Shown here: positions 1 through 64,000 of the stretch, piece after piece
Position numbering within the stretch: the stretch's first letter is position 1
Layout of the letters: each line of letters starts with the position of its first letter
Virus record (IMG/VR): IMGVR_UViG_3300042473_001265
Span: 62,001-126,000 of that record
Reading direction: 5' to 3' (one strand)
DNA length: 64,000 bases
Position numbers and translations under genes: made by a program
Notes under the pieces: generated by a model
What the model saw: the letters and a program-made list of their open reading frames with translations, nothing else
What the model was told of the DNA's origin: nothing
The model's database searches: none

Positions 1-705
1 AGTCAGCGGGCCCATTGCGCTGGAAAGAAGAAGCAAAACGAAAGCGCAGAAATGGAAATGGTGTGTGAAATGTGTGGCCTGTGTGAAACACACGGCGATC
101 ATTCACAGGACAACTTGGATGAAGCATGCTGGGACACACACAAACAAGTTGGTATGAAGAAAAAAAGCAACAAAATGGTTCCCAACTGTGTGCCTAAAAA
201 CGAAGAAAAGGAGACCGCAATGACAGAAAATCAAGATGAATTGGCAAGAATACTGGAACTCAGCACAGGAGTAAGTGCAACAGATCGCGTGGAACTAAAC
301 GAAGAGTTTGATCTAATAGAGTCTATCATTGACAGTCTTGCAGATCGCAATGGGGTAGATGCAGAGACAATATGGGAAGACCTCGACTCACTGACAGATG
401 ATGAGTTGTATGTGTTTGCAGTGACTACGCCAATCATGGAAGATTGGCAAAAGGCCAACAAAAAGGATCGTACTGCCGGCATGAGTCAGAAAGCTGTCAA
501 CGCTTATCGCAGAGAAAATCCCGGGTCCAAACTAAAGACTGCTGTAACTACCAAGCCCAGCAAATTAAAGAAAGGTTCGAAGGCGTCGAAACGTCGTAAG
601 AGCTATTGCAGCCGCAGCCGTGGTCAAATGAAAATGCACAGCATCAGCTGTGCTAAAACTCCGGACAAGGCCATATGCAAAGCACGCCGTAGATGGAACT
701 GCTGA
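1..705 (+). CDS. 5'-truncated modular, basic phage protein, putative virion-internal polyprotein
   Basis: Frame is open from base 1 (SQRAHCAGKKK...) to TGA at 703-705. Short modules joined at x-x-E junctions; Lys/Arg/Cys-rich C-terminal module (KRRKSYCSRS...KARRRWNC). Confidence 0.7.
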   Translation, partial: SQRAHCAGKKKQNESAEMEMVCEMCGLCETHGDHSQDNLDEACWDTHKQVGMKKKSNKMVPNCVPKNEEKETAMTENQDELARILELSTGVSATDRVELNEEFDLIESIIDSLADRNGVDAETIWEDLDSLTDDELYVFAVTTPIMEDWQKANKKDRTAGMSQKAVNAYRRENPGSKLKTAVTTKPSKLKKGSKASKRRKSYCSRSRGQMKMHSISCAKTPDKAICKARRRWNC

Positions 706-706
706 C

Positions 707-994
707 ATGAGACTGTATGAATTTGCATTCGGTTCCGGCGTGGACGTCAATGAAAATCTTCGCGACTGGTTCAAAGATAAATGGGTACGCTTTGGTCCCG
801 ATGGTAAGATACGCGGCGACTGTGCTAGAGGGTCAGAATCTGAAGGCAAGCCCAAGTGTTTGCCACAGTCCAAAGCACATGCACTGGGCAAGAAAGGTCG
901 TGCAAGTGCAGCAGCCAGAAAACGCAGACAAGATCCCGACGCCAATCGTTCAGGCCCAGCAATAAATGTCAGTACAAAAGGAAAGAAAAAATGA
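707..994 (+). CDS. small basic phage protein (MRLYEF...WFKDKWVR module)
   Basis: ATG at 707 directly follows the previous stop; stop overlaps the next ATG (ATGA at 991-994). Confidence 0.7.
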   Translation: MRLYEFAFGSGVDVNENLRDWFKDKWVRFGPDGKIRGDCARGSESEGKPKCLPQSKAHALGKKGRASAAARKRRQDPDANRSGPAINVSTKGKKK

Positions 995-2529
995 ACATAA
1001 ATGATATCATTACAGAATCACAACAAAAATGTCCGCACTGTGGTGGACCTGTGGTGGAATATTCAGAACTAGGCGAGGGCAAAAAAGATGCCTGCTACTA
1101 CAAGGTCAAGGCATCGGCCAAAGTATGGCCCAGTGCCTATGCATCCGGTCGATTAGTTCAGTGTCGCAAAAAAGGTGCTGCCAACTATGGCAACAAGTCA
1201 GAAGGTGTGGCGGAAGGCTTATTAAACGAATTCGCACCAGGTGGAGCTGAAGGTGCTGGACCATATGCATATGGTATAGCTCTAAAAGAAATGGCAAAAT
1301 TGTATGCTGAAGGTGAGTTTGATTTAGTTGACGTCAGCGGCATGGACACAACAAGTCAAAACCAAAGTGATGCCGAAGAAATAAACAGCGTAGCAGATGC
1401 TTTTATCAATCGTGGAATGGAAGCTGGTAGAGAAGCATACCGCATGGTTGACACCATGGTGCAAGAGGACATGGATGAATACCTTGACGGCCAAGGATTC
1501 AATGTTGATGCTGATATCCATGTTGCATACAAAAATGACGTTGACCGTTATAATGCTTCTCCAGAGGGTCAGGCAGGAATCGCTGCGCATGAGGCTCGAC
1601 GAGAAGCCTGGCGGCGGTCAAAGCCGGCCAACCAAGTGATAATACAAGCAATTGATCCCAAAGGCAATTTGCCCATTGACAACACTCGCGTAGTGTTTGA
1701 TGCTAGAGAGTTTAACCTTGAGCCTGGCTTTCTTAAATACTCAATTGAACAAGATATTAAAAAGATCAAAAAGACAGCACCCGGTAGCTTGATTCAAATC
1801 ACCTTGGGCGGCAAACCAACTGATATTCAGGGTATTCTTGACCAATATAAACAGCTCAGCAAGGGGCCACACGATGTGGCGGAAAACTTTGCTGATGGGC
1901 GAAATCCCCAAGACAAGGGCGATGCCAAGCGTCACGGTATCAACACCAAGGCCAGTGTAAGCAGTCTACGCAAAACTGCCAAGCAAGGTGGACGCAAGGG
2001 ACAACTGGCACACTGGCTGGCCAACATGAAATCAGGCCGAGCCAAAAACGAAGGTGTGACAGAAAACACCGAGCCAGAAATGTTGTTCTACGCCAAATTG
2101 CCAGAGGGCACAAAAGTATATGCACGAGTAAAAGATGAACAGCAGTTGGCCAATCTACAACAACAGTATCGCGGCGCTGAAATCAAGACTTTTGATTTTC
2201 AGCGTCCTGATGTGCAGAAATGGCTGGAGGCCCGCAGAATCAATCTACGCAAATTTACACCGGGTATGGTACAAACCATGTATGATGTGATGGAAGCAGC
2301 ACACACCACCAATTTTAACGACGACGACTGGTATGAAATCAATCCTGACACCAAGACCATTGTGAGTCAGCGCGGGCCGCAGGCATATCACATGCCGTTT
2401 GGACAGCGACAGATCACCCTGCCCAATGGCAACATAGTTGTCAGAGGCATGCGAGCCAAAGGCATGGGTCTGGACACCGGACTTGGCAAACCGCAACAGA
2501 AAGAAGACGGTACCTGGGGCGCACTGTAA
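991..2529 (+). CDS. modular phage polyprotein, putative virion-internal protein
   Basis: ATGA-coupled start MNINDIITE. Modules separated by GVAEG, LNEF, VAEN, VTEN and VMEA junctions. Confidence 0.7.
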   Translation: MNINDIITESQQKCPHCGGPVVEYSELGEGKKDACYYKVKASAKVWPSAYASGRLVQCRKKGAANYGNKSEGVAEGLLNEFAPGGAEGAGPYAYGIALKEMAKLYAEGEFDLVDVSGMDTTSQNQSDAEEINSVADAFINRGMEAGREAYRMVDTMVQEDMDEYLDGQGFNVDADIHVAYKNDVDRYNASPEGQAGIAAHEARREAWRRSKPANQVIIQAIDPKGNLPIDNTRVVFDAREFNLEPGFLKYSIEQDIKKIKKTAPGSLIQITLGGKPTDIQGILDQYKQLSKGPHDVAENFADGRNPQDKGDAKRHGINTKASVSSLRKTAKQGGRKGQLAHWLANMKSGRAKNEGVTENTEPEMLFYAKLPEGTKVYARVKDEQQLANLQQQYRGAEIKTFDFQRPDVQKWLEARRINLRKFTPGMVQTMYDVMEAAHTTNFNDDDWYEINPDTKTIVSQRGPQAYHMPFGQRQITLPNGNIVVRGMRAKGMGLDTGLGKPQQKEDGTWGAL

Positions 2530-2565
2530 CACCCACAGCCGCAGCAGATTCTCATAAGTAACAGT

Positions 2566-2754
2566 ATGAAAGCCAAAGAAATCATCAGCGGAGCAAAACT
2601 ATGGACTGCAAAGATCCGTATTGAAAACCCACGCTATGTTTCTTTGGTTGATGTAACAACCTGGGCTCCCAACGCAGCAACAGCCCGTAATATCTTTAAA
2701 TCCCAATATAATATTCAAGATTGGCACATCGGGTCAATCAAACAAGTTCAGTAA
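2566..2754 (+). CDS. hypothetical protein
   Basis: 62-aa ORF preceded by a TAAGTA late-promoter-like motif. Confidence 0.6.
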   Translation: MKAKEIISGAKLWTAKIRIENPRYVSLVDVTTWAPNAATARNIFKSQYNIQDWHIGSIKQVQ

Positions 2755-2772
2755 ACTGCTACTAAATACAGC

Positions 2773-3054
2773 ATGAAACAGTTTGTTCGTGTATTGTGTG
2801 ATGTCAGTTGTGACTGGACAGGTACGCCGCCGGTGTACCGTGTGTATGTGGACGACGAATTGTTTGCTGAACGCACCTGGATCTGGCGTGATCAATATCT
2901 GGAAGAAGCGTTGCAAATTGAAGCTGAGCCCGGTGAATACACCATCACATATCAACTGGACAACACAGACACAGCAGTCATCCATGCTGACAACATGCGT
3001 GTGGATTATGGCACAGGCAAAATTAAAAACAATATATTAAGGATCAGCCGATGA
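2773..3054 (+). CDS. hypothetical protein
   Basis: 93-aa ORF preceded by TAAATA; stop overlaps the next start. Confidence 0.6.
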   Translation: MKQFVRVLCDVSCDWTGTPPVYRVYVDDELFAERTWIWRDQYLEEALQIEAEPGEYTITYQLDNTDTAVIHADNMRVDYGTGKIKNNILRISR

Positions 3055-3248
3055 GAGCAGCTGAATTCGTCAAAGAAGACGCCTCCGGAGGCAGCACCAG
3101 TGCTGGCTCCATTGCCCCTGTGGCCATGCCGCTAGGTGGAACGATCACAAGAACTGGTGGCAGTTTCTTTTCTGGTAAATACACAACGGATCCAACACCC
3201 AATACTCCGAGCTATATGAAAAAAGGAAAGAAACGCCGTGCTAACTGA
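3051..3248 (+). CDS. small protein with a capsid-targeting-like N-terminus (MRAAEFVKE)
   Basis: 65-aa ORF translationally coupled on both sides. Confidence 0.6.
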   Translation: MRAAEFVKEDASGGSTSAGSIAPVAMPLGGTITRTGGSFFSGKYTTDPTPNTPSYMKKGKKRRAN

Positions 3249-3678
3249 ACAACTAAAAACCTTGCTTGCAAGCCAATTTGCTTACTATTTAAAAGCTCAA
3301 TACTTTCACTGGAATGTGGAAGGATCAGACTTTGCACAACTACACAAATTCTTTCAAAAAATCTACGAAGATGCCTACAGCGCCGTGGATCCCATAGCCG
3401 AATACATTCGCAGTCTAGATGAATACGTCCCGGGCAGTCTTGCTCGTTATGCTGAATTATCAATCATACAAGATCAAACAAAAGTGCCACGGGCCAAACT
3501 GATGATACAAGAACTGCTGGCCGACAGTGAACCAATGATTGCTCTGTTAAACAGTTGCTTTGCTGAGGCAGAAGCTGAAAACAAACAGGACATTGCCAAC
3601 TTCATGGCTGAACGATTGAGTCAGCAGAACAAATATGCCTGGCAATTGCGCAGTTTCTTAAAGGACGCTAGGGAGTAA
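3238..3678 (+). CDS. dps: Dps / ferritin-like DNA-protection protein
   Basis: Dps signature YFHWNVEG..F..LH.FF..IYE...D.IAE.IR; GTG start. Confidence 0.85.
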   Translation: MLTEQLKTLLASQFAYYLKAQYFHWNVEGSDFAQLHKFFQKIYEDAYSAVDPIAEYIRSLDEYVPGSLARYAELSIIQDQTKVPRAKLMIQELLADSEPMIALLNSCFAEAEAENKQDIANFMAERLSQQNKYAWQLRSFLKDARE

Positions 3679-3679
3679 C

Positions 3680-4378
3680 ATGGACGAAATCTACACTATA
3701 ATGCAACGCCTGGCCTTGATTGAAGGCAGCATTACTCCTGCCAGTGTCAAAACTGGGCTGAATGCTCAACAAAAGTCGGTGCCGCAGATGCCGGCCCTGT
3801 ACAAAATGCCCAGCCAGGGTCCTGTGTTGGGCGGCAACCCCAATAAAAAAGTTCCAGGCAGCAGCTACATGGTCGGCTCAGGTGAAGGTGTAGACAATCC
3901 AGAAGATGTGTTGGAAGAAGAGGTCACCATCGAAGACCGGTTAGACAAAGTTAAAAAATCTTTTGCCGAGTATCTTGACAGTGTTGCTGAGGAAAAACAC
4001 GACACGGACTTGAAAGAAAAAGTCAAGAATGACAGTGACATCAAAGAAAAAAATACCAAAGACTCCAGCATCATAGCCAAACAGATTGTTGCTGTTGCAG
4101 AAAATCCAACAGAAGAAGATCCTGTTGTTCAGATGCCCACTGCCCCGGTTCAAGAACCCATCTACACAGAATCAGCACCGGTCAAGACACTGGCCTTGGA
4201 AGACGGTCGTGTGTGCGAAATACACGGCGACGAGCGTCGTGGATTTGAAATACGACACAACGGCCGTTCAATGAAGAGCCGTTTTAAAAATTTAGACCAA
4301 GCACACATGGCATTGGAAATGTATCTGGGGCGTGACAAAGCAACAGACGAGTCAGCAGATTATATAGAGGAAGCATAA
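3680..4378 (+). CDS. hypothetical acidic phage protein
   Basis: 232-aa ORF tightly packed between its neighbours. Confidence 0.65.
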   Translation: MDEIYTIMQRLALIEGSITPASVKTGLNAQQKSVPQMPALYKMPSQGPVLGGNPNKKVPGSSYMVGSGEGVDNPEDVLEEEVTIEDRLDKVKKSFAEYLDSVAEEKHDTDLKEKVKNDSDIKEKNTKDSSIIAKQIVAVAENPTEEDPVVQMPTAPVQEPIYTESAPVKTLALEDGRVCEIHGDERRGFEIRHNGRSMKSRFKNLDQAHMALEMYLGRDKATDESADYIEEA

Positions 4379-7300
4379 TGATTTTAAATGAGCTGTATAA
4401 ATTAAACGAGTTGAGTCCAGACACCTTGGCCAGTTACAAAAAAGCTGCTGGTGCCGATGCCACTGCTGCTGATGCGGCCGGTGATTATGCTCGTGGCAAC
4501 AAGAGATTCAAGGGCATTGTCAAAGCAACCAAGAAACAGTTTGCCAACGATACCAAAGGTGTGACAGAAAACCGTGAGTACAGTTCAGTGACCAATGCTA
4601 TCACTCGCAGAATCATAACACAACATCCCGAAGTGTTGGCCAAATACGGCCCCGATGTGGTTGGAATGGCCATTGACGAAATTGCAGACTTCGTAGGCGA
4701 TGTTGACGAAATTGGGTCAAGCGATGTTTCGGGCTGGACCAGTCAACTCATTCGTAGTCTGGCTAGATTTCCTCCGCTAAGAGAGCAAGGTGTGGCGGAA
4801 AAGTTAGGCGATAATAGACCCAAACTAGGCAGCGGTCGCGATCGTGGCAAGAGTGTTCGCAAATGGCGCCAGGACCGTGGCCTGGACGAGTCGGGCATGG
4901 CGGGAGGTCATAATAATTCTAAAACAATAATTACTGAGCCAAACAAACGCATACGAATTGACGAATCCTTGCTGTTGCAAGATCCTGTTTATCGCAGTTT
5001 CAAGCAAGTGGGACGCTATCTTGCCGAACGCCGCATGAGCGAAAAAGAAATTCTACAGGTGTTTGCCGACGCAGAAGCAGGAATGACCAACACAGCAACT
5101 GGCACTAATCGTACCATGCTGGGACGCGGCAAAGACAAGGCCACAGATCTTGCAGCCAGTATCAGAGATTCGGTCAACACGGTGTTGAGCGGTGTACAGA
5201 ATTCTGTGCCTGTGTCAGCAGTTGACACTGCTTATGATCAGGCCACTGATGCCCTGGCTGGCCTGGCCGGCGGACAAAAAGGTGCAGTAATGCAGGCGAT
5301 CAAAAAGTATCGCATGCTGGTAAAGAAATATCCCAAGTCTGCTGGATTTGCCAAAGCAGCATTGGTGGCCATTACAGGCCTGGCCACAGGTGGTGCAAGT
5401 CTTCCAGTCATTGCTGGCCTAACCTATGCCCTGGACGCAGCAATCAAAGGCGAAAAACTAAGCAGTGTGTTTGGCAAAGGTGCAGGTGCAGCAGCATTGG
5501 CCTGGGCAGGTCAATCTATTGCTGGTATGTTTGGGGCAGACCCAGCAGCTGGTGCGGCGGCCGCTGGTACCGATCCAGCTGCCGCGGCGTCTACATTTGT
5601 ACCTGGTCCTGACTTGCCTACATACACTGTGCAAGCCGGCGACACACTGAGTCAGATTGCTCAAGCAAACGGTGTATCGGTACAAGAACTAGTTGGGCTA
5701 AATCCACAATTGGCAGCAGACGCTGGCGCAGTAGGTGGCCAGAATCTCAATCCTGATGTGATATTTCCTGGACAAGAAATCACCTTGCCGCCTGCATCAG
5801 GAGCCGACGTTTATGCCGGCGGCGTGGGTACCAATGCCAACACCATGGCCGACATTGCCAAAGGCAATGTGCCTGACAGTTCTATCACACAAACTGGAAG
5901 CCTGGAACGCCTAGGAGGGGTTGACGCTGCTGATGTGAGTCAAGCTGCTGCTGATCCAGGAAAATATTCTGCTCCTATTGATTACAGTCAATCAGGACCA
6001 ACCAGCACTGACTCACTGGGACAAAAATTAGAATACGGCATTCCTGTCAACGACAAGGGTAGTTTTATTCCACCAAACGCTGGTTTGCCCGCTGACGAAC
6101 TGGCCAGACAAACAGCCGCATATGATGCCTGGAAGGCAGACTTTACCAAACGTTTTCCAAGTGCTGAACTACAGCCAGACGGATCTATGAAAGCTACCAA
6201 ACCAGGCCTAGCGCCCATGTATCCATCAAACTACACACCCGGCAGCGGCGGCAGCGGTTCAATAAGACCAAAAGGATTCACAGAATCTGTCAAGTTAATA
6301 AGATTGCCGGTCAGTCAGTTGATTGACAAAAAAACAACCATCTTGAATTGGAAATTGAACGAAAGCATAGGACGCAAGAGCAAAACTGTGAACTTAACCA
6401 CTGCTGGCGCCTACACAGTGTTTGAAAACGTTGACCGATACCGTAAAGCCATCATGGAACTCAAGGGTGTGCCTGGAAGCACACGCCCGGCATTGTATCG
6501 TCCCGACATGGCGGGTGCTCCAGTTGCACCTGCAGCCAAAAAACCCGGCCTGCTGAGCCGTGGGCTCAGCAAAGTAGGTGGTGCACTGAGCACATTTGGT
6601 CGTCAATTTACTACCAACGTGACCAAAGAAAAACTCAAGATGAACTGGCATCAAAAGGGAAAACCCAGTGATTCAGATCAATTGGCTGCTTGGTTGGTCA
6701 CACAAGGCGTGCCACAAGAAGTGGTAACTTCAGTTTACAGTAAAATGGGTCTACCAGTTGCTGCTGCTACAGTAACAGCTACACCAACAGCACCAACAGT
6801 AGCTACGCCAACAGCACCGACAACTGCTACACCAACAGCACCGACAACTGCTACACCAACAACAGCTACCGCCACTACAACCAAGCCAACAGCACCCGCA
6901 GCAGCAGCTGGCAAATTTCCAGGTGAGGATCCACAAGGTGCTGGCTATGTTGGTCGTAGAGAAGTTGCTCGTCGTCAAGCTGCGCGAGCTGCAGGTGCTG
7001 CTAAACCTGCACCTGCCAAGACTCCTAATTTCAGTGGCCCTACTGGATATTCCAGTGTGAATACCACAGTCAAACAACCAGCAAAACAACCAGCTGTGGC
7101 GGAAGGTGCCATGCCAGCGGCAGTGATTCGAATCAAAGAAAAAATTCGTCAAATGTCCGACGCCGAAAAGAAAGAATACTTCCAAGGCAAGACACGAGAG
7201 CAATTGCAACAACTGGCTCGACGACATGGCTACGGCGAAAATAGCAATGTGTACGCCAAGTATGCTGCACAAGGCCTGAATGAATTTGCTCCCGGTTCAG

Positions 7301-8778
7301 GTGGTGGCGACGACGACATCGGCGATGATCCTTACAAGTATCCCACGCCAGAGTCATATCGTCGCAGTGCGGATTACTTTGGTCAATTTGAAGCAGATCA
7401 TTTTGATCGTGAAGACTTTGATGATGCCACTGGCGTGTTCAAAGGCTACTGGGGTGATAAACAGATCGCCTATTTCAAATTTAATAAGCCAACTCAAACT
7501 GGCGGCGACGACCCGGGTCGGGGCTGGTACTATGAACCCCAGTCAGACAGCAGTGACAACACCGGTACTGGACCTGCAGTTGATCGGTCTGATGAACGCA
7601 AGCAACAAGAGTTAGGCATGATCCGTGCGTTTTTAAAATCTGGCAATCGACCAAATCCAGACAGTCAAATTGGTCGATTGATGAAAAAACATGGCATAGA
7701 GGAAGATCTAAGCCGCAGAGGATTCTTACAAGGCTTAGGTGCAGCAGCCGCTGGTGCTGTTGGCGTTGGCGCTGCTGGTTCTGCTCAAGCACGATCAACC
7801 GATGCGTCACGAAAAGAAGATGCTGAGGCCTTGGCATTACTGGCCAAAGGTATGACTCCTGAACAAGTTGCTAAAAAATTAGGAGTTCCTGGACCAAATC
7901 ACGGGCAGACCCATCATATGGGTGGTCGGTGGGCTTCAATCAATCGGGCTGCGGCGCAGCTTCAACGACAACGAGGCGCTGAGATAAAAGAAGGTGTGTC
8001 AGAGTCAGCAGGCGACGAGTTAGAATCCATGTTGAAGTCTGCTGGACTCCCGATCAGGGCCATACATGAGGCTGCTCCTCGCTCCAACCAGATCTGGACA
8101 GGAAATAAGCCAGCAGCTACATTGCCAACAACAACAGCAGCGGCGGCAGCTCCCAAAAAACCTGGATTGCTAACACCAAATAAATCTAAAGAAGCTGCTT
8201 ACGCAGCAGCAAATAAAGCTAAAGCAGCAGCACCTGCGCCAGCAGCAGCAGTACCTGTAGCTGCACCTGTAGCTGCGCCAGCAGCATCTGTGGCTGCAAA
8301 AGAACCAACACCTGATTCACCAACTGCTAGATATAGCGGCAAGACTGGTGAGTTAACTGCTTACGGCGCAGAATTAGCAGCGAAAGAAAAAGCTGATATA
8401 CAAGCTGCCCAAGCAGCAGCAGCAGCAAATAAAGCTAAAGCAGCACCAGCTGCACCTGTAGCTGCGCCAGCAGCACCAACAACGACTGGCATGTTTCAGC
8501 CGCGAACAACTTCACCAGCAACTAATCCAGCAGGTAAGAAAGTAGATATTGTGCAAGCAGCAAACACTGCCATGGCCGCAGGTGGAAATCCAGAAGCCGC
8601 AGCAATAGCTGCAATGAAGGCTAAAAATCCTAAATTAGCTGCAATGATGGCACAGGCAGGATTAGATGATCAAGGTAATGATATTGCAGCAGCACCTGTG
8701 GCGGAAGATTCTCTTGCTGGCATGAAAAGATTAGCGGGCATTGCGTCTGTTAGCCCATACAACAAACTTGTTAACTGA
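4378..8778 (+). CDS. 1466-aa modular protein with a LysM domain, Ala/Pro/Thr-rich linkers and an internal twin-arginine-like segment
   Basis: LysM motif YTVQAGDTLSQIAQANGVSVQELVGLNP...IFPGQEITLP at 5623-5790; hydrophobic Gly/Ala segment at about 5340-5580; many x-x-E junctions. Confidence 0.8.
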   Translation: MILNELYKLNELSPDTLASYKKAAGADATAADAAGDYARGNKRFKGIVKATKKQFANDTKGVTENREYSSVTNAITRRIITQHPEVLAKYGPDVVGMAIDEIADFVGDVDEIGSSDVSGWTSQLIRSLARFPPLREQGVAEKLGDNRPKLGSGRDRGKSVRKWRQDRGLDESGMAGGHNNSKTIITEPNKRIRIDESLLLQDPVYRSFKQVGRYLAERRMSEKEILQVFADAEAGMTNTATGTNRTMLGRGKDKATDLAASIRDSVNTVLSGVQNSVPVSAVDTAYDQATDALAGLAGGQKGAVMQAIKKYRMLVKKYPKSAGFAKAALVAITGLATGGASLPVIAGLTYALDAAIKGEKLSSVFGKGAGAAALAWAGQSIAGMFGADPAAGAAAAGTDPAAAASTFVPGPDLPTYTVQAGDTLSQIAQANGVSVQELVGLNPQLAADAGAVGGQNLNPDVIFPGQEITLPPASGADVYAGGVGTNANTMADIAKGNVPDSSITQTGSLERLGGVDAADVSQAAADPGKYSAPIDYSQSGPTSTDSLGQKLEYGIPVNDKGSFIPPNAGLPADELARQTAAYDAWKADFTKRFPSAELQPDGSMKATKPGLAPMYPSNYTPGSGGSGSIRPKGFTESVKLIRLPVSQLIDKKTTILNWKLNESIGRKSKTVNLTTAGAYTVFENVDRYRKAIMELKGVPGSTRPALYRPDMAGAPVAPAAKKPGLLSRGLSKVGGALSTFGRQFTTNVTKEKLKMNWHQKGKPSDSDQLAAWLVTQGVPQEVVTSVYSKMGLPVAAATVTATPTAPTVATPTAPTTATPTAPTTATPTTATATTTKPTAPAAAAGKFPGEDPQGAGYVGRREVARRQAARAAGAAKPAPAKTPNFSGPTGYSSVNTTVKQPAKQPAVAEGAMPAAVIRIKEKIRQMSDAEKKEYFQGKTREQLQQLARRHGYGENSNVYAKYAAQGLNEFAPGSGGGDDDIGDDPYKYPTPESYRRSADYFGQFEADHFDREDFDDATGVFKGYWGDKQIAYFKFNKPTQTGGDDPGRGWYYEPQSDSSDNTGTGPAVDRSDERKQQELGMIRAFLKSGNRPNPDSQIGRLMKKHGIEEDLSRRGFLQGLGAAAAGAVGVGAAGSAQARSTDASRKEDAEALALLAKGMTPEQVAKKLGVPGPNHGQTHHMGGRWASINRAAAQLQRQRGAEIKEGVSESAGDELESMLKSAGLPIRAIHEAAPRSNQIWTGNKPAATLPTTTAAAAAPKKPGLLTPNKSKEAAYAAANKAKAAAPAPAAAVPVAAPVAAPAASVAAKEPTPDSPTARYSGKTGELTAYGAELAAKEKADIQAAQAAAAANKAKAAPAAPVAAPAAPTTTGMFQPRTTSPATNPAGKKVDIVQAANTAMAAGGNPEAAAIAAMKAKNPKLAAMMAQAGLDDQGNDIAAAPVAEDSLAGMKRLAGIASVSPYNKLVN
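6781..6861 (+). repeat. 24-bp coding tandem repeat (TPTAPTTA), about 3 copies
   Basis: Near-identical units of acaccaacagcaccgacaactgct. Confidence 0.8.
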
Positions 8779-8782
8779 TTCC

Positions 8783-9142
8783 ATGAGAGCTAGTGAATTT
8801 GCAATTGTGAAAGAAGGTGCAGTGGAGGATCTTGAAAAAGATCTCGACGATCCTAAGGGTTACAGCGCAATTGACCACATGATGCAGACCATTGCCAGAG
8901 ACCACGGCATCACCGGCAAACAATTGCACGATGCGTTTGTGGCCAAGCATGGCGTGATACCTGACCGGTGGACACGAGATCAACTGCGCGAATTGACTTT
9001 TCTTGGATCAGAATGCACCCGAGACTGTTCGGGACACAGAGCCGGATATGACTGGAGCAAACGCAAAGGACTAAAGCTGGGCAATAGTCCATGGAGTCCC
9101 AGTTTCAACAAAGGCGCTGCACTAGCAGTGGCAGGAAAATAA
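8783..9142 (+). CDS. hypothetical two-module protein (MRASEFAIVKE...)
   Basis: ATG at 8783 follows the stop at 8778; C-terminal CTRDCSGHRAGYDW module. Confidence 0.65.
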   Translation: MRASEFAIVKEGAVEDLEKDLDDPKGYSAIDHMMQTIARDHGITGKQLHDAFVAKHGVIPDRWTRDQLRELTFLGSECTRDCSGHRAGYDWSKRKGLKLGNSPWSPSFNKGAALAVAGK

Positions 9143-9149
9143 CAGAACA

Positions 9150-9240
9150 CACTACCTTAGGACCTTTGCGTTATATAAGTGTGCGCCGGCTGCTGGCGCA
9201 GTGAACCGAATTCGCTACTCGGCTTACTGGAAGTGAGCTT
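9150..9240 (+). ncRNA. candidate structured intergenic RNA of unknown class
   Basis: Hairpins TGCGCC-ggctgct-GGCGCA and CAGTGAACCGA-attcgctac-TCGGCTTACTG in non-coding DNA. Confidence 0.4.
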
Positions 9241-9255
9241 ATTACCAAAATGAGT

Positions 9256-9284
9256 TGACATCAACAAAATCCATGTTATAATAA
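9256..9284 (+). promoter_or_regulatory. sigma70-type promoter
   Basis: TTGACA-N17-TATAAT upstream of the ORF at 9305. Confidence 0.75.
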
Positions 9285-9304
9285 CTTTTTAATCGGAGTA
9301 TTCT

Positions 9305-9568
9305 ATGACACAACAAAAGACATTCAACGGCGACCAAAAGATCAAACTGACAGCAATCATCAATGAGGGCATGCAAGTGACTCAGGAGATTGAAACACTC
9401 ACCGGCGGTCTCAACGACACCATCAAGGCCATTGCAGAAGAACTTGAGATCAAACCCGGTGTGTTGAAAAAGGCCATCAAATTGGCACACAAAGCTGAAT
9501 TTGGCAAGGCCAAACAGGATCACGAATTGCTGGAAACAATTCTTGAGACTGTGGGCAAGACATTATAA
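9305..9568 (+). CDS. T4 DsbA / GapR-like dsDNA-binding protein
   Basis: 87-aa helical protein with the pattern IKAIAEELEIKPGVLKKAIKLAHK, next to the DNA polymerase. Confidence 0.55.
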   Translation: MTQQKTFNGDQKIKLTAIINEGMQVTQEIETLTGGLNDTIKAIAEELEIKPGVLKKAIKLAHKAEFGKAKQDHELLETILETVGKTL

Positions 9569-9643
9569 GTACTGTTTTAAACAGCGAGTCGCTCACGATA
9601 CGAGCATGAATCACGGCCCACCGGCCATAAACGGAGAAAATGA

Positions 9644-12301
9644 TTGAGTTATGTAGACGCACTGTTTGATCGTGAGCACGATCGCATCCATGTTGTAGAA
9701 CGCCAAGGCGGCAAGAGAGTCTACAAAGAATATCCAGCCAACTACATCTTCTACTATGATGATGCCCGTGGCAAGTTCCGCAGCATCTACGACACACCTG
9801 TGTCAAGATTCAGCACACGCAACAACAAAGAATTTCGCAAAGAAGTTCGCATGCACGGCGGCAAGCAGTTGTATGAAAGCGATATCAATCCCATCTTTAG
9901 ATGCTTTGAAGAAAACTACAAAGATGCTGTTGCCCCAGAACTGCAAACGGCCTTTTTTGACATTGAAGTAGACTTTGACAAAGAGCGCGGGTTTTCTCCC
10001 ACTCACGATCCGTTCAATGCCATCACTGCCATTTCTGTTTATTTGAACTGGCTGGATCAGTTGGTCACATTGGCTGTGCCGCCCAAAAGTATCAGCATGG
10101 CTACTGCACAAGAACTGGTTGCTGAATTTGACAACACATTCTTGTTTGACAACGAAGCAGACATGCTGAAAATGTTTCTGGACCTGATTGACGATGCCGA
10201 TGTACTCAGCGGTTGGAATTCAGAGGGCTACGACATTCCCTACACAGTGAATCGTATCACTCGCATACTCAGCAAAGACGACACACGCAAGTTCTGTCTG
10301 TGGGGGCAGTTTCCCAAACCAAGGCAATTTGAACGCTTTGGTGCTGAACAACAAACATACGATCTGATCGGTCGTGTGCATATGGACTATATGCAGTTGT
10401 ATCGCAAATACACATATGAAGAACGACACAGCTACAGCCTGGATGCCATTGCCGAACACGAGTTAGGCGAGCGCAAGACACAGTTTGAAGGCACACTGGA
10501 TCAACTGTACAATCAACACTTCCGAACATTCATTGCCTACAACAGACAAGATACTGCACTGTTGGACAAGCTGGACAAGAAACTACAGTTTTTGGATCTG
10601 GCCAACACACTGGCACATGCCAACACTGTGTTGCTACAGACCACAATGGGTGCAGTTGCTGTGACTGACCAGGCCATTATCAACGAAGCACACGAGCGTG
10701 GCATGGTTGTGCCCAATCGCAAGCAACAGCTCACTGACGACAACACTCAGGCCGCAGGTGCCTATGTGGCATATCCCAAGAAGGGCATGAGTGAATGGAT
10801 TGGTTCGGTTGACATCAACAGCCTGTATCCATCGGCAATTCGTGCCATGAACATGGGTCCAGAAACTGTGATAGGTCAACTGCGACCCATCATGACTGAT
10901 CGTTACATCAAAGACAAAATGAACGGTGGCGCAAGTTTTGCAGCAGCGTGGGAGGGCCTGTTCGGCAGTTTGGAATACACTGCGGTGATGGAACAACAAC
11001 GCGGCACTGAACTCACAGTGGATTGGCAAGATGGCGAGACCAATGTGTATTCAGCGGCTGAGATGTGGTCCATTGTGTTTGATTCAAATCGTCCATGGAT
11101 CTTGACTGCCAACGGAACCATTATCACTTACGAAAAGAAAGGTATCATTCCCGGTCTGCTGGAACGATGGTATAGTGAACGCAAAGAAATGCAGGCCAAG
11201 AAAAAAGATGCCAAAGACAAAAAAGAAGAAGCATTCTGGGACAAGCGGCAACTGGTCAAGAAGATCAACTTGAACAGCTTGTACGGAGCCCTGCTGAATC
11301 CCGGTTGCAGATTCTTTGACCATCGCATTGGTCAGAGTACCACACTGACAGGCCGTGCCATTGCCCGACACATGGATGCTTACATCAATGAATGTATCAC
11401 TGGCAAGTATGATCATACCGGCGATGCTGTGATATACGGCGACACTGATTCATGTTACTTCAGTGCTTGGCCGGCAATCAAGACCGAAGTAGAGCAAGGT
11501 CGCATGGAGTGGAGCAAGGAAACTTGTATTGCTTTGTATGACTCAATTGCAGATCAAGTAAACGATTCATTCCCGGGTTTTATGGAGCAGGCATTCCATT
11601 GTCCGCGAGACATGGGCGGGTTGATCAAAGCCGGCCGCGAGCTGGTGGCAGATCGTGGCCTGTTCATCACAAAGAAACGCTATGCTGTAAACATCATTGA
11701 CCTTGAAGGCAAGCGATTGGACGTCAATGGTGCGCTGGGCAAGACAAAAGTCATGGGGCTTGACCTCAAGCGCAGTGATACACCCAAAGTGATTCAAGAC
11801 TTCTTGTTGGAGATTTTGAATCTTGCGTTGAGTGGAGCACAAAAAGAAAGCATCATTGAACGCATCCGTGAATTCAAATACGAGTTCATGGATCGACCCG
11901 GCTGGGAAAAAGGATCGCCCAAGCGTGTCAACAACTTGACCAAATATGCAGCAGAAGAAACACGCCAAGGCAAAGCCAACATGCCTGGCCATGTCAGAGC
12001 TGCAATGAACTGGAACAATCTGAGACGCATGAACAGTGACAACTATTCAATGCAGATTGTGGATGGTATGAAAACAATTGTGTGCAAACTCAAGAGCAAT
12101 GCACTGGGTTGGACCAGCATTGGCTATCCCACAGACGAACAACGCTTGCCGGAGTGGTTCAAGGAACTGCCGTTTGATGACGGATTGATGGAGGCCACTG
12201 TGGTGGATCAGAAGATTGACAACCTGTTGGGTGTAATGGAGTGGGACTTGCCCAGTGCAACCAACACAGAAAACACATTCCAAAATTTATTTGAATGGTA
12301 A
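9644..12301 (+). CDS. family B DNA polymerase (T4 gp43-like)
   Basis: Exo motifs FFDIEVD and GWNSEGYDIPY; polymerase motifs DINSLYPS, KINLNSLYG and YGDTDS. TTG start with GGAG Shine-Dalgarno at 9633. Confidence 0.97.
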   Translation: MSYVDALFDREHDRIHVVERQGGKRVYKEYPANYIFYYDDARGKFRSIYDTPVSRFSTRNNKEFRKEVRMHGGKQLYESDINPIFRCFEENYKDAVAPELQTAFFDIEVDFDKERGFSPTHDPFNAITAISVYLNWLDQLVTLAVPPKSISMATAQELVAEFDNTFLFDNEADMLKMFLDLIDDADVLSGWNSEGYDIPYTVNRITRILSKDDTRKFCLWGQFPKPRQFERFGAEQQTYDLIGRVHMDYMQLYRKYTYEERHSYSLDAIAEHELGERKTQFEGTLDQLYNQHFRTFIAYNRQDTALLDKLDKKLQFLDLANTLAHANTVLLQTTMGAVAVTDQAIINEAHERGMVVPNRKQQLTDDNTQAAGAYVAYPKKGMSEWIGSVDINSLYPSAIRAMNMGPETVIGQLRPIMTDRYIKDKMNGGASFAAAWEGLFGSLEYTAVMEQQRGTELTVDWQDGETNVYSAAEMWSIVFDSNRPWILTANGTIITYEKKGIIPGLLERWYSERKEMQAKKKDAKDKKEEAFWDKRQLVKKINLNSLYGALLNPGCRFFDHRIGQSTTLTGRAIARHMDAYINECITGKYDHTGDAVIYGDTDSCYFSAWPAIKTEVEQGRMEWSKETCIALYDSIADQVNDSFPGFMEQAFHCPRDMGGLIKAGRELVADRGLFITKKRYAVNIIDLEGKRLDVNGALGKTKVMGLDLKRSDTPKVIQDFLLEILNLALSGAQKESIIERIREFKYEFMDRPGWEKGSPKRVNNLTKYAAEETRQGKANMPGHVRAAMNWNNLRRMNSDNYSMQIVDGMKTIVCKLKSNALGWTSIGYPTDEQRLPEWFKELPFDDGLMEATVVDQKIDNLLGVMEWDLPSATNTENTFQNLFEW

Positions 12302-12305
12302 AGAT

Positions 12306-13289
12306 ATGAAACTAAGCGAACTCATTGCCTACCGCAATCAACTGCTGGAATATGATGTGGCAGATATACAGTATCATGCTCGACATAAATTGGCCGATGT
12401 TGTGCATACTGTGAAAAACAGTGTGATACAGCCGCGATCTTTCACGCAGTCGATAGAAGAAGATTTAAATAATCTAGTTGACATCTTTAATCAATTTGGA
12501 TTGACACTGGACGAGTTGGTAAAAGAACTGGATTCCTTAATTGAAACTGTTGAAAAGACCTACTATAAAGATAGCACAGCACAGTACAACGAAGAGTCTA
12601 CTAGATACGGTCATTTGTCCGACAGCACCAACGCCCAAGTCAACCAACAAATCATTGACCGTAGTCTAGCAATAAGTCCAGAAACTCAACAGATGCTGTT
12701 GGACAGAATAAAATCTTTTGTAGACTGGAAGTATGCTGGATTGATCATTAGACCGGGAAAAGAAACTTTCATTGATGATTTGGTAGCACTGGATCCATTG
12801 TATCTTGTTGACTACAGTCATGCATTGTTGGCACCAGCTCGGAGTAAATTCAATGCTGAGTATCAAAATAGATTAAGAACATACGAAGAATCTCCGGTCA
12901 CAACTGATGTGCTGGCTGCAATACCAGACAATCAACTGGGACTGTGTCTGGCATTTAATTTCTTTGAATTCACACCGATTGAAGTGGTAGAAAACTATTT
13001 GGAAATTATATTTAAAAAACTAAGACCTGGCGGCACACTGGCCATGACATTCAATGATTGCGATCGTGCTCATTGTGTGGCATTGGTTGAAAAAAACTTC
13101 TGTTTTTATACACCAGGAAGGCGTGTCAAAGCCGCAGCCAAGCGACTCAAATATCAACAGCAGTTTATGTGGACCGACAAGCTGAATCTCACCTGGCTGG
13201 AATTGCGTAAACCTGGAACACTCACTAGTCTAAAAGGCGGACAAACATTGGCAAAAATATTACCCAAACCACTTGCAAAATCTAAATAA
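12306..13289 (+). CDS. class I SAM-dependent methyltransferase-like protein
   Basis: C-terminal FNFFEF...IFKKLRPGGTLAMTF motif; start moved to MKLSE at 12306. Confidence 0.55.
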   Translation: MKLSELIAYRNQLLEYDVADIQYHARHKLADVVHTVKNSVIQPRSFTQSIEEDLNNLVDIFNQFGLTLDELVKELDSLIETVEKTYYKDSTAQYNEESTRYGHLSDSTNAQVNQQIIDRSLAISPETQQMLLDRIKSFVDWKYAGLIIRPGKETFIDDLVALDPLYLVDYSHALLAPARSKFNAEYQNRLRTYEESPVTTDVLAAIPDNQLGLCLAFNFFEFTPIEVVENYLEIIFKKLRPGGTLAMTFNDCDRAHCVALVEKNFCFYTPGRRVKAAAKRLKYQQQFMWTDKLNLTWLELRKPGTLTSLKGGQTLAKILPKPLAKSK

Positions 13290-13322
13290 ACCATATACAA
13301 TACACTATAGGAGAAATAAAAC

Positions 13323-14045
13323 ATGAAAGATCATTTACTAGACCTGGTTCAACACACACTCGATTTGGGTGTAATTGACTTGGTTAAAATCACAGGCGAC
13401 GACAAAGAAACAGTTATTGCTGCGGTGGCAGAAGACCGTTCGGTAGTAGTGGAAGGCAAGTTTGCTGGACCAGTGGCAGATTTTGTTGGTACCTTTGGCA
13501 TGCCAAATTTAAACAAGTTAAAAATCTTGTTGAATCTTCAGGAATACCGCGAGAACGCCAAACTCAGTATCACACGCAAGACCACAGGCGAACCAGATGG
13601 TATTGCATTTGAAAACGCTGCTGGCGACTTTAAAAACAGCTATCGCTTTATGGCCAGTGGCATGGTGAACGACCAGCTCAAGAACTATAAATTTAAAACA
13701 CCAACTTGGCACATTGAGTTTGAACCAACTGTGGCCAGTATCCTGCGTTTGAAAATGCAAGCACAGGCCAACGCCGAAGAAACCAACTTTCAAGCAAAAA
13801 CCGATGGTACCGACTTGATGTTCTTCTTTGGCGATCACAGCACTCACGCTGGAAACTTTGTGTTTCAACCAAACATCACAGGACAGCTCAAACGAGCATG
13901 GTCGTGGCCTATTGTGACATTCATCAGCATTATGAATCTTGCTGGCGACAAGATTGTCCGGATCAGTGATGACGGTGCAGCAATGATCACTGTGGATTCA
14001 GGACTTGCTGTTTATAACTACATTCTTCCAGCACAGAGCAAGTGA
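13323..14045 (+). CDS. putative sliding clamp / processivity factor
   Basis: 240-aa alpha/beta protein of gp45/PCNA-like size in the replication block; assignment rests on context and general pattern. Confidence 0.5.
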   Translation: MKDHLLDLVQHTLDLGVIDLVKITGDDKETVIAAVAEDRSVVVEGKFAGPVADFVGTFGMPNLNKLKILLNLQEYRENAKLSITRKTTGEPDGIAFENAAGDFKNSYRFMASGMVNDQLKNYKFKTPTWHIEFEPTVASILRLKMQAQANAEETNFQAKTDGTDLMFFFGDHSTHAGNFVFQPNITGQLKRAWSWPIVTFISIMNLAGDKIVRISDDGAAMITVDSGLAVYNYILPAQSK

Positions 14046-15604
14046 TGGAACAAGACAATCTAACAGCCAAGCAAAAAGATTACGCCATATTTTTGCCGGC
14101 TATTAGTGGATTCTACGCCACCTTTGTAGGCAAGCAGCGTGATCCAGTAAATGGTCCCTATGTGGAGCCAGGTCGTATGCCCGCAGGTATTCCTGATATG
14201 GAACAACTGAACTGGCTCAACAGCCAGCAAGCATTGTTTCCATATCGGTGGAGTCTGTATTCAGGTGGACACGCCAACTTAGATCTTACCAAACCAGACT
14301 GGTCAGAGGATATGGTTCGTAATCGTGAGCCTGGCACACTCGTGTTAGGCGACTCGGGTGGATTCCAGATTGCCAAAGGTCTGTGGGAAGGCGATTGGAA
14401 AGCCAACTCGGGCTGTGCCAAAGCACAAAAGAAGCGCGAATCTATTCTCAAATGGCTAGACGGTGTTGCCACATACGGCATGACTCTGGATATCCCTACC
14501 TGGGTTATTCATGACAAGAATGCCAGCGACAAGTGCGGTATCAAAACACTGCAAGAAGCAGTTGACGCTACCAAATACAACAACGAATACTTTATGAAAC
14601 ATCGTAAAGGTGTTAAAAATGGTGGCATGAAAGTGTTGAATGTTCTGCAGGGTGCCAGTCATGCCGACGCTGATCGCTGGTACGACCTAATGAAAGACTA
14701 CTGCGATCCTGTCAAGTATCCAGACACTCACTTCAACGGCTGGAGCATGGGCGGACAGAACATGTGTGATGTGCATTTGGTGCTCAAGCGTTTGGTAGCA
14801 TTGCGACATGACAATTTGTTGCAACCAGGTATTCACGATTGGATGCACTTTTTGGGTACCAGCAAGTTGGAATGGGCCGTGCTGCTGACTGTGATTCAGC
14901 GAGCAGTTAGAAAGTATGTGAATCCAGAATTTACCATTTCTTTTGATTGTGCCAGTCCATTCCTGGCCACTGCCAATGGTCAAGTGTATCACGAGATTGT
15001 GCTGCCACACAATGGCAAGTGGAGTTACAGAATGAATCCCATTGCGGATGACAAAAAGTACAGCACAGACACACGCCCGTATGGACAAGCAGTGGTGGCA
15101 GATGGCCTGGTTGATAAATTCGACGAAAGTCCCATCAGCCAACATCTGCAGATGAAAGATATTTGTTATTACAAACCCGGTGACCTAAATAAGATTGGCA
15201 AAGAAGGCAAAACAAGTTGGGACAGTTTCAGCTATGCTTTGTTGATGGGTCATAATGTGTGGTTACATTTGGAATCAGTGCAACGGGCCAACAGAGAATT
15301 TGATGCTGGATCAAGACCCAAAATGATGTGGGACACCAATGGCGATTACACCAAGTTTGAAGACATTGTGGAAGCAATCTTTGCTACACCAGATCGAGCA
15401 GAAGCAGAAGCCATCATTGAACAGTACGATCGTTATTGGATGGACATAGTCGGCACTCGCGGATTCAAAGGCAAGAAGGCCAAAAACGCTCGTTCACAAT
15501 TCAACGCATTGTTCGAAACAGTTGACGACGAGGTCGATGATAATGTACAATCACAACAAGCAATAGACGATCGAATTGCAATTCAAGAAGATTTAGGTTT
15601 ATGA
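14042..15604 (+). CDS. dpdA: tRNA/DNA-guanine transglycosylase superfamily protein (DpdA-like)
   Basis: TGT motifs DSGGFQ, TLDIP, LQG, HFLG, FDCAS and HN; no CxCxxC Zn site; same region as folE, queD and queE. Confidence 0.7.
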   Translation: MMEQDNLTAKQKDYAIFLPAISGFYATFVGKQRDPVNGPYVEPGRMPAGIPDMEQLNWLNSQQALFPYRWSLYSGGHANLDLTKPDWSEDMVRNREPGTLVLGDSGGFQIAKGLWEGDWKANSGCAKAQKKRESILKWLDGVATYGMTLDIPTWVIHDKNASDKCGIKTLQEAVDATKYNNEYFMKHRKGVKNGGMKVLNVLQGASHADADRWYDLMKDYCDPVKYPDTHFNGWSMGGQNMCDVHLVLKRLVALRHDNLLQPGIHDWMHFLGTSKLEWAVLLTVIQRAVRKYVNPEFTISFDCASPFLATANGQVYHEIVLPHNGKWSYRMNPIADDKKYSTDTRPYGQAVVADGLVDKFDESPISQHLQMKDICYYKPGDLNKIGKEGKTSWDSFSYALLMGHNVWLHLESVQRANREFDAGSRPKMMWDTNGDYTKFEDIVEAIFATPDRAEAEAIIEQYDRYWMDIVGTRGFKGKKAKNARSQFNALFETVDDEVDDNVQSQQAIDDRIAIQEDLGL

Positions 15605-16110
15605 TTAGAAAAGATCACGACGATTCGGTAAAGTTCTTTACTGGAACAGAAGTAGAACACACTCCTGCATTGGGAAAGAAAACTCTGTTTGTGGTGGGTG
15701 TGCAGTCAGTGGATGACATTGCTGCACACCTAACAGGCTGCGAACACATCTACTTTGGCGCCAACCAGAGTTTTCCCAACTATGACATCAATGCTCGTGG
15801 TTGGCTAGACTGGGAGAACATGATTGGACCATTCCTAGACCGAGGTTATCTATGCACCCTAGACATAGATGTCAAATCCGTGGAAGGCTTGTTAGAAAGC
15901 GGATTCACCGAACATCACAACTTCATTCCCATGATATCGGTCAAGCTGCCTTACATACGCCAGCTGGGCTACAACGCCACACTCAAACTGGACGACAAAG
16001 ACTTTGCTGCTACCAATCCTGGAGTGTGGTGTCACAGTGTACACAAATTACAAAGTCGCACAGCATTCACTGACTGGGATCAGTACAACAAAGACGAGGT
16101 AGTAAAATGA
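15601..16110 (+). CDS. hypothetical protein coupled to the dpdA-like gene
   Basis: 169 aa; ATGA overlaps with both neighbours. Confidence 0.65.
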   Translation: MIRKDHDDSVKFFTGTEVEHTPALGKKTLFVVGVQSVDDIAAHLTGCEHIYFGANQSFPNYDINARGWLDWENMIGPFLDRGYLCTLDIDVKSVEGLLESGFTEHHNFIPMISVKLPYIRQLGYNATLKLDDKDFAATNPGVWCHSVHKLQSRTAFTDWDQYNKDEVVK

Positions 16111-16397
16111 TTAGATGGTTATGGTCAAGAATGATGAAATGGGGTTGGGATTTCAACCACAATCTACAAGAAAACGATGTAGTCTATGCCCTAGGAAGCA
16201 GAGATGATGATAGTATTGAATTGTCAGACCCATTAACCTTTAGAATACAAACAGTGTTGGGCGGCACCTTGATAGAAACCAGTTATTATCATAGGAAATC
16301 AGAGGATCGTCGCTCTAAATTATATATTGTCACACCAGAAGAAAACTTGTCTGAAAGTGTGGGTAAAATTGTAACCATGGAACTACTACAAAAATGA
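16107..16397 (+). CDS. hypothetical protein
   Basis: 96-aa ORF with coupled start and stop. Confidence 0.55.
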   Translation: MIRWLWSRMMKWGWDFNHNLQENDVVYALGSRDDDSIELSDPLTFRIQTVLGGTLIETSYYHRKSEDRRSKLYIVTPEENLSESVGKIVTMELLQK

Positions 16398-16867
16398 TAC
16401 AAGCACAACGAGAAGCAATAGATCGCATCGTGGAAAAGGCCGAACGCAAAGTCTGGGTCACATTCCAAAAAGAAGGCATACATAAATACCCTGCGGCGCT
16501 GACAGATCCAGCGTTGGCCACAGGAGATGAATATGATGTATCGTTTTTGGGCCATCCTCATCGCCACATCTTTCATTTCAGGGTGTGGATCGATGTGTTC
16601 CATAATGACCGGGACATCGAGTTCATCCAATTCAAACGCTGGCTCGAAAACCTGTTCCGGCCTAAACATACCGACAATAACAATAATACGGATTCCGTTC
16701 TAAGCCTTGACTACAAAAGTTGCGAGATGATCGCAGATGACATATATATACAGATTGCACAGCGATATCCGGACAGAGCTGTGTGGATTGAAGTATCCGA
16801 AGACAATGAAAACGGCTGCTTGATCAAGTATGAACTTTCTCGTCCTAACCTCTCTTTAAAAATTTAA
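16394..16867 (+). CDS. dpdL: QueD-like T-fold protein, DpdL-like (candidate CDG decarboxylase)
   Basis: FLGHPHRHIF matches the LxxxHRHxF signature I recall for DpdL; also has SCE and VSED T-fold motifs. Confidence 0.6.
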   Translation: MIQAQREAIDRIVEKAERKVWVTFQKEGIHKYPAALTDPALATGDEYDVSFLGHPHRHIFHFRVWIDVFHNDRDIEFIQFKRWLENLFRPKHTDNNNNTDSVLSLDYKSCEMIADDIYIQIAQRYPDRAVWIEVSEDNENGCLIKYELSRPNLSLKI

Positions 16868-16906
16868 AAATTTTTAAATCTCATCAACCTTTAAAAAAGA
16901 AACATC

Positions 16907-17128
16907 ATGGCCAAACAACTCGTACAAGCCAACCCCAAGTCTACAGCAGCACTGGAAGAACTAGGAACCTTTCTGGAATTTTGTTGCGATTTTGGATATC
17001 GTTACAATGAAGCAGACCTGTATAACTTCAAAAGTTATGCCTGGCAGCAATACAACAAGTTCACGCAGGGTAAAAACGCTCGTGACATGTGGGCCGAAGA
17101 TGCTCGTAGGTTAAACAGAAATATTTAA
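16907..17128 (+). CDS. hypothetical protein
   Basis: 73-aa ORF with an AAGAAA SD-like leader. Confidence 0.55.
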   Translation: MAKQLVQANPKSTAALEELGTFLEFCCDFGYRYNEADLYNFKSYAWQQYNKFTQGKNARDMWAEDARRLNRNI

Positions 17129-17131
17129 ATC

Positions 17132-17998
17132 TTGGTTACAATATTTTTTGTTCCAGGAATGTTTGGATCAACTGTTGAATTTGTGCTAAGGTCGTATACA
17201 GACAAATTCAACAAGGTCAATGGAGAAGTGTTGTCGGATGGATCTATGCATTCATTTGAAAAAGCGTTTCACCCAACTGATATGGAATCAATAACTCCAA
17301 AATCTGTGGTAGATATATCCACCCCAATATATCCATTTAAAAAACAACATTTTCCTGAAATACTACAAGCGTTTTTGAACAATAAGCTCATACACAACAC
17401 AATAATACTACATGCTGATTCCTTACGAGCAGCCGAACTTAATATTTTATTTCAATATCACAAAATAGCGTTTGGTGAAAAACTAAACCTCGGCCTTGAT
17501 ATTTTTTGTTACAATAATACTCATGACATTGTAAACTGGAATCAAAATTATACTCACTGGGACCAAATGCAGTCATGGGAGTTGCGAGAATGGTTTAGTT
17601 TGTTTTATGTTCCATGGGTGCAGGAATGGATTGAGTCACAACATCAAGCGCCCGATACATATTTAAAAGTGTGCAATACTGATATACTGTATGATACTAA
17701 GAATACTTTCAAACGCATTTTTAAATTTCTTAATTTAACACCGACCGGCGATCTTGATTTGTTTATTGCTGATTGGACAAAAAAACAGCAATACATTGTA
17801 GACGAGTTTGACTTGTTAGATCGTATAGTTGATTGCTCTATTAATAATCAACCACTGGAGTGGCAACCCATTAACCTCATAGCAGAAGCTATTGTGCAAC
17901 AGAGACTACGAGCAGTTGGTTACGAAATACGGTGTGATGGACTAGATACGTTTCCAACAGATTCCAGAACACTTTACAACTTATTGGAGAAATGCTAA
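17132..17998 (+). CDS. hypothetical protein, weak sulfotransferase-like N-terminus
   Basis: 288-aa AT-rich ORF beginning with a beta strand and PGMFGST; start codon uncertain. Confidence 0.5.
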   Translation: MVTIFFVPGMFGSTVEFVLRSYTDKFNKVNGEVLSDGSMHSFEKAFHPTDMESITPKSVVDISTPIYPFKKQHFPEILQAFLNNKLIHNTIILHADSLRAAELNILFQYHKIAFGEKLNLGLDIFCYNNTHDIVNWNQNYTHWDQMQSWELREWFSLFYVPWVQEWIESQHQAPDTYLKVCNTDILYDTKNTFKRIFKFLNLTPTGDLDLFIADWTKKQQYIVDEFDLLDRIVDCSINNQPLEWQPINLIAEAIVQQRLRAVGYEIRCDGLDTFPTDSRTLYNLLEKC

Positions 17999-17999
17999 C

Positions 18000-18401
18000 A
18001 TGGGTGCAAGCAGAGAAAAAGATTTGGCAGACTTTGACCTTGAGCGTTTTGTTGACATGTTCGACGAAGCTATGACCAGTCAAGATCCGCGTGTGATGGA
18101 TGCGCTGCGCGGTCTCATGATGATAGTGCTACTGACTCGTCCTGAAATCAAAACAGAACACAGTCGCAACCATGGACCTCTGAGAAGATTGTTCGAAGAC
18201 ATGAATCATCTAAATAGACGTATGCATGACATGGAAGACAAAGTCAATAACATGGGTCGATCTAGTGATTCGGCTGAAAAATATGCATACACCCATTATC
18301 CTGACAAAAAGTATGCCATGACTGCTACACAGGCAATGGCCGCGCAAATTGATCGAGATGTATTGAACCGAGTACAAGGACTAAATGAACGAGAAGATTA
18401 A
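18000..18401 (+). CDS. hypothetical coiled-coil protein
   Basis: 133-aa ORF. Confidence 0.55.
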   Translation: MGASREKDLADFDLERFVDMFDEAMTSQDPRVMDALRGLMMIVLLTRPEIKTEHSRNHGPLRRLFEDMNHLNRRMHDMEDKVNNMGRSSDSAEKYAYTHYPDKKYAMTATQAMAAQIDRDVLNRVQGLNERED

Positions 18402-18672
18402 ACAATTTGCCGAACAGGCTAAAAAATATGCTCTTGATGCTATGATTAAAATCACAGACCGAGAACAAGCATTGAAAGTGTATTCGGAATCTTATGATAC
18501 AAAGTTCGCCGAGTTGATTGTGACGGAATGCTTGCGGCAGGTTGAAGAACAATACAAACCTGTGTTGGAAGATGAAGTCATGATGAAGGACACGCATTGG
18601 GGTGGATATGTCCAATGCGGTGTTGATAGTTATGTGGCCATTAGAGAACATTTTTTTGGAGTTGAAGAATGA
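18385..18672 (+). CDS. small phage protein of the MNE.I.E.A...KFAELIV..C...FGVEE family
   Basis: Paralogous to the ORFs at 59816 and 59989. Confidence 0.65.
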   Translation: MNEKIKQFAEQAKKYALDAMIKITDREQALKVYSESYDTKFAELIVTECLRQVEEQYKPVLEDEVMMKDTHWGGYVQCGVDSYVAIREHFFGVEE

Positions 18673-19871
18673 GAAAACTATTTTATTGTGGTTTGGAGTC
18701 GTATGAAGCAAGGTACACTCTACAACTGACTGAATGGAACCGTCGTGTGTTCGATCGTAGAGGGTTGGATGTAGTTTATGTTCCAGGCAGCACCATTGAC
18801 AACACACAAAGTATCAGCGTGGGACAGGTGTTGGATGCACACGGCCGCAGTTACTTTGGCATGAGCCAAATGATGAATCTTGTGCAAATGATGCGCCGAG
18901 GAGAAGTCACAAGTGAAGATGTGATCTACTTTGAAGACATGTTTCAGCCCGGTATCGAGAGCTTGCCTTATATTCTTGATCAAGTGGATGCGGATCAGCG
19001 TCCTAGGATCTATGTTCGCTGTCTTGCTCAGGCCATTGATCCTGATGATTTTGTTCATGTATGGGGCATGGAAAAGTGGATGGGCCTGTATGAAAAAATG
19101 GTCAATGAGTTTGTGACAGGTGTGCTTGCTACCAACGAAGAAATGGTTGCTCACATGCGTATTGCAGGCTGGACTGCTCCTATCTACAACATCTCAGGCT
19201 TGGCGTTCGGCAAGGCAGAAGTACTGGAACGCATCGGCGGTGCGGAAAAAGTCCGACCATTTGAAGAACGCCCTCGTCGAGTGGGTTTTGCAGCTAGGTT
19301 TGATCAAGAAAAACAACCGGGCTTCTTCATGGATCTGATTGAGATGTACGGTGAACTCACCACGGAGCCTTGTGAGTTTGCCATCTACTCCGGCGGTGCA
19401 TTGCGCAGCAACAATCCTGAATTTGTGACCCGTGCTAGAGCCATGGAAGCAGCCGGCAAGTTAAAAATCTATGACAACATAAGCAAGAATGAATATTATG
19501 ATCATCTCAATGACACTCGTGTATTGTTCAATTGTGCTTTACAGGACTGGGTTAGCAACACCGTCTCGGAAGCTGACACTCTTGGAGCTAATGTGCTCTA
19601 TCCTGCTTATCGTAGCTTTCCTGAAACTTTTGCAAACGATCCTAATCGACTTTATGTTCCCTGGAGCATAGATGATGCTTATCACAAGATGCAAAACTTG
19701 CTGCGTGAACCACATCACAACATGGGCTTGATCAGCGACTGGAACAACGGCACAGTTGATCGTGTGGTTGATATCATTGAAGGCCGCGGCGAACAATGGA
19801 ATCGTGCAGGCAATCGATATCGTGATCATGTGGCACAAGACAAATATCATGTGAGAAAGATCGAATCATGA
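18669..19871 (+). CDS. GT-B fold glycosyltransferase (GT4-like)
   Basis: C-terminal VGFAARFDQEKQPGFF and LFNCALQDWVSNTVSEADTLGANVLYP pattern. Confidence 0.75.
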   Translation: MRKLFYCGLESYEARYTLQLTEWNRRVFDRRGLDVVYVPGSTIDNTQSISVGQVLDAHGRSYFGMSQMMNLVQMMRRGEVTSEDVIYFEDMFQPGIESLPYILDQVDADQRPRIYVRCLAQAIDPDDFVHVWGMEKWMGLYEKMVNEFVTGVLATNEEMVAHMRIAGWTAPIYNISGLAFGKAEVLERIGGAEKVRPFEERPRRVGFAARFDQEKQPGFFMDLIEMYGELTTEPCEFAIYSGGALRSNNPEFVTRARAMEAAGKLKIYDNISKNEYYDHLNDTRVLFNCALQDWVSNTVSEADTLGANVLYPAYRSFPETFANDPNRLYVPWSIDDAYHKMQNLLREPHHNMGLISDWNNGTVDRVVDIIEGRGEQWNRAGNRYRDHVAQDKYHVRKIES

Positions 19872-20827
19872 GCACTGTTGTAGTAACAGGTGCTGCTGGT
19901 TACATTGGTGGCGAAATTGCCCTGTTGTTGAAAGATGCAGGGCACACTGTGGTTGGTATTGATCGCAGACCCTTGTCAAGTCATCTCAAAGACGTTATGG
20001 ACTTTGTACAAGCAGACTTTGACAGCGACGACTCTTATCGCAAGTTGATTTCTGTACGGCCCGCAGCCATTGTACACTGTGCAGGCACCAGCTTGGTTGG
20101 CCCTAGCATTCTGCGTCCCAGTGATTACTACAACAACAATGTGGTCAAGACTCTCAACCTGCTGAACATTGTTATGGCTGCAATGCCGCAAACCAGATTT
20201 ATCTTTAGCAGCAGTGCAGCAGTGTACGGTGACCCTGTTATGACTCCGTGTGATGAAGTTGATCCAAAGGAACCCATAAGTCCCTATGGTCAAAGCAAAC
20301 TGATGGTGGAACAGATCCTGGAAAGTTATCACCGTGCATATGGTCTAGACTATGTGGCATTTCGCTATTTCAATGCGTGTGGCGCAGACAGCCAAGGCCG
20401 GCACGGTCAAGAGCCCGGGGCAACACACATCATTGCTCGAGTGCTGGAAAGCATTCGGGACCGTACAGAATTTGTGCTCAACGGCATTGATTACCCCACT
20501 CCCGACGGAACCTGTGTACGAGACTATGTGCATGTGGAAGATATTGCCCGAGCACACGTCATGGCGCTGGATTCAAAAGTCACAGCAGGCGTATACAATC
20601 TTGGATCCAACAACGGAACCAGCAACAGAGAAATCATTGATACAGCACAACAGGTCACTGGCAGTGCTGCGGTCGTTCAACTTAGTCAGGCACGACCAGG
20701 CGATCCACCCGTACTTACTGCCAGTGCTGCCAAGTTTGGAATGGCTGTGGACGGCGCATGGCAAAAACATACTTTGCATGACATGATTTCGCATGCATGG
20801 ACCTGGTACAATCGATCCCATGTTTGA
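19868..20827 (+). CDS. galE: UDP-glucose 4-epimerase
   Basis: VVTGAAGYIG Rossmann motif, FSSSAAVYG, YGQSK catalytic YxxxK, FRYFNACG and RDYVHV. Confidence 0.9.
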   Translation: MSTVVVTGAAGYIGGEIALLLKDAGHTVVGIDRRPLSSHLKDVMDFVQADFDSDDSYRKLISVRPAAIVHCAGTSLVGPSILRPSDYYNNNVVKTLNLLNIVMAAMPQTRFIFSSSAAVYGDPVMTPCDEVDPKEPISPYGQSKLMVEQILESYHRAYGLDYVAFRYFNACGADSQGRHGQEPGATHIIARVLESIRDRTEFVLNGIDYPTPDGTCVRDYVHVEDIARAHVMALDSKVTAGVYNLGSNNGTSNREIIDTAQQVTGSAAVVQLSQARPGDPPVLTASAAKFGMAVDGAWQKHTLHDMISHAWTWYNRSHV

Positions 20828-21407
20828 TAAGATTCTAAAATTTGAACATGCGCTGGCAGAGTTCACCGGCGCACCTTATGTGATCATGACCGATTGCTGC
20901 ACACATGCCATCGAACTTTGTCTACGCTATGACCGGATACGAAGCTGTAGTTTTACAGCATTTACCTATCTGAGTGTGGCCATGACCATGCACAAACTGG
21001 GCATCAAGTACGGCCTGGAAAACGAAGTCTGGACCGGTGAGTATCACATTCATGACACTCGAATCTGGGACAGTGCTAGACGACTGGAAAAGAACATGTA
21101 TCGACCTGGTGCCATGCAGTGCTTGAGTTTTGGACACGGTAAACCCCTGCATATTGGTCGTGGTGGTGCCATCTTGTTGGATGATCCAGCAGCATACGAG
21201 ATCATGATTCGTCAACGCTATGATGGACGCGACCTAAATACATCACCCTGGCAAGCACAACACACATTTCAAGTTGGATATCACTACAAGCCCACGCCCG
21301 AAGAAGCTGTTCAAGGTCTGGCCATGTTGGAAGGAATCAAGGACCAAGGCTGTGTGCCTGTGCATGTCGCTTACCCAGACCTAAGAACTATTACCATAGT
21401 AGATTGA
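20820..21407 (+). CDS. short DegT/DnrJ/EryC1/StrS-like PLP-dependent protein
   Basis: FEHALAEFTGA..CTHAIEL and SFGHGKPLHIGRGG with the PLP lysine; only about 195 aa. Confidence 0.65.
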   Translation: MFDKILKFEHALAEFTGAPYVIMTDCCTHAIELCLRYDRIRSCSFTAFTYLSVAMTMHKLGIKYGLENEVWTGEYHIHDTRIWDSARRLEKNMYRPGAMQCLSFGHGKPLHIGRGGAILLDDPAAYEIMIRQRYDGRDLNTSPWQAQHTFQVGYHYKPTPEEAVQGLAMLEGIKDQGCVPVHVAYPDLRTITIVD

Positions 21408-21432
21408 CTTTGCAGTCTAAATACTATACAAT
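21404..21432 (+). promoter_or_regulatory. sigma70-type promoter for folE
   Basis: TTGACT-N17-TATAAT. Confidence 0.65.
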
Positions 21433-21472
21433 CAACAAAAGCAATCCACTGCGTCAACATCGGAGAAAAAGT

Positions 21473-22171
21473 ATGGACACAAGTAAAAATTTAGCACAGG
21501 TGCTTCGCGAACGAATGCAAGCCGACAACAAGCGTTTCTGGGCTGGTGATAACATCAGCGAGTATGTTAAAGATGAGTTTGACAAGAACTATCTTATTGA
21601 AGAGGCAACTGTAGCGTTTGAGGGTGTACTCGATGCACTGTTAATTGATCGTGAGAATGATCCTAATAGCAAAGGTACAGCACGCCGCCTTGCTAAAATG
21701 TACTTCAATGAAATTATGGCAGGTAGATATGAACCAGCACCAGATGCAACCGCTTTCCCAAATGATTCGGCAGACCGTTACGAAGGTATGTTGGTGGTTA
21801 GAAGTGAGCTTCGTAGTATGTGTAGTCATCATCATCAGCCTGTGTCCGGTGTGGCTTATATCGGAATCATTGCTGCTCAAAAACTTATTGGTCTTAGCAA
21901 GTACACTCGCATTGCTCAGTGGTGTGCCCGTCGCGGTACATTACAGGAAGAACTCTGCAATGACATTGCACGAGAAATCTCCAAAGCAACTGAAAGCGAC
22001 AATGTAGCAGTGTATCTTGAAGCGGAACATGGCTGCTGCACCAATAGAGGAATAATGGCGCACAGTAGTCTGACACAGACCACAGTGCTCAAAGGTGCAT
22101 TCAAGGACGACAAAGGAACAAAGAAGGAATTCTTTGACAATATCTTGCTTCAGTCAAGAAACGGTAATTAA
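21473..22171 (+). CDS. folE: GTP cyclohydrolase I
   Basis: SMCSHHHQP, GLSKYTR, QEEL, HGCC..RG and TKKEF motifs; ATG at 21473 with GGAG SD. Confidence 0.95.
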   Translation: MDTSKNLAQVLRERMQADNKRFWAGDNISEYVKDEFDKNYLIEEATVAFEGVLDALLIDRENDPNSKGTARRLAKMYFNEIMAGRYEPAPDATAFPNDSADRYEGMLVVRSELRSMCSHHHQPVSGVAYIGIIAAQKLIGLSKYTRIAQWCARRGTLQEELCNDIAREISKATESDNVAVYLEAEHGCCTNRGIMAHSSLTQTTVLKGAFKDDKGTKKEFFDNILLQSRNGN

Positions 22172-22187
22172 ATTAAAGGAAAATAAT

Positions 22188-22715
22188 ATGACACAAACTG
22201 TACCCAATGTAAAATTTGCATTTCGCGAAGGCGACGAAGCTCCCGAAGATGGCGGTTGCCCGATCGGCGGAGAATTTGTTTTTAAAACAAGCACGGATTT
22301 GTTTGCCAACAAACAAGTGATTGTCTTTAGTCTGCCCGGAGCATTTACTCCCACTTGCAGCACATACCAACTGCCGGGCTTTGAACAAAAGTTTGAAGAA
22401 TTTCGAGCCAAAGGCATTGATGAGATTTATTGCATCAGTGTCAACGATGCCTTTGTAATGAACGAATGGGCTCGATCGCTGGGTATTAAAAATATCAAAG
22501 TCGTCCCAGACGGCGCCGGTACTTTTACCGACGGAATGGGCATGACAGTTGACATGAGTGAGATTGGATTTGGCCTGCGCAGTCGTCGTTATGCGGCAGT
22601 GATCAACAACTGCAAAGTAGAAAAAATGTTTGTGGAACCCGACTCCAGTGCCGCAGATCCAGATCCTTACGGTGTTTCTAGCCCCGAGAGTGTGATGAAG
22701 TACATCGACCAATGA
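22188..22715 (+). CDS. peroxiredoxin (Prx5 type)
   Basis: [20 protein letters not shown] and RSRRYA motifs. Confidence 0.9.
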
Positions 22716-23038
22716 CCTATGTTGTAACCGAAGAATGTATTCTTTGCAAACACACTGACTGTGTTGCGGTGTGTCCGGTAGATTGTTTTGTGGAAGGTCC
22801 AAACTTTCTAGCAATCGACCCGGATGGATGTATCGACTGTGCAGTGTGTGTGCCCGAGTGTCCAGTCAATGCTATCTATGCCGAGGATGATGTTCCGGCA
22901 CACTTACAAGCATTTGTGGATATCAATGCAGAATTGGCAAAAAAATGGTCGCCTATAACCAAACGAAAAGATCCACTGCCAGACCATGAAAAATGGACAA
23001 ATGTTCCCAATAAATTAGAACATTTGGATCGCAGTTGA
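22712..23038 (+). CDS. fdxA: 7Fe ferredoxin (FdxA-like)
   Basis: [18 protein letters not shown] and [12 protein letters not shown] motifs. Confidence 0.9.
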
Positions 23039-23095
23039 CTATAAAATATTCTTTTGTTATAATGAATACTTAACCAACCATATAGGAGGTCCGCA

Positions 23096-25309
23096 ATGAC
23101 CAAAGTATTGAAATTTTTTGCAATTGCCGTGATGGCAATGACCATGGGGCTGGCAGTAGCAGCTGATGTAGTTCGCTATGCGTATATCACTGCCATGGTA
23201 AAACAACCCAATGGCACGGTGATTAACCAACAATGGAAATACACCTACATCAACAACAAGCTTCGAGCCAAGGACCTAATCAGTGCCACAACAGTTGGCG
23301 CCGTGGCATCTGTTGCGCGGCCTGTAACCCCAACTGTGACTCCAGCGGTGACTCCAGCGGTGATCCCAACTGTGCCCAGGCTAGTGTTTGATGCCAATTT
23401 CAACGCGGCCACCTACTACAACAACCCCAACATGGGCACGCCTACAGCAGTGCCCAGTTTTGACCCCAGCTGGTATTTGACCAGTGAGGCTGGCAAAACA
23501 ATCTCAGCCACGGGTGCCAACTATGCCTATGCTCGTGGCTGGACTGGCAAGGGCTCGACCATTATGGTGATGGACACTGGCATTGCTGTGGCTGGCAGTG
23601 AGTTTGCTGGAAAAATCAAATACAGCGTGGACTACACACAGACCAGCATATTGGACACAGTGGGTCACGGCAGCCAGGTGGCAGCCATTGCGGCCGCTGC
23701 TCGTGACGGCAAAGGCATGCATGGTGTGGCCTACGATGCCAATCTGGCCATTGCCAAGATTGGCACGGGTAATAGCGTCAGCATGGCATCAGCTCGTCAA
23801 GCACTGGTGTGGGCACAGCAGTACACAGACATTGTGGTGGCTAACTTGAGTTCCAATGTGAACTATGCCGCTGACTACACCAGATCTGTTTACAGGTTGG
23901 CTGACGGTACTTTTTACAGCAACCATGTCAACTACGGTGGCACCAACTACTACAACTTGGAACGACCAACTGATTGGTCTGCGGTGTTGGGCAAGCAAAT
24001 GGTGCTGGTTGTGGCCGCAGGCAATCAAGGCCTAGGCTATGTGCAGTCGCCTGCGGTGTTTGCGTCTGCTGTGGGCCGAGACGGCCGACTAGTGATGAAT
24101 GGGCAGATGATTATTGCAGGTGGCTGGAACACCACCACCAACTCAGTGGAGGGCAACGGTGCAGGACACATTTGCAAAGTGTCAGTGAATCAGGTGTGTC
24201 AAGACAGTTATCGCACCAAAGACTTCTTCTTGATGGCGCCCAGTGTGGCCATTGAAACTGTGGGTGCAGACGGTGCATATCGAACCAGCAGCGGCACCAG
24301 TTTTGCTGCACCTGCCATATCTGGTGCAGTGGCTGTGGTTCATCAGTTGTGGCCCTACATGAAGGGTGATCAGCTGGCTCAGCTGCTGTTTAAAACTGCC
24401 AATAAAAACATAAAAAACTACAACGCAGATCAAATGGGCCATGGGCTGTTGGATCTCAACAGGGCCACACAGCCAGTGGGGTCGCTGGGCGTTTCAGTCA
24501 CAGGTCGAACAGGCACAGCGCGGCCACTCAGCGGCGGTTTGGCCATTGCTGGTGTGATGGATGCATCAGTGTCCAGCATGCTGTCGGCTGTGTCGGCTGT
24601 TGACAGCTTTGAACGAGACTTCACAGTGAACCTGTCATCTGCTGCTGGCAGCACTGTGCAGCCTGTGGAACACATGCAGCAGACTGCGGGACAAAGTTGG
24701 AGCAGTAAATTTGCAGGTCCTTCAGTCACAGCCCGAGGTGTGACCATCAGTGGCACGGGTGCCAACATCAGTGTGGGAGTCAGCAGCCAAGCATTTGATC
24801 TTCATCGGCAAGCCTTGCAGTATCAAGCCACAGTCACACAAGTGGCACACAATCCTTGGGTCAACTTCTCTGGCATGTGGGGACAAAGTGCAGGCTCCAC
24901 CACTGCTGAATTCAGCATGTTGTACAGCCCAGACGCTTCGGGTGCATGGGCACAGGCAGGTGTTATGAACACTGCGGGCCAATACCAGTACGCCATGGTC
25001 AATCGCGTGTCTGACATTCGCAGTGCCTATGCTGTAGCAGGGTGGAGGAACAACAGTGTGAACTTGTATGCTGGCTTCAAGCCTACTGTGACCAGTGGCT
25101 CAGTCAACTTGACAGTTCCCACCAGTGTTGATGCTGATGGAGTCATGCACTACAGCAACGCAACCAATCAGATCCGTAACCAACGCACTGGTTTTGTTGG
25201 CGCCAGTGTTGACTATGCACCTGTGCGCAATCACAGCCTAAATTTATCAACAACATATGGCCAAGATGGCACAGGCCAAATTGGTTTGAAATACAAGATT
25301 GCTTTATAA
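23096..25309 (+). CDS. secreted S8 (subtilisin-like) peptidase with a C-terminal beta-rich, autotransporter-like domain
   Basis: Signal peptide; catalytic triad motifs MDTG, GHGSQVA and GTSFAAP; beta-strand-rich C-terminus. Confidence 0.85.
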   Translation: MTKVLKFFAIAVMAMTMGLAVAADVVRYAYITAMVKQPNGTVINQQWKYTYINNKLRAKDLISATTVGAVASVARPVTPTVTPAVTPAVIPTVPRLVFDANFNAATYYNNPNMGTPTAVPSFDPSWYLTSEAGKTISATGANYAYARGWTGKGSTIMVMDTGIAVAGSEFAGKIKYSVDYTQTSILDTVGHGSQVAAIAAAARDGKGMHGVAYDANLAIAKIGTGNSVSMASARQALVWAQQYTDIVVANLSSNVNYAADYTRSVYRLADGTFYSNHVNYGGTNYYNLERPTDWSAVLGKQMVLVVAAGNQGLGYVQSPAVFASAVGRDGRLVMNGQMIIAGGWNTTTNSVEGNGAGHICKVSVNQVCQDSYRTKDFFLMAPSVAIETVGADGAYRTSSGTSFAAPAISGAVAVVHQLWPYMKGDQLAQLLFKTANKNIKNYNADQMGHGLLDLNRATQPVGSLGVSVTGRTGTARPLSGGLAIAGVMDASVSSMLSAVSAVDSFERDFTVNLSSAAGSTVQPVEHMQQTAGQSWSSKFAGPSVTARGVTISGTGANISVGVSSQAFDLHRQALQYQATVTQVAHNPWVNFSGMWGQSAGSTTAEFSMLYSPDASGAWAQAGVMNTAGQYQYAMVNRVSDIRSAYAVAGWRNNSVNLYAGFKPTVTSGSVNLTVPTSVDADGVMHYSNATNQIRNQRTGFVGASVDYAPVRNHSLNLSTTYGQDGTGQIGLKYKIAL

Positions 25310-25701
25310 TGAAACATAGAACTCACATATTTTCGGAAAATATTCCAAGTTCAATTGAGGATAGTTCTGCTCCATGGACAAGTTTGGTAAGAGAAGACTT
25401 CCATGTGGCAGTGTACGAGGACCGTTATCCGTGTACGCCAGGCCACCTGTTGTTTGTGCCCAAGCACAATACTATGTCAGTGGTACTGGATGCATTCAAC
25501 GATGCAATTATACATGGACAGACCATGATTGAGAATGGTCAATGTGACGGATTCAATATTGGTATGAATTACGGCAGTGCCGCAGGACAGACAGTCGAGT
25601 GGCCACATGTTCATTTGATTCCCAGACGGCACGGAGATGTTGAGGACCCAGTGGGAGGTGTACGCAATACCATTCCTGGCAAGGGCAACTACCATAAATA
25701 A
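25309..25701 (+). CDS. HIT family hydrolase
   Basis: DRYPCTPGHLLFVPK, GFNIGMN and AGQTVEWPHVHLIPR (first His of the triad replaced by Trp). Confidence 0.85.
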   Translation: MKHRTHIFSENIPSSIEDSSAPWTSLVREDFHVAVYEDRYPCTPGHLLFVPKHNTMSVVLDAFNDAIIHGQTMIENGQCDGFNIGMNYGSAAGQTVEWPHVHLIPRRHGDVEDPVGGVRNTIPGKGNYHK

Positions 25702-25730
25702 AAACATAGCGGTCTTGGTGTCACTCCCGC

Positions 25731-25759
25731 TTTACAAACTCTGCCACCTATGCTATAAT
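25731..25759 (+). promoter_or_regulatory. sigma70-type promoter overlapping a structured queD leader
   Basis: TTTACA-N17-TATAAT; ATAAATA at 25694. Confidence 0.55.
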
Positions 25760-25776
25760 CACATAGGAGAAAAATA

Positions 25777-26328
25777 ATGGCAAACTCATCAGTGGACTTA
25801 ATCCGTCATTTAGAAGAAAACTTACAAAACACTAGACCAGTGAACTATAGGTACACCAGCACCAAAGAGTATCACGACTCTTTTCCCTGCGCCTATCGAC
25901 AATGGCGTGCTGACAGTCACTGTAATCTAATACACGGCTACAGCTTCAACATGAAGTTTTACTTTGGTACCAATGATCTGGATGCTCGCAACTGGGCTGC
26001 TGATTATGGAGGTCTCAAAGAACTCAAAGGTATATTGGAAAGTCAATTTGATCACACTTTATTGGTGGCCGAGGACGATCCTGAACTGGCGTTTTACAAA
26101 GAAATGGAACGCCGCAAGTTGGCCAAACTGACTATTCTGCCCAAACTAGGCTGCGAAGGTCTGGCTGACCAGCTGTACAAATATGTCAATGGTGTTTACA
26201 TTCCAGACATGTGGGGTCAGGCAGAATCCAAACGCTTGTGGTGCTATCGTGTGGAAGTGCGTGAAACACAAGCCAACATGGCGTTCCGTGAAGGACATCG
26301 TGAGTGGAATGAAGATTTATTTGAATAA
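25777..26328 (+). CDS. queD: 6-carboxy-5,6,7,8-tetrahydropterin synthase
   Basis: HCNLIHGYS, FDHTLL, GCEGLA and VEVRET motifs. Confidence 0.85.
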   Translation: MANSSVDLIRHLEENLQNTRPVNYRYTSTKEYHDSFPCAYRQWRADSHCNLIHGYSFNMKFYFGTNDLDARNWAADYGGLKELKGILESQFDHTLLVAEDDPELAFYKEMERRKLAKLTILPKLGCEGLADQLYKYVNGVYIPDMWGQAESKRLWCYRVEVRETQANMAFREGHREWNEDLFE

Positions 26329-26336
26329 GAAACAAC

Positions 26337-27158
26337 ATGAGCGAATACCGTATATCACTGCTGTTGCCCACTAGAGGCCGCAAAGAAGCACTAAGGCGCA
26401 GTATTCTCAGCGCAGTTGATACAGCAGATGACGTTGATTCGTTTCAAGTGTTGATAGGATTTGATGATGACGACACAGCAACAGTTGACTATTTTACAAC
26501 GGAACTGCAACCAGAATTGGAACAACTTGGTGTAAACTACCAAGCGCATGTGTTTGCCCCAATGGGATATATTCGTCTAAACGAATATGTAAATGGGCTG
26601 GCACGACATGCCGATGCCGATTGGTTGGTTTTCTGGAATGATGATGCTGTTATGGAAACCCAGGGCTGGGACACTGTGATAGCTGCGCATACCGGTGAGT
26701 TCAAAGTGCTGGCATTTCACACACACAATGATCATCCCTACAGTATTTTTCCCATTGTTCCACGGAAGTGGGTTGACATGTTTGGATATCTAAGTCCACA
26801 TCAAATCAGTGACGCATGGATCAGCCAACAGGCCTATGTACTTGATATATGGAAGCGTATTGAAGTAAATGTAACGCACGACAGATTTGATTTGACCGGC
26901 AACAACAACGACGAAATTTTTGAAAAGCGGCCCATGTTGGAAGGTAATCCAACTGACCCTAGAGACTTTCATCACAAGTTCTGGCATGATAGACGAGTGG
27001 CAGATTTGATCAAAATGGTTGGATACATGAAATCACAAGGTCTAGACTGCACGTTTGCCGAAGCAGTGTTTGCCGGCAAACAAAATCCGTGGGAAAAATT
27101 AAAAGCCAATGATACGAACAACCAAATGGCTCAATGGAAACCTGTATGGGCGAAATAG
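26337..27158 (+). CDS. GT-A fold glycosyltransferase (GT2-like)
   Basis: ISLLLPTRGR, GFDDDD and FWNDDA (DxD-like) motifs. Confidence 0.75.
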   Translation: MSEYRISLLLPTRGRKEALRRSILSAVDTADDVDSFQVLIGFDDDDTATVDYFTTELQPELEQLGVNYQAHVFAPMGYIRLNEYVNGLARHADADWLVFWNDDAVMETQGWDTVIAAHTGEFKVLAFHTHNDHPYSIFPIVPRKWVDMFGYLSPHQISDAWISQQAYVLDIWKRIEVNVTHDRFDLTGNNNDEIFEKRPMLEGNPTDPRDFHHKFWHDRRVADLIKMVGYMKSQGLDCTFAEAVFAGKQNPWEKLKANDTNNQMAQWKPVWAK

Positions 27159-27160
27159 TC

Positions 27161-27940
27161 ATGACATCAACACTGGAACAACGCATCAAACAATACTGGA
27201 ACAATCAGCCTTGCAACATTCGACACAGCGGAAATGAAATTGGCAGTTTAGATTTCTTTAAAGAAGTATCGGCTCGTAGATTCCAAGTGGAGCCACATAT
27301 TCCGGAGTTTGCCGGCTTTCATCTCTGGCAGGGCAAACAGGTTTTGGAAATTGGCCCAGGTATTGGATCTGATGCTGCGGAGTTTGCTCGTCACGGTGCT
27401 GACTATTACGGCATAGACTACAGTGAAGAAAGTGTCAAACTTGCTCGTAAACGATTCGAAGTTGAAGAACTCGACGGCAATTTCCACTGTGGTGACGCCA
27501 GCGACCGAGACATGTACATTGGCTTGCCGCAGTTTGATTTGATCTACAGTTACGGTGTTATACATCATTTTCCTGCCATTGATAAAATTATCAACAATGT
27601 GCATCAAGCTCTCAAGCCCGGTGGCGAATTCCGTTTTATGGTGTATGCCCGTGACAGTTGGAAACAGGCCATGATCAATAAAGGTCTAGATCAATACGAA
27701 GCACAGGCCGGGTGTCCCTATGCCAAAAGCTATACCAAAGATGATATTGCAGTGCTGTTGGGATCGCAATTTCACATTGAGCGGTTGCGGCAGGATCATT
27801 GTTTCATGTATAATGTACAAGCATACAAGCAAGGCCGATATGAACTGGAGCCGTGGTTTGAAGCCATGCCTGCTGCAATGAGAGAAGCTGTCAGAGAGTA
27901 TCTAGGCTGGCACCTGTTGGTCAAAGCACGAAAGATTTAA
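27161..27940 (+). CDS. class I SAM-dependent methyltransferase
   Basis: VLEIGPGIGSD, GIDYS, FDLIYSYGVIHH and LKPGG motifs. Confidence 0.9.
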   Translation: MTSTLEQRIKQYWNNQPCNIRHSGNEIGSLDFFKEVSARRFQVEPHIPEFAGFHLWQGKQVLEIGPGIGSDAAEFARHGADYYGIDYSEESVKLARKRFEVEELDGNFHCGDASDRDMYIGLPQFDLIYSYGVIHHFPAIDKIINNVHQALKPGGEFRFMVYARDSWKQAMINKGLDQYEAQAGCPYAKSYTKDDIAVLLGSQFHIERLRQDHCFMYNVQAYKQGRYELEPWFEAMPAAMREAVREYLGWHLLVKARKI

Positions 27941-27943
27941 TAA

Positions 27944-28354
27944 ATGAAATTGCCAAAAAACTTATCCGTAGATTCAGACTGGTCAACAATCGATCTGTCG
28001 TCGGCAGAGTACACATTAGACAGTAACATGACAACGCCCTACACAATCAATACTTCTACAATCAATACTTCTCCATGGAAAAATGTTTCTGGTACAAGCA
28101 GTACCGGTACAGTGAGCATCAGCGAAAATGGTATTGAAATGCAACCCGGTGCTGATATTGTGATTGGCGGCCAGAGTTTGACAAAAACACTGGCTGCCAT
28201 AAACGAACGATTGGCCATTTTACAACCAAACACCCAACTAGAATCAGAGTGGAAAGAATTGAAAGAGCTGGGCGAACGCTACCGCGAAATGGAGCAAGAC
28301 CTGCTGGAAAAAGCCCGAGTCTGGGGTATACTCAAAGCACCAAGCAAGCGATAG
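27944..28354 (+). CDS. hypothetical protein
   Basis: 136-aa ORF with a coiled-coil C-terminus. Confidence 0.55.
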   Translation: MKLPKNLSVDSDWSTIDLSSAEYTLDSNMTTPYTINTSTINTSPWKNVSGTSSTGTVSISENGIEMQPGADIVIGGQSLTKTLAAINERLAILQPNTQLESEWKELKELGERYREMEQDLLEKARVWGILKAPSKR

Positions 28355-28367
28355 ATGTAACACACCA

Positions 28368-28871
28368 ATGACCGAAGAAAAAAAATCTAATATTGCCAAA
28401 GGTAGAAATAGCTTTGATGCAGATATAGATGGTGCCATTGTTCCGTTCTTCAATCGAAATGTCACGCCGTATGGCACTGAAGCAGGTGGTGCTAAATTTG
28501 AACTGGTTCCTGTTACCAAACAAAAAGACATAATGATCAATCATGCTAGGATGTATGCCCAGCAAGAACATGATAGAATTATGCAGTTGGTTGCTGTGTT
28601 GGAAAAGCAAGCGCAGGATATCAAACGCCGATTGGATGTAACAGATGCAGTGCATGCAGCAGAGTATCAATTTCAAGTGGTGATAGGCAACTGTTACTGG
28701 CTAGCCTGGGACCGCCGCAAAGAAAAAATGCTGCTGGTTCATCATGGACCCAATGACTGGAGTAGTGGGCCGCCCGATAATTATGTGTATCAGTCACAGG
28801 TAAAATACATGGGTGACCATACATGGATGGAAATAACTGAAGGAACAGGCAATGGGAACATATTACCGTAA
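28368..28871 (+). CDS. hypothetical protein (DUF2452-like)
   Basis: 167 aa; coiled segment followed by a YQF.VVIGNCYWL pattern. Confidence 0.55.
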   Translation: MTEEKKSNIAKGRNSFDADIDGAIVPFFNRNVTPYGTEAGGAKFELVPVTKQKDIMINHARMYAQQEHDRIMQLVAVLEKQAQDIKRRLDVTDAVHAAEYQFQVVIGNCYWLAWDRRKEKMLLVHHGPNDWSSGPPDNYVYQSQVKYMGDHTWMEITEGTGNGNILP

Positions 28872-29472
28872 CATAACAAAATTCATTGACACAATTGACA
28901 ACGGCCATTGGATCGAAATTGGAGTGGACCGTGGCGAAGGCAGTACCCGATTCTTTGCGGATCTGTGCCAAGCTCGTGGGGTGGATTTTTACGGTGTAGA
29001 TATGGATGCTGAACAAATTAAACGGGCAACCAGCAATTTAATGGTTGACGGAACACTGCCAGATCATGTAAAATTAGCACAGGCCAAGGGCGAAGAATTT
29101 TTACAACAGTTGGACCCAGCAGTTAAAATATCATTGGCATACCTGGACAACTTTGATTGGGATTACTGGTTGGGTGGCGCAGAAGAAGGGTTTGTAGCCG
29201 GTGTCAAACAGAAGTATAGAGATTTAATGAACATTGAGATGACCAACCTAAATAGTCAGCAAACACACCTGTTGCAGGCAATCTTGTTGATGAACAGGAT
29301 GACTGACAACAGCATTATCATATGTGATGACACTTGGTATCATCCGCAAGAAGGTGTTTTCATTGGCAAGTGCTCTGCTGCTATTCCTTTTCTAATGCTG
29401 CAAGGATATAGACATTTGCACAATGATGGATACAGGCAAAACAGCGGCGCAATTTTTGGAAGATTTAAGTAA
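28852..29472 (+). CDS. SAM-dependent methyltransferase-like protein
   Basis: WIEIGVDRGEGST, LAYLDNFD and IICDDTW motifs. Confidence 0.65.
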   Translation: MGTYYRNITKFIDTIDNGHWIEIGVDRGEGSTRFFADLCQARGVDFYGVDMDAEQIKRATSNLMVDGTLPDHVKLAQAKGEEFLQQLDPAVKISLAYLDNFDWDYWLGGAEEGFVAGVKQKYRDLMNIEMTNLNSQQTHLLQAILLMNRMTDNSIIICDDTWYHPQEGVFIGKCSAAIPFLMLQGYRHLHNDGYRQNSGAIFGRFK

Positions 29473-29480
29473 AGGATAAT

Positions 29481-30356
29481 ATGTTCGGAACAAACGAAAT
29501 CATTGGCAAGAAGTACTTTAAAGACGCACAAGAAAACACCTTGATGGTGACCAGTATGTTCTTTACCTTACAAGGTGAAGGACCCTATGCTGGCTTGCCA
29601 GCACTGTTTATTCGACTGGCCAAATGCAACTTGGATTGCAGTTTCTGTGACACATTCTTTGATGACGGTGATGTGTTCACCTATGCAGAACTGGAACAAA
29701 AGGCACATGAAACTATTCGCGACTTTTGGGTCAGCAAAGGCAAACCAGTGCCTGAGTGGGCAGTGCGGGATCGCAACGACTATCCCGGAGTTGTTCTGGT
29801 AATGACTGGCGGCGAACCCTTGCTGCAAGACAACATCTCGGGATGGATGAAACGACAGTTGTTGCACTACAAAGCAGTGCAGGTTGAAAGCAACGGCATA
29901 CCTGACACAGATGTGCCTACTGGTGTCACACTGGTGTGTTCGCCCAAATGCATTGAGAAGAATGGCAAGGCTGTCAAGTATCTTGCACCCAGTAAAACTA
30001 TTTTAGACCGTGCAGACTGTTTGAAGTTTGTTGTAACTGCCGATGCGGAATCACCTTACAACACAGTTCCAGACTGGGCATTTGAATGGAAACAGCGCAA
30101 CCCCAACAAGGAAGTTTACTGTAGCCCAATGAACGTCTACAACAGTTTTCCACAGAAGATCAAATTGTTGCGAGCAGAGAAAGGCCAAATAACCATGGCT
30201 GAACGCAGCACTGTGGATGAAGTGATTAGTTTTTGGGAACCAGGGCTGTTGAACTTGGCTGACAACCAACGCAATCATGAATATGTGGGGCAGTTTTGTA
30301 TAGAGAATGGGTTCAAGTTGAACTTGCAGCAGCATCTATACACAAGTTTGGCATAA
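29481..30356 (+). CDS. queE: 7-carboxy-7-deazaguanine synthase (radical SAM)
   Basis: FFTLQGEGPYAG, FIRLAKCNLDCSFCDT, TGGEPLLQ, VESNG, SPK and LNLQQH motifs. Confidence 0.92.
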   Translation: MFGTNEIIGKKYFKDAQENTLMVTSMFFTLQGEGPYAGLPALFIRLAKCNLDCSFCDTFFDDGDVFTYAELEQKAHETIRDFWVSKGKPVPEWAVRDRNDYPGVVLVMTGGEPLLQDNISGWMKRQLLHYKAVQVESNGIPDTDVPTGVTLVCSPKCIEKNGKAVKYLAPSKTILDRADCLKFVVTADAESPYNTVPDWAFEWKQRNPNKEVYCSPMNVYNSFPQKIKLLRAEKGQITMAERSTVDEVISFWEPGLLNLADNQRNHEYVGQFCIENGFKLNLQQHLYTSLA

Positions 30357-30370
30357 CAAAGGAAAACACA

Positions 30371-30760
30371 ATGGGATTTTTTGATAGATTTAAAAAGAAG
30401 CCAGCGCCAGAAACTCCGAAACCCCGGACGGAGAAACCTAAAGCACCAGTCAAAACTGAAAAAGAAATTGCTACAGAAAAAGGACAACCTTGGGTTGCTA
30501 TCTTGAGCATGGACATTGATCCTGACAACTTGCATCAGGGTGCATTTGAACTGGACTGGAATGACAAGTTTGTGGCCAATCTGGTGCGAGCAGGCTATCA
30601 AGGTCGGCCCGATGACAAAGATTCCGACATAGTGGATCGCTGGTTTCAAAATGTTTGCAGGCATGTGGTCATGGAAACCTGGGAACAGGAAATGGCCAAC
30701 AATCCTAGTCGTGTGGTTAAACAACGAGACATCGGCGACGGCAGAACAGAAGTGTCTTGA
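30371..30760 (+). CDS. hypothetical phage protein
   Basis: Start MGFFDRFKK at 30371 with AAGGA SD. Confidence 0.65.
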   Translation: MGFFDRFKKKPAPETPKPRTEKPKAPVKTEKEIATEKGQPWVAILSMDIDPDNLHQGAFELDWNDKFVANLVRAGYQGRPDDKDSDIVDRWFQNVCRHVVMETWEQEMANNPSRVVKQRDIGDGRTEVS

Positions 30761-31383
30761 TGATCTTGTTCAACGGTGACAGCCATACAGCTGGATCTAA
30801 TACAACTGTTGCAGATAGATTTAGTAATTTGGTATCTGCTGCATTTGATGCTGATACTGTTAATCTAGCAAAAATCGGAGCCAGCAACGCTCGAATTTTA
30901 AGAACCACACAGGAATACATTGCCAATAACACAGTGGATTTAATCGTGGTTGGATGGTCTACCTGGGAACGCGAAGAATGGAAATATCAAGATAGTTATT
31001 ACAGTGTTAACTCGTCCGGGCATGACGCATTGCCACCAGCACTGTTAGACCGGTACAAAACATGGGTAATAGATCAAACACCAGACAGTTTAATTGCTAA
31101 ATCGCAAAAGTGGCACGAAGATATTTACAAATTTCATTTGGAATTAGAACAAAAAAATATAAAGCATTTGTTTTTTAATTGCATGTATGATTTTTTTCGT
31201 CCATTGAATGTTTACAACTGGAACAATCAATATATAGGGCCATATGACAATGACAGCAGCTATTACTGGTATTTAAAAAATCAAGGTATCAACGCCGACC
31301 AATGGTATCATTATTGCGCCGACGGTCATGCCCAATGGGCAAGGTTGTTAGTTAATTATATTAAAGAATACAAATTACTATGA
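30757..31383 (+). CDS. SGNH/GDSL-like protein
   Basis: ILFNGDSHT, GASN and terminal H motif (HYCADGH). Confidence 0.6.
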   Translation: MMILFNGDSHTAGSNTTVADRFSNLVSAAFDADTVNLAKIGASNARILRTTQEYIANNTVDLIVVGWSTWEREEWKYQDSYYSVNSSGHDALPPALLDRYKTWVIDQTPDSLIAKSQKWHEDIYKFHLELEQKNIKHLFFNCMYDFFRPLNVYNWNNQYIGPYDNDSSYYWYLKNQGINADQWYHYCADGHAQWARLLVNYIKEYKLL

Positions 31384-32081
31384 TATTGTATGTAAACGGC
31401 GACAGCCATACCGCAGCAGCAGAAGCAGTCAATCCACATGCATTTGCCATGGACGATGGACCATTGTTTTACATGGGGCGGGCACCACATCCAGAAAATT
31501 TAGCAGTGAGCTGGGGCACACGCTTGAGCAAAGCATTAAGAGCCAGTTTCCACTGCGGTGCCGAGAGTGCCAGCAGCAACACCAGAATACTCAGAACAAC
31601 CAGAGATTGGCTGACCAAAATACGAAACTTTGACGAAGTGTTGATGGTGATTCAATGGAGTACCTGGGAACGCGAAGAATGGTTGATTGACGGTGTGTAC
31701 TATCAAATTGGTGCCAGCGGACAGGACGATGTGCCCGAAGAACATACACAACGCTACAAGGAATTTGTAGTTGGTGTTGATTGGAAAGAAAAAACCAAAC
31801 AAGCACATAATGAAATTTGGCAACTGCATACCGATCTGGAGGGCCTGGGTGTAAATCACATCTTCTTCAATGGCAACAACGATTTTAGTGCAATTACAGA
31901 CCGAAAAGACTGGGGCACCAGTTATATTGACCCATATGATCCTGCAGGCACTTACAGTGCTCGAATACAAGCACAAGGTATCCAAACAGTTACGCCCAAA
32001 TCGTGGCATTTTGGCAGCGATGGCCATAGCTTTTGGAATCGTTTTATGTTACAATATATCAATGCCAACAACAAAGTTTAA
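31380..32081 (+). CDS. SGNH/GDSL-like protein (paralog of 30757)
   Basis: ILYVNGDSHT, SASSN and HFGSDGH; shares WSTWEREEW with its neighbour. Confidence 0.6.
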   Translation: MILYVNGDSHTAAAEAVNPHAFAMDDGPLFYMGRAPHPENLAVSWGTRLSKALRASFHCGAESASSNTRILRTTRDWLTKIRNFDEVLMVIQWSTWEREEWLIDGVYYQIGASGQDDVPEEHTQRYKEFVVGVDWKEKTKQAHNEIWQLHTDLEGLGVNHIFFNGNNDFSAITDRKDWGTSYIDPYDPAGTYSARIQAQGIQTVTPKSWHFGSDGHSFWNRFMLQYINANNKV

Positions 32082-32090
32082 AGAGTTATC

Positions 32091-33098
32091 ATGCGTTATG
32101 TGTTAATTGATACAGCCAACATGTTCTTTCGTGCCAGGCACACAGCTTTTCGCGCCAGTGATCCTTGGGAAAAAGTCGGAGTAGCACTGCATACCACCTT
32201 GATGAGTGCCAACAAAGTGGTCAAACGCTTTGAAGCAGATCATGTGGTATTTGCACTGGAAGGTCGCAGCTGGCGCAAAGATCACTACAAACCTTACAAG
32301 GCCAATCGTGCTGTGGCTCGCGCAGCACTGACCGAGGCCGAAGCCGAAGAAGATGCCATGTTCTGGGAAGCATTTGATAACCTGACTAAATACTTGTCAG
32401 AGCGAACCAACTGTAGTGTGATTAGATGCCCCACTGCCGAAGGCGATGACATCATTGCTCGCTGGATCAATCTACATCCCCAAGACGAACACATTGTGAT
32501 CAGCAGCGACACAGATTTTGTGCAGTTGGTGGCCCAAAATGTAAAACAATACAATGGTATCACAGACGAACTTATCACAGTTGACGGTATCTTTGATGCC
32601 AAAGGCCGACCTGTAGTTGACAAGAAAACAAAAGAACCCAAGAAGATTCCAGACCCTGCGTGGTTGTTGTTTGAAAAGTGCATGCGTGGCGACACCAGCG
32701 ACAATGTGTTTTCGGCATATCCAGGAGTGCGCACCAAAGGTACCAAGAACAAGGTGGGCCTAGAAGAAGCATTTGCTGATCGTACAAACAAAGGCTATTC
32801 GTGGAACAATCTCATGTTGCAGCGTTGGACTGACCACAACGGCGAAGAACATCGTGTGCTGGACGACTACGAGCGCAATAGACAGTTAATCGATCTTACA
32901 CATCAGCCGCAGGCCATCAAAGACACTGTGGATCTTGCCATCATTGACCAGGTGTCGCACAAAGATATTGGTCAAGTTGGTGTGAGATTCATGCAGTTCT
33001 GTGGCAAATACGATTTGGTCCGATGCAGCGAAGGTGCCGACAGTTTTGGTCGTTGGTTGAACGAGACATATAAAGGAGTACTAAATGTTAGTGGCTAA
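32091..33098 (+). CDS. rnh: 5'-3' exonuclease / T4 RNase H-like
   Basis: VLIDTANMFFR, EGDDII, ISSDTDFVQL and RGDTSDNV motifs. Confidence 0.9.
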   Translation: MRYVLIDTANMFFRARHTAFRASDPWEKVGVALHTTLMSANKVVKRFEADHVVFALEGRSWRKDHYKPYKANRAVARAALTEAEAEEDAMFWEAFDNLTKYLSERTNCSVIRCPTAEGDDIIARWINLHPQDEHIVISSDTDFVQLVAQNVKQYNGITDELITVDGIFDAKGRPVVDKKTKEPKKIPDPAWLLFEKCMRGDTSDNVFSAYPGVRTKGTKNKVGLEEAFADRTNKGYSWNNLMLQRWTDHNGEEHRVLDDYERNRQLIDLTHQPQAIKDTVDLAIIDQVSHKDIGQVGVRFMQFCGKYDLVRCSEGADSFGRWLNETYKGVLNVSG

Positions 33099-33519
33099 AG
33101 TAATAGCAGATAAACAATATTGGATTTTGCAAGACGACAATCAAAAGGTCGGCAACATCGAAGCATGGAACGGCGGCTATCAGGTTCGCATACATGATCA
33201 AGTAAAACAGTTTAAAACAATTAAACTTGCGGCTCGTGAATCAAACATTGTGTTTGAAAAAGGCGCGGTGCCAACCAAACCAGACACCAGCCAGGTACAT
33301 GGCTTTCCTGTGTCAGGCAGATGTTATAATCCTGTATGGGATGTGGCACATCGCTTGCCGTTGTATACCAAGACTCGCAAAAGCAAAAGTTGGTTTGCTG
33401 CCGGATGGTATTCTATCAAGCGTGGGCGTAAATGGAAGTTGGTACAGGATCCCAAGTTGATTGCACTACAACGCTATCCGTATCAAGGCCCATTCCACAG
33501 CAAAGAAGAAGTAAAATGA
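33085..33519 (+). CDS. hypothetical protein
   Basis: 144-aa ORF coupled to rnh. Confidence 0.6.
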   Translation: MLVAKVIADKQYWILQDDNQKVGNIEAWNGGYQVRIHDQVKQFKTIKLAARESNIVFEKGAVPTKPDTSQVHGFPVSGRCYNPVWDVAHRLPLYTKTRKSKSWFAAGWYSIKRGRKWKLVQDPKLIALQRYPYQGPFHSKEEVK

Positions 33520-33881
33520 ATCCGTTTAGAGACCAAGAAAAGTTCATGCGAGCATGCGATCAGAAAACTGATGCGTATGCAATTTCTCAGTACAACATGT
33601 ATCTGAATCTGATAGACGAAGAACATGCTGAACTCAAACAAGCAGTTGCCGACGACGACATGACCGAACAGTTGGATGCCTTGATTGATATTTTAGTTGT
33701 GACAATTGGTGCTATTCACAGTGCTGGCTTTGATGGTGAAGGTGCTTGGAAAGAAGTCATGAGTACAAACTTTGCTAAGATTGATCGTGAAACTGGCAAG
33801 GTGCGCAAGCGTGAAGATGGCAAGGTACTCAAGCCCACCGGTTGGACTCCGCCAGATCTCAAAACATATCTTAAAAAATGA
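33516..33881 (+). CDS. MazG-like nucleoside triphosphate pyrophosphohydrolase
   Basis: LIDEEHAEL, LDALIDILVV, EVMSTNFAK and DGKVLKP motifs. Confidence 0.85.
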   Translation: MNPFRDQEKFMRACDQKTDAYAISQYNMYLNLIDEEHAELKQAVADDDMTEQLDALIDILVVTIGAIHSAGFDGEGAWKEVMSTNFAKIDRETGKVRKREDGKVLKPTGWTPPDLKTYLKK

Positions 33882-34087
33882 GTATCCATATTCAAAAATT
33901 CATTGAGCGTGTACAGGGTTTTGAAGCCAGAGCCGCAAAAGACTTTACCATGTCAATGAAAGATGCCAAAGATCTACACGCCGATATCACACGACTACTG
34001 TTGACTGTGAATCAACTGCGCGAAATGACTGTTGCTGCCCAACAAAACGACAAAATTTCCATTGAAGTTGGGGGCGGCTCATTCTAA
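33878..34087 (+). CDS. hypothetical protein
   Basis: 69-aa coupled ORF. Confidence 0.55.
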   Translation: MSIHIQKFIERVQGFEARAAKDFTMSMKDAKDLHADITRLLLTVNQLREMTVAAQQNDKISIEVGGGSF

Positions 34088-34128
34088 TAACTCCCTATAT
34101 TTGTCATAAATAAAAATGTAGGAGTTTA

Positions 34129-34428
34129 ATGATGTCAAGACCCAAACCCAAAGTTCTTTTAGAACTCACAAACAAAGCCACTTACAAGACAGAACAGGTG
34201 TTGTCTTCGTCCGGCGTGTGGGCGGTATTCTATGATGACACTCCGATCAATCTCAAGACCAGCAACATGCTGGTGCAGACTCCTGGACCCAAATACAAGA
34301 AAGTTTCTTTCTCCAATCCCGGACATGCTCACAATCTTTCAAAGAAGTTAAACGCACAATTCAAGACTGACAAGTTCACTGTGGTGTTGTTGAAGCAGGG
34401 CGATACTGTTCAGCCCAGTGGTGCGTGA
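34129..34428 (+). CDS. hypothetical phage protein (MSRPKPKVLLE...)
   Basis: ATAAATA motif and GGAG SD upstream. Confidence 0.65.
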   Translation: MMSRPKPKVLLELTNKATYKTEQVLSSSGVWAVFYDDTPINLKTSNMLVQTPGPKYKKVSFSNPGHAHNLSKKLNAQFKTDKFTVVLLKQGDTVQPSGA

Positions 34429-34777
34429 CAAACTAAAATTGACTCAAGCATTGGTAGCAGAGCTGCCAGTAGAGTTCAACGAGTCTGTGGAATCTGCATC
34501 AAGATCCTGGTGGTCAAACATTCGCAAGACCGGCGGCATGAGATTGACTGACCACGGTTACTATGTGTTTAGTCGTGTGTTGGATCTGGCACATTACGGA
34601 ATAGATATCAAGCCAACAGCCAGTCGCATTGTGTTGGCGTTAGATCGCAAACTACAAACTCCTTACTATATAGAAATTGAAAAACGCATACCTGTGAGAG
34701 TATACATGTTTGGCAGCCGCGAAGCAGTGACAGCACAGTTGTATGGTGATTTGGAAAAGTTCTTAAAGAATTATTAA
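34418..34777 (+). CDS. hypothetical protein
   Basis: 119-aa ORF overlapping the previous stop. Confidence 0.55.
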   Translation: MVRDKLKLTQALVAELPVEFNESVESASRSWWSNIRKTGGMRLTDHGYYVFSRVLDLAHYGIDIKPTASRIVLALDRKLQTPYYIEIEKRIPVRVYMFGSREAVTAQLYGDLEKFLKNY

Positions 34778-34778
34778 C

Positions 34779-35579
34779 ATGATTGATACAATCACAATTG
34801 TATTTCAAGACGAATTAGAAACATTAAAAACTCAAGCGCGGAGTTTAGCAGTTTACGGTAAAGACTTGGGTACTATATTTGTAGTGATAAATCAAGACAC
34901 AGATCTAGTGCCCGAAATTGATCGATCCTGGTGGGGTCGTTTTCATGATCATGTTCAAATAATTTCAAGAAATACATTTGGAGATGCATGGGTTCAAAAC
35001 GGTTGGGTAAGTCAGCAGGCATTAAAATTGTTGACCAGCACTTTTAGCAGCAATGATTGGAGCATAATACTTGATGCTAAAACTTTTTTTGTTAACCCTA
35101 TGCCTGAGGTGGAATCTAGGCCGGCTGTAGGCCAGCTGGAGATTTATCCGGTATTTGTGCCCAGTCAAGAGATAGTCAACCGGTTGTTTGGAATTGATCT
35201 TGTAAAACAACTAGGGCCCGGTGGTGTTCCTTTCGTAATCAACAATGGTCAAGCTCGGGAAATGATCAAGTGGATAGAGTCCCACACTCAACAGACATTT
35301 GCCAGCTGGTTCCAAAGTCAAGGCATGCTGACAGAATTTATTTTGTATTCAGGATGGATACAGTATCAGTACGGTGATTTTAATTCGTTGTACAATGTTT
35401 CAAAATCCAATCTGCAGCCGTGTAATCTTTGTCACAGCGAAGTGGCCAGTTTTGATCGTATATTTAAAACAATGGCCAGTGCTACCACAGTTAGTGTACA
35501 TCGCAGAGCATGGACCGAATTGACTCCCGTGCAACAAACACAATATACCAATTTCTTAGCCAGCAGGGGCATTCTATGA
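34779..35579 (+). CDS. putative glycosyltransferase-like protein
   Basis: NGWVSQQALKL, IILDAKTFF (DxK/DxD-like) and TEFILY pattern. Confidence 0.5.
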   Translation: MIDTITIVFQDELETLKTQARSLAVYGKDLGTIFVVINQDTDLVPEIDRSWWGRFHDHVQIISRNTFGDAWVQNGWVSQQALKLLTSTFSSNDWSIILDAKTFFVNPMPEVESRPAVGQLEIYPVFVPSQEIVNRLFGIDLVKQLGPGGVPFVINNGQAREMIKWIESHTQQTFASWFQSQGMLTEFILYSGWIQYQYGDFNSLYNVSKSNLQPCNLCHSEVASFDRIFKTMASATTVSVHRRAWTELTPVQQTQYTNFLASRGIL

Positions 35580-36082
35580 AAGCAGTATGTGTGGTTGCGC
35601 ATCCTGACGACTGTGTGATCTTTGCTTATAGTTTTATACACAATCATCCAGAATATCATTGGACTATATGTTATGTTACCTATACTGCTACAGACCCACG
35701 AGGACAAGAGTTTGTAAATTTTTGGAACAGGCGCAATTGCGAAACTAAATTTTTAGGATATGTAGACGATTGGCATGATATAGAAAATAAACACATCAGC
35801 TTTGATGAAGGTTCGGCCCGTGCTGATATACAATCAACTATAGCAGATTATGATTTGGTATTGACTCACAATGCCCAGGGCGAGTACGGACACATTCACC
35901 ATGTGTTTGTAAATCAAGCTGTTGGCCCTCATCCCAACCTTGTGACTTTTGCAGGACCTGGGCAAGGCACAGTTAAATATACTATAGAACCGGGTGTGTA
36001 TTCTCTAAACGAGTTTCCATTGCATCGAGACATAGTTGCTGATTTTCACCCCACCATACATGTAAACGAGTATAATTTATGA
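35576..36082 (+). CDS. PIG-L/LmbE-like deacetylase
   Basis: VVAHPDDCVIF and THNAQGEYGHIHH motifs. Confidence 0.7.
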   Translation: MKAVCVVAHPDDCVIFAYSFIHNHPEYHWTICYVTYTATDPRGQEFVNFWNRRNCETKFLGYVDDWHDIENKHISFDEGSARADIQSTIADYDLVLTHNAQGEYGHIHHVFVNQAVGPHPNLVTFAGPGQGTVKYTIEPGVYSLNEFPLHRDIVADFHPTIHVNEYNL

Positions 36083-36897
36083 AAAAGAAATTAATGGTAG
36101 CAGGTTGCAGTTTCAGTGCGCCAACAAAAAGCAACGACGGTACCAGCTGGAGTGAGGTACTGGCAGCTAGACTGGGCTGGGACTTGGTCAATCTGGCCAG
36201 ACAGGGCTGTAGCAACGGCGGCATCAGAATCCAAATGGAAGAGATTCGCAAACAACAGCCGGACTTTGCCATTGTCACTCCCACATTCTGGGATCGCATG
36301 GAGATTCCAGCAAACTCAGCACCGTACGACTGGACGCAACCGCCCAGCCGTGGCGAAGGCCCACCACTGGAAAAGCATCTACAAGATCGTACACGCGGCA
36401 ATGGTTACCGGCGAGAAGACGGCCTGAAAAATGTCAACTATGGCAAAGAACCCAGCAATATGATTTGCGAAACCATCTTTACCCTGGCAGAAAATTTTGA
36501 TCATCCTTACAGAATGGCTCGCATCAGCCGAGATGCACAACGCGGCGTACAGGCCTGGATTGACAGCATCTACGACAATGCTTGGAAAAAACAACAGGAC
36601 GAATGGATCATACACGAAGGTATTTTACAAATGTATCACGATGGATTAAAGTTTCTAGTACAGCCTGTGTTGCTGTGGCCATTTGACCATGCCAATGAGC
36701 ACCAATGGCGCAATGCATTTAATAAAGTGATCCCTGATCATTACATCATGCTAGACCAAGCAGAAAGTGTACTTGCTGCTTATAGCCGCTACCCGTTTGT
36801 GGGCGAAGATCCTGGATATCACACCAGCCCTGCAGGACAGGCAGCCATAGCAGACAATTGGTATCGACGTATTACTCAAGACCATGGCATCAGTTGA
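36079..36897 (+). CDS. SGNH/GDSL-like protein
   Basis: LMVAGCSFS, GCSN and GYHTSPAGQ motifs. Confidence 0.55.
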   Translation: MKKKLMVAGCSFSAPTKSNDGTSWSEVLAARLGWDLVNLARQGCSNGGIRIQMEEIRKQQPDFAIVTPTFWDRMEIPANSAPYDWTQPPSRGEGPPLEKHLQDRTRGNGYRREDGLKNVNYGKEPSNMICETIFTLAENFDHPYRMARISRDAQRGVQAWIDSIYDNAWKKQQDEWIIHEGILQMYHDGLKFLVQPVLLWPFDHANEHQWRNAFNKVIPDHYIMLDQAESVLAAYSRYPFVGEDPGYHTSPAGQAAIADNWYRRITQDHGIS

Positions 36898-37603
36898 TCA
36901 CTTGGTTGTGAATGGTTGCAGTTATATGGAAGCATATGCTGCTGGCAATGGCCATGTGGATTTGGCCGAGCGCCTAGGCATGAACACTTCGGAAAGTTTG
37001 GCCATTGGCGGCAGCGCCAACACTCGTATTATTCGCACCACACTCAAACACAGTTACCAGACAACACAGCCGACCTTTTATGTACTGGGAATGACTTTCT
37101 TAAGCCGACTGGAAATACCGATCCTGGAAAATCAGTCTGAGTTTGAAGGACGTTGGACCAATCCGCAGAATCAACAGTTTGCCAAACACTGGCAGTACGG
37201 CTGGGGTGCGGCAGAAACAGATCAATTTGTAGACATCAAATTAAAAAGTGAAATCTACAGCATACTGGATCGCACTGAGGATCTGATGTATAAAATTGTT
37301 TCCATGATTGCTGACTTGAAGCAGCGTGGACACCGTGTGCTGGTGTATCAACAGGCCGACGATGTGTATCAGCATTGCATTCATGACCCTAGGCTTGACC
37401 TGTTCAGGAAAACTACTAACATCTTGGGCGGCTATGCCTGGCTGGCCGTTGAATGGCAACACATGCAAGGTGTTCCGGCTATGAACTACGGCAATACCCC
37501 CATACACCTGGTGCCCGACACAATGAGACATCGTGAGTCCGGGCACCACCAGGTGTTGAACAGCTTTTTAATTGATTATATCAAGCAACAGCAGTTGGTG
37601 TAA
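36884..37603 (+). CDS. SGNH/GDSL-like protein
   Basis: LVVNGCSYM, GSAN and RHRESGHH motifs. Confidence 0.55.
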   Translation: MASVDHLVVNGCSYMEAYAAGNGHVDLAERLGMNTSESLAIGGSANTRIIRTTLKHSYQTTQPTFYVLGMTFLSRLEIPILENQSEFEGRWTNPQNQQFAKHWQYGWGAAETDQFVDIKLKSEIYSILDRTEDLMYKIVSMIADLKQRGHRVLVYQQADDVYQHCIHDPRLDLFRKTTNILGGYAWLAVEWQHMQGVPAMNYGNTPIHLVPDTMRHRESGHHQVLNSFLIDYIKQQQLV

Positions 37604-38603
37604 CCACGGTTCGGCCACCGCAACTGTTGACACATCCATACAGTCTGCCGGCGGCAATGCTGTCCTTTTTCCAGGTTTCTTCCACTGCATTGAACCACTC
37701 AATACAGTGTTCAAGGCTGTGCTCTAGTGCATTGTTTTCTTTGATCAAGGGCAACAACTGTTGATTGCCGGGATGATTCATTGTGGTCGGATAGAACCCC
37801 AGGAAGCAACAGGGATACACTGTTGCGTCAGCAGCAATATAAATTTCTTTTAGTCGGTTGTGCTGACAAGTGATATTCAAGGGCTGACAATCTTTATCAA
37901 TTTTTACAGTGGCAGGATCAAACCATGTGAGATGACTTTGCAACAAAGGTTTGATGTCGGGTGTGCCTGAATCATACGGTTGGCCGATGTGATGAGTAAA
38001 TTCACCTGTACGAGTAAATGCTGGGCCACGGTTGCGTCCTTCGTCAATGTTTTCAAATCTGGCAAATCCCAACTCTTTGGATAATTTTTTGCAGTCTGTT
38101 TGCTGATGACGATTATGGTCAAATGGAACAAATCTCCAGATGGCATGGCCGCCAGCACGAATAAATGCCGTGGCGTTTTCAATGACTCGATTCCAATCTG
38201 TATCCAAGCGGTATAGACTGTGTGTGTCGGCTAACCCATCCAGTGCAAATCCAATGCGAACGCCGGGTCGTGCCAACGCAGCCCACCAGTCAGGTGTACG
38301 CATACTGCCATTGGTGTTGATATAAACTGGTACTGCTAGATCTGCCAAGTAGTGTACAATTTCTTGAGCATCGCGAGCCAATCCAAAATCCCCGAGATTT
38401 CCATTGAAACTTACACCAGATGTTAGTTGCTGTAAGAAACTCACAGGAAGTATTTGTTTAATGTTGTCCAGGGTTAATTCAGTAACTGGATATCCAGAAT
38501 TAAACTCCAGACCACGATAGTTCCGCATACACATGGGACAACGAGCATTGCAACGGGTAGTTAATTCAATTTGTACTTGACGAATGTCAGAAAGTCTCAG
38601 CAT
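37581..38603 (-). CDS. radical SAM protein with a C-terminal SPASM/twitch-like region
   Basis: CNARCPMC (CxxxCxxC), INTNGS, YPCCFL and CVNSC motifs. Confidence 0.85.
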   Translation of the reverse strand: MLRLSDIRQVQIELTTRCNARCPMCMRNYRGLEFNSGYPVTELTLDNIKQILPVSFLQQLTSGVSFNGNLGDFGLARDAQEIVHYLADLAVPVYINTNGSMRTPDWWAALARPGVRIGFALDGLADTHSLYRLDTDWNRVIENATAFIRAGGHAIWRFVPFDHNRHQQTDCKKLSKELGFARFENIDEGRNRGPAFTRTGEFTHHIGQPYDSGTPDIKPLLQSHLTWFDPATVKIDKDCQPLNITCQHNRLKEIYIAADATVYPCCFLGFYPTTMNHPGNQQLLPLIKENNALEHSLEHCIEWFNAVEETWKKDSIAAGRLYGCVNSCGGRTVVTPTAVA

Positions 38604-38656
38604 AAAATATTTATGGATTATAATTGTTGTTTGATATAAAAGATAAATAAATCATA

Positions 38657-38764
38657 ATGAATACCATTCACTCACTCTTGTCCTCTTTGTGTATCTCGAA
38701 CACAGGGCTATCTGCGTCTTTGAGACTAGAACAGTTCCGGATCCCGAATGGTTGGCACAGTTAA
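38657..38764 (+). CDS. leader peptide 1 (Ser/Leu-rich, 35 aa) of a putative tRNA-operon attenuator
   Basis: MNTIHSLLSSLCISNTGLSASLRLEQFRIPNGWHS: 7 Ser and 6 Leu; followed by a terminator. Confidence 0.7.
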   Translation: MNTIHSLLSSLCISNTGLSASLRLEQFRIPNGWHS

Positions 38765-38791
38765 AATAATTTAACAACCCAAACTTCAAGG

Positions 38792-38820
38792 ACCCTGGAA
38801 CTAAAAACTCCGGGGTTTTT
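38792..38820 (+). terminator. attenuator terminator 1
   Basis: ACCCTGGA-N9-TCCGGGGT plus T run; AGTTCC at 38733 can pair instead with GGAACT at 38797. Confidence 0.75.
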
Positions 38821-38845
38821 CATTATGCACTACAAGGAGAACTGT

Positions 38846-38893
38846 ATGACCGCAGAAGAATATTGGAAATGGTTACATGACAATGTACAATAA
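38846..38893 (+). CDS. 15-aa micropeptide MTAEEYWKWLHDNVQ
   Basis: Strong AAGGAG SD at 38834; first ORF after terminator 1. Confidence 0.45.
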   Translation: MTAEEYWKWLHDNVQ

Positions 38894-38898
38894 AGCAG

Positions 38899-38927
38899 TT
38901 GACACAGATTGCTGACTGTGCTACAAT
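38899..38927 (+). promoter_or_regulatory. sigma70-type promoter of tRNA block 1
   Basis: TTGACA-N17-TACAAT. Confidence 0.75.
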
Positions 38928-38936
38928 AGACAATTG

Positions 38937-38984
38937 GCAACAAACGATCGAGTAGTTGCTGTACAGTTCATTAATATAAAATTT
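38937..38984 (+). promoter_or_regulatory. boxB-like hairpin plus boxA-like antitermination element
   Basis: GCAAC-AAACGATCGAGTA-GTTGC, then GTTCATTAATATAAAATTT; the same loop recurs at 42764. Confidence 0.5.
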
Positions 38985-39005
38985 AGATAAGTTAATACAA
39001 GCAAT

Positions 39006-39095
39006 GGAAGCGTGGCAGAGTCCGGTTTATTGCAGCAGTCTTGAAAACTGCCGGCTCGAAAGGGTCCGTGAGTTCGAATCTCACCGCTTCCACCA
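39006..39095 (+). tRNA. tRNA-Ser(TGA)
   Basis: Cloverleaf with long variable arm, loop CTTGAAA, encoded CCA. Confidence 0.95.
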
Positions 39096-39104
39096 ATGCA
39101 ATTT

Positions 39105-39179
39105 GCGGCCATAGTATAACGGATAATACAGCGGTCTTCTACACCGTGAATGTGGGTTCGATTCCTGCTGGCCGCGCCA
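39105..39179 (+). tRNA. tRNA-Arg(TCT)
   Basis: Loop CTTCTAC, T-loop GGTTCGATTCC, CCA. Confidence 0.93.
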
Positions 39180-39184
39180 AACAT

Positions 39185-39270
39185 GCCCCCATAGACAAAT
39201 TGGTAAAGTCACTCTCCTCAAAAGGGAGTATTTTAAAAAAATCTGAGTTCGAATCTCAGTGGGGGCACCA
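39185..39270 (+). tRNA. tRNA-Leu(CAA)
   Basis: Loop CTCAAAA, AT-rich variable arm, CCA. Confidence 0.9.
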
Positions 39271-39311
39271 ATGGTTGACAAAGATCAACAAACAAGTTAT
39301 AATAGAACAAT

Positions 39312-39398
39312 GCTCTGATGGTGAAATAGGTAGACACAAGAGACTTAAAATCTCTCGCTCGCAAGGGTGTGCCGGTTCGATTCCGGCTCGGAGCACCA
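39312..39398 (+). tRNA. tRNA-Leu(TAA)
   Basis: Loop CTTAAAA, long variable arm, CCA. Confidence 0.95.
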
Positions 39399-39441
39399 TT
39401 TAAATAAGTCAGTTAATCAAGTTAAATTAAAGAAAGCAATC

Positions 39442-39615
39442 ATGACCCCAACAAAAACTTTTAAGTTCAGCAAGCGCAACAAAACATTGATGACCTTGCT
39501 GCCATTCAAAGATCAAACCATACGCAATGCGTTCAAGCGCATGATGGTTGATGCACAGCTATGCAGCGGTGTTGTTGTCAAAAGCAGCAAGGATCGTGGC
39601 ACAGATAGCAAGTAA
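39442..39615 (+). CDS. small basic hypothetical protein within the tRNA block
   Basis: 57-aa ORF MTPTKTFKFSKRNK... between two Leu tRNAs. Confidence 0.55.
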   Translation: MTPTKTFKFSKRNKTLMTLLPFKDQTIRNAFKRMMVDAQLCSGVVVKSSKDRGTDSK

Positions 39616-39623
39616 AGATATAT

Positions 39624-39700
39624 GCCCTGGTGGTGAAATTGGTAGACACAGCGGTCTTAGAAGCCGTAAGCTGAGAGTTCGAGTCTCTCCTAGGGCACCA
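39624..39700 (+). tRNA. tRNA-Leu(TAG)
   Basis: Loop CTTAGAA, short variable arm, CCA. Confidence 0.9.
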
Positions 39701-39722
39701 AGTATATAAAAGCAATCACACT

Positions 39723-40196
39723 ATGCCAAAATGTTATCAACTGATCGGAGTGCCTGCATCGGGCAAAACCACTTGGTACCGTAACCAAGAGTGGTTGGGT
39801 GAAGATAAAAAAGATCACAAGTATGTGTCCACAGATCAGCATGTGGAAGGATATGCCAATGATCAAGGCAAAACCTACAGTGAAGTGTTTGAGGAATACA
39901 TGCCCACTGCTGTCAAACAGATGCTGATAAATGTTAACATGGCTGCGGCATATCAGTTAGATATTGTTTGGGATCAGACCAGCACCACAGTTAAAAGCCG
40001 TCGAAAGAAGTTTGTTGAGTTGCCCAACTATGAGCACATTGCTGTGGTATTTCGGACACCCGATGCACCGGAACATGCTCGCAGATTAAACAGTCGTCCG
40101 GGCAAGCACATTCCTGATGAAATAGTACAAGATATGATCATCAAATTTGAAATGCCTACCGAAGAAGAAGGGTTTGTTGAAATCTGGCATGTGTAA
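39723..40196 (+). CDS. P-loop kinase (AAA_33 / polynucleotide-kinase-like)
   Basis: LIGVPASGKTT and IVWDQTS..R motifs. Confidence 0.85.
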   Translation: MPKCYQLIGVPASGKTTWYRNQEWLGEDKKDHKYVSTDQHVEGYANDQGKTYSEVFEEYMPTAVKQMLINVNMAAAYQLDIVWDQTSTTVKSRRKKFVELPNYEHIAVVFRTPDAPEHARRLNSRPGKHIPDEIVQDMIIKFEMPTEEEGFVEIWHV

Positions 40197-40203
40197 TACT
40201 GGG

Positions 40204-40689
40204 TTAGGCTCTGGATAGCATTACCAGGCTGAGAAAAAATGCCGGAATTGCAATGGCCACAAAACAAGAAAACACAAGAAATGTTTGTAATATGTCTTCT
40301 TGTGCTTTGCGATTGGCTGCTGCCATTTTTCTTTCAACTTCTGCTCGTTCTTTGTACATACGCACTCGCTCGGACTGCATTTGATCCCAGACATCTTTGT
40401 TGCCGGACCAGATCAGCATTTCTTTAAGTTCTTTTTCAGCGTCCCGCAGTGCTTTGCTGTGCATGGCAGTTTGCAAAGATCTTGAAGCAATTTCTCCATT
40501 GCTCAGCAAAGAAGTAGAATTCATCAGCTTGACATTGGCCACATAAACTTTGTCGCAATTTTGAAAAAATGAACTAAACTGTCCGTATAAGCTGTTGATG
40601 TCTTTGCCCATGGCAATGGCTTTTTTAATGCCGCCAATTGCTTGCTGTGCCGCAGTGAATGCCAGGCCAATTGTCACAGGGTCAATCAT
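40204..40689 (-). CDS. hypothetical protein with hydrophobic termini
   Basis: 161-aa ORF MIDPVTIGLAF..., coupled to 40686-40880. Confidence 0.6.
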   Translation of the reverse strand: MIDPVTIGLAFTAAQQAIGGIKKAIAMGKDINSLYGQFSSFFQNCDKVYVANVKLMNSTSLLSNGEIASRSLQTAMHSKALRDAEKELKEMLIWSGNKDVWDQMQSERVRMYKERAEVERKMAAANRKAQEDILQTFLVFSCFVAIAIPAFFLSLVMLSRA

Positions 40690-40880
40690 GATCGTAGAAT
40701 ATAAGGTTTAAATTGCTTTTCCCAGCGTCGACACCAAACTTCTCTATTGGGAGCTTGGCCCGACCAACTCCACAGTGTACACACCCATTGTTCATTCTTG
40801 TCTAATTTTTCCGTTGGTGGTGCCACAGCATTTAATGCTGTAGAGCCTGCCAACAACACAAACAACAAAGAATATTTCAT
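40686..40880 (-). CDS. small secreted hypothetical protein
   Basis: Signal-peptide-like N-terminus and a WVCTLWSW..WCRRW motif. Confidence 0.55.
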   Translation of the reverse strand: MKYSLLFVLLAGSTALNAVAPPTEKLDKNEQWVCTLWSWSGQAPNREVWCRRWEKQFKPYILRS

Positions 40881-40926
40881 TTACTATATTTAACTATAGT
40901 ACGATATAATTACAACAGCCGTTTGA

Positions 40927-40955
40927 TTGACTGCAAAGCCACAATCTGCTATAAT
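40927..40955 (+). promoter_or_regulatory. sigma70-type promoter
   Basis: TTGACT-N17-TATAAT before the phosphoesterase gene. Confidence 0.7.
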
Positions 40956-40986
40956 ATAGGTTACAACGCAAGAAAAGGAGGGCAAG

Positions 40987-41589
40987 ATGCCTAGTGTATT
41001 TTTAGTCAGCGACACGCACTTTGGACACATGGGTGTATGCCGCTTTACCCGCAACGATGGTGTCACCAAATTACGCCCGTGGGATAGTGCTGAGGAAATG
41101 GACGAAGCCATGGTCACGGCCTGGAACAAACGAGTTAAACCCACGGACAAGGTATATCACTTGGGTGATGTGGTTATAAACCGCAAAGCATTAAAGACTC
41201 TGGCCAGATTGAACGGCGACAAGGTGTTAATCCGTGGCAACCATGATATCTTCCGTGATGAAGAGTATCGTGAATACTTTCGTGAATTACGGGCGTACCA
41301 TGTGATGAACGGCATGATCCTTAGCCACATTCCTGTACACAGTGACAGCTTGGGGCGTTTTGGCGTCAACATACACGGACATACTCACGCAAATCGTGTA
41401 CGCAAAGCCCGTGGAGTTGATGCTAGAACTGGTGAAATCTTGTACAGCGACGAGATTGATCCACGCTATCATTGTGTATGCGTGGAACAGACTGACTTTG
41501 CACCGATACTGTTTGAAGATGTGATCAAACGCATCGAAGCAGAAGGTGGGTCAGTGGGTTTTCGTAACGGCAATGGTCCTACAATGTAG
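40987..41589 (+). CDS. calcineurin-like metallophosphoesterase
   Basis: SDTHFGH, HLGDVV, IRGNHD, LSHIP and HGHTH motifs. Confidence 0.92.
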   Translation: MPSVFLVSDTHFGHMGVCRFTRNDGVTKLRPWDSAEEMDEAMVTAWNKRVKPTDKVYHLGDVVINRKALKTLARLNGDKVLIRGNHDIFRDEEYREYFRELRAYHVMNGMILSHIPVHSDSLGRFGVNIHGHTHANRVRKARGVDARTGEILYSDEIDPRYHCVCVEQTDFAPILFEDVIKRIEAEGGSVGFRNGNGPTM

Positions 41590-41604
41590 GCCTGGAATTT
41601 TAAA

Positions 41605-41682
41605 GTAGCGGTGGCAGAGAGGCCCAATGCAAGGGATTGCAAATCCCTAAAACCGTGAGTTCGAATCTCACCCGCTACTCCA
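41605..41682 (+). tRNA. tRNA-Cys(GCA)
   Basis: Loop TTGCAAA, U73, CCA. Confidence 0.93.
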
Positions 41683-41803
41683 GTTAATTCACAGTTGAAT
41701 TTTAAAGAGTAAATAGAGTAGTCAGAGTGCAGGCTCTTTTTAAATCCTGCCTTTGTGTGGTACCGAGCAATGCTCCTGCTTGTATAAGCATCGGTACACT
41801 ATT

Positions 41804-41877
41804 GCGGGATTCGTAAAATGGTATTACCTTAGATTTCCAATCTAAAGTCGGGGGTTCGATTCCCCCATCCCGCTCCA
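41804..41877 (+). tRNA. tRNA-Gly(TCC)
   Basis: Loop TTTCCAA, U73, CCA. Confidence 0.93.
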
Positions 41878-41906
41878 GTTTTTATGTTGATCGATTTGAG
41901 AAAATT

Positions 41907-42407
41907 ATGCAAACCATTAATCTTGTAAAAGTAAAACAATTCATAGAAGCACAAGGCCCAATGACTCGCATCTATTTGGGTTGCGACAGCGAACGAATCC
42001 GAATCAACAACGAATGGTGGGCCGATTACACACTGGCCATTGTGGTGCATATCAACGGCAACAGCGGATGCAAGATATTTGGCGAAGTGTGCCGCGAGCG
42101 TGACTATGATCAAAAAACTGCACGGCCCAGCATGCGACTGATGAACGAAGTGTACAAAGTTTCTGACATGTATCATCGGCTGGGCGAAGTGCTGAACGGC
42201 CGAGAAGTGGAAGTACACTTGGACATCAATCCAGACGAACGCCACGGATCCAGCTGTGTGATTGCACAGGCCATTGGCTATATAAAAGGAACCTGCAACA
42301 TAACACCATTGGTCAAACCCGAAGCGTTTGCTGCCAGTTATGCTGCGGATCGCTTCAAAGGATTGGCCACTGCACGACATCGTGTTCGAGTCAATGAACG
42401 AGTTTAG
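41907..42407 (+). CDS. RNase H-like YkuK/DUF458 family protein
   Basis: IYLGCDS, RLMNEVYK, EVHLDIN and AASYAAD pattern. Confidence 0.75.
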   Translation: MQTINLVKVKQFIEAQGPMTRIYLGCDSERIRINNEWWADYTLAIVVHINGNSGCKIFGEVCRERDYDQKTARPSMRLMNEVYKVSDMYHRLGEVLNGREVEVHLDINPDERHGSSCVIAQAIGYIKGTCNITPLVKPEAFAASYAADRFKGLATARHRVRVNERV

Positions 42408-42494
42408 GAAGTGTGGCTGAGTGGCCTAAGGCAGCTGATTACTAATCAGTCATATCGCAAGGTATCGTGGGTTCGAATCCTACCACTTCCGCCA
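42407..42494 (+). tRNA. tRNA-Ser with the rare anticodon ACT
   Basis: Ser-type long variable arm and G73; stem GCTGA/TCAGT with loop TTACTAA; CCA. Confidence 0.85.
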
Positions 42495-42500
42495 ATGTTA

Positions 42501-42526
42501 AAAAGGCTACTTTGATAGCCTTTTTT
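42501..42526 (+). terminator. intrinsic terminator after tRNA-Ser(ACT)
   Basis: AAAAGGCTA-ctttga-TAGCCTTTTTT. Confidence 0.7.
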
Positions 42527-42561
42527 CTTGACTTTTAAACAAAAGGCATATATAATACACT

Positions 42562-42660
42562 ATGATTACGCAAATCACATTCACTGCTAACAACACGCCG
42601 GCCATCTATGAGATAGCCTATGAGCGTGATTGTCCCAGGGGTCTTTGCCATTGTAGTTAA
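42562..42660 (+). CDS. leader peptide 2 (32 aa) of a putative tRNA-operon attenuator
   Basis: MITQITFTANNTPAIYEIAYERDCPRGLCHCS; TATAAT at 42549 suggests a near-leaderless start. Confidence 0.7.
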   Translation: MITQITFTANNTPAIYEIAYERDCPRGLCHCS

Positions 42661-42682
42661 CAAAAGTACTACATTCACAAAG

Positions 42683-42707
42683 ACCCGCTAACTAGGCGGG
42701 TTTTTTT
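42683..42707 (+). terminator. attenuator terminator 2
   Basis: ACCCGC-taactag-GCGGGT plus T6; GGGTCTTTG (42639) pairs perfectly with CAAAGACCC (42678), which overlaps the stem. Confidence 0.8.
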
Positions 42708-42717
42708 ATGGCGCTGG

Positions 42718-42746
42718 TAGACACAAAATCGCATCAGTGCTATAAT
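42718..42746 (+). promoter_or_regulatory. sigma70-type promoter of tRNA block 2
   Basis: TAGACA-N17-TATAAT. Confidence 0.65.
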
Positions 42747-42760
42747 ACACACATAACAGC

Positions 42761-42801
42761 AGCAAACGATCGAGTAGCTGAAGAGAATTCTTTAAAAATT
42801 T
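42761..42801 (+). promoter_or_regulatory. boxB-like hairpin plus boxA-like element
   Basis: AGC-AAACGATCGAGTA-GCT, then TTCTTTAAAAATTT resembling rrn boxA (TGCTCTTTAACAATTT). Confidence 0.55.
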
Positions 42802-42830
42802 ACTAATATTTTTTCTTGCTACGGCAAGAA

Positions 42831-42964
42831 ATTATATTGAAACACATTTTCAATCTGAATTGACAGATACAAACAACCAAGGGGAGCCGCTGGACTTGAG
42901 CCAGGTTCATCCTGAATTGACAGGAACAAGGTTGTAAGGGGAGCCGAGTGCGTTTCAATATAAT
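42831..42964 (+). ncRNA. inverted-repeat-bounded RNA cassette with an internal direct repeat
   Basis: ATTATATTGAAACAC...GCGTTTCAATATAAT arms; two CTGAATTGACAG...AAGGGGAGCCG units inside. Confidence 0.55.
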
Positions 42965-42970
42965 AAATTT

Positions 42971-43045
42971 GGAGCATTCGTCTATCGGTTAGGACAGTGG
43001 GTTTTCAGTCCACTAAGAGCGGTTCGACTCCGCTATGCTCTACCA
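42971..43045 (+). tRNA. tRNA-Glu(TTC)
   Basis: Loop TTTTCAG, CCA. Confidence 0.92.
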
Positions 43046-43052
43046 TGTTTTT

Positions 43053-43139
43053 GGATGTGTAGGAAAATTGGTAACCCCAGGAGACTGTAAATCTTCCGTC
43101 GTAATGGCATTGTTGGTTCAAGTCCAACCTCATCCACCA
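43053..43139 (+). tRNA. tRNA-Tyr(GTA)
   Basis: Loop CTGTAAA, variable arm, CCA. Confidence 0.93.
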
Positions 43140-43142
43140 AAT

Positions 43143-43370
43143 ATTTCTCGTCAGAGCCCTAATGCAAATCCTGTGGGCGATGAATTAACAAGGCTGCATA
43201 GATGCTTGCAGTATATTGTCGGTGAAGTTCCGACCGGGAAACGAAATCAAGTGGAAAGCAAGAGCCACAAAGTAAACACCGCCGGGTCAGAAAATGTGTC
43301 CGGGACGTATGGGTCGCGCAGCCTATACAAACAACGGTGGGGTAAGAGTCCTCATAACATTTTCACAAAT
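43143..43370 (+). ncRNA. unidentified multi-hairpin RNA candidate
   Basis: Hairpins GCCC/GGGC, CTGCA/TGCAG, GTCGG/CCGAC, GTGG/CCAC and CACCG/CGGTG between two tRNAs. Confidence 0.4.
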
Positions 43371-43373
43371 TTA

Positions 43374-43448
43374 GGTGCGTTCATATAACGGTCATTATCC
43401 TGGATTGTCTATCCAGAGACGGGAGTTCGACTCTCCCACGCATCGCCA
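43374..43448 (+). tRNA. tRNA-Asp(GTC)
   Basis: Loop TTGTCTA, G73, CCA. Confidence 0.92.
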
Positions 43449-43456
43449 AGTTAACA

Positions 43457-43533
43457 GGCCCTTAGCTCATGTTGGTTAGAGCAGCAGACTCATAATCTGT
43501 TGGTGCTGTGTTCGACTCACAGAGGGCCTACCA
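43457..43533 (+). tRNA. tRNA(CAT), probably Ile2 (lysidine type)
   Basis: Loop CTCATAA; GGCCCTT acceptor resembles E. coli ileX. Confidence 0.8.
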
Positions 43534-43539
43534 AGTTTT

Positions 43540-43712
43540 GGTTAGTTGGAAATGAAAGTAACCCAAAGGGAGCGCTCTGAACAGGCGCTGCTTAGTACGC
43601 CTTACAAAAGTAATTGTCCTGACTGTTCGACCCAAGAGGTGTTTACCCGTAGATTAAGTTCCTACGCTCTCGCTCAAGGGATGTCGCTGTGTCGCAACAG
43701 CACTAACCACCA
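43540..43712 (+). ncRNA. 173-nt RNA with a tRNA-like acceptor stem, T-like arm and ACCA end
   Basis: GGTTAGT/ACTAACC 7-bp stem plus A-CCA; GCTGT-gtcgca-ACAGC hairpin directly before the 3' strand. Confidence 0.5.
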
Positions 43713-43777
43713 AGTTTAAGAGTTCGTCTAGAAACCGGTAAATTGTAGTTTGGTCTACAAGCTCTTAATTAGTTTAT

Positions 43778-43870
43778 GGTGTCATAGGATGTAACGGGGT
43801 GCGGTTTGCCTCAACCTTGAATGATCATCAAGGTTTTCTTGCGTGGGTTCGAATCCCACATGATGCCCCA
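43778..43870 (+). tRNA. atypical tRNA-like RNA with a non-canonical core
   Basis: GGTGTCA/TGATGCC acceptor, canonical T arm GTGGG-TTCGAAT-CCCAC and CCA; central 8-bp AACCTTGA/TCAAGGTT hairpin. Confidence 0.55.
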
Positions 43871-43941
43871 AATTTGCAGTTTTTGTCTGGAGTAATATTC
43901 CTGGACACGGATAAAAACAGAAATGTTCTGCGCCAAGTTAT

Positions 43942-44011
43942 GCCCTGGACTGTGTTGCGAGTCAGATTTGAAGCTGAACGTAGACAGGTTTAATTCCTGT
44001 TAGGGGCGCCA
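43942..44011 (+). tRNA. degenerate tRNA with a reduced D arm, identity unclear
   Basis: T arm ACAGG-TTTAATT-CCTGT, GCCA end, imperfect acceptor and anticodon arms. Confidence 0.4.
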
Positions 44012-44014
44012 AGT

Positions 44015-44238
44015 TTTGTTAGAGTGTTAGCAAGAGAAAGTCACGCTGTCTAGGTTTCTTCGAAGGACCAAAACAGTAGAAGGTTGCGGGTTCGATGCCC
44101 GGCTGATCGCTTGAGTGGGATCGGCATACATGACGGCGTATCAACTGGACCGGTATCCCAAGTAACTTACCGACTCCCGCTCGAGCTTGTTAATTCGGGT
44201 GAATGGCAGCAATAACGTGGTGCTGCTACTCTAACAAA
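44015..44238 (+). ncRNA. 224-nt structured RNA candidate closed by an 11-bp stem
   Basis: TTTGTTAGAGT/ACTCTAACAAA; internal hairpins and a T-loop-like GGGTTCGATGCCC. Confidence 0.45.
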
Positions 44239-44246
44239 TTCAATAT

Positions 44247-44336
44247 GCCAGCGAGACTTGGAGTCCGAGGGGTCTTATATGCCCTTTCCGCCAGATTAGC
44301 GGCTTTGAGAGAGTTCGATTCTCTCCGCTGGTACCA
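44247..44336 (+). tRNA. tRNA with anticodon TAT (nominal Ile), long variable arm and minimal D loop
   Basis: GCCAGCG/CGCTGGT-A-CCA; loop CTTATAT; CCGC/GCGG variable arm; D arm GACT-tgg-AGTC. Confidence 0.75.
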
Positions 44337-44378
44337 GATCGTGTTGGATAAACTTTTTATCAGTTTATCCAAAACAAT

Positions 44379-44407
44379 TTGACAAGCAAAGATGTTTGTC
44401 ATACAAT
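44379..44407 (+). promoter_or_regulatory. sigma70-type promoter with a palindromic spacer
   Basis: TTGACA-N17-TACAAT; TGACAAGCA/TGTTTGTCA inverted repeat. Confidence 0.7.
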
Positions 44408-44420
44408 AGATACTTACTTG

Positions 44421-44526
44421 ATATTGTTGAGCACATTAGCCTGACTGAAACGGGCATCGAGTACGTGGGGCGTGAAAGAAGGTTCGATTCCTTCATACTC
44501 AATTTCAGTGGTGTGTTCAACAATAT
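44421..44526 (+). ncRNA. inverted-repeat-bounded RNA cassette with a T-arm-like hairpin
   Basis: ATATTGTTGAGCACATT...GGTGTGTTCAACAATAT; internal GAAGG-TTCGATT-CCTTC. Confidence 0.55.
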
Positions 44527-44547
44527 AAAGTTTGGTAAAATTAGGTG

Positions 44548-44576
44548 TTGACAAGTTCAACAGTTGATGTTACAAT
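44548..44576 (+). promoter_or_regulatory. sigma70-type promoter of the large ncRNA
   Basis: TTGACA-N17-TACAAT. Confidence 0.75.
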
Positions 44577-44582
44577 AAGATT

Positions 44583-45476
44583 CCGGGGCAGTTTAATGTC
44601 CTACTAGGCAGCTTGCTGTCTAGTGAAGAATAACTGTGGTGACACAGCCAAAGGAGGTATGCCTACATAACTCCGCCAGCAACGGTTCGTTTAGACAAGC
44701 CTGCTCAGACTCGCGAGAGTCCCTTCACTGATAAGACCGGTGGAGGTAACAATGACGCTGGATGTTGTGGAAAGAACGTCGGCTTACCGGCCCGCAAGGG
44801 TAACCGGAGCAGATGGAAAGTAACAGGTGGTGCTGACTTCACAACAAAACCAGTCCAGTTAATTGGCATGAGAAAGGGTAGTGTATCGGTCCGAGGGGTT
44901 GCACCCAAGGGCTTGTATGCAGTTTGAGTGGTCAGTGGAGGCTGTCGAAAGGCGGGGTCAACACAGATCGCAAAAGACGTCTGAGTAGTTCGCAAGACAA
45001 AAGGAACGTGGTGTGTTGTATTGTGTAGAGCAAAACTTTATGCAGCAACTGAGTCAGCACATCGCAGTAGGTTCGTTATAGCTCAATTGGTAGAGCAACT
45101 CCCTGTTAAGGAGTAGGCAGACGGTTCAAATCCATCTAACTATTAAAAAGCAAAGACTGACTCGGTCGTATGTGAAAAGCATCTAATACTTGGCTCGCAA
45201 GAGAATCAAGTCAGACGTAACTCGCAAGGTGAAATCTGTTTATGCAGGAAGTTTCGTAACTGTTTAGCGACAGTGAATGGCTCTAAAGGTCAACGGGATA
45301 GAAAGCGTAGAATAGCATATGGCGACAAGACTACTGCCTGTCTTTAAAAACGGCGATGCTGGCAACAGACCAGGAAACCTGCAAGGGTCTTGGTGGAAGT
45401 CGGAAGAAAGCGGTCTCGCAAGGATCGTAATAATGTCCGAGGTGTTGTTGGGTAAGCATGTATTCTCAGTGCTCCA
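44583..45476 (+). ncRNA. large (about 0.9 kb) structured RNA, GOLLD-like
   Basis: No credible ORF; own promoter; many GCAA/GAAA tetraloop hairpins; tRNA-array location. The GAGTAG..GCAAG..AAAGGAACGTGGTGTGTTGTATT segment resembles GOLLD as I recall it. Confidence 0.6.
45072..45144 (+). pseudogene. degenerate tRNA-Asn(GTT) embedded in the large ncRNA
   Basis: D arm TAGCTCAATTGGTAGAGC, ACTCC-CTGTTAA-GGAGT and T-loop GGTTCAAATCC; broken acceptor stem, no CCA. Confidence 0.65.
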
Positions 45477-45477
45477 C

Positions 45478-45538
45478 TATTCTAAAACACATTAAGCTGA
45501 TGCGGGCTGCAATGCCGCAGATAGTGTGTTTCAGAATA
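45478..45538 (+). ncRNA. inverted-repeat-bounded RNA cassette
   Basis: TATTCTAAAACACATTA...TAGTGTGTTTCAGAATA. Confidence 0.55.
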
Positions 45539-45552
45539 GATAAATAAACTAC

Positions 45553-45628
45553 CGCGGGAAGGGTCCGGTCACCGGCAGGGTCTCATAAGCCTTCGCAATC
45601 CTTGGTTCAAATCCAAGTCCCGCTACCA
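45553..45628 (+). tRNA. tRNA(CAT), probably initiator fMet
   Basis: CGCGGGA/TCCCGCT with an unpaired first position; loop CTCATAA; CCA. Confidence 0.75.
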
Positions 45629-45646
45629 ATAACAAATCATCGGTGG

Positions 45647-45675
45647 TTGACACAGAATGATAAATAACATACAAT
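45647..45675 (+). promoter_or_regulatory. sigma70-type promoter (with embedded ATAAATA) for leader 3
   Basis: TTGACA-N17-TACAAT. Confidence 0.75.
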
Positions 45676-45682
45676 AGGATTT

Positions 45683-52445: not shown

Positions 52446-53767
52446 TAGAGTTACTGTATCTATTACCAATCATACTGCTTGGCATAGCCAGCGGCATTGT
52501 GATCGGCGTATTTCCCGGAGTAGGACCTGCATCAGGAATAATGATCTTGTATCCTGTTTTGCTCGGGTTGCCGGTGGTGGATTTGTTTGTATTTTATTCA
52601 GTGATGATGTCTTCAGTGCAGTACTACAGCAGCATACCATCTATTGTGTATGGCATAGCCGGAGAAATCACCAGTGTGCCAGCGGTGCAGTATGGCCATG
52701 ATGAATTCAGGCAAGGGCGTGGTGCAGAACTACTAAGCGCCACGGCCACATCCAGTCTGATAGCATCGGTTGTGGGTGTTGTGATTTTTTATGCAGCCAC
52801 ACAGTACATTGATTTTATGAAGTACTTTATCAACAACACTCCAAGATTGATATTGTTAACTGTGCTTGTTGTGTTGATCAGTGTGGCCAGCAAACAAAAG
52901 ATCCTGGCACTGACATTTGCAATTATAGGACTGACGATTGGACACATTGGGTACGATGTTTTGAGGCGCGAACATTTTTTATCCGCAGCAGATTTTCTGC
53001 CCAGTGGCATTCCGTTTGTACCGGTGTTCATTGGATTTCTAATGTTGCCAGAGTTATTTCATCATGCAAGGCATACCTTATCCGGTGTTGACATCAATTC
53101 GAATGAGTTTGGTATTCGTACTCGGCTAGCAAATTTATTAAAATTTCCACCGGTGCTGTCATCCCTGCGTGGATCCGTGATAGGTGCTGTGATGGGCCTG
53201 GTGCCTATGATAGGAACATCTGTGTCGTCAATGGTTGCAGCAGTGGTGGAAAAAAAGATCAACAACAACAATCAACGAATAGTGGTTTCTGCAGAGGCTG
53301 CCAACAATTCAGCTGCCATCACTGTGTTGATACCATTGATATTTCTAGCATTGCCTATTATTCCATCCGAAGCAGTGATCATGGCCTTGGCCGAACGCAG
53401 CGGATTTGGAATCAACAACAGTTTCAATTTGATAGCATCACTGGCTGGACCATTGATTGTGATACTGTTACTGGTCAATGTGGTCAATTGGTTGGTTGCC
53501 GGAATGTTTTATCAAAGTATGATTTCCCTCTACATTCGGTTGAACAAGATAATTTATCCCATCCTGATTGCAGTAAGCGTGGCAGTGTGTGTTTCAGAAG
53601 GAATGGCCAACCACCAACTGGGTCTGTATCTGTTGTTGACTGCCATGTCGGTATGTGTTGGGGTTTTTGTCAAAGAGTTTTCTGTTCGCGTCGCACTGAT
53701 ATTTGGCATGCTTTTGTCAACGTCAGTATCATCGGAAATTTTCCGATTTGTATTATTCAACTTTTAA
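52442..53767 (+). CDS. TctA-like tripartite tricarboxylate transporter membrane subunit
   Basis: About 12 TM segments; GVFPGVGP, GEITSVPA and AEAANNSAA..LIPLIFLALP motifs. Confidence 0.8.
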   Translation: MIELLYLLPIILLGIASGIVIGVFPGVGPASGIMILYPVLLGLPVVDLFVFYSVMMSSVQYYSSIPSIVYGIAGEITSVPAVQYGHDEFRQGRGAELLSATATSSLIASVVGVVIFYAATQYIDFMKYFINNTPRLILLTVLVVLISVASKQKILALTFAIIGLTIGHIGYDVLRREHFLSAADFLPSGIPFVPVFIGFLMLPELFHHARHTLSGVDINSNEFGIRTRLANLLKFPPVLSSLRGSVIGAVMGLVPMIGTSVSSMVAAVVEKKINNNNQRIVVSAEAANNSAAITVLIPLIFLALPIIPSEAVIMALAERSGFGINNSFNLIASLAGPLIVILLLVNVVNWLVAGMFYQSMISLYIRLNKIIYPILIAVSVAVCVSEGMANHQLGLYLLLTAMSVCVGVFVKEFSVRVALIFGMLLSTSVSSEIFRFVLFNF

Positions 53768-53776
53768 GGAGAAATT

Positions 53777-54598
53777 ATGAGTAAATTTTCTAAGTTTTTC
53801 ACAGCAATTGCATTTGCTGTTGCATCTGCTGCCGCAGTGGCCGACACCTATCATTTCAATTACTATTATCCACCCGGTGGCGGCACTGAAGTATGGTCAA
53901 TGCCGGTGATCGAAGGTCTTCGGAACAAGGGCCACACAGTCAAACAAGAATTTTTCAAGTCATGCCATGATGCATTGATCCGGGCAAAAACTCAAGAAAA
54001 TTCATTTGTTGTCATGAGTGGCGGAGATATGCAGGATGCAGCAGGTCTTTGCCCAGCACAAAAAGATTATCCCGCATTTAAATTTGTCACTAATCTGGCC
54101 AGCACAACACACTATCTGTGTACTTCGCCTGCAAAAACAAACATTGCCCTGACAGATCTTACTGGCACACAAAATTATAAAGTGGCCATAACGTCTGGAC
54201 CTGTTACCCTGCCACCGTGGACCAATCTTGTGGCTAATAGTTCCCCAAAACTGAATATTCGTACTATTCCATATGAAGCCAATGCTGCTGCAAGAGCTGC
54301 TGTGATTGCAGGAACTGATGTTGATATGATCTTCATTGCCAATGGTGTTGAAGCTGTGGTCAGTGCCGGCGGTAAATGTATTGCAGCATCCACAGCAAAG
54401 AATCATTATGGTTTGCCATTCCTGGGACAGTTTGCCCCGAGCAAGTACACCAATCACTATGTGACTATAGATCTGTGGGGCATGAGCACAGTGTCCAAGG
54501 ACACAGTGTCCGCATTGACTGAAATTTTAAAATCAACTGCTTTCAAAGAATTCCTGGCCAAAAGACCATCAACAGTGCATCTGGGTCTGGGACAATAA
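53777..54598 (+). CDS. TctC/Bug-like periplasmic substrate-binding protein
   Basis: Signal peptide; YPPGGGTE and IPYEANAAARAAVIAGTDVD motifs; adjacent to the TctA-like gene. Confidence 0.65.
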   Translation: MSKFSKFFTAIAFAVASAAAVADTYHFNYYYPPGGGTEVWSMPVIEGLRNKGHTVKQEFFKSCHDALIRAKTQENSFVVMSGGDMQDAAGLCPAQKDYPAFKFVTNLASTTHYLCTSPAKTNIALTDLTGTQNYKVAITSGPVTLPPWTNLVANSSPKLNIRTIPYEANAAARAAVIAGTDVDMIFIANGVEAVVSAGGKCIAASTAKNHYGLPFLGQFAPSKYTNHYVTIDLWGMSTVSKDTVSALTEILKSTAFKEFLAKRPSTVHLGLGQ

Positions 54599-54614
54599 TT
54601 CTGTATCACAAAAT

Positions 54615-54641
54615 AAATAGGCTCGTTGCAGCCTATTTTTT
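54615..54641 (+). terminator. intrinsic terminator
   Basis: AAATAGGCT-cgttgc-AGCCTATTT plus T run. Confidence 0.75.
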
Positions 54642-54656
54642 ATAAGGAAAACTTCT

Positions 54657-55268
54657 ATGATTGAACAATTAATTTATTATCCTGCCTTGCCTGCAATACC
54701 CGACGGATTGCTGGACACCGCAGATGCGTACAATCGTGACGAATTACTGGGCAGAGCGTTTGATCGTTCTGCTAGTAAAGATGGCGTGTCTATACCAAAC
54801 ACAACTTATTGGCGGCATCCTGTTAGTGAAAAAATCTGTGACTGGGTTAAAGAAAATATTGGTTCGGATTATACAGATCTTGGTATTAGCTTTCATGGAA
54901 AACCGGGCGGCGTTGCACTGCCACACACTGATAAAAGTCGCAACTGGACATTGATGTGGTTACTAGACGAGGGCGGTCAGGCCGTCGACACTGTATACTG
55001 GCAAGAAGGAAATCATCCGGTGATCAGAAACACCCACCCTTCGGGCCCTGATTCATATGATATGAAATGGGCCGCTCCTACTTCATATGACAATCTTAAA
55101 GAAGTTGGCCGAGCACGATTGAAACGCGGCCGTTGGCACTTGCTATGTGCCCAGGCTCTACACTCTGTTGAAGGGTTTACAACAGGTCCACGAAAATCAT
55201 TGCAAATTGGATTTTGGGACAAATCAGAATCAATCAAACGGTTCAAATCAATATCAACTACCATGTAA
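54657..55268 (+). CDS. 2OG-Fe(II) oxygenase / cupin-like protein
   Basis: ALPHTD (HxD), WHLL..QALHSVE and RKSLQI motifs. Confidence 0.55.
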   Translation: MIEQLIYYPALPAIPDGLLDTADAYNRDELLGRAFDRSASKDGVSIPNTTYWRHPVSEKICDWVKENIGSDYTDLGISFHGKPGGVALPHTDKSRNWTLMWLLDEGGQAVDTVYWQEGNHPVIRNTHPSGPDSYDMKWAAPTSYDNLKEVGRARLKRGRWHLLCAQALHSVEGFTTGPRKSLQIGFWDKSESIKRFKSISTTM

Positions 55269-55293
55269 TACACTAGTACTACTTTTTGAGCGG

Positions 55294-55350
55294 TTGACTG
55301 ATATTTGCTCTTTTGCTACAATATACACATACCGCAACAAAAGGAGTCAT
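55294..55350 (+). promoter_or_regulatory. early-type promoter and leader, repeated at 57816 and 58061
   Basis: TTGAC-N18-TA(C/T)AATATACACATA..GCAACAA(A)GGA. Confidence 0.7.
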
Positions 55351-55352
55351 TG

Positions 55353-55667
55353 ATGTCATCAGCATTACCCGGCAACGGGCAAGAACAATACAACAAGGAA
55401 TTGCTGTGCAAGGACTGCAAGCATGTACGAGTAGATTGGCTGGCACGTCTGATCAAAGCGTCCAGACAGTTCAGTTGCACTCTGCCTGAAAGTTGGATAC
55501 CACCCGATTACGATCCAGTGATCGGGTTGACCAAAGAAGGATACTTCCAAAGTGCCATAACAATGAGGAGTCCTTGGAATAAAACATGTGGCGCGGCTGC
55601 AACAAAATGGTTGCCACGCAAAAAAAAGCACTTGTTTTTAATGTTGCGAAAAGTTCACACCAATTGA
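55353..55667 (+). CDS. hypothetical Cys-containing protein
   Basis: CKDCKH...FSC...TC pattern; AAGGAG SD. Confidence 0.6.
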   Translation: MSSALPGNGQEQYNKELLCKDCKHVRVDWLARLIKASRQFSCTLPESWIPPDYDPVIGLTKEGYFQSAITMRSPWNKTCGAAATKWLPRKKKHLFLMLRKVHTN

Positions 55668-55721
55668 CAGCAAACACATTTCTTGTTATAATAAACGCAT
55701 TAACCACTTAAAAGGATTTTC

Positions 55722-56807
55722 ATGTCAGATTCACGCACTGTTACTTCGACCCAAGCTCGTAAAAGTTTGCTACGAGCATTCCGAGCCAAACGTCCCTTGT
55801 TCTTGTGGGGTCCTCCAGGCATTGGCAAAAGCGAATTGGTAGAAGGCATCACTGAAGAACTGGGCGGACTCATGATCGATCTGCGCCTGGGCCAGATGGA
55901 GCCCACTGACATTCGTGGTATTCCGTTCTACAACAAAGAACTGGGCAAGATGGATTGGGCTCCACCAATTGAACTGCCCGATGAAGAAATGGCCCGGGAC
56001 TACCCCATTGTGGTGTTGTTCTTGGACGAACTGAACAGTGCCGCACCCAGTGTTCAAGCCGCGGCCTATCAACTTATTCTGAATCGACGCATTGGCAAGT
56101 ATCGCCTGCCTAAAAATGTGGTCTTGGTGGCCGCAGGCAATAGGGAAAGCGACAAAGGTGTCACTTATCGTATGCCCACACCGTTGGCAAATCGTTTCAT
56201 TCACCAGGAAATGAAAGTGGACTTTGCATCGTACCAGACCTGGGCAGTGCAAAACAACATCCACAAGGATGTGGTGGGTTATTTGAGCTTTGCCAAACAG
56301 GACCTGTATGACTTTGACTCCAAGTCCAGCTCACGAGCTTTTGCTACACCGCGTACCTGGACTTTTGTAAGCGAGCTGTTGAGCGAAGATGACGGCGATG
56401 CCGACACATTGACCAACCTGATTGCAGGCACTGTGGGCGAAGGTCTTGCTGTGAAGTTCATGGCACACCGCAAGATCAGTGCTAGACTGCCCAATCCAGA
56501 AGATATCTTGAGCGGCAAAGTCACCACACTGGATGTCAAAGAAGTCAGTGCCATGTACAGCCTGGTGATCTCCATGTGCTACGAACTCAAGGATGCAGTG
56601 GCTCGTAAGATTCCGGACAAAGAATTCCATGCCATGTCCGACAACTTCCTGGGCTACATGATGAAGAACTTTGAAACAGAGTTGACTGTGATGGGTGCTC
56701 GTATTGCCCTGACCACATACAACCTGCCGTTCCAGCCCACCAAGCTGAAGAACTTTGACGAGTTCCATCAGCGTTTTGGCAAGTACATCCTGCAGGCTTC
56801 GGCCTAA
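55722..56807 (+). CDS. MoxR-like AAA+ ATPase
   Basis: GPPGIGKS, LFLDELN, VAAGN and PLANRF motifs; own TTGACA-N17-TATAAT promoter at 55664. Confidence 0.9.
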   Translation: MSDSRTVTSTQARKSLLRAFRAKRPLFLWGPPGIGKSELVEGITEELGGLMIDLRLGQMEPTDIRGIPFYNKELGKMDWAPPIELPDEEMARDYPIVVLFLDELNSAAPSVQAAAYQLILNRRIGKYRLPKNVVLVAAGNRESDKGVTYRMPTPLANRFIHQEMKVDFASYQTWAVQNNIHKDVVGYLSFAKQDLYDFDSKSSSRAFATPRTWTFVSELLSEDDGDADTLTNLIAGTVGEGLAVKFMAHRKISARLPNPEDILSGKVTTLDVKEVSAMYSLVISMCYELKDAVARKIPDKEFHAMSDNFLGYMMKNFETELTVMGARIALTTYNLPFQPTKLKNFDEFHQRFGKYILQASA

Positions 56808-56816
56808 TTTGGCAGT

Positions 56817-56845
56817 GGGGGCAGTGGCAACACTGCCCCCTTTTT
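56817..56845 (+). terminator. intrinsic terminator
   Basis: GGGGGCAGTG-GCAA-CACTGCCCCC plus T5. Confidence 0.85.
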
Positions 56846-56869
56846 GCTTATACAATACAAGGATTCCAA

Positions 56870-57196
56870 ATGAGATTAATGTTAGAAGATATCCATGGTA
56901 ATTCAAAACCAGCAAAGCTAGGAGGATGGCTGTGGGGCAAAAGAATTACTATTTCGCCAAACTCATACGACGAAGGCAGAAAAAACTTCACCGAGTTGCA
57001 TGACTTTTTTACCCAGTCTTTTGGACCTGGCATTGATATTCAAACACTTGAAACCCTGAATCCTCGCCCGTTATGTAACTGGATTTATCAAATTGAATCC
57101 AAATACGGAAATCATCGCTTTTTTGTAAAAGAGCGAAAAGACCTAGACTGGTTTTTACTAAAGTATAATGACAAGCTGAATAATTGGTCACGATGA
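56870..57196 (+). CDS. hypothetical protein
   Basis: C-terminal FFVKERKDLDWFLLKY motif. Confidence 0.55.
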   Translation: MRLMLEDIHGNSKPAKLGGWLWGKRITISPNSYDEGRKNFTELHDFFTQSFGPGIDIQTLETLNPRPLCNWIYQIESKYGNHRFFVKERKDLDWFLLKYNDKLNNWSR

Positions 57197-57516
57197 AATA
57201 CATTGTAACTGATATGGACCGACGCCACAGCCACCATGCTAGTTTTAACTACATGTTGGAGTTTTCCAAATCTGTTTGGCACTGCACTGGCGTGCTGGAT
57301 TTTGACCGTGCCAGGCGCTGGATGAATCGCACATACGGATGGAGTCAAGAGGTAGACACTCGCATTGCGATCAAGCGTAGTAATGCTGTGCTACAAGATG
57401 CAGATATAAACCTGCACTGGGCATATTCGACCGTGTACAAAGACTATCGCATCTACTTAAAAGGCAACGAAGAACTGGCGTTTTTTCAGCTGGCTCATGT
57501 GCAAAGTAACAGTTAA
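57184..57516 (+). CDS. hypothetical protein
   Basis: C-terminal IYLKGNEELAFFQLAH motif. Confidence 0.55.
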   Translation: MVTMKYIVTDMDRRHSHHASFNYMLEFSKSVWHCTGVLDFDRARRWMNRTYGWSQEVDTRIAIKRSNAVLQDADINLHWAYSTVYKDYRIYLKGNEELAFFQLAHVQSNS

Positions 57517-57787
57517 AAAGAATCTAATCATCTTTCACACGCCCAGTGACTGGTCAGAAATCTACAGTAAGATTTTACAAGACTTTGGTATGGGCATGGC
57601 AGTAAGGACTCGACTGCTGCGCGAGCTGGGGTTTGTATATCGACATCATCAAGGACTAGTACCACACGAAGTCGACAGTCCTTATGAACCCAAAATGCAC
57701 TATGAGAACCAGGTTCACTTGGACTTTTATAGTGAGGCTGCACAGAGTTGGTTCCAACTAAAGTACTTAAATTTAGGTAGTATTTGA
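57497..57787 (+). CDS. hypothetical protein
   Basis: C-terminal LDFYSEAAQSWFQLKY motif. Confidence 0.55.
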   Translation: MCKVTVKKNLIIFHTPSDWSEIYSKILQDFGMGMAVRTRLLRELGFVYRHHQGLVPHEVDSPYEPKMHYENQVHLDFYSEAAQSWFQLKYLNLGSI

Positions 57788-57874
57788 GTATTACTTTTTG
57801 AGTTGCACTTTTTGGTTGACCAAAAATGCCCGATTTGCTATAATATACACATAGACAGCAACAAGGAGCCCCAG

Positions 57875-58056
57875 ATGACTTACACCGTTCAAGAACTTGC
57901 CCTGCAATACGCCGAAAAACTGGTTGCTTATCACGAAGCACAGAAAAGCGATTGGTCGGACAAGGAGCGTCAAGTCCGTCGTACCGTGACGAAATGTACC
58001 TTGCACAAAACTCTCTGAATGCTGCCTGCGAACGTGCAGCCGAACTGAGCTTGTAA
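57875..58056 (+). pseudogene. small gene with an apparent -1 frameshift
   Basis: Promoter, SD and ATG at 57875. Frame 0 stops at 58018; the -1 frame continues RDEMYLAQNSLNAACERAAELSL to TAA at about 58056. Confidence 0.35.
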
Positions 58057-58116
58057 GCGTTTGACCATTAATTCAATTTGTGCTATAATATACACATAAC
58101 GCAACAAAGGAACACC

Positions 58117-59394
58117 ATGAGCAAAGCAGGTACCACAGCAGACAGCAAAGACAGCGACAAGTTCAAAGATCTTGTTGGCCCAACTGACCCTAAAATTGAT
58201 CGTGAAGTTCGTGAGATTTTGATCACTGCACGGGTCGGACTGTTGCTGAAGGCCAGTTTCTTTGGCAACATGGCAACTCGCCTTACACTGGTCAACGCTG
58301 ACAAGTGGTGCCCTACTGCCGCAACAGACGGTCGTAATTTCTATTACAACAGCCGTTTTATCAAAATGCTTCGACCCAAAGAAGTTGAATTCTTGTTTGG
58401 CCACGAAGTGTTGCATTGTGTATATGATCACTTCGGCCGTAGAGGCGACAGAGATCCACAGTTATGGAACATTGCTGACGACTACTGTGTCAACGGCGAC
58501 TTGAAAAAACACAATGTTGGCGAGTTCATTACCAGTGTACCTTGCCTGTACGACAAAAAATACGAAGGCATGAGTGCCGAAGAAGTGTACGACATCCTGT
58601 ACCAAAACGCAGACAAGATTGACATTGGTTCATTGCTGGACAAAATGATCGACCAGCACTTGGATGGTGAAGGCGATGGCGATGGCGACGGCAAAGATGG
58701 CAATGGTCGTCCCAAGCTCAGCGAAGAAGACCGTCGGCAAATCAAAGACGAAATCAAAGAAGCCATGTTGTCTGCTGTGGCAGCAGATGCTGATGGTGCT
58801 GGCAATTTGCCCGCAGGTGTACAGCGTATTATTCGTGATCTCACTGAGCCGCAGATGAACTGGCGCGAACTGTTGCGTATGCAATTGGAGAGCACTATCA
58901 AAAGTGACTACACCTGGATGCGAGCAAGCCGTAAAGGCTGGCACATGGATGCAGTGATGCCGGGCATGAAACTGGATCCCATGATTGATATTGCACTGTT
59001 TATTGACGCTTCGGGTTCCATGGGTGAGGACATGCTCAAAGACATCCTGAGCGAAACAGCCGGCATCATGGAATCGTTCCCTGCATATCGTATCCATGTT
59101 GCAAGTTTTGATACCGAAGTGTACAATCCACAGCAATACAATTCAGAAAATTTAGAAGACATCACTGAATACCAGATCAAGGGCGGTGGAGGCACAGACT
59201 TTGATTGTGTGTTTGACTACCTGAAAGAGAACGACATTGAACCCAAGCGACTGGTGGTGTTCACAGACGGTTACCCTTACGGTAGCTGGGGTGATGAGAA
59301 CTATGCAGACACTGTGTGGATCTTGCATGGTACCACAACTATTGTGCCACCTTGGGGACAGCATGCCTACTATGATGAGGAGAAAAAGAAATGA
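58117..59394 (+). CDS. VWA-like / putative metallopeptidase (DUF2201-type) partner of MoxR
   Basis: HEVLH (HExxH) motif, MIDAS-like IDASGSM, GGGGTDF and VFTDGY. Confidence 0.85.
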   Translation: MSKAGTTADSKDSDKFKDLVGPTDPKIDREVREILITARVGLLLKASFFGNMATRLTLVNADKWCPTAATDGRNFYYNSRFIKMLRPKEVEFLFGHEVLHCVYDHFGRRGDRDPQLWNIADDYCVNGDLKKHNVGEFITSVPCLYDKKYEGMSAEEVYDILYQNADKIDIGSLLDKMIDQHLDGEGDGDGDGKDGNGRPKLSEEDRRQIKDEIKEAMLSAVAADADGAGNLPAGVQRIIRDLTEPQMNWRELLRMQLESTIKSDYTWMRASRKGWHMDAVMPGMKLDPMIDIALFIDASGSMGEDMLKDILSETAGIMESFPAYRIHVASFDTEVYNPQQYNSENLEDITEYQIKGGGGTDFDCVFDYLKENDIEPKRLVVFTDGYPYGSWGDENYADTVWILHGTTTIVPPWGQHAYYDEEKKK

Positions 59395-59819
59395 TTGTTA
59401 GACTAGAACAGGACGAAAACGGCGATTTAGTTCTGCCACTCAGCGACGAACTGTTGCAGTCAGTTGGTTGGCGAATTGGTGACACTGTTGTGTGGAAGGA
59501 CAACGAAGATGGTTCCTGGACCATGAGCAAAAAACCCAAGACCAAAATTGTGCTGGTGGATACTTTGGTATCATACCGCATGAGGTATGCTGTGGAACTG
59601 GCAGAAGACTCGCCAGAATCATGGGCCAGAGACACTGTGACCATGGAACAGGCTGTAGAGTTCAGCCAGGAGTGCCTGGGCGAGCAGATTGTGTCACACA
59701 GAGTGATTACTGAAGCTGAATTTTTACAACAGTTTGACAAGGACAACGGTTATCTTGCAGGCTGGACAGCGGACAAAAAGTTTGATTCAGCACTGACTAG
59801 GCTGGAGATAGCAAAGTGA
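59391..59819 (+). CDS. protein with an AbrB/MazE-like N-terminal domain
   Basis: GDLVLPLSDELLQSVGWRIGDTVVW pattern. Confidence 0.55.
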   Translation: MIVRLEQDENGDLVLPLSDELLQSVGWRIGDTVVWKDNEDGSWTMSKKPKTKIVLVDTLVSYRMRYAVELAEDSPESWARDTVTMEQAVEFSQECLGEQIVSHRVITEAEFLQQFDKDNGYLAGWTADKKFDSALTRLEIAK

Positions 59820-59992
59820 ACGAACGAATTTTAGAACTTGCCCGCGAAGCTGGACTGCTGGTCCACAATCCAACAGGCGTTCCGACTAAGCTAGAAAAGT
59901 TCGCCCAGTTGATTGTACGGGAATGTGCTGAGATTTGTCTAGAAGCAAATGACCATAAAAATATCTTACAACATTTCGGAGTTGAAGAATGA
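59816..59992 (+). CDS. MNERI.E.A family small protein
   Basis: GTG start; ...KFAQLIVRECAEIC...HFGVEE. Confidence 0.6.
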   Translation: MNERILELAREAGLLVHNPTGVPTKLEKFAQLIVRECAEICLEANDHKNILQHFGVEE

Positions 59993-60204
59993 ACGAACGA
60001 ATTCAAGAACTTGCTGAACAGGCCGGACTGTATGTGGATCTCGACGGTACGCCGTGGCCGCGAGCCATGTCAGCCGAAGAATCTGAAGCAGCCTATAAAA
60101 AGTTTGCCGAGTTGATTGTGCAGGATGTGTTAAATGAAGTGCTACAGGCAATGGATGATGGAATGGACGTCTACTACACAGTGGCAGATAAATTTCGGAG
60201 TTGA
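59989..60204 (+). CDS. MNERI.E.A family small protein
   Basis: MNERIQELAEQAG...KFAELIV. Confidence 0.6.
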   Translation: MNERIQELAEQAGLYVDLDGTPWPRAMSAEESEAAYKKFAELIVQDVLNEVLQAMDDGMDVYYTVADKFRS

Positions 60205-60412
60205 AGAATGACACACCATGATTGGTTATTACTAATGTGCCTGGCGATTGGATGGCTACAGGGTCTGTATATTGGATGGTTAGTGTGGCGTAGACCACAA
60301 TTGAAATATCACGGAGTTGACCCATGATTGAACTATTGGCCCTTGTGTGTGTAATTGGTCCCACTGTAGTTGTCTACTACTTGGGCAAATAATATTTTTT
60401 TGGAGTTGAACT

Positions 60413-60589
60413 ATGATTAAACTTTGGTTGGCGTTTGCCGTTATTGCTGTTCTCATACACTTCGGCATCACTGCTGTTAGAAAGATGGACGGCAAGGAAC
60501 AATTGGCCTTGACAAAAAGCATAGGCTATAGTATACTTGTGTCACTGGCAGTGGTCATGGTAATGACAGTGCTGGTAATTTTATTTTAA
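60413..60589 (+). CDS. small two-TM membrane protein
   Basis: GGAG SD; two hydrophobic segments; upstream of the SPFH gene. Confidence 0.55.
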   Translation: MIKLWLAFAVIAVLIHFGITAVRKMDGKEQLALTKSIGYSILVSLAVVMVMTVLVILF

Positions 60590-60684
60590 GGAATCATAAT
60601 GATTAGTGATTTTTGGATTAGGCCCTTGTATTTTGCTTTGGGCTTTTGGGTGTGTGTTTTACTTTTTTCTACTGGAGTTATCTA

Positions 60685-61485
60685 ATGAATCGTGTTATTA
60701 AACTTTCTATCGTGGCTGCGGCTGTGGCTCTTACCAGTGCTTGCACTCGCATTGAAACCGGCGAGGTTGGTGTTCGAGTTGGCTTTGACAAACAGGTAAA
60801 ATCTGGCGAACTGTTGCCAGGCTCGTTCAATCAAACCTTGATCGGTGATGTGCTGACATTTCCAATCAAGGATGTTAATGTGAGCTTGGAGAACATGACT
60901 CCTGTGGCCAAAGACAATTCGACCATGAAAGACTTTGATGCTGTTGTGGTCTACAACATCAACCCACAGCAAGTGGCTGAACTATACAGCACCAAGAACA
61001 AGAGCTTTCATGCTGAAAGCAAAAGTGGCGACACTCTTGTGATGTATAACTACATTGTGCAGAATGCTCGTAATGCTATCTACAAGGCCGCTCGCAAGTA
61101 CGAAGCCTTGGACATGGCCGATGCTCGTAGCGACATGGAAAACTTCATCAAGGAAGAAATTGTTCGTAATCTCACCGAAGAAAAACTGGACGGTTCGATC
61201 ACTATCAGTCAGGTGCTGATTCGTAATATTGTGCCAGCAGACTCAGTTGTGGCCAGTGCCAACGAACTGGTCAAGGCCAAAAACGAACTCAAACAGAAAG
61301 AAGTCGAAGTCAAAACTGCCGAAGCTGAAGCTCGACGTATGGCAGCACTGGCCAACAACAGTGCCAGTTCTATTGCGTTCATGCAGGCACAGGCCATGTT
61401 GAATATTTCAGAAGGTATCAAAGCAGGTCGAGTGCAGACCATTGTTGTGCCCAGCAACTTCAACGCACTCATGATGAACAAGTAA
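60685..61485 (+). CDS. SPFH / band 7 (prohibitin-like) lipoprotein
   Basis: Lipobox-like LTSAC, IETGEVGVRVGF and a coiled-coil C-terminus. Confidence 0.85.
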   Translation: MNRVIKLSIVAAAVALTSACTRIETGEVGVRVGFDKQVKSGELLPGSFNQTLIGDVLTFPIKDVNVSLENMTPVAKDNSTMKDFDAVVVYNINPQQVAELYSTKNKSFHAESKSGDTLVMYNYIVQNARNAIYKAARKYEALDMADARSDMENFIKEEIVRNLTEEKLDGSITISQVLIRNIVPADSVVASANELVKAKNELKQKEVEVKTAEAEARRMAALANNSASSIAFMQAQAMLNISEGIKAGRVQTIVVPSNFNALMMNK

Positions 61486-61486
61486 C

Positions 61487-61672
61487 ATGCTCTGGACTCT
61501 AGTACTATTCGCATATGTTGGTATGATGAGTGACAAGGATTCCATGGCGCTGACTTCAGTGCCTGGATTCCGAACTCAACAAGAATGTGCGGCGGCCGGC
61601 AAAGCTGCTGAAAAGATGGCCGCTGGAACAACCAAGGTAATGAAATTTACCTGTGTTGAAGTTACTAAATGA
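61487..61672 (+). CDS. small secreted hypothetical protein
   Basis: Hydrophobic N-terminus; F.T.QEC..A...C pattern. Confidence 0.55.
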   Translation: MLWTLVLFAYVGMMSDKDSMALTSVPGFRTQQECAAAGKAAEKMAAGTTKVMKFTCVEVTK

Positions 61673-61689
61673 ACAAGTAAGGATCGGCC

Positions 61690-61917
61690 ATGTACAAAAC
61701 AGTTTACAAAGAAGTTGAAGTTGATGTCGACTTGCACGACTTCGACACTGAAGATCTGATTGATGAATTAGAAGAACGCGGAGAACTACCCGCCAGCACT
61801 GGACCATATGATTCTAATGAGCTAGTGCAAAAAATCTGGATGGCTCGCCGAAACGGAAAAGACTATCAATCCCTCTTGGATGATTTGATCTATGCTGTAA
61901 CCGGCCGAATTGTGTAA
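61690..61917 (+). CDS. hypothetical acidic protein
   Basis: 75-aa ORF with AAGGA SD. Confidence 0.55.
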   Translation: MYKTVYKEVEVDVDLHDFDTEDLIDELEERGELPASTGPYDSNELVQKIWMARRNGKDYQSLLDDLIYAVTGRIV

Positions 61918-62159
61918 TGGCGACACTGGCCGAATACTTTGCCGAACACAGGCCTACTGCACAATATCACATCGGCGATCGCGTAGAAGGATTGTTTAAC
62001 AAAAAAATTCCCTGGGTGGGCACTGTGGGCAGTGATGTCATGCGCAACGAGATTGAAGGTCCAATGGTCAGTGTGCATTTGGACCTTCCGCTACGGGTCG
62101 ACGGCGTAGTGTATCAATATCTTAGAGTCAAATATAAAGAGTTACGACTACGGTCGTAA
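61917..62159 (+). CDS. hypothetical protein
   Basis: 80-aa coupled ORF. Confidence 0.55.
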   Translation: MATLAEYFAEHRPTAQYHIGDRVEGLFNKKIPWVGTVGSDVMRNEIEGPMVSVHLDLPLRVDGVVYQYLRVKYKELRLRS

Positions 62160-62220
62160 CTGCAATAAATCTGCGGGCCATGCCCCTCAGCAGATAATTA
62201 ATACAACAATAGGAAACACA

Positions 62221-62388
62221 ATGGAAATCCAACCCAAAGATACTAGCCGCGGCCATTTTTATGTTAGTCTTGCAAAGAGTGCTATTCGTATTGTGGCAGG
62301 CGGCTGTTTGATTACAGGTAATTTGCTAATGGCGGGTGTTTGCTTTATAATGGCAGAAGTGCTAGGCATTGTGGAGGAACTAGTATAA
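62221..62388 (+). CDS. small membrane protein
   Basis: AGGA SD; 55 aa; stop overlaps the next ATG. Confidence 0.55.
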   Translation: MEIQPKDTSRGHFYVSLAKSAIRIVAGGCLITGNLLMAGVCFIMAEVLGIVEELV

Positions 62389-63200
62389 TGAAGAAAACCA
62401 ACAAACCCACTTTGAAAGAAGTAACCAAAACACGCTACCACAAAAAATTCACTTACTACACCAACGATTCCATAATTGGTCGTAGTCTAAGATTGTATGG
62501 CGAATATGGTCAGTCGGAAATTGATTTTTTACTTTCCATCATCAACAATATACAAAACAAGCCTGTGGTAGTGTATGATGTGGGTGCCAACATTGGTGTT
62601 CATGCCACTGCATTTGCCAGCACTGGTGCTGAAGTTCATTGCTTTGAACCCAATCCGTTGAACTTTGCCATGCTGAAACAGAATACCAAAGGACTTGCCA
62701 ATGTCACTTTGCACAACCTAGCAGCTACCAATGTGGCCGGTGACATTTTGATTCAGACATTTGATCCTGAAATTGTGGGCAACTACGGCGAGATGCTGAT
62801 CAACAACGAGACCGGAGTCAGCGCACAGGCAGCACGGTTGGATGATACGGATATACCGCTGCCAAATCTGATTAAAATTGATGCCGAAGGTTCTGAACTG
62901 GGTGTTATACAGGGCTGTCTTGAAAGCATTAAAAAGAACTTGCCATTGATCTACTACGAAGCACAGGAGTCTCCGCACCTGGACAAGATCTACCGCATGC
63001 TGACCGACATTGGCTATCACTTGTACTGGGGGTGTATTCGCAATTACAATCCTGACAATTTTAAAACCAACGCCGACAACATCTTTGGAAACAGTGCATT
63101 GTTCAGTGTGGTTGCTGTTCCTCCTGGATGGGCCGCTGTGGAAGGATTAGACCCTGTGATTGACGCCAATGACAGCTGGCGGCGCTTTTTATCTGAATGA
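62388..63200 (+). CDS. FkbM family methyltransferase
   Basis: VYDVGANIG, FEPNP and IKIDAEGSE motifs. Confidence 0.9.
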   Translation: MKKTNKPTLKEVTKTRYHKKFTYYTNDSIIGRSLRLYGEYGQSEIDFLLSIINNIQNKPVVVYDVGANIGVHATAFASTGAEVHCFEPNPLNFAMLKQNTKGLANVTLHNLAATNVAGDILIQTFDPEIVGNYGEMLINNETGVSAQAARLDDTDIPLPNLIKIDAEGSELGVIQGCLESIKKNLPLIYYEAQESPHLDKIYRMLTDIGYHLYWGCIRNYNPDNFKTNADNIFGNSALFSVVAVPPGWAAVEGLDPVIDANDSWRRFLSE

Positions 63201-63272
63201 TCAATTTGCTCTAATTGGCCAAATAAGCAGTGAAAAACATTTTCACTGCTGTTTTTTTTATTAAATATCTGT

Positions 63273-63476
63273 ATGGAAAATAAAGAAATTACCATTGCTG
63301 ACTTGAATCTGTTGAAAAACATCATAGATCTTGCCAGTACCCGCGGCGCATTTCGTGCAGCGGAAATGAAAGAAGTAGGCGAAGTTTACAACAAACTCAC
63401 TGCCTTTTTAGAAGCTGTAGTAGCACAAGCCAAGGCCCAGGAAGAATCCCAGGCCAGTCAAACACAAGGAGAGTAA
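63273..63476 (+). CDS. hypothetical protein
   Basis: 67-aa ORF with TAAATA upstream. Confidence 0.6.
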   Translation: MENKEITIADLNLLKNIIDLASTRGAFRAAEMKEVGEVYNKLTAFLEAVVAQAKAQEESQASQTQGE

Positions 63477-63478
63477 CA

Positions 63479-64000
63479 ATGGCATTTATGAAACACGTTG
63501 GTAAACACGGTGATCGCAAGGTCTGCATCGTATACCGTCAGGTCCCCGGAGATGATCACATGTGTCTAGTGATTTATCCAGAAACTCTACACGCACACTG
63601 GCAAGATGCTGTGCAAAAAGTTTTAGAAAGCGACATTGGACAAGCTGCTGAAGAATTTGCAGATGCATTGCATCGCAGTTATCTTCCAGATGGTCGCCCA
63701 ATCCTCGAAACATTGCATGTGGAACGAATGATAAAGAAAATTCGCACTGCCGATGTGCTGGTTACACCAACTGGTGCAGCAAAACTTCGTTTAGATGAAC
63801 TGAACAAAATGCTGAACGAAATGAAACAAGGCGATGCAGCCATCAAAAGACTGGCAGAGAATGACGCCAGTCGCGGTATGGTTGCTCCTGATGTCAAACG
63901 CAAGGCCGAAGCAGAATACAAAGCAAGTCAAGCAGCCAAGGCTGCACCTGGTTACACTGCTCCACCTGTGTTGCGAGCCGGTGAAAATGGTGTGTTGAGT
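63479..64000 (+). CDS. hypothetical phage protein, 3'-truncated by the window end
   Basis: GGAG SD; ATG at 63479 (MAFMKHVGKHGDRKVCIVYRQ...); frame open to base 64000. Confidence 0.7.
   Translation, partial: MAFMKHVGKHGDRKVCIVYRQVPGDDHMCLVIYPETLHAHWQDAVQKVLESDIGQAAEEFADALHRSYLPDGRPILETLHVERMIKKIRTADVLVTPTGAAKLRLDELNKMLNEMKQGDAAIKRLAENDASRGMVAPDVKRKAEAEYKASQAAKAAPGYTAPPVLRAGENGVLS

Follow-up and report, generated by a model that had tools for sequence, protein, structure and literature searches.

A shared N-terminal tag and recurring [VIL]-x-E marks suggest packaged, protease-diced precursors in an uncultured jumbo phage

Only in a few model phages do we know which proteins the head carries besides DNA and how they are loaded. 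In T4, the capsid-targeting sequence MKTYQEFIAE divides into residues for targeting (4 and 7) and residues for processing (8 and 10). The T4 internal proteins (IPs) are highly basic and present in about 1000 copies per head. In phiKZ, 201phi2-1 and SPN3US, a gp21-like protease cuts inner-body and ejection proteins after Glu, at several sites per precursor (PMC9026906). For polyvalent proteins, packaging and delivery together with the DNA have been predicted, and in the published model they cut themselves through an embedded metallopeptidase (PMC5512222).

Here we compare these systems with a gene cluster of an uncultured 340-kb jumbo phage. The DNA that we analysed (the window) comprises 64,000 nucleotides, positions 62,001 to 126,000 of IMG/VR record IMGVR_UViG_3300042473_001265. 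We favour, with moderate confidence, the reading that the region from 707 to 9142 encodes modular precursors that are packaged in the head and diced there by the prohead protease.

The genome has the head genes that such a reading calls for: a T4-type portal (Portal_T4, 2.5e-103), a gp21-type protease (Peptidase_S77, 9e-25; genome positions 197398-198045) and a gp23-type capsid protein (4e-39 against T4 gp23). Two relatives, G003 and G006, also encode a gp21-type protease and the T4-type portal and capsid set. The region is the core of the cluster (Table 1), which continues beyond the start of the window for about 6 kb on the upstream side. The cluster lies outside the head module, about 125 kb from the head genes and next to the DNA polymerase gene, a position that speaks against dicing in the head; adjacency to portal, terminase or virion genes, a trait of polyvalent proteins, is not seen in this genome. 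No near-identical DNA turned up when the region was compared by megablast with 50,697 phage records, and none of the ten ORFs matched an internal-protein family in Pfam or PHROGs. For the T4 late-promoter word TATAAATA, the genome has 4 and 1 occurrences where 13 would be expected on each strand. The word is thus not enriched and not used here, so that it gives no reading of expression timing, which also counts against dicing in the head.

Table 1. Features of the region, in window coordinates. A slash marks the predicted cut.
Feature	Position (nt)	Strand	Remarks
C-terminal 234 aa of 261-aa ORF	1-705	+	start 80 nt upstream of window
Module d (A-CWDTHK...)	from 124	+	LDE directly before
DUF6321 (PF19846)	from 442	+	Pfam 38.8 bits, cut-off 28.5; IME directly before
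16-aa leader MRLYEF...DVNE of ORF 707-994	707-754	+	
Module a (NLRDWFK..., 79 aa)	755-991	+	22 K+R vs 8 D+E
9-aa leader MNINDIITE of ORF 991-2529	991-1017	+	second leader type
Zn-ribbon-like CPHCGG stretch and module b (KDACYYK...)	1018-1215	+	ends exactly at GVAE (E75)
Joint GLLNE/FAPGG and acidic middle domain, about 200 aa	1216-1884	+	ends at DVAE (E298)
Module B (NFADGR...GRAK, basic)	1885-2064	+	ends at GVTE
C-terminal 154-aa domain of ORF 991-2529	2065-2529	+	
62-aa ORF, tag-like start MKAKEII	2566-2754	+	no Glu at cut position
93-aa ORF	2773-3054	+	no tag in any relative
65-aa ORF: tag MRAAEFVKE (3051-3077), capsid-like stretch, basic tail	3051-3248	+	
Dps/ferritin-like gene, GTG start	3238-3678	+	Pfam Ferritin (PF00210) 78.9 bits, cut-off 24.5
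232-aa acidic ORF	3680-4378	+	conserved 15-aa start ending LIE/G
1466-aa ORF, predicted modular precursor	4378-8778	+	
Leader MILNELYKLNE (ORF 4378-8778)	4378-4410	+	
Module e, LSPDTLASYKK... (ORF 4378-8778)	4411-4569	+	ends at GVTE
QGVAE/KLGDNRP basic module (ORF 4378-8778)	4801-4890	+	
Hydrophobic segment (ORF 4378-8778)	about 5356-5421	+	
LysM (PF01476) (ORF 4378-8778)	5623-5790	+	42.6 bits, cut-off 20.9
GLNE/FAPGSGG joint (ORF 4378-8778)	about 7276-7310	+	
GIEE/Tat-like signal (ORF 4378-8778)	7705-7791	+	
GVSE (ORF 4378-8778)	7993-8004	+	
IHE (ORF 4378-8778)	8062-8070	+	
119-aa ORF: tag, module g, module h	8783-9142	+	
Tag MRASEFAIVKE (ORF 8783-9142)	8783-8815	+	
Module g (ORF 8783-9142)	8816-8992	+	ends at LRE
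Cys-rich module h, LTFLGSECT... (ORF 8783-9142)	8993-9139	+	

The original prediction had singled out six N-termini as resembling capsid-targeting sequences. All six are true gene starts (707 MRLYEF, 991 MNINDIITE, 2566 MKAKEII, 3051 MRAAEFVKE, 4378 MILNELYKLNE and 8783 MRASEFAIVKE), and each comes after or overlaps the preceding stop codon. MKAKEII is tag-like but lacks Glu at the expected cut position; distant relatives of this ORF start with MRAKEFLRE. Membership in the system does not extend to all ORFs of the range: two are untagged, the Dps gene and ORF 2773-3054. The Dps gene is untagged in every relative and never fused, and its position is kept in relatives. ORF 2773-3054 is probably a neighbour, not a substrate. 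Beyond these six starts, the 261-aa ORF ending at 705 opens with the tag MKTKEFTTE followed by a Cys-rich stretch, and the conserved start of ORF 3680-4378 is possibly another leader type. The EFA-GSG core of the ORF 707-994 leader reappears inside other proteins as LNEFAPGSG. An ESM Atlas search with the C-terminal domain of ORF 991-2529 gave no usable match.

The tag is strongly tied to gene starts. MR..EF opens 6 of the 441 ORFs of the genome, where 0.04 would be expected, and follows none of 2188 internal Met residues. Among 4394 unique first-ATG ORFs from 80 related loci and this genome, 200 open with M-[RK]-x-x-E-[FILV], all but two of them (198) on the cluster strand. These 200 unique starts yield a nine-residue consensus, MRAxEF[ILV]xE, with M1, R/K2, A3, E5, F6 (73%), [ILV]7 (77%) and E9 (67%). 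F6, [ILV]7 and E9 align with F7, I8 and E10 of the T4 sequence, and the position table has the properties of a capsid-targeting tag: about 10 residues, an aromatic/hydrophobic core and a terminal [I/L]-x-E. The tag statistics and the position match thus lend independent comparative support to the claimed likeness to T4. A second leader type, of which MNINDIITE is an example, follows M-x-[IL]-x-[DE]-[LI]-[FY], with [FYI] as a variant at the last position.

A strict DNA pattern for the tag occurs in at least 119 stretches of IMG/VR, and among the matches listed 145 of 156 stand at ORF starts. Of the five cultured phages scanned, Phosso has one match (against 3 in this genome) and Atu_ph07, Vibrio phage 2.275.O, CBB and S-SM1 have none; no culturable tag-bearing phage was identified among the five. 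Phosso, Atu_ph07, Vibrio phage 2.275.O and CBB share the DNA polymerase type.

One could argue that the conserved starts, together with the words QGVAE, NFADG and FAPGSG, are recombination joints or linkers, and that the proteins act at full length. Conserved gene-boundary sequences in T4-type phages have been suggested to aid the shuffling of modules between genes. Module shuffling is indeed extreme here, the conserved words lie exactly at the shuffling points, and there is a bias at the nucleotide level: Arg at tag position 2 is encoded by AGA in 91% of cases. Since many starts also read ATGA, this position may mirror start/stop overlap or constraints on initiation. However, the codons at A3, E5, F6 and E9 vary synonymously at rates near background use, so it is the protein on which selection acts. 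We give full-length action very little credence, also in view of the marks inside the proteins.

These marks have the form [VIL]-x-E. For six unrelated modules, [VILM]-x-E stands directly before the module in 43 of 45 contexts (module a), 24 of 28 (module B), 24 of 24 (module h, as L-x-E), 28 of 42 and 3 of 3, and at an offset of one residue in 24 of 25 contexts of the remaining module; the background is 0.010 per position. Modules a and B have the stricter [VIL]xE in the same numbers of contexts. At the marks, Glu at P1 and Val, Ile or Leu at P3 are retained while P2 is free to vary. The P1 and P3 residues could partly be inherited module residues. GVAE is the top context-free tetrapeptide (94 contexts, 8 expected) and QGVAE the top context-free pentapeptide (58 contexts, 0.35 expected), and NFADG or FAPGSG often follows directly after a mark. 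The pattern of kept and variable positions argues against mere joints, as does the 164-fold enrichment of one specific pentapeptide, unlike what is seen in ordinary linkers.

The density of bare [VIL]xE, in contrast, was dropped as evidence: it reaches 1.1-4.3 per 100 aa in most ORFs of the region (zero in ORF 2566-2754), barely above the 1.26 per 100 aa of the whole proteome. What is non-random is the position of the marks at module boundaries and the over-representation of GVAE and QGVAE. The junction tripeptides of the original prediction are all found in ORFs 991-2529 and 4378-8778. VAE lies at E75 and E298 of the former and E141 of the latter, LNE at E80 of the former and E11 and E969 of the latter, and VTE at E358 and E64, respectively; IEE (E1109), VSE (E1209) and IHE (E1231) lie in ORF 4378-8778. 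Comparative evidence bears out the [VIL]-x-E logic of these joints, with the exception of VSE and IHE.

Module shuffling across relatives, proposed at the outset as a check, is readily seen. A module that directly follows the tag in one phage may lie far within a giant protein in another, and this applies to each of the modules. Module B, for instance, occurs alone behind MRAAEFVIDE or at the C-terminal end of proteins of 1400-2500 aa, and both ORF 991-2529 and ORF 4378-8778 have a mosaic make-up across relatives. The modules themselves change little: module a has a mean column identity of 87% across 45 contexts, and module b is 91-96% identical to cyanophage proteins. A tblastn search in cultured phages gave one weak match for module a and none for module B. 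Predicted mature modules are strongly basic (K+R versus D+E are 27 and 4 in DUF6321, 22 and 8 in module a, and 13 and 5 in module B), and the spacers are acidic.

These charges bring up an alternative in which the proteins are packaged and cut, but the small basic Cys-bearing pieces are DNA-associated core proteins and enzymes are a minority. Such pieces would neutralise and organise the 340 kb of packed DNA, much like the basic and abundant T4 IPs. The protease-matured core proteins of adenovirus are an analogy. The extreme conservation across very different phages (a mean of 87% for module a, more than 90% for module b) is easier to reconcile with a ligand common to all of them, such as DNA, than with a target that is specific to the host. 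A pelagiphage podovirus provides a control that is free of the grammar and points the other way. Its DUF6321 stands alone, without tag or [VIL]xE, among small hypothetical genes, and the 5-kb stretch examined there holds no structural or head-protease gene. LysM, the Tat-like signals, the amidoligase and the peptidases of the cluster are likewise ill-suited to pure DNA packing, and no DNA-binding fold was identified; the AlphaFold2 model of module a (pLDDT 65, pTM 0.38) is too weak for a fold search. For the small basic Cys-bearing pieces as such, a role as DNA-associated core proteins like the T4 IPs is as possible as one as effectors. A cargo consisting mainly of core proteins seems to us a tentative possibility.

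Dicing would also explain a peculiar placement of Tat-like signals. We found ten unique cases in which an RR-x-F-L motif, a hydrophobic stretch and an A-x-A end are visible, and every one lies 2-4 residues past a [VIL]xE. Eight are far inside proteins (residues 81 to 1113), and one is directly behind the tag MRAVEFIAE. The Tat-like segment stays below the Pfam cut-offs for TAT_signal (17.4 bits, cut-off 22.7) and UCR_Fe-S_N (19.6, cut-off 24). In ORF 4378-8778 the signal lies at residue 1110 of 1466, away from the N-terminus of the precursor, and would be N-terminal only after a cut at GIEE. Because Tat signals need a free N-terminus close by in order to function, internal Tat-like signals just past the marks are sensible only if a new N-terminus is made, which is a further argument against full-length action.

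A new N-terminus could also arise outside the head. The precursors may be cut in the cytoplasm of the infected cell, either by a host enzyme or by zincin-type peptidases that the neighbouring polyvalent protein carries, and never be packaged. The modules would then act in the producing cell or go to its periplasm via Tat, and in that pathway the tag would serve as a signal for recognition or assembly. The ORF just upstream carries Amidoligase_2 and Peptidase_M48 (4.8e-8, 33.5 bits), with weak matches to NTP_transf_2, SprT-like (below cut-off) and M78. It is by domains of this kind that polyvalent proteins process themselves in the published model (PMC5512222). The cluster adjoins replication genes, and the producing cell is the easiest setting in which to picture Tat export. 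Furthermore, G002, a 343-kb relative rated 99% complete, uses the same tag and mark grammar, yet searches of it for an S77 or S78 protease, a gp23-type capsid and a T4 portal came back empty; a grammar without a detectable gp21-type protease counts for cytoplasmic cutting and against dicing in the head.

Several observations make this setting improbable in our view. A cut after Glu in [VIL]-x-E is the signature of gp21-type proteases (PMC9026906) and is not known as one of zincins, and the tag matches the T4 capsid-targeting sequence position by position. In most tag-bearing loci a peptidase domain is absent from the same protein. In ORF 3051-3248, the tag is followed by DASGGSTSAGSIA, which copies YLKE/NASAGSTASGNIA of the capsid protein, the predicted site of that protein's own cut near its N-terminus. 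When the genome is translated in six frames, the 15-residue pattern appears at two places and no others, this ORF and the capsid gene. A predicted complex of the gp21-type protease with the product of ORF 3051-3248 scored 0.00, which is not evidence either way.

Homologues are also present in purified virions. SSM1_115 of cyanophage S-SM1, which carries modules a, b and d and DUF6321, is represented by 13 peptide counts from S-SM1 virions (PMC3037559 Table S8), and ORF137 of S-CREM2 by 4 peptides from CsCl-purified virions (PMC10665884 Table 3). Their genes sit between terS and terL and thus show the virion-gene adjacency typical of polyvalent proteins. The virion homologues in two cyanophages, the comparative evidence and the gp21-type protease gene together strengthen the original prediction in part, in its claim of protease-processed modular precursors.

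Under packaging and dicing in the head, the cluster would encode precursors addressed to the assembling phage head. The tag would be the counterpart of MKTYQEFIAE: its aromatic/hydrophobic core would bring the protein into the prohead's scaffolding core, and its terminal [ILV]-x-E would be a cut site for the gp21-type serine protease of the genome. Judging from sequence, the tag would be removed by a cut after Glu inside the prohead. Since the same [VIL]-x-E mark, mostly (Q)GVAE, appears to separate unrelated modules in the longer proteins, the activated protease would dice the precursors into many pieces. These would be the small modules a, b, B, d, DUF6321 and h, which are strongly basic and bear Cys, then acidic spacers, and lastly a few larger domains: LysM and the hydrophobic segment in the window and, just upstream, the amidoligase, the M48/SprT-like peptidases and the nucleotidyltransferase. 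Kept in the head alongside the DNA, the pieces would exit together with it at infection. Those that open with a Tat-like signal after the cut could be exported to the host periplasm.

In open-access papers and preprints on the capsid-targeting sequence in jumbo phages and cyanophages, on polyvalent proteins and prohead proteases, and on twin-arginine signals and ejected proteins, we found no published description of this tag and mark grammar. One could go further and propose that many uncultured aquatic phages, often giant ones, load and dice cassettes through a universal nine-residue tag and the (Q)GVAE/[VIL]-x-E word, and send Tat-led pieces to the periplasm. We put this forward as a speculative and rather doubtful generalization. 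If true, it would mean a two-step delivery of phage-borne proteins, by injection and then by the host Tat system, for which we found no published precedent; a real Tat signal behind a cut site would be a new viral route to the host periplasm. A readable tag and cut mark would allow the packaged, and probably injected, proteome of uncultured phages to be predicted, and such prediction would yield candidate early counter-defence or DNA-organising proteins. The T4 capsid-targeting principle would prove to be old, widespread and extended to a polyprotein logic. A cassette of tag and cut site would also serve to load foreign proteins into large capsids.

The cyanophage proteins (T4-GC119, to which SSM1_115 and ORF137 belong) have modules homologous to those of ORFs 1-705, 707-994 and 991-2529, and [VIL]-x-E precedes some of these modules, as IQE does in the case of module b. 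However, T4-GC119 is a single gene without the MRAxEF tag or the QGVAE word, which counts against dicing in the head.

Polyvalent proteins share with this cluster their length and their many unrelated, shuffled domains, and the upstream ORF has the zincin peptidase, amidoligase and nucleotidyltransferase domains typical of them (PMC5512222). A zincin-like peptidase occurs only in that upstream ORF and in none of ORF 991-2529, ORF 4378-8778 and the small ORFs. Several unrelated conflict-type domains per polypeptide and a mosaic distribution, both hallmarks of polyvalent proteins, are found here. Yet neither a shared N-terminal tag nor a cut word is described for polyvalent proteins (PMC5512222), whereas the marks here are of the kind that prohead proteases cut, and a peptidase domain is missing from most precursors.

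The head-internal proteins of giant phages of the phiKZ type also have a three-residue cut motif ending in Glu. Their motif is S/A-x-E, while P3 is Val, Ile or Leu here; we saw no sequence similarity, and a shared N-terminal tag is not described there. RNA-virus polyproteins are similar by analogy only, in that a short word recurs at each module boundary for one viral protease. Here, however, we deal with a DNA phage, its precursors have accessory and not replicative roles, and the cutting would take place inside the capsid.

The likeness to T4 IPI, IPII and IPIII is more extensive. Common to both systems are a short N-terminal tag whose E-F-[I/V/L]-x-E core closes with the Glu of a cut site (a predicted one here), basic and mutually unrelated cargos under one tag, and gp21-type protease, portal and capsid genes. 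The tag here is one residue shorter (MRAxEF[ILV]xE against MKTYQEFIAE), and the cargos are unrelated to IPI, IPII and IPIII according to Pfam and PHROGs. Whereas the T4 internal proteins are described as being cut only once, the same mark is reused here inside long multi-module precursors.

Our results support part of the original prediction, that ORFs at 707-9142 encode polyproteins with capsid-targeting-like N-termini that are cut by a protease at V/I/L-x-E junctions. All six claimed N-termini and all six junction tripeptides are present where they were reported. The N-terminal tag, the junction positions and a gp21-type protease speak for processing. Dps and ORF 2773-3054 speak against it, since neither carries the tag here or in any relative, as does ORF 2566-2754, whose tag-like start lacks the Glu. 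In T4, targeting survives replacement of this residue by Asp, whereas cutting does not (PMC9026906).

All ten ORFs of the region are on the plus strand and overlap or are tightly packed. Pfam names only four domains in them (see table). PHROGs matches are to families of unknown function only, and individual ORFs cover just short sections of far longer profiles, which we read as a first sign of modularity. The cluster extends upstream beyond the window, where a 1447-aa ORF has the appearance of a typical polyvalent protein. The Dps gene is found between a tagged 65-aa ORF and ORF 3680-4378 in many relatives.

Features of the cluster, the genome and the module junctions (a slash marks the proposed cut; P1 is the residue before it, P3 the residue two before P1; plain positions refer to the window)
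Feature	Position	Strand	Content or match
ORF 1-705	1-705	+	DUF6321 at end (Pfam); true start, upstream of window, MKTKEFTTE
65-aa ORF	3051-3248	+	tag and capsid-like stretch at 3051-3125
Ferritin/Dps domain	3238-3678	+	Pfam; GTG start; never fused
LysM	1466-aa ORF	+	Pfam
HTH, sub-threshold	1466-aa ORF	+	Pfam
Tat-like signal	7705-7791, residue 1113 of 1466-aa ORF	+	GIEE/DLSRRGFL...AQA
Upstream 1447-aa ORF			Amidoligase_2, Peptidase_M48; weak SprT-like and nucleotidyltransferase matches
Upstream GTG-start ORF			beginning (M)RALEFLHEDE
Upstream ORF			start MRASELLNE
Cytidylyltransferase-like gene	genome 53576-54352 (L003:3576-4352)		two genes upstream of cluster
DNA polymerase, family B	9644-12301		start codon TTG as listed
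tRNA array	39006-49767		30 tRNAs, including tRNA-Arg(TCT), and then the tmRNA call
Candidate permuted tmRNA	49362-49767		ARAGORN; after array, overlapping last tRNA
Portal	head module		Portal_T4 2.5e-103
gp21-type prohead protease	head module		Peptidase_S77 9e-25
Capsid protein	head module; N-terminal segment at genome 199284		T4 gp23 structures matched at 4e-39
Tagged ORF pair, each ~125 aa	genome 234156-234913 (L004:5156-5913)		MRATEFVLE and MRAREFIAE
HD_4 protein	genome 290809-291306 (L005:10809-11306)		RelA/SpoT-type hydrolase domain, 1e-14; start MKINELLES
NLRDWFK (module a)			Glu P1 and Val/Ile/Leu P3 in 43/45 contexts
NFADG (module B)			same, 24/28
LxFLGS (module h)			same, 24/24
KDACY (module b)			same, 28/42; Glu at P1 in 38
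KLGDNRP			same, 3/3
CWxTHK (module d)			same, 24/25, one residue earlier
Modules directly behind a tag			MRADEFVTE/NLRDWF; MRYREILE/ACWDGY; MDINEIIAE/DWQKTNK; MKSTEFLFE/LSPATLASYKK; MRAKEFTTE/ before module h

Of the 441 ORFs of the genome, 6 start with the pattern MR..EF (0.04 expected); among 2188 internal methionines not one begins it. Searching IMG/VR with ORF 991-2529 yielded 80 related loci. In these loci and this genome M[RK]..E[FILV] begins 200 of the 4394 unique ORFs read from their first ATG; 198 of the 200 lie on the strand of the cluster, and the consensus is M1, R/K2, A3, x4, E5, F6 (73%), [ILV]7 (77%), x8, E9 (67%). At A3, E5, F6 and E9 synonymous codons alternate at close to their background frequencies; hence it is the peptide that is conserved. 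Arg2 is encoded by AGA in 91% of cases, ATGA start/stop overlaps are frequent and Shine-Dalgarno sites weak, which points to an extra nucleotide-level constraint at position 2 alone. A tRNA reading AGA is encoded in the tRNA array. Five tagged genes (707, 3051, 8783, genome 234156 and 234527) start with ATGAGAGC..., mostly without a recognisable Shine-Dalgarno site; that of the capsid gene is strong. Such starts suggest that translation is coupled or that initiation has a special context.

Written as a strict DNA pattern, the tag was found in at least 119 further IMG/VR stretches. Of the 156 matches listed, 145 lie at the beginning of an ORF, and a few kb often hold two or three. Scanned with the strict pattern, none of five cultured phages had more than one tag. 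The ORF pair at genome 234156-234913, for which Pfam gave no match, turns up side by side again in many IMG/VR contigs that the tag pattern picked out. Starts of a second kind, M-x-[IL]-x-[DE]-[LI]-[FY], include MNINDIITE and MILNELYKLNE; the HD_4 protein also begins with one and is a candidate packaged enzyme. In the T4 capsid-targeting sequence, MKTYQEFIAE, residues 4 and 7 serve targeting and 8 and 10 processing (PMC9026906). The new tag aligns by its F6, [ILV]7 and E9 with T4 F7, I8 and E10.

Comparison across relatives supports the junction part of the prediction. ORF 991-2529 is a mosaic: similarity of relatives to its residues 1-76 ends exactly at GVAE/G, and residues 299-352 form a separate unit, module B (NFADG...GRAK). 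Elsewhere this unit stands alone as an ORF of 63-64 aa headed by MRAAEFVIDE or MRADEFISE, opens a 170-aa ORF, or closes proteins of 1389-2560 aa at their C-terminus. For six unrelated modules we took the first conserved residues as anchor and tallied the distinct contexts upstream (see table). P2 and P4-P6 are variable, and [VIL]xE has a background frequency of 0.010 per position. Each module occurs somewhere directly behind a tag. When words were counted without bias in 4131 unique ORFs, with differing flanks demanded on either side, GVAE was the top tetrapeptide (94 contexts, 8.2 expected) and QGVAE the top pentapeptide (58 contexts, 0.35 expected, 164-fold). At least three unrelated sequences follow ENFADG[KR], and an internal LNEFAPGSG repeats the N-terminal MRLYEFAPGSG. 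The density of bare [VIL]xE in window ORFs is about the proteome average: the signal is positional. Many copies inside folded domains, Dps for example, are surely not cut.

A Tat-type signal is useful only near a free N-terminus. A twin-arginine scan returned ten unique Tat-like cases (RRGFL-GLGAAA...), all 2-4 residues after [VIL]xE. Eight lie deep inside proteins, from residue 81 to residue 1113, among them those at residue 1113 of the 1466-aa ORF and at residue 604 of the upstream ORF in L003, and one directly follows the tag MRAVEFIAE. Besides the window and L003, the cases come from L077:74-694 and from a further seven loci. The assignment is tentative because Pfam scores the segment below its cut-off (TAT_signal, 17.4 bits). 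Their position right after the marks tentatively argues for cutting, independently of the capsid resemblance that follows.

In the 65-aa ORF the tag runs into FVKE/DASGGSTSAGSIA, and residues 39-55 of the capsid protein read YLKE/NASAGSTASGNIA, at the presumed maturation site, which coincides with the alignment to the start of mature T4 gp23. A six-frame translation of the genome contains this 15-residue pattern nowhere else, and it is kept in both the ORF family and the relatives' capsid proteins. The copy is an independent argument for linking the system to the head. The product may bind where the capsid N-arm binds, or may merely share residues that the protease prefers downstream of its cut.

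The window covers bases 62001-126000 of the record (340,172 bp, rated 98% complete), and the region has no near-identical DNA among 50,697 phage records. The DNA polymerase shares 42-49% identity with the enzymes of Sinorhizobium phage Phosso, Agrobacterium phage Atu_ph07, Vibrio phage 2.275.O and the Rak2/CBB group; the Atu_ph07 homologue is annotated as two CDS. A T4-type head module lies about 125 kb downstream of the tagged cluster. That the cluster sits outside this module, and that the T4 late-promoter word is not in use in the genome, count against the reading and weaken the case for late expression. The S77 protease is also present in relatives G003 and G006. A third relative, G002 (343 kb, rated 99% complete, containing locus L028), shares this grammar of tag, QGVAE and Tat signals, but no S77 (gp21-type) or S78 (HK97-type) protease, gp23-type capsid or T4 portal was found in it by searching. 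The alternatives are that its head genes have diverged too far or that another Glu-specific protease serves the grammar.

Modules a, b, d and DUF6321, spread here over three consecutive ORFs, are united in T4-like cyanophages in a single protein, whose gene lies between terS and terL (small and large terminase). SSM1_115 of S-SM1 matches the ORFs starting at 707 (3e-12) and 991 (1.6e-17) and ORF 1-705 (8e-14). It is T4-GC119, listed as structural, with 13 peptide counts in purified virions (PMC3037559 Table S8); the equivalent S-CREM2 ORF137 gave 4 peptides (4.1% coverage) in CsCl-purified virions (PMC10665884 Table 3). Against the reading counts that these virion homologues have neither tag nor QGVAE. 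In a pelagiphage podovirus, DUF6321 is a 93-aa stand-alone protein without tag or [VIL]xE, encoded in a group of small hypothetical genes close to a gene for replication. A cytidylyltransferase gene adjoins the module-bearing gene in P-SSM4, and the cyanophage counterpart was detected in virions of S-SM1 and S-CREM2 (PMC3037559, PMC10665884).

What could the pieces do? The predicted mature modules are very basic (K+R against D+E: DUF6321 27 vs 4, module a 22 vs 8, module B 13 vs 5) and the spacers acidic. The original prediction saw a cocktail of injected early effectors. DNA-associated core proteins would fit no worse than effectors aimed at particular hosts, given that modules a and b are 87% to >90% conserved across very different phages. 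The LysM, a hydrophobic segment, the Tat-like signals and the upstream enzymes would fit envelope-directed or conflict functions. The predicted structure of module a has high uncertainty.

Cutting at the marks is quite probable. That the prohead protease acts on packaged precursors seems somewhat favoured, and that the pieces reach the host as functional proteins is a tentative proposal. In open-access papers and preprints we came across no account of the tag, of the QGVAE word or of the Tat arrangement. Polyvalent proteins (Iyer et al.) work similarly but rely on an embedded metallopeptidase, whereas this system would depend on an address tag common to its proteins and on a word of the prohead-protease type. 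The phiKZ group differs in its P3 preference (PMC9026906). The T4 internal-protein system also works similarly; here, however, the cut mark is reused as punctuation inside long shuffled precursors.

Follow-up and report, generated by a model that had tools for sequence, protein, structure and literature searches.

The decamer TGTGGCGGAA is the core of an approximately 20-nt in-frame linker, AG CAA GGT GTG GCG GAA GGC (E-Q-G-V-A-E-G), found in hundreds of contigs of T4-like phages from lake water, which separates small protein cassettes, probably encodes a cut site for the head protease and is the place where cassettes are swapped between phages. The genome analyzed here is that of a 340-kb T4-like jumbo phage from lake water; the window, a stretch of 64,000 nucleotides of this genome, contains exactly five copies of the decamer, all on the + strand and all in frame as GTG GCG GAA (V-A-E), two of them in ORF 856-2529 and three in ORF 4378-8778 (see the table). 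A first-pass annotation had noted these five copies at module junctions and the unusual Ala codon, and had proposed a recombination crossover site for swapping effector modules. The observation is confirmed and this interpretation is supported, with three qualifications: the probable role at the peptide level had been missed, the term "effector" is unproven since most cassettes have no known function, and the data show that crossovers lie in the motif but not that the motif causes them, nor which enzyme acts. The designation as module junctions is well supported for sites 1 and 2, supported for sites 3 and 4, and weaker for site 5.

Features of the linker-containing locus. Positions are those of the window; G000 is the whole phage genome, L numbers are related loci and X numbers are lake-metagenome contig sets.
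Position	Strand	Feature	Sequence or leader	Supporting observations
1206..1215	+	Linker core copy 1 (residues 118-120 of ORF 856-2529), between cassette A (zinc-ribbon-like, 1018-1215) and cassette B (1216-1884)	GAA GGT GTG GCG GAA GGC (1201-1218)	DNA homology of L010-L013, L016, L021 and L092/93 ends at 1214-1219; metagenome contigs diverge at 1215/1217/1219 (downstream) and at 1200/1202 (upstream)
1875..1884	+	Linker core copy 2 (residues 341-343 of ORF 856-2529), between cassette B and cassette C (1885-2064), a 60-aa basic module more than 90% conserved in many phages	GAT GTG GCG GAA AAC	51 distinct homology end-points at 1868-1882; L010 homology restarts exactly at 1875; contigs diverge upstream of 1875
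4791..4800	+	Linker core copy 3 (residues 139-141 of ORF 4378-8778), between cassette F (4570-4800) and cassette G (4801-4938)	GAG CAA GGT GTG GCG GAA AAG (full consensus 5' half)	tblastn matches end at residue 141 (L149-152) or start at 136 (L098); L098 DNA homology starts at 4784; contigs diverge after 4800 in X13 and X17
7095..7104	+	Linker core copy 4 (residues 907-909 of ORF 4378-8778), closing the long LysM/PT-rich segment (4939-7104) and opening cassette I (7105-7284)	GCT GTG GCG GAA GGT	Homologies end at 7061-7100 (L010, L095/96, L111-113), downstream ones start at 7155 or 7276; L010 itself has no linker at this point; moderate support
8697..8706	+	Linker core copy 5 (residues 1441-1443 of ORF 4378-8778), 24 codons before the stop, followed by a short tail that looks like the start of another cassette	CCT GTG GCG GAA GAT	Tail resembles the N-terminal leaders M..L..LK(K/R)LAG(I/V)NE of stand-alone genes in other loci; no DNA breakpoint seen; weakest of the five
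2053..2067	+	Variant linker (GVTE|N) between cassettes C and D	GGT GTG ACA GAA AAC	Many homologies end at 2031-2064; 5 distinct GGTGTGACAGAA contexts in relatives
4558..4572	+	Second copy of the variant linker (identical 15-mer), between cassettes E (4411-4569) and F	GGT GTG ACA GAA AAC	L010 homology (91% identity) ends at 4572, where L010 carries the exact TGTGGCGGAA
856..2529	+	Multi-cassette gene 1; mechanical ORF start GTG 856, likely start ATG 991 with an AAAGGAAAG ribosome-binding site	MNINDIITE (991-1017)	Modular matches at residues 1-121, 118-322 and 341-403; no Pfam family; PHROG matches confined to the first cassette
4378..8778	+	Multi-cassette gene 2 (1466 aa), with LysM (5623-5790), a PT-rich spacer and a weak HTH match	MILNELYKLNE (4378-4410)	
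7705..7791	+	Internal Tat-like signal peptide inside gene 2, immediately after GIEE	DLSRRGFLQGLGAAAAG (beginning)	Direct reading
8783..9142	+	Stand-alone cassette gene with a T4-CTS-like leader	MRASEFAIVKE (8783-8815)	Related stereotyped leader MRAKEF..E in 17 contexts
1..705	+	3' part of a stand-alone cassette gene (starts at G000 61920, 80 nt before the window) with a DUF6321 C-terminus	MKTKEFTTE	The same cassette (GWSQKYKKSINCSHP...) follows a QGVAE linker in L045

The number of copies is not explained by codon usage. Dinucleotide shuffles gave a mean of 0.10 copies and a maximum of 1, and 1000 synonymous-codon shuffles of all called genes gave a mean of 0.48 copies genome-wide (maximum 3, none reaching 5) and of 0.03 in the two genes, against 5 observed. 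GCG accounts for only 7.5% of Ala codons in this genome; of 43 in-frame VAE tripeptides genome-wide, six use GCG and five of these are the sites described here. The whole genome of 340,172 bp holds one further copy, at G000 20643 on the - strand and antisense to an ORF, which we treat as noise since about 0.65 copies are expected by chance. One might suspect assembly chimeras, in which assemblers join unrelated contigs at a shared short word, as a 20-nt shared word equals k-1 for k = 21 graphs. However, the same arrangement is carried identically by three other IMG/VR contigs assembled from different samples, and it also occurs in independent k = 31 contigs from four other lake samples, with 0 mismatches across motifs 1 and 2 (X13 record 4, 1188-4498). 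All copies are moreover in frame within long ORFs (median 556 codons), and we regard this explanation as all but excluded.

In related loci the linker is the most repeated word, with more than 300 distinct contexts, almost all of them sense and in frame. An unbiased scan of 12-mers ranked it first, with 62 distinct contexts, and the sequence logo is conserved from -8 to +11, third codon positions included. GGTGTG-GCG-GAA has 302 distinct contexts against 14 for the next codon, and 69 of 118 GVAE peptides in relatives are encoded by the identical 12-mer, against 0.6% expected. In the related loci first retrieved, 180 copies are sense and 4 antisense. A role of the conserved bases in RNA or translation was also considered, such as a pause at the rare GCG codon that sits exactly at domain boundaries, internal initiation at the GTG preceded by AAGG, or an RNA processing or structure signal. 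Even given GCG, however, GTG is used in 84% of cases against 23% expected, and GGT and CAA are also fixed, whereas AAGG lies only 1 nt from GTG, too close for a ribosome-binding site. The five sites share no common fold (z-scores of -0.17, -2.93, 0.31, 0.23 and 1.16), no Rfam family matches at the sites and the phage's own tRNAs read all the linker codons. An RNA function would in addition predict synonymous conservation in vertical descent, which is not seen (see below), and this reading appears very unlikely.

Comparison with related phages reveals that module gain, loss and replacement breakpoints fall on the motif. Against L010 (91% identity), the homology blocks 737-1218 and 1875-4572 end on linkers. 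Of 233 distinct homology end-points, 68 lie within 12 nt of the five copies, against 2.9% expected (p = 7e-48). Overall, about 1900 module homologies stop or start at linkers and only 27 cross them. In 13 of 14 pairs of homologous cassettes bounded by two linkers the flanks are unrelated, and identity begins at GTGGCGGAAGG and ends after the next linker. Independent lake-metagenome contigs diverge at motifs 1, 2 and 3, and one of them joins motif 1 directly to the sequence that follows motif 2; no linker-to-linker joints were seen within the window's own strain, as far as assembled contigs can show. It should be noted that selection would retain in-frame, domain-preserving recombinants wherever the crossover occurred, which inflates the clustering of breakpoints at linkers. 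Vertically inherited junctions, in a small sample, show no excess synonymous conservation, so that selection for a DNA function in place is not demonstrated and the identity of the linkers looks regenerated by exchange rather than held by purifying selection.

On the other hand, the motif might be only a peptide signal, a protease site or flexible spacer, whose identical DNA would be a passive trace of common descent from one duplicated linker. The absence of excess synonymous conservation just mentioned and the observation that variants differ mainly at third positions (GTA, GCA, GAG), as neutral decay predicts, would agree with this view, as would the evidence for a peptide-level role given below. 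Passive descent cannot, however, place an identical 12-20-mer between more than 300 unrelated pairs of flanks whose own synonymous sites are saturated. Since the same cassettes are bounded by linkers in unrelated contexts, the linker was the crossover point; moreover, other x-x-E junctions serve the peptide role with quite different codons. We therefore consider this possibility improbable.

At the peptide level the linker ends in hydrophobic-x-Glu, the type of site cut by the T4 prohead protease gp21. The phage encodes a protein of this family (Peptidase_S77, PF03420, 84.9 bits, G000 197443-197898) that matches the T4 gp21 structure 5JBL at E = 7e-13 with the His, Ser and Asp positions aligned, and genes for a Gp23 capsid protein, portal and scaffold are adjacent. 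Cassette C is preceded in 48 contexts by x-x-E, which is either a linker or a leader such as MKVSEILE, indicating that linker and N-terminal leader are interchangeable. The leader MRAKEF(I/V/L)x(x)E, which occurs in 17 contexts and includes MRAKEFIAE, and the leader MKTKEFTTE resemble the T4 capsid-targeting sequence, presumably MKTYQEFIAE, whose removal by gp21 has been described (PMC5694885, PMC3012670). In 21 of 21 Tat-like signals in related loci a Glu lies 2-4 residues before the RR, and this Glu follows a linker, another x-x-E site or a Met-leader; cleavage after Glu is thus inferred, in the absence of proteomic or biochemical evidence that the linker is cut or that the cassettes are in the virion. 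Modelling of the protease with the linker gave no answer. The third residue before the cut is Val in the linker, and Thr, Ala or Asp at some inferred sites, whereas T4 gp21 prefers Leu or Ile, and no T4-type late promoter was seen upstream of these genes.

Taken together, we favor with moderate confidence an explanation in which the linker works on two levels. The polyprotein would be cut after Glu into separate small proteins, as T4 internal proteins lose their N-terminal leader, and the cassettes would be head-packaged proteins delivered with the DNA. Since every cassette boundary carries the same 10-20 nt in the same frame, recombination between any two linkers, in co-infecting phages or within one genome, would delete, insert or replace whole cassettes without breaking the frame or the cut site, possibly with an excised circle as an intermediate. 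Each exchange would regenerate an exact linker, and linkers that stop exchanging would decay at synonymous sites. The breakpoints are observed, whereas this mechanism is inferred. The simplest agent is the phage's own T4-type recombination system, which includes a RecA/UvsX homologue; T4 recombination needs only short patches of homology (PMC2839356, citing Singer 1982), although 10-20 nt is short for efficient homologous recombination.

Alternatively, a dedicated sequence-specific enzyme might recognize the roughly 12-nt core, either a site-specific recombinase acting on att-like sites or a homing-type endonuclease that cuts linkers in co-infecting genomes and so drives cassette conversion, general homologous recombination then playing no special part. 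Indeed, crossovers are confined to a core of only about 10-13 identical bases, the core is invariant while both linker flanks vary, and exact linkers persist in genomes from 30 to 51% GC. T4-like phages carry many homing endonucleases, and this genome has an HNH gene next to the capsid gene. However, no recombinase or endonuclease gene was found next to the polyprotein genes among the ORFs scanned, without an association test across genomes, the core has neither the dyad symmetry nor the spacer typical of recombinase sites, and all copies are direct repeats. We consider this unlikely, though not excluded. In its furthest form, which is likewise doubtful, the linker would be the attachment site of a dedicated in-frame cassette-exchange system, a protein-domain counterpart of the integron: a specific recombinase or nuclease would excise cassette-plus-linker circles and insert them at any linker in a co-infecting genome, so that lake-water jumbo phages would trade a shared pool of head-delivered effector domains, each insertion arriving already equipped with its protease cut site.

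T4-type phages were already known to shuffle whole genes through intergenic promoter-terminator cassettes and adhesin segments through conserved in-frame motifs. The present analysis extends the principle to autonomous protein domains inside polyproteins, in an abundant uncultivated lake-water clade; no prior description of this was found in the literature searched. It provides sequence-level evidence of how large phages may assemble and constantly reshuffle their arsenal of small, probably injected, proteins. In practice, scanning for the 17-20-mer delimits hundreds of candidate head-delivered cassettes, mostly of unknown function, of use for anti-defence screening, and the design, if confirmed, would also suggest a natural scheme for building cleavable multi-payload phage cargo.

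Among known systems, the T4 internal proteins (IPI, IPII, IPIII, Alt) share with the present genes short N-terminal leaders ending in hydrophobic-x-Glu, in a phage with a T4-type head module and a gp21 homologue, and highly diverse payloads behind a stereotyped targeting and cleavage element; the T4 proteins are diverse anti-restriction proteins that have only the targeting sequence in common (PMC3012670). Here, however, many payloads are strung into one ORF and separated by an internal linker that replaces the leader and is conserved at the nucleotide level across hundreds of contexts, and Pfam and PHROG searches, without direct comparison with the T4 proteins, gave no such family for the two genes. 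The PeSL cassettes (promoter-early stem-loops) of T4-type phages (PMC2839356, PMC4122927) are likewise short conserved DNA elements in direct orientation that flank small accessory modules, and recombination between copies deletes, inserts or replaces the modules; whether the general T4 system or a dedicated factor acts was likewise left open by the authors. PeSLs are nevertheless intergenic regulatory units, a sigma-70-like promoter plus a terminator hairpin, that move whole genes and give rise to mini-circles, whereas the linker is coding, in frame, has no hairpin or promoter and moves protein domains inside genes. The glycine-rich motifs of the T2/T6-type gp38 adhesin (PMC3157838) are also conserved in-frame motifs separating variable segments that are swapped between phages, but they form the structural core of a single folded domain in which motifs and segments are essential and kept in order; the cassettes described here occur in nearly unique combinations and also as stand-alone genes, and their linkers are probably removed by cleavage.

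Polyvalent proteins of phages and conjugative elements (Iyer et al. 2017, PMC5512222) are multi-domain proteins predicted to be delivered with the DNA and processed into units, and some cassette types are shared with them, namely a ParB-like DGNHR cassette in L271/L272, peptidoglycan-binding modules and a zincin-plus-amidoligase giant protein just upstream. Their processing is attributed to a built-in zincin-like peptidase domain, and no conserved inter-domain linker, peptide or DNA, is described; a Pfam search found no such peptidase domain in the two genes, although the neighbouring 1509-aa protein has M48/M78-like matches. In the shufflon (R64 Rci/sfx), in-frame repeats in inverted orientation give inversions, whereas the copies here are direct. 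Integrons (attC x attI, IntI) also comprise arrays of small promoterless cassettes in one orientation, each bounded by a recombination site, and the same cassette is found in unrelated arrays. However, attC sites are imperfect palindromes of 57-141 bp acted on by a tyrosine recombinase and the cassettes are whole genes, whereas the linker is a non-palindromic coding sequence of 10-20 nt for which no integrase is known, no recombinase having appeared among the ORFs scanned near the locus.

Analysis of the 64-kb window, which corresponds to bases 62,001-126,000 of a 340,172-bp virus record at 44.6% GC, confirms that TGTGGCGGAA occurs exactly five times, whereas dinucleotide shuffles give a mean of 0.10. 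Every copy reads T GTG GCG GAA in frame, as V-A-E. One further copy is found in the whole genome, antisense to an ORF, and, since about 0.65 copies are expected by chance, it is considered to be noise. GCG makes up 7.5% of Ala codons, and of 43 in-frame VAE tripeptides in the genome six use GCG, five of which are the sites described here. In the first-pass annotation it had been proposed that this conservation goes beyond the peptide and reflects a crossover site for swapping modules, and that codon shuffling and the mapping of breakpoints in relatives would test this. In 1000 synonymous-codon shuffles we obtained a mean of 0.48 copies genome-wide (maximum 3) and 0.03 in the two genes, against 5 observed. 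The observation is thus correct, and the inference of a DNA-level crossover site is supported by both of the proposed tests, as detailed below. The features concerned are collected in the following table.

Coordinates of the linker copies and of other features of the locus (G000, whole virus record; L288, locus just upstream of the window)
Feature	Coordinates	Strand	Remarks
ORF with linker copies 1 and 2	window 856-2529		557-aa product
ORF with linker copies 3 to 5	window 4378-8778		1466-aa product
Linker core copy 1	window 1206	+	
Linker core copy 2	window 1875	+	
Linker core copy 3	window 4791	+	
Linker core copy 4	window 7095	+	
Linker core copy 5	window 8697	+	
Further copy of the 10-mer	G000 20,643		antisense to an ORF
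Ferritin-like/Dps-type protein	window 3238-3678		between the two polyprotein genes; Pfam Ferritin, 78.9 bits; PHROG 'DNA binding protein'
LysM module	window 5623-5790		
Tat-like signal peptide	window 7705-7791		
Sub-threshold isrG match	window 8186-8386	-	Rfam
Array of 30 tRNA genes	window 39006-49369	+	dense, covering most amino acids
'tmRNA*' called by ARAGORN	window 49362-49767		overlaps tRNA-Pro, looks doubtful
DnaJ and ClpB/Hsp104-type chaperone	L288 813-3929 (G000 48813-51929)		adjacent; DnaJ with J domain plus C-terminal domain, chaperone with double AAA
1509-aa protein	L288 8055-12584 (G000 56055-60584)		zincin-like peptidase (M48/M78) and Amidoligase_2 matches; 2.3 kb upstream of the linker-bearing genes
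One-mismatch linker variant (AAT GTG GCT GAA GAT)	G000 57851		within the 1509-aa protein
HNH-endonuclease-like ORF	G000 200383-201249		directly downstream of the major capsid protein gene

The genome encodes a T4-type head module consisting of a portal protein, an acidic core protein, a Peptidase_S77 (gp21) prohead protease, a scaffold protein and a Gp23 major capsid protein (328 bits). The protease was identified at 84.9 bits and matches the T4 gp21 structure 5JBL at E = 7e-13, with the His, Ser and Asp positions aligned. The location of the HNH-endonuclease-like ORF next to the capsid protein gene is one often taken by mobile endonuclease genes in T4-like phages. A family-B DNA polymerase, a RecA/UvsX homologue and about 30 tRNA genes are also present. 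All 24 sequencing runs that hold the stretch are lake-water metagenomes. On the other hand, tblastn searches with the 1466-aa protein and with cassette C, the module that follows linker copy 2, found nothing among 50,697 phage records, and comparison by blastp of all called proteins of the genome against each other revealed no repeats among the cassettes.

Relatives of the two proteins in IMG/VR match in pieces, namely residues 1-121, 118-322 and 341-403 of the 557-aa product and, among others, residues 8-64, 9-141, 185-895 and 965-1200 of the 1466-aa product, and the boundaries of these pieces fall on V-A-E or on G-V-T-E. In the 158 loci retrieved (1.88 Mb) the exact 10-mer occurs 180 times on the coding strand and 4 times on the other, in 86 distinct contexts whose flanks are unrelated. 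A sequence logo shows conservation from -8 to +11, including the third codon positions, and defines a linker of about 20 nt, AG CAA GGT GTG GCG GAA GGC, or E-Q-G-V-A-E-G. An unbiased count of 12-mers in distinct contexts ranks this word first by a wide margin. Of the 118 GVAE peptides in these loci, 69 are the identical 12-mer, whereas codon usage predicts 0.6%, and with all loci pooled GGTGTG-GCG-GAA has 302 distinct contexts, against 14 for the next codon. The loci range from 30 to 51% GC, with one at 66%, and nearly all copies lie in long open frames (median 556 codons).

We further analyzed where homology between relatives is interrupted. Against the related locus L010/L120, which is about 91% identical in DNA, the homology blocks 737-1218 and 1875-4572 end on linker copy 1, copy 2 and the variant linker GGTGTGACAGAAAAC, and between copies 1 and 2 L010 carries a different 171-nt cassette. 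A third block, 6890-7094, stops just before copy 4, but L010 continues there with AP-rich sequence and has no linker, so that this is not a linker-to-linker event. Of 233 distinct homology end-points inside the two genes, 68 lie within 12 nt of the five copies, against 2.9% expected (p = 7e-48), copies 1 and 2 accounting for most of these. Across 314 distinct exact-linker sites, about 1900 module homologies stop or start at the linker and only 27 run across it. The cleanest test was provided by the 152 distinct cassettes that lie between two consecutive exact linkers and are 20-765 aa long (median 76). Fourteen pairs are homologous over their full length, at 70-97% DNA identity, and in 13 of these 14 both outer flanks are unrelated, identity beginning at GTGGCGGAAGG and ending right after the next linker. 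Examples from the related loci are L238 2584-2799(-) against L275 1286-1501(-), and L271 5247-5624 against L272 8995-9372, a mobile cassette carrying a ParB-like DGNHR motif, a domain type reported in head-packaged polyvalent proteins. These pairs are direct evidence that linker-bounded cassettes move between unrelated contexts.

Independent lake-metagenome contigs give the same picture. They confirm the junctions of the window, one of them (X13 record 4) spanning 1188-4498 with no mismatch, whereas others diverge exactly at 1215/1217/1219, 1200/1202, 1875 and 4800, and one joins copy 1 directly to the sequence that follows copy 2. Assembly chimerism is therefore excluded. Summed contig depth is several-fold higher over cassette A, which precedes copy 1, and over cassette C (1150-1349 and 1750-2149) than over neighbouring cassettes, which fits these two cassettes being shared by many co-occurring phages.

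It is interesting to note that the linker probably also has a role at the peptide level, which the first-pass annotation had not proposed. Cassette C (NFADG...), for which a search of a protein atlas returned only unnamed viral clusters, is more than 90% identical in protein across many phages, and in 48 contexts it is always preceded by x-x-Glu, belonging either to the QGVAE linker or, when the cassette opens a gene, to a leader such as MKVSEILE or MRISELLE. A stereotyped leader, MRAKEF(I/V/L)x(x)E, recurs in 17 contexts. The corresponding DNA word, ATGAGAGCAAAAGAATT (MRAKEF), opens at least 17 different cassette genes in related loci (for example L145, L086 and L227) and is often preceded by an ATAAATA box like the T4 late promoter. 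N-terminal leaders seem to be conserved at the DNA level too. In the present genome, however, the T4 late promoter sequence TATAAATA occurs only 4 times on the + strand and none of these lies upstream of the genes studied here. The genes of the window start with MKTKEFTTE, MNINDIITE, MILNELYKLNE and MRASEFAIVKE, which resemble the T4 capsid-targeting sequence, apparently MKTYQEFIAE. In T4 that leader directs internal proteins into the prohead and is removed by gp21 (PMC5694885, PMC3012670). Linker and leader are interchangeable, since the cassette GWSQKYKKSINCSHP follows MKTKEFTTE in this genome and QGVAE in the related locus L045.

The strongest indirect evidence for cleavage comes from Tat-like signal peptides (RRGFL.G.GAA...), which must be N-terminal to work. 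There are 21 of them in the loci, and all 21 have a Glu 2-4 residues before the RR, this Glu following a Met-leader, a QGVAE linker, or another x-x-E site deep inside a polyprotein. We infer from this that the polyproteins are cut after Glu, most simply by the gp21 homologue in the prohead. This remains an inference only, as neither cleavage nor packaging is proven and structure prediction of the protease together with a 41-aa linker segment gave no answer (score 0.00), counting neither for nor against cleavage. The presence of Tat-like signals inside polyproteins or behind short leaders would imply that some released cassettes are exported to the periplasm of the infected cell, and the LysM module points the same way.

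Why the DNA itself is conserved was examined next. Explanations based on RNA or translation fail: the five sites share no fold, no Rfam family matches at the sites (the only hit being the sub-threshold isrG match), AAGG lies too close to GTG to serve as a ribosome-binding site, and a pause at a rare codon would not fix GTG, GGT and CAA as well. The tRNAs of the array include Ala-TGC, Val-TAC, Glu-TTC, Gly-GCC and Gln-TTG, which together read every linker codon. Purifying selection on the DNA in place is not supported either. Indeed, in vertically inherited junctions, where both flanks are homologous, third positions of the VAE codons are no more conserved than the flanks, although few such junctions exist and the sample is small. 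The chance that a module homologue also carries an exact linker falls with divergence, from 73% at 97% identity or more to 16% at 70-80%, and variants differ mainly at third positions. An exact linker therefore marks a young or recently exchanged junction: exchange between two linkers regenerates the sequence, whereas linkers that stop exchanging decay. Cassettes with intact linkers are the mobile ones, and so are the ones seen in many contexts. The exactness of the linker thus appears to reflect turnover rather than purifying selection in place. The shared identity at crossovers is only about 10-20 nt, but T4-type recombination works on short patches of homology (PMC2839356, citing Singer 1982) and the phage has a UvsX-like gene; a dedicated nuclease or recombinase cannot be excluded.

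We found no description of this linker in the literature searched, but several known systems can be compared with it. As inferred here, the system works like the T4 internal proteins, with a targeting leader and gp21 cleavage. In PeSL cassettes, repeated short elements mediate module shuffling in T4-type genomes, with mini-circles (PMC2839356, PMC4122927); these are intergenic promoter-terminator units, whereas the linker described here is coding and in frame. The glycine-rich motifs of gp38 are in-frame conserved motifs between variable segments (PMC3157838), but they form the core of one folded domain in a fixed order, unlike the linkers here. Polyvalent proteins are attributed a built-in zincin peptidase (PMC5512222), which was not found in the two genes studied, although the 1509-aa protein encoded upstream shows a classical polyvalent protein architecture. 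Finally, with regard to integron attC sites and shufflon sfx sites, the linker has neither the structure nor the orientation of either.

What the first reader, a model, noticed from the sequence alone, without database searches (positions are those of the whole stretch)
7699..7990. Internal twin-arginine (Tat) signal exposed right after a predicted cleavage site
Seen: ...GIEE|DLSRRGFLQGLGAAAAGAVGVGAAGSAQA|RSTD..., that is S-R-R-x-F-L, a hydrophobic stretch and an AQA peptidase site, about 1110 residues into the protein. It is followed by a short HTH-like segment (LLAKGMTPEQVAKKLGV). Established: Tat signals function at N-termini. Inference: cleavage in the capsid creates a new N-terminus, so the injected peptide could be exported by, or could jam, the host Tat translocon.
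Basis: partly seen in the sequence, partly recalled or inferred. Interest (0 to 1): 0.66.

Follow-up and report, generated by a model that had tools for sequence, protein, structure and literature searches.

The report
Hidden Tat export signal in phage polyprotein
A giant protein of an uncultured T4-like jumbo phage carries a conserved twin-arginine export signal buried 1,110 residues in, directly after a likely capsid-protease cut site, so pieces of an injected protein may be sent on to the host's periplasm.

Summary
ORF 4378..8778 (+, 1466 aa) has S-R-R-G-F-L, an Ala/Gly-rich hydrophobic stretch and A-Q-A at aa 1110-1138 (nt 7705-7791). The fragment passes NCBIfam TIGR01409 (23.6 bits against a cut-off of 16.7) and is the only place in the 340 kb phage genome that does. 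It is not chance: about 20 distant relatives keep R-R-G-F-L-x-G-x-G and Q-A invariant, and the signal (74% identity) is better conserved than its cargo (56%). The same signal type heads nine unrelated cargoes, including a TonB/TolA C-terminal domain and an M48 peptidase. In every case it starts 2-4 residues after a [VILM]-x-E junction. That junction recurs throughout these mosaic proteins ('GVAE' 81 times in 53,000 residues) and fits the L/I-x-E specificity of T4 gp21; the phage encodes a gp21-type protease. Most family members also begin with a T4 CTS-like propeptide, and Sec-like and lipoprotein-like signals follow the same junctions. My best reading is that this is a capsid-packaged, protease-cut polyprotein whose fragments carry latent host export signals. 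Cleavage, packaging, injection and Tat dependence are all inferred, not shown. The 'HTH' call is weak and there is no evidence for 'jamming'. No cultured phage has these modules.

The parts
4378..8778 (+). Gene for the 1466-aa mosaic polyprotein (P0002)
   Evidence: ORF. About 45 mosaic relatives in metagenomes and 66 viral loci.
4378..4410 (+). CTS-like N-terminal propeptide M-I-L-N-E-L-Y-K-L-N-E (aa 1-11), with two L-N-E sites
   Evidence: Among 60 distinct N-termini of relatives, 41 have [VILMF]-x-E ending at aa 5-14, against a background of 0.196. The T4 CTS is MKTYQEFIAE (PMC8442874).
5356..5538 (+). Two hydrophobic, membrane-helix-like segments (aa 327-352 and 368-387) upstream of LysM; not preceded by a junction
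5623..5790 (+). LysM peptidoglycan-binding domain (aa 416-471)
   Evidence: Pfam PF01476, E 5.9e-11, 42.6 bits, over the cut-off.
7276..7704 (+). Widespread conserved module of unknown function (aa 967-1109), ending ...L-M-K-K-H-G-I-E-E
   Evidence: Alignment A1: 25 sequences, 36 invariant columns. Alignments of about 40 relatives stop at aa 1109.
7693..7704 (+). Junction G-I-E-E (aa 1106-1109), the predicted prohead-protease site with the cut after E1109
   Evidence: Module boundary. G[VILM]xE is strongly enriched in the family. T4 gp21 cuts after L/I-x-E (PMC9026906).
7705..7791 (+). Twin-arginine signal peptide (aa 1110-1138): 3-aa n-region, R-R-G-F-L-Q, Ala/Gly-rich h-region, A-Q-A
   Evidence: TIGR01409 at 23.6 bits against a 16.7 cut-off. 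Invariant R-R-G-F-L-x-G-x-G and Q-A in 17 sequences. Genome-wide scan.
7792..8004 (+). Cargo (aa 1139-1209), a roughly 70-aa three-helix domain of unknown function ending at junction G-V-S-E (nt 7993-8004)
   Evidence: Alignment A3. AF2 model pLDDT 72.6, three helices. Signal-less copies begin at the same residue. HTH_23 below cut-off. No significant fold match.
991..2529 (+). Neighbouring modular protein with the CTS-like start M-N-I-N-D-I-I-T-E and two G-V-[AT]-E junctions
   Evidence: PHROG matches to modular families.

Best explanation
P0002 is a capsid-targeted, multi-module polyprotein of an uncultured T4-related jumbo phage, in the style of an internal head or 'polyvalent' protein. Its modules are joined by short [G]-[VILM]-x-E junctions. 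The phage's gp21-type prohead protease is inferred to cut these inside the prohead. A cut after E1109 would leave a 100-aa fragment (aa 1110-1209) whose new N-terminus is a twin-arginine signal peptide. After ejection into the next host's cytoplasm with the DNA, as happens for T4 internal proteins, the fragment would be recognised by host TatBC and exported. Signal peptidase I would trim it after A-Q-A and release a roughly 70-aa helical domain into the periplasm. This amounts to a bipartite address: capsid first, host envelope second. Shown here: the motif, its profile score, its conservation, its portability, its fixed position after junctions, and the presence of the protease gene. Inferred: packaging, cleavage, injection, Tat transport and signal-peptidase trimming. 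The role of the cargo is unknown.
For: 1) The segment has a Tat signal's anatomy, and TIGR01409 scores it above cut-off. It is the only above-cut-off place in the genome.
2) A HMMER search of 1.84e9 proteins found 29 relatives. About 20 keep the signal, all internal or just after a short propeptide.
3) R-R-G-F-L-x-G-x-G and Q-A are invariant. The signal is 74% identical, the cargo 56% and the flanks about 24%. The R codons vary synonymously.
4) The same signal type heads nine unrelated cargo groups, always 2-4 aa after [VILM]-x-E; the background for 2-3 aa is 0.036.
5) Cargoes include a TonB_2/TolA-C domain (E 4.9e-18) and Peptidase_M48. In L019 a junction separates the Tat module from a Zeta-toxin module.
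6) Signal-less copies of this cargo start '[IL]-[SP]-E|R-V-T-P-E-W'. That is the same residue exposed by 'A-Q-A|R-A-T-P-E-W'.
7) Junctions: 'GVAE' occurs 81 times in 53,437 residues, where about 1-2 are expected.
8) The phage encodes Peptidase_S77 (84.9 bits) and a Gp23 capsid protein.
9) CTS-like N-termini are found in 41 of 60 distinct N-termini (p 3e-16). P0072 is a CTS-like propeptide, a Tat signal and a small cargo, and it sits in the same position after a ferritin-like gene as this cluster.
10) 24 of 32 hydrophobic segments in the family start within 12 aa of a junction (p 4e-11). They comprise Tat-, Sec- and lipobox-types, and the RR-type h-regions are less hydrophobic (1.66 against 2.03, p 1.5e-4).
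11) gp21 specificity, the CTS and ejection of internal proteins into the cytoplasm are established for T4 (PMC9026906).
Against: There are no proteomic, N-terminal or export data, and no cultured phage carries these modules.
The host is unknown, so a host Tat system is assumed; the phage encodes no TatA or TatC.
Pfam's own TAT_signal model scores below its cut-off (18 against 22.7 bits).
The commonest junction has Val at P3, whereas T4 sites have Leu or Ile.
The same cargo also exists without any signal, so it is not intrinsically periplasmic, and it looks weakly HTH-like.
The statistics count related sequences, so the p-values are optimistic.
The complex prediction with E. coli TatC gave no verdict.
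Confidence: 0.6

Rival explanations
1. The Tat signal is real and unmasked, but it acts in the producing cell rather than after injection. Either the small fragment leaves the prohead after maturation cleavage, or the polyprotein is cut in the cytoplasm by another protease (a zincin domain of the neighbouring polyvalent protein, or the phage subtilase). The fragment is then exported by Tat late in the same infection.
For: In T4, cleaved core peptides and propeptides mostly leave the head (PMC9026906). The fragment is only about 100 aa. The phage also encodes SprT-like and M48 zincins and a subtilase at 23096-25309.
Against: CTS-like propeptides and L/I-x-E-type junctions point to the prohead protease. 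T4 internal proteins of similar size stay in the head and are ejected. No specificity for Glu is known for the other proteases.
Confidence: 0.17
2. The hydrophobic segments are membrane-insertion or anchor elements of ejection proteins that build or seal a trans-envelope conduit. They act without the Tat machinery, and the Arg pair only follows the positive-inside rule.
For: The same protein has two membrane-helix-like segments and a LysM domain. Some junction-proximal segments in relatives are long double helices (L021).
Against: The full R-R-G-F-L-[KRQ]-G consensus is invariant and A-x-A is conserved. The h-region is weakly hydrophobic, as is typical of Tat signals. TIGR01409 passes. The mature end after A-Q-A coincides with the domain start in signal-less copies.
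Confidence: 0.1
3. The signal works internally without any cleavage, as in dual Sec-Tat membrane proteins, or it acts as a decoy that occupies or jams TatBC.
For: Internal Tat signals function in actinobacterial Rieske-type proteins (PMC3471235, PMC5449189). The signal is better conserved than its cargo, which a receptor-binding decoy would also show.
Against: Strict placement 2-4 aa after a junction would be unnecessary for an internal signal or a decoy. There are many different cargoes, some clearly periplasmic domain types. The A-x-A processing site is conserved.
Confidence: 0.06
4. It is a vestigial signal from a captured host gene, a chance motif, or a separate nested gene starting at the ATG at nt 7682.
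For: The protein is Ala/Gly-rich, so hydrophobic runs are frequent. A Met lies 11 residues upstream.
Against: The motif is conserved above its cargo and moves between cargoes. It appears in 11 of 20,000 shuffles. The Met belongs to the conserved end of the upstream module. There is no Shine-Dalgarno sequence and no promoter beyond chance. No stand-alone bacterial relative exists.
Confidence: 0.03

Closest known systems
T4 internal proteins IPI-III and Alt (capsid targeting sequence plus gp21 processing)
   Same: Short N-terminal propeptide ending in L/I-x-E. The phage encodes a gp21-type (Peptidase_S77) protease and a Gp23 capsid protein. In T4 these proteins are packaged and ejected into the host cytoplasm (PMC9026906, PMC8442874).
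   Different: This is a 1466-aa chain of many modules with repeated internal junctions, mostly G-V-A-E. Some released modules begin with host export signals, which is not described for T4 internal proteins.
Polyvalent proteins of phages and conjugative elements (Iyer et al. 2017, PMC5512222)
   Same: Very large mosaic proteins that combine unrelated effector domains (nucleotidyltransferase, zincin peptidases, amidoligase, Zeta toxin in this family) and are predicted to be delivered with the DNA.
   Different: That paper proposes autoproteolysis by embedded metallopeptidases. Its text contains no mention of signal peptides, transmembrane segments, the periplasm or twin-arginine. Here the junctions fit the prohead protease, and modules carry Tat, Sec or lipoprotein signals.
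Bacterial Tat signal peptides (TIGR01409 / PF10518; consensus S/T-R-R-x-F-L-K)
   Same: Consensus motif, weakly hydrophobic Ala/Gly-rich h-region, A-x-A c-region, and a TIGR01409 score above cut-off.
   Different: It lies at residue 1110 of the primary product. After the proposed cut the n-region would be only three residues (D-L-S). Lys is replaced by Gln here, though relatives have K or R.
Bipartite presequences of thylakoid-lumen proteins (PMC10267391, PMC2171186)
   Same: Two addresses in series: removal of the first targeting peptide by a processing protease exposes a Tat or Sec signal for a second membrane.
   Different: That is a eukaryotic organelle system. Here the first address would be a phage capsid, and the second translocase belongs to a different cell (the next host). 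This is an analogy only, not homology.
Prohead-protease-processed ejection proteins of giant phages (phiKZ, SPN3US)
   Same: Many head proteins are cut after Glu at a short motif and then enter the host cell (PMC9026906, PMC7411985).
   Different: Those phages use the motif S/A/G-x-E. No latent export signals are reported in the papers I retrieved.

Membership tests
Tat (twin-arginine) signal peptide | Consensus S/T-R-R-x-F-L-K | tested here: met
   S-R-R-G-F-L-Q at aa 1112-1118. R-R-G-F-L is invariant and position +5 is K, R or Q in 17 relatives.
Tat (twin-arginine) signal peptide | Moderately hydrophobic h-region followed by an A-x-A c-region | tested here: met
   18 uncharged Ala/Gly/Val residues (best 12-residue Kyte-Doolittle mean 1.65), then A-Q-A. 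RR-type h-regions are less hydrophobic than the family's Sec-like ones.
Tat (twin-arginine) signal peptide | Curated profile score over cut-off | tested here: inconclusive
   NCBIfam TIGR01409 scores 23.6 bits against 16.7, so it is met (22.7 bits in the genome scan). Pfam PF10518 scores 18.0 against 22.7, so it is not met.
Tat (twin-arginine) signal peptide | Located at the N-terminus of the transported polypeptide | tested here: not met
   It sits at residue 1110 of 1466 in the primary product. It would be met only after the inferred cut at E1109, which these tools cannot test.
Tat (twin-arginine) signal peptide | Export depends on TatABC and on the Arg pair | not testable with these tools
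   This needs reporter export in tat+ and tatC-deleted cells with an R-R to K-K control. The complex prediction with E. coli TatC gave no verdict.
T4-type capsid-targeted internal protein | Roughly 10-aa N-terminal propeptide ending in L/I-x-E | tested here: met
   M-I-L-N-E-L-Y-K-L-N-E. The pattern appears in 41 of 60 distinct N-termini of relatives.
T4-type capsid-targeted internal protein | Phage encodes a gp21-type prohead protease and a T4-type head | tested here: met
   Peptidase_S77 at 84.9 bits and Gp23 at 328 bits in the same genome. A related 235 kb contig also has S77.
T4-type capsid-targeted internal protein | Present in virions, cut by the protease, ejected into the host | not testable with these tools
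   There is no cultured relative with these modules and no proteome.
Polyvalent proteins (Iyer et al. 2017) | Very large protein combining several unrelated effector domains | tested here: inconclusive
   P0002 is clearly mosaic, but only LysM is recognised in it. The neighbouring P0048 and relatives carry NTP_transf_2, SprT-like, M48, Amidoligase_2, Zeta_toxin and GP88.
HTH DNA-binding domain (HTH_23) | Profile score over cut-off or a significant fold match | tested here: not met
   HTH_23 scores 21.7 against 24.6 bits. The best Foldseek E-value is 1.7 with TM below 0.5; the weak rows are mostly HTH proteins.

The most novel reading that the evidence does not exclude
A class of phage-injected 'pre-secretory' effectors. 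Capsid-packaged polyproteins would be cut by the prohead protease into fragments that carry latent Tat, Sec or lipoprotein signals. A T4-like jumbo phage could then place its own proteins (a TonB/TolA-C mimic, an M48 peptidase, LysM-bearing pieces, the small helical domain here) into the periplasm and membranes of the next host within moments of DNA entry. This would happen before any phage gene is expressed and would use the host's own translocases.
Probability: 0.45. Interest if true: 0.9.

Novelty: new variant of a known kind. Interest (0 to 1): 0.8.

Why it matters
Proteins ejected with phage DNA are thought to act in the cytoplasm or as a conduit. Latent export signals unmasked by the capsid protease would add a second routing step, giving a phage immediate access to the host envelope for superinfection exclusion, receptor or TonB/Tol interference, or wall repair. 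This would be a prokaryotic counterpart of bipartite organelle presequences. The idea is directly testable with standard T4 CTS packaging vectors and tat mutants of laboratory E. coli. It also gives annotation rules for large 'hypothetical' jumbo-phage proteins: CTS-like starts, G-[VILM]-x-E junctions and post-junction signals.

Tried and rejected
- Nested gene or internal start: rejected. There is no Shine-Dalgarno sequence before ATG 7682 and no + strand promoter beyond chance. The Met belongs to the conserved end of the upstream module.
- Paralogous modules elsewhere in the genome: none found.
- Relatives in cultured phages: none by megablast or tblastn for the whole protein, for aa 960-1215 or for P0050.
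- Relatives in 185,579 prokaryote genomes: none.
- Phage-encoded TatA or TatC: none.
- Word search with the Tat module among long proteins found only three relatives. I therefore ran the single exhaustive HMMER job.
- AF2 on signal plus cargo gave low confidence (pLDDT 58). The cargo alone reached pLDDT 72.6, but Foldseek against the PDB gave nothing significant and the ESM Atlas gave no usable hit.
- Complex prediction of aa 1110-1160 with E. coli TatC returned no verdict, so it is neither support nor counter-evidence.
- Pfam on eight Sec-like or lipobox cargoes found no domains.
- Literature searches for twin-arginine with prohead protease or ejection proteins found nothing relevant.
- Reads tools were not used. 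No alternative genetic code was needed.
Full report
WHERE WE ARE. The window is bases 62001-126000 of a 340,172-bp IMG/VR virus record estimated 98% complete, with 44.6% G+C. Its family-B DNA polymerase (window 9644-12301) is nearest to the polymerases of Sinorhizobium phage Phosso (49% aa) and Agrobacterium phage Atu_ph07 (46%), both T4-related jumbo phages. The genome encodes a T4 gp21-type prohead protease (Peptidase_S77, 84.9 bits) and a Gp23-type major capsid protein (328 bits) about 130 kb from the finding.

THE OBSERVATION. Window 7699-7990 translates exactly as reported. It lies inside ORF 4378..8778 (+), 1466 aa (P0002).
- Junction G-I-E-E: aa 1106-1109.
- Signal: aa 1110-1138 (nt 7705-7791), made of D-L-S, then R-R-G-F-L-Q, an 18-residue Ala/Gly/Val stretch, then A-Q-A.
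- Next segment: R1139-E1209, ending at another junction, G-V-S-E.
- Scanned on its own, the fragment passes NCBIfam TIGR01409 (23.6 against 16.7 bits) but not Pfam TAT_signal (18.0 against 22.7).
- A six-frame TIGR01409 scan of the whole genome returns two places only: this one above cut-off, and a weaker one in the neighbouring giant protein.
- A lenient version of the pattern occurs in 11 of 20,000 shuffles of this Ala-rich protein.

WHAT THE PROTEIN IS.
- Pfam recognises only a LysM domain (aa 416-471), plus a sub-threshold HTH_23 match at aa 1149-1171.
- The word search found 45 metagenomic relatives. All are mosaics that share blocks in different orders and carry Zeta-toxin, cytidylyltransferase, GP88 or DUF6321 domains.
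- The commonest block, aa 967-1109, ends '...L-M-K-K-H-G-[ILM]-x-E' in about 40 proteins. Unrelated sequence follows it. The Met that might look like a start therefore belongs to the upstream module.
- Blocks are joined by a short motif, G-[VILM]-[ATS]-E. 'GVAE' occurs 81 times in 53,437 residues, where one or two are expected.
- T4 gp21 cuts after Glu in L/I-x-E (PMC9026906).
- Of 60 distinct N-termini in the family, 41 have [VILMF]-x-E ending at residues 5-14, against a background of 0.196 (binomial 3e-16). Typical starts are M-L-L-T-N-L-F-E, M-K-I-T-D-I-I-T-E and M-R-A-I-E-F-I-S-E. These resemble the T4 capsid targeting sequence MKTYQEFIAE (PMC8442874). P0002 itself starts M-I-L-N-E-L-Y-K-L-N-E.
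- Just upstream of the window lies a second giant protein (P0048, 1447 aa) with NTP_transf_2, SprT-like, Peptidase_M48 and Amidoligase_2 domains. This is the domain repertoire of 'polyvalent proteins' (PMC5512222).

IS THE TAT SIGNAL SELECTED? The word search restricted to the module found only three relatives, so I ran the exhaustive HMMER search.
- It gave 29 hits, and about 20 cluster representatives keep the signal.
- In a 17-sequence alignment, R-R-G-F-L-x-G-x-G and Q-A are invariant. Overall identity to the first sequence ranges from 36% to 85%.
- Mean pairwise identity is 74% for the signal, 56% for the cargo and about 24% for the flanks.
- Arg codons differ synonymously between loci.
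- Upstream modules differ, but a [VILM]-x-E junction always lies 2-4 residues before the first Arg.
- Across all proteins and 66 viral loci, the same signal type heads nine unrelated cargo groups. The chance of a junction at 2-3 residues is 0.036 per position.

CARGOES.
- One cargo (L046) is a TonB_2/TolA C-terminal domain (E 4.9e-18). This domain type works in the periplasm. It is bounded by 'S-L-E-E|' and the next 'Q-G-V-A-E|'.
- P0048's weaker twin-Arg segment heads a Peptidase_M48 module.
- In L019 the Tat module is separated by junctions from a Zeta-toxin module, whose known target is cytoplasmic. This is what one expects if the pieces go to different compartments.
- P0072 (88 aa) is a complete small gene consisting of M-R-A-I-E-F-I-S-E, a Tat signal and a small cargo. 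It sits directly after a ferritin-like gene, as the P0002 cluster does (window 3238-3678).
- The cargo of P0002 also occurs without any signal. Those copies begin '[IL]-[SP]-E|R-V-T-P-E-W', the same residue that 'A-Q-A|R-A-T-P-E-W' would expose. Both proposed cut sites therefore mark the same domain boundary.

A WIDER PATTERN. Of 32 distinct hydrophobic segments in the family, 24 start within 12 residues after a junction, against a background of 0.20 (p 4e-11; the sequences are related, so this is optimistic).
- Twelve are twin-Arg type.
- About ten are Sec-like (Lys/Arg, a stronger hydrophobic core, A-x-A).
- Two or three have a lipobox, for example P0048 'G-L-E-E|G-I-R-D-K-L-A-T-A-A-L-A-A-C'.
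- Twin-Arg h-regions are less hydrophobic than the Sec-like ones (1.66 against 2.03, p 1.5e-4), as is known for Tat against Sec signals.

MECHANISM PROPOSED.
- The CTS-like propeptide takes the polyprotein into the prohead core.
- The gp21-type protease cuts at the junctions.
- The fragments are ejected with the DNA.
- The fragment aa 1110-1209 presents a Tat signal to host TatBC, is exported, and is trimmed after A-Q-A.
Everything from packaging onward is inference from T4 biology (PMC9026906) and from the comparative pattern. The closest analogy is the bipartite presequence of thylakoid-lumen proteins, where removing the transit peptide exposes a Tat or Sec signal (PMC10267391).

RIVALS.
- Export in the producing cell after fragments leave the prohead, or after cutting by another protease.
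- Tat-independent membrane anchoring.
- An internal uncleaved signal as in dual Sec-Tat proteins (PMC5449189), or a TatBC decoy.
- A vestige, chance, or a nested gene.
The last group is disfavoured by conservation, portability, and the lack of a Shine-Dalgarno sequence or promoter.

LIMITS.
- There is no experimental layer.
- The host is unknown, and the phage has no tatA or tatC of its own.
- No cultured phage or prokaryote genome carries these modules.
- The cargo's function is unknown. The AF2 model shows three helices at pLDDT 72.6, with no significant fold match and only weak HTH-like rows.
- The complex prediction with E. coli TatC gave no verdict.
- Papers on polyvalent proteins and jumbo phages do not mention signal peptides in such proteins, and targeted literature searches found nothing. 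The library does not cover most subscription journals.

VERDICT. I rate it a new variant of a known kind: capsid-targeted, protease-processed phage proteins that here carry latent host export signals. Interest is 0.8.

Noticed in passing
G000:C1:56241-60584 (+), which is L004:1242-5585 and ends 1416 nt before the window start: A second giant modular protein (P0048, 1447 aa) with NTP_transf_2, SprT-like, Peptidase_M48 and Amidoligase_2 domains. It has a lipobox-type signal right after 'G-L-E-E' (aa ~397-420) and a weaker twin-Arg signal after 'L-S-E' (aa ~545-571) that heads the M48 module.
   Followed up: partly
L046:7846-8470 (+): A Tat-like signal after 'S-L-E-E', followed in the same junction-bounded module by a TonB_2/TolA C-terminal domain (E 4.9e-18). 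This could be a phage-delivered periplasmic mimic of TonB or TolA.
   Followed up: partly
P0006 aa 355-385; P0013 aa 1255-1285; P0018 aa 405-440; P0020 aa 408-440; P0045 aa 688-720; L022:7041 ORF aa 50-85: Sec-like and lipoprotein-like signal segments sit directly after [VILM]-x-E junctions in relatives, so the latent-signal design is not restricted to Tat.
   Followed up: partly
window 991-2529 (+) and window 1-705 (+; the gene starts 80 nt before the window): Neighbouring genes start with CTS-like peptides (M-N-I-N-D-I-I-T-E and M-K-T-K-E-F-T-T-E). The first has G-V-A-E and G-V-T-E junctions, and the second ends in a DUF6321 domain. The region looks like a cluster of capsid-targeted proteins.
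   Followed up: partly
window 3238-3678 (+); L071:3-365: A ferritin/Dps-like gene (PF00210, E 4.7e-22) lies directly upstream of the polyprotein cluster. The same gene precedes the small CTS-plus-Tat gene P0072 on another contig, so the neighbourhood is conserved.
   Followed up: partly
window 7276-7704 (+), aa 967-1109: This is the most widespread module of the family (invariant F-E-A-D-H-F-D and I-A-Y-F-K-F motifs; 66 viral loci). Its function is unknown, and it is absent from cultured phages and from 185,579 prokaryote genomes.
   Followed up: partly
window 6766-6912 (+) and 8137-8700 (+): A Thr/Pro/Ala-rich short tandem repeat (aa 797-845) and a long Ala/Pro-rich low-complexity tail (aa ~1254-1440) lie inside the same ORF.
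   Followed up: no
window 52442-53767 (+): A TctA-family tripartite tricarboxylate transporter membrane subunit (PF01970, E 4.1e-50) is encoded by the phage. This is an unusual auxiliary gene.
   Followed up: no
window 23096-25309 (+): A 737-aa protein with a subtilase (Peptidase_S8) domain, E 3.2e-25.
   Followed up: no
window 58078-59394 (+): DUF2201_N putative metallopeptidase plus a VWA-like domain protein.
   Followed up: no
PV764938.1 258268-258735 (-), which is L075:1769-2236: The cultured relative Sinorhizobium phage Phosso encodes one small protein with an ordinary N-terminal Tat signal (TIGR01409, 19.3 bits). Atu_ph07 gave no match.
   Followed up: partly
P0064-P0071 (for example P0065 aa 330-398): The roughly 70-aa cargo of the window's Tat module also exists in signal-less form directly after a junction. 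The same domain is therefore apparently deployed with and without an export signal.
   Followed up: partly

What the first reader, a model, noticed from the sequence alone, without database searches (positions are those of the whole stretch)
14042..30356. 7-deazaguanine DNA-modification pathway of the DpdA + DpdL type, with no QueC in view
Seen: TGT-fold gene, LxxxHRHxF T-fold gene, folE, queD and queE; no queC, queF or queA in this window. Established: FolE-QueD-QueE make CDG, DpdA inserts 7-deazaguanines into phage DNA, and DpdL has been linked to decarboxylation to 7-deazaguanine. Inference: the genome carries dDG, dCDG or a derivative as anti-restriction protection. Alternative: the enzyme modifies the phage's own GUN tRNAs (Tyr, Asp, Asn and His are all encoded).
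Basis: partly seen in the sequence, partly recalled or inferred. Interest (0 to 1): 0.62.

Follow-up and report, generated by a model that had tools for sequence, protein, structure and literature searches.

The report
Phage 7-deazaguanine DNA modification genes
A lake-water jumbo phage carries the genes to make a 7-deazaguanine base and probably swap it for guanine in its own DNA, using a very divergent transglycosylase that standard family scans miss, plus a conserved glycosyltransferase that hints at a further undescribed step.

Summary
The window holds folE (21404-22171), queD (25777-26328), queE (29481-30356) and a DpdL homologue with the LxxxHRHxF motif (16394-16867). The 520-aa ORF at 14042-15604 matches no Pfam, NCBIfam, PHROG or PDB sequence. 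Its model (pLDDT 91) matches tRNA-guanine transglycosylases (Z 19.2) and keeps the three catalytic Asp.

By profile comparison its family is closest to DpdA2, the tested DNA transglycosylases of Vibrio phages VH7D and nt-1 (96-97.5% probability). It is undetectable against DpdA1 and weak against DpdA3. No queC, queF, queA or second TGT occurs in the 340-kb genome (98% complete) or in five relatives.

In diverged relatives the same gene, in the same place beside the DNA polymerase, pairs with QueC instead of DpdL. The nearest cultured relative, PA5oct, has G-site restriction-resistant DNA. The DNA-modification reading is therefore well supported; the tRNA alternative is unlikely.

New here: a GT4-type glycosyltransferase (18669-19871) and a small unknown protein (15601-16110) accompany DpdL in several phage lineages. 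The final base may therefore be more than plain 7-deazaguanine. No chemistry was measured. I rate it a new variant of a known kind.

The parts
13323..14045 (+). 240-aa protein of unknown function that precedes the transglycosylase gene in this phage lineage. It lies directly before it here and in the P0124 context, with a small ORF or gap between in PA5oct, L006 and the marine relatives. The PA5oct homologue gp170 is annotated 'structural protein'.
   Evidence: phrog_12062, 1e-29. BLASTP: 35% to PA5oct gp170, 48% to marine relatives L093/L095, 26% to L006.
14042..15604 (+). Divergent DpdA-type guanine transglycosylase (TGT fold), the proposed inserter of the 7-deazaguanine base into DNA. The catalytic Asp are D104, D150 and D302. 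There is no conserved CxCxxC...H zinc site.
   Evidence: AF2 pLDDT 91. Foldseek top 50 all TGTs. VIA Z 19.2 over 306 aa. hhalign: 97.5% to the DpdA2 alignment, 96% to VH7D DpdA2, 85% to E. coli TGT. D104, S105, G107, H269 and D302 are invariant in 62 diverse members.
15601..16110 (+). 169-aa protein of unknown function ('o169') that co-occurs with DpdL.
   Evidence: 36% to ACP17 gp122, which lies directly upstream of the ACP17 DpdA. 52% to the marine relatives, where it lies directly before DpdL. tblastn finds it in 13 phage records, all of them DpdL carriers. No family or Atlas lead.
16394..16867 (+). DpdL, a QueD-like T-fold protein proposed to be a CDG decarboxylase. Motif L52xxxH56-R57-H58xF60, with conserved SCE and SEDxE.
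   Evidence: definition of the motif in PMC10516641.
16907..17128 (+). 73-aa ORF, conserved between DpdL and the GT in the marine relatives.
   Evidence: 34% identity, E 1e-7, to L093 7771-7998.
18669..19871 (+). GT4-type (GT-B, retaining) glycosyltransferase-like protein, conserved beside DpdL and DpdA in several phage lineages. Its acceptor is unknown.
   Evidence: 66% to the BUCT-ZZ01 ORF that abuts DpdL. 22-24% to X1, PA5oct gp167 and ACP17 gp124. The AF2 model is of medium confidence (pLDDT 67; C-terminal domain 84-97). Foldseek top hits are MshA, BshA, PimA and WaaG at E 3e-9 and weaker. Atlas neighbours carry Glycos_transf_1. 17 of the 22 phage records with the PA5oct-type GT also carry DpdL.
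21404..22171 (+). FolE, GTP cyclohydrolase I (GTP to H2NTP). The Pfam domain starts at aa 75, so the true start may lie downstream of the TTG.
   Evidence: Pfam 3.5e-39. PHROG 2.4e-44. The CSHH and HGCC zinc motifs are visible in the translation. 76% to the marine relatives.
22712..23038 (+). 7Fe-type ferredoxin, a possible electron donor for radical-SAM QueE. This is inference only.
   Evidence: Pfam DUF3470 1.1e-18 and Fer4. The role is inferred from position and from QueE's known need for a reductant.
25309..25701 (+). HIT-family protein, conserved inside the cluster of the marine relatives. Role unknown.
   Evidence: Pfam HIT 3.4e-8. 40% to L093 11904-12329.
25777..26328 (+). QueD, 6-carboxytetrahydropterin synthase. 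It has the CxxxHGY variant, shared with the phiST and ACP17 QueD.
   Evidence: Pfam PTPS 1.6e-13. PHROG QueD-like 3.7e-35. Alignment A4. It is the only PTPS hit in the genome.
29481..30356 (+). QueE, radical-SAM 7-carboxy-7-deazaguanine synthase.
   Evidence: PHROG QueE-like 1.6e-44. Five NCBIfam QueE models match but all below cut-off; the best is 5.9e-18. CxxxCxxC at aa 49-56. 43% to ACP17 QueE.

Best explanation
This is a phage-encoded pathway that replaces guanine in the phage's own double-stranded DNA with a 7-deazaguanine base.

- FolE converts GTP to dihydroneopterin triphosphate.
- QueD converts that to 6-carboxytetrahydropterin.
- Radical-SAM QueE converts that to 7-carboxy-7-deazaguanine (CDG). 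The neighbouring ferredoxin may reduce QueE.
- The phage has no QueC, so the pathway cannot go on to preQ0. Instead DpdL, a QueD-like T-fold metalloenzyme, is proposed to decarboxylate CDG to 7-deazaguanine (DG).
- The 520-aa TGT-fold enzyme then exchanges G in replicated DNA for the free base. It would use the conserved Asp nucleophile D302 and the base-binding residues D104 and D150.

The modified DNA would evade restriction enzymes whose sites contain G.

Shown here: gene identities, the fold, the catalytic residues, the absence of QueC/QueF/QueA, and the comparative context. Inferred: DNA rather than tRNA as substrate, DG as the inserted base, and the anti-restriction role. The conserved GT4 glycosyltransferase, the 169-aa protein and the HIT protein belong to the module, but no step can yet be assigned to them.
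For: Gene identities.

DpdL: homologous to the proteins named DpdL in phiST and ACP17, with the diagnostic motif. phiST, which has FolE, QueD, QueE and DpdL but no QueC, carries dDG in place of all detectable G (PMC10516641).

Transglycosylase: TGT fold at Z 19.2. D104, D150 and D302 align to E. coli TGT D89, D143 and D264 and are invariant or nearly so in 62 diverse members. The closest characterised family is DpdA2: 97.5% probability, E 5e-12, to an alignment with ACP17, nt-1 and VH7D; 96% to VH7D DpdA2 alone. VH7D DpdA2 inserts preQ1, preQ0 and CDG into DNA in E. coli (PMC10516641). The A1 HMM hits ACP17 gp123 at 1.5e-8.

Context: family members at 29-60% identity sit next to deazaguanine genes. 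These are DpdL, FolE and QueE in the marine relatives; QueC in the P0124 context; QueC and FolE in L006; PTPS and FolE in the P0249 context; DpdL and QueE in PA5oct.

Absences: no QueC, QueF, QueA or second TGT in the 98%-complete genome. No QueC over cut-off in five relatives, one of them a 100%-complete 346,856-bp genome with terminal repeats.

Against: No chemical or kinetic measurement exists for this phage; it is known only from lake metagenome contigs.

DpdL's decarboxylase activity has never been shown. Hutinet et al. could not obtain dDG in E. coli from dpdL plus dpdA of phiST or ACP17.

The transglycosylase is so divergent that no HMM library recognises it. Only residues 101-314 align to DpdA2, so substrate and target cannot be read from homology.

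The restriction pattern of PA5oct suggests modification in only some sequence contexts, and the base was not identified.

The conserved GT4, o169 and HIT genes have no place in the simple scheme.
Confidence: 0.72

Rival explanations
1. The pathway is as above, but the final DNA base is not plain 7-deazaguanine. The conserved GT4 glycosyltransferase adds a sugar or another group to a 7-deazaguanine derivative, either on the free base or on DNA. It may work with o169, HIT and, in this phage, the neighbouring epimerase, aminotransferase-like and methyltransferase genes. The result would be an undescribed hypermodified guanine.
For: The GT4-like gene lies within about 3 kb of DpdL or DpdA in the window lineage, the marine relatives, PA5oct-like phages, ACP17, X1/BUDD, BUCT-ZZ01, Phosso and BCSR5. 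The gene order differs between them. 17 of the 22 phage records with the PA5oct-type GT are among the 28 DpdL records, out of 50,697 records. o169 occurs in 13 records, all DpdL carriers. dpdL plus dpdA alone gave no dDG in E. coli, and the authors suspected missing enzymes. PA5oct is hit by nucleases that sense hypermodified DNA. A GalE-like epimerase, or an SDR, recurs near the cluster.
Against: 7-deazaguanine has no obvious hydroxyl to glycosylate. phiST reaches full dDG without this GT. Four other DpdL phages show no GT within 9 kb. The GT model is only of medium confidence. The GT could serve an unrelated target such as virion or host glycans. END nucleases also hit non-glycosylated dPreQ0 and dG+ phages.
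Confidence: 0.28
2. The transglycosylase inserts CDG, not DG, into DNA. DpdL or another enzyme then decarboxylates it in place, or the DNA keeps dCDG.
For: VH7D DpdA2, the nearest tested relative, can insert CDG at low efficiency. Hutinet et al. consider CDG a possible DpdA3 substrate. dCDG exists in nature, in STSV-2 DNA.
Against: The published DpdL model was judged to fit the free base. No dCDG was found in phiST DNA.
Confidence: 0.15
3. The enzyme is a tRNA-guanine transglycosylase that modifies position 34 of the phage's own GUN tRNAs (Tyr, Asp, Asn, His) with a 7-deazaguanine.
For: The fold equals that of tRNA TGTs. The phage encodes all four GUN tRNAs. hhalign to E. coli TGT gives 85%.
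Against: Profile similarity is higher to the DNA-acting DpdA2 (96-97.5%) than to TGT. The CxCxxC...H zinc site of tRNA TGTs is not conserved. The Pfam TGT model does not match. The gene lies in the replication module beside PolB, as does the DpdA1 of phage 9g. DpdL is so far linked only to DNA dDG. PA5oct DNA itself is restriction-resistant.
Confidence: 0.05
4. FolE, the QueD-like proteins and the GT4 make a pterin glycoside or another small metabolite, as in cyanobacterial biopterin glucoside synthesis. The TGT-fold protein would have another role.
For: UDP-glucose:tetrahydrobiopterin glucosyltransferases (5ze7, 9v0l) are among the structural neighbours of the GT model. FolE and a PTPS-family enzyme are shared with that pathway.
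Against: Those hits rank about 20th or lower among generic GT4 enzymes. QueE, which commits to the deazapurine, is present and conserved. The transglycosylase keeps all its catalytic Asp. Relatives pair the same transglycosylase with QueC.
Confidence: 0.03

Closest known systems
DpdA2 DNA transglycosylases of Vibrio phages VH7D and nt-1, and the related DpdA of Acidovorax phage ACP17
   Same: TGT-fold core with DSGGxQ, the LD(I/E)P-type Asp, HxLG and SxD(S/C) motifs. hhalign 93.5-97.5%. The A1 HMM hits ACP17 gp123 at 1.5e-8. All are encoded beside folE and que genes. ACP17 also has o169, GT4, DpdL and QueE in the same block.
   Different: Only about 190-215 of the 520 residues align, at about 24% identity. 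tblastn and BLASTP barely detect the relation (pairwise E 3e-4). The N-terminal 100 and C-terminal 200 residues are specific to this family. VH7D and nt-1 pair DpdA2 with QueC or QueF, not with DpdL.
Cellulophaga phage phiST system (DpdA3 + DpdL + FolE/QueD/QueE, no QueC), with dDG replacing all G
   Same: Same logic: CDG synthesis genes plus DpdL and no QueC. DpdL is homologous (33%, E 7e-7, same motif). QueD shares the CxxxHGY variant.
   Different: The phiST transglycosylase is the 259-aa DpdA3; hhalign to this family gives only 58% over 94 columns. phiST has no GT4 or o169 homologue; it has a P-loop ATPase and a MazG instead.
Pseudomonas jumbo phage PA5oct (Wroclawvirus) replication-module cluster
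   Same: The closest cultured relative. The genes occur in the same order as in the window, though other ORFs lie between some of them on both sides: PolB, the 240-aa protein, the transglycosylase (36% identity), GT4, DpdL (53%), QueE, a structural protein and a 5'-3' exonuclease. Its DNA resists G-site restriction enzymes.
   Different: All these PA5oct genes except QueE are annotated hypothetical. The modified base has not been identified. The PA5oct GT is of another subtype (24% identity). The window carries about 9 kb of extra genes inside the block.
Bacterial tRNA-guanine transglycosylase (Tgt; PDB 2ash, 1q2r and others)
   Same: Same TIM-barrel fold (Z 18-19, about 305 aligned residues). 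The same three catalytic or base-binding Asp.
   Different: 14-15% identity. No Pfam TGT match. No conserved zinc site. Different genomic context. The likely substrate is DNA.

Membership tests
TGT superfamily (tRNA-guanine / DNA-guanine transglycosylases) | (beta/alpha)8 TGT fold | tested here: met
   AF2 pLDDT 91. Foldseek top 50 all TGT, E about 3e-7. VIA Z 19.2, 306 aa, rmsd 4.3 A.
TGT superfamily (tRNA-guanine / DNA-guanine transglycosylases) | Catalytic Asp nucleophile and two base-binding Asp (Z. mobilis D280, D102, D156; E. coli D264, D89, D143) | tested here: met
   hhalign pairs D302, D104 and D150 with E. coli D264, D89 and D143. D104 and D302 are invariant and D150 is at least 90% conserved in 62 members.
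TGT superfamily (tRNA-guanine / DNA-guanine transglycosylases) | CxCxxC...H zinc-binding site | tested here: not met
   No conserved Cys cluster after D302. Only C375 (66%) and H404 (87%) are partly conserved.
TGT superfamily (tRNA-guanine / DNA-guanine transglycosylases) | Match to Pfam PF01702 over the gathering score | tested here: not met
   No hit for the protein or in the six-frame genome search. 2 of 62 family members reach only E 0.043.
DpdA2 (phage DNA 7-deazaguanine transglycosylase) | Sequence or profile homology to nt-1 and VH7D DpdA2 | tested here: inconclusive
   hhalign gives 93.5-97.5%, but only over residues 101-314. tblastn with either family does not retrieve the other. This is best read as a sister family.
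DpdA2 (phage DNA 7-deazaguanine transglycosylase) | Inserts a 7-deazaguanine base into dsDNA | not testable with these tools
   Needs an enzyme assay or nucleoside mass spectrometry.
DpdA1 | Homology to phage 9g DpdA | tested here: not met
   hhalign probability 0.4%, the same as the negative control.
DpdA3 | Homology to phiST CGPG_00065 (gp042) | tested here: not met
   BLASTP finds nothing. The A1 HMM has no hit in the phiST genome. hhalign gives 58% over 94 columns.
DpdA4 | Homology to HVTV-1 gp69 / DUF6610 | tested here: inconclusive
   The Pfam scan, whose library should hold DUF6610 (PF20314), gave no hit. No direct comparison with the HVTV-1 protein was made.
DpdL (proposed CDG decarboxylase) | LxxxHRHxF motif in place of QueD's CxxxHGH | tested here: met
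   LGHPHRHIF at aa 52-60. Aligned with the phiST and ACP17 DpdL.
DpdL (proposed CDG decarboxylase) | Homology to phiST CGPG_00067 and the ACP17 DpdL | tested here: met
   tblastn: 54% (5e-36) to ACP17 and 33% (7e-7) to phiST.
DpdL (proposed CDG decarboxylase) | Co-occurrence with DpdA, FolE, QueD and QueE without QueC | tested here: met
   and for relatives.
DpdL (proposed CDG decarboxylase) | CDG decarboxylase activity | not testable with these tools
   Never shown for any member.
QueE (CDG synthase) | Radical-SAM cluster motif and family match | tested here: met
   CxxxCxxC at aa 49-56. PHROG 2076 at 1.6e-44. Five NCBIfam QueE models match, best 5.9e-18, but all below their equivalog cut-offs.
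QueD (CPH4 synthase) | PTPS fold family with the catalytic Cys and a His pair | tested here: inconclusive
   Pfam PTPS over cut-off and PHROG QueD-like. The Cys is present, but the motif is CxxxHGY, as in the phiST and ACP17 QueD.
FolE (GTP cyclohydrolase I) | Pfam PF01227 over cut-off | tested here: met
   134.5 bits against a cut-off of 27. NCBIfam FolE models match but below their equivalog cut-offs.
GT4 retaining glycosyltransferases (GT-B) | Two-Rossmann GT-B fold with a C-terminal nucleotide-sugar domain | tested here: inconclusive
   Model pLDDT is 67 overall; the C-terminal domain reaches 84-97 and the N-terminal domain is partly low. Foldseek top hits are MshA, BshA, PimA and WaaG at E 3e-9 and weaker, probability 1.00. 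No Pfam hit for this protein, but some PA5oct-type homologues carry PF00534.

The most novel reading that the evidence does not exclude
The DpdL-type clusters that carry the conserved GT4 glycosyltransferase and the 169-aa protein make a so-far undescribed, further-decorated 7-deazaguanine in DNA, for example a glycosylated derivative. These clusters occur in this lake phage lineage, its abundant marine relatives, PA5oct, ACP17, X1, BUCT-ZZ01 and Phosso. The base would be inserted by a new DpdA subfamily that current annotation pipelines do not see. The GT and o169 could also be the 'missing enzymes' that prevented reconstitution of dDG synthesis in E. coli.
Probability: 0.28. Interest if true: 0.8.

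Novelty: new variant of a known kind. Interest (0 to 1): 0.6.

Why it matters
7-deazaguanine DNA modifications shield phages from restriction enzymes and CRISPR nucleases, and they are targets of newly found bacterial defences (END nucleases, Dag glycosylases).

The transglycosylase family found here is large: 927 clusters at 50% identity with E up to 1e-3. It is common in lake and ocean jumbo-phage contigs, and Pfam, NCBIfam and PHROGs do not recognise it. Surveys of DNA modification therefore probably undercount it. PA5oct, a therapy candidate, was reported with QueE and a PTPS but no transglycosylase.

The family pairs with either QueC or DpdL, which makes it a natural experiment in substrate switching.

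The conserved GT4 and o169 companions give concrete candidates for the unexplained failure to reconstitute the DpdL route. They also give a testable lead to a new modified base.

Tried and rejected
1. Sequence-level identification of the 520-aa protein gave nothing. I tried Pfam, NCBIfam, PHROGs, phmmer against the PDB, a 62-sequence profile against the PDB, and Pfam scans of all 62 members. Only fold prediction and profile-profile comparison worked.

2. The one sub-threshold QueC hit in the genome (11 bits, C1:19254-19367) is a NadE-like PP-loop ORF with an SGGIDSS motif, not QueC.

3. The search for related loci with the GT alignment returned only 84-100% identical relatives, so it added no diversity.

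4. The 169-aa protein got no lead from Pfam, PHROGs, NCBIfam or the Atlas (best score 0.81, at chance level).

5. Public runs hold this phage only as Logan contigs from lake metagenomes, with no raw long reads. No base-calling or kinetic signal of modification could be sought, and read laying was not used.

6. A nucleotide-level route through a phosphoribosyltransferase was considered, because relatives and BUCT-ZZ01 carry a PRTase in the cluster. This genome has none.

7. Four DpdL phages (RHph_I1_18, Bakedbeans, Ahp1_CNU-2021, D479) were checked for the GT and the transglycosylase within 9 kb of DpdL. Neither was found, so the GT link is frequent but not universal.

8. No tree of DpdA families was built, because identities of 14-24% over about 200 columns would not support one.

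9. No alternative genetic code was needed.

Full report
**What the window is.** The window is bases 62001-126000 of a single 340,172-bp viral contig that CheckV rates 98% complete. All genes in the region lie on the + strand. G+C is about 45%. The window also holds 30 tRNA genes. The contig recurs in more than 20 lake-water metagenome studies from 2020 to 2025, always as assembled contigs. This is an uncultured freshwater jumbo phage. Its closest cultured relative for this region is the Pseudomonas jumbo phage PA5oct.

- folE is 21404-22171 (Pfam GTP_cyclohydroI 3.5e-39; PHROG 2.4e-44).
- queD is 25777-26328 (Pfam PTPS 1.6e-13; PHROG QueD-like 3.7e-35).
- queE is 29481-30356 (PHROG QueE-like 1.6e-44). 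Five NCBIfam QueE models match below their equivalog cut-offs. CxxxCxxC lies at aa 49-56.
- The motif L-x3-H-R-H-x-F occurs once in six frames of the window, at nt 16547 in the 157-aa ORF 16394-16867. Hutinet et al. 2023 (PMC10516641) define DpdL by exactly this change from QueD's CxxxHGH. The ORF is 54% identical to the ACP17 protein and 33% identical (E 7e-7) to the phiST protein that they named DpdL. An alignment shows the shared H..YP, PHRHxF, SCE and SEDGE blocks.
- The 'TGT-fold gene' is the 520-aa ORF 14042-15604. It carries GDSGGFQ but matches nothing in Pfam, NCBIfam or PHROGs, and nothing in the PDB by sequence. A 62-sequence family profile also fails.

**The transglycosylase.** A full HMMER scan of 1.84 billion cluster representatives found 927 related clusters at E up to 1e-3. 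With 62 diverse members as the alignment, AlphaFold2 gave a confident model (pLDDT 91, pTM 0.89). The 50 best Foldseek matches in the PDB are all tRNA-guanine transglycosylases (E about 3e-7). VIA-align gives Z 19.2 with 306 residues at 4.3 A to Thermotoga TGT, and model residues 11-431 are covered.

Profile-sequence alignment to E. coli TGT pairs D104, D150 and D302 with D89, D143 and D264. These are the two base-binding Asp and the nucleophile. D104 and D302 are invariant and D150 nearly so across the family. The CxCxxC...H zinc site of TGTs is not conserved.

**Placement among DpdA families.** hhalign of the family profile gave the following.

| Compared with | Probability | Note |
|---|---|---|
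| DpdA2-type alignment (ACP17, BUCT-ZZ01, X1, nt-1, VH7D) | 97.5% | E 5e-12, 189 columns |
| VH7D DpdA2 alone | 96% | |
| nt-1 DpdA2 alone | 93.5% | |
| E. coli TGT | 85% | |
| phiST DpdA3 | 58% | 94 columns |
| phage 9g DpdA1 | 0.4% | |
| unrelated control | 0.3% | |

ACP17 gp123 is itself 34-36% identical to the nt-1 and VH7D DpdA2, and the family HMM hits it at 1.5e-8. VH7D DpdA2 is experimentally a DNA transglycosylase that accepts preQ1, preQ0 and, weakly, CDG.

The family is thus a deep sister of DpdA2 and not a member of DpdA1, DpdA3 or the tRNA TGTs. DpdA4 was not compared directly. Only the barrel core (residues 101-314) aligns.

**Absence of QueC.** A six-frame search of the whole genome gave several negative results. 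No QueC scores over cut-off; the single 11-bit hit is a NadE-like PP-loop ORF. There is no QueF, QueA or Pfam TGT. There is only one PTPS hit and one copy of the transglycosylase. Five related contigs also lack QueC over cut-off; one of them is a 100%-complete 346,856-bp genome with terminal repeats. The absence is a property of the clade and not an assembly gap.

**Comparative context.** The block is syntenic with PA5oct: PolB, a 240-aa protein, the transglycosylase, later QueE, a structural protein and a 5'-3' exonuclease. It is even closer to abundant marine contigs (L093, L095), whose transglycosylase is 60% identical, DpdL 59% and FolE 76%.

Family members at 29-48% identity keep the same neighbourhood but swap partners.

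- In the P0124 context, QueC lies one gene downstream of the transglycosylase.
- In L006, QueC and FolE follow three or four genes downstream.
- In the P0249 context the gene abuts PTPS and FolE.
- In L005 a DpdL-like ORF follows.

This repeated association with deazapurine genes, with either QueC or DpdL, is the strongest functional evidence short of chemistry. Three other sampled contexts (P0268, P0196, P0170) were short or uninformative.

**Experimental anchors from the literature.**

- phiST (FolE, QueD, QueE, DpdL, no QueC) has dDG in place of all detectable dG.
- Vibrio phage VP1 also has full 7-deazaguanine substitution (bioRxiv 10.1101/2025.10.29.685425).
[quoted passage not shown] The authors inferred a modified G and noted QueE and a PTPS, but named no transglycosylase (PMC12191111).

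**Conserved companions not in the published scheme.**

- The 400-aa ORF 18669-19871 is 66% identical to the ORF that abuts DpdL in the cyanophage BUCT-ZZ01. It is 22-24% identical to ORFs beside DpdA or DpdL in X1, PA5oct (gp167) and ACP17 (gp124).
- Its model is of medium confidence (pLDDT 67; C-terminal domain 84-97). It matches retaining GT4 glycosyltransferases such as MshA, BshA, PimA and WaaG. Some homologues carry Pfam Glycos_transf_1.
- In 50,697 phage records the PA5oct-type GT occurs in 22. Of these, 17 are among the 28 DpdL carriers. The carriers are not independent records, but they span at least six lineages with different gene orders.
- The 169-aa ORF 15601-16110 has homologues in 13 records, all DpdL carriers. 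In ACP17 and the marine relatives the homologue lies next to the DpdA or DpdL gene.
- A HIT protein (25309-25701) is shared with the marine relatives.
- phiST and four other DpdL phages lack the GT nearby, so it is not required for dDG everywhere.
- Hutinet et al. failed to obtain dDG from dpdL plus dpdA of ACP17 and suspected missing enzymes. These companions are obvious candidates.

**Mechanism and confidence.** I put 0.72 on the core explanation: FolE, QueD and QueE make CDG; DpdL converts it, probably to 7-deazaguanine; and the divergent DpdA-type enzyme exchanges it for G in replicated phage DNA, which protects against restriction. The identity of the final base is the weakest step. I give about 0.28 to a further GT-dependent derivative and 0.15 to CDG being the inserted base.

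The tRNA alternative gets 0.05. Against it stand the closer kinship to DNA-acting DpdA2, the missing zinc site, the position in the replication module (as for the DpdA1 of phage 9g) and the restriction-resistant DNA of PA5oct.

**Novelty.** A DpdA plus DpdL pathway without QueC is published, so the kind is known. What is new is the transglycosylase subfamily, which is large, environmental and invisible to the standard libraries. Also new are its alternation between QueC and DpdL partners and the conserved GT4 and o169 companions. I rate it a new variant of a known kind, with interest 0.6.

**Limits.** No measurement of the DNA exists. The supplementary tables of Hutinet et al. are not held. 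I therefore cannot say whether their psiBLAST lists already include PA5oct-type proteins. The GT model is of medium quality.

Noticed in passing
window 19868-21407 and 26337-29472: Sugar-nucleotide-type and methyltransferase genes are interleaved with the que genes. They are a GalE-like epimerase (19868-20827), a half-length DegT-like aminotransferase that keeps the SFxxxK lysine (20793-21407), a GT-A-like protein (26337-27158), two SAM methyltransferases (27134-27940, 28852-29472) and a DUF2452 protein (28368-28871). Apart from a weak epimerase match (21-25% identity), none has a counterpart in the stretches of the marine relatives or PA5oct that I compared, so they look like lineage-specific additions.
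   Followed up: partly
window 22095-23038: A peroxiredoxin (Redoxin) gene and a 7Fe ferredoxin (DUF3470) gene lie directly after folE. The ferredoxin could supply electrons to radical-SAM QueE. This is inference only.
   Followed up: no
window 23096-25309: A 737-aa subtilase (Peptidase_S8) with an N-terminal signal-like hydrophobic stretch and a long C-terminal extension sits in the middle of the replication/modification block. That is unusual cargo for this position.
   Followed up: no
window 39006-49767: Thirty tRNA genes in about 10 kb, followed by an ARAGORN tmRNA call (49362-49767, flagged with an asterisk, tag peptide of 29 residues). One tRNA-Ile call has anticodon TAT and one tRNA-Ser call has ACT; both calls have unusual geometry.
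   Followed up: no
L006 6508-11631, and the context of P0124 (no DNA held): Diverged relatives keep the order PolB, 240-aa protein, transglycosylase, but carry QueC (and FolE) instead of DpdL, GT and o169. One transglycosylase family thus serves two different deazaguanine end products.
   Followed up: partly
L093 10451-10999; L012 2748-3209: The marine relatives and the cyanophage BUCT-ZZ01 carry a phosphoribosyltransferase inside the deazaguanine cluster, and the marine relatives also carry two 2OG-Fe(II) oxygenases. This hints at nucleotide-level handling or oxidation of the base in those phages. The window's genome has no PRTase.
   Followed up: partly
L104 8251-9402 (Vibrio phage Bakedbeans gp176): Here DpdL is the C-terminal third of a 383-aa ORF. 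The roughly 250-aa N-terminal part matched none of the window proteins I used as BLAST queries.
   Followed up: no
window 9644-12301, compared with L004 834-6060 and L006 2265-5592: The family-B DNA polymerase is one intact 885-aa ORF here. In PA5oct it is split by a homing endonuclease. In other relatives it is split by an intein fragment or a nucleoside deoxyribosyltransferase gene.
   Followed up: no
genome C1:19017-19970 (outside the window): A NadE-like PP-loop ORF (SGGIDSS motif) is the only sub-threshold QueC-model hit. It suggests phage-encoded NAD synthesis.
   Followed up: partly
window 30757-32081: Two adjacent paralogous DUF6071 genes lie between a virion-structural-protein homologue and the 5'-3' exonuclease. 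They have no counterpart in the relatives compared.
   Followed up: no
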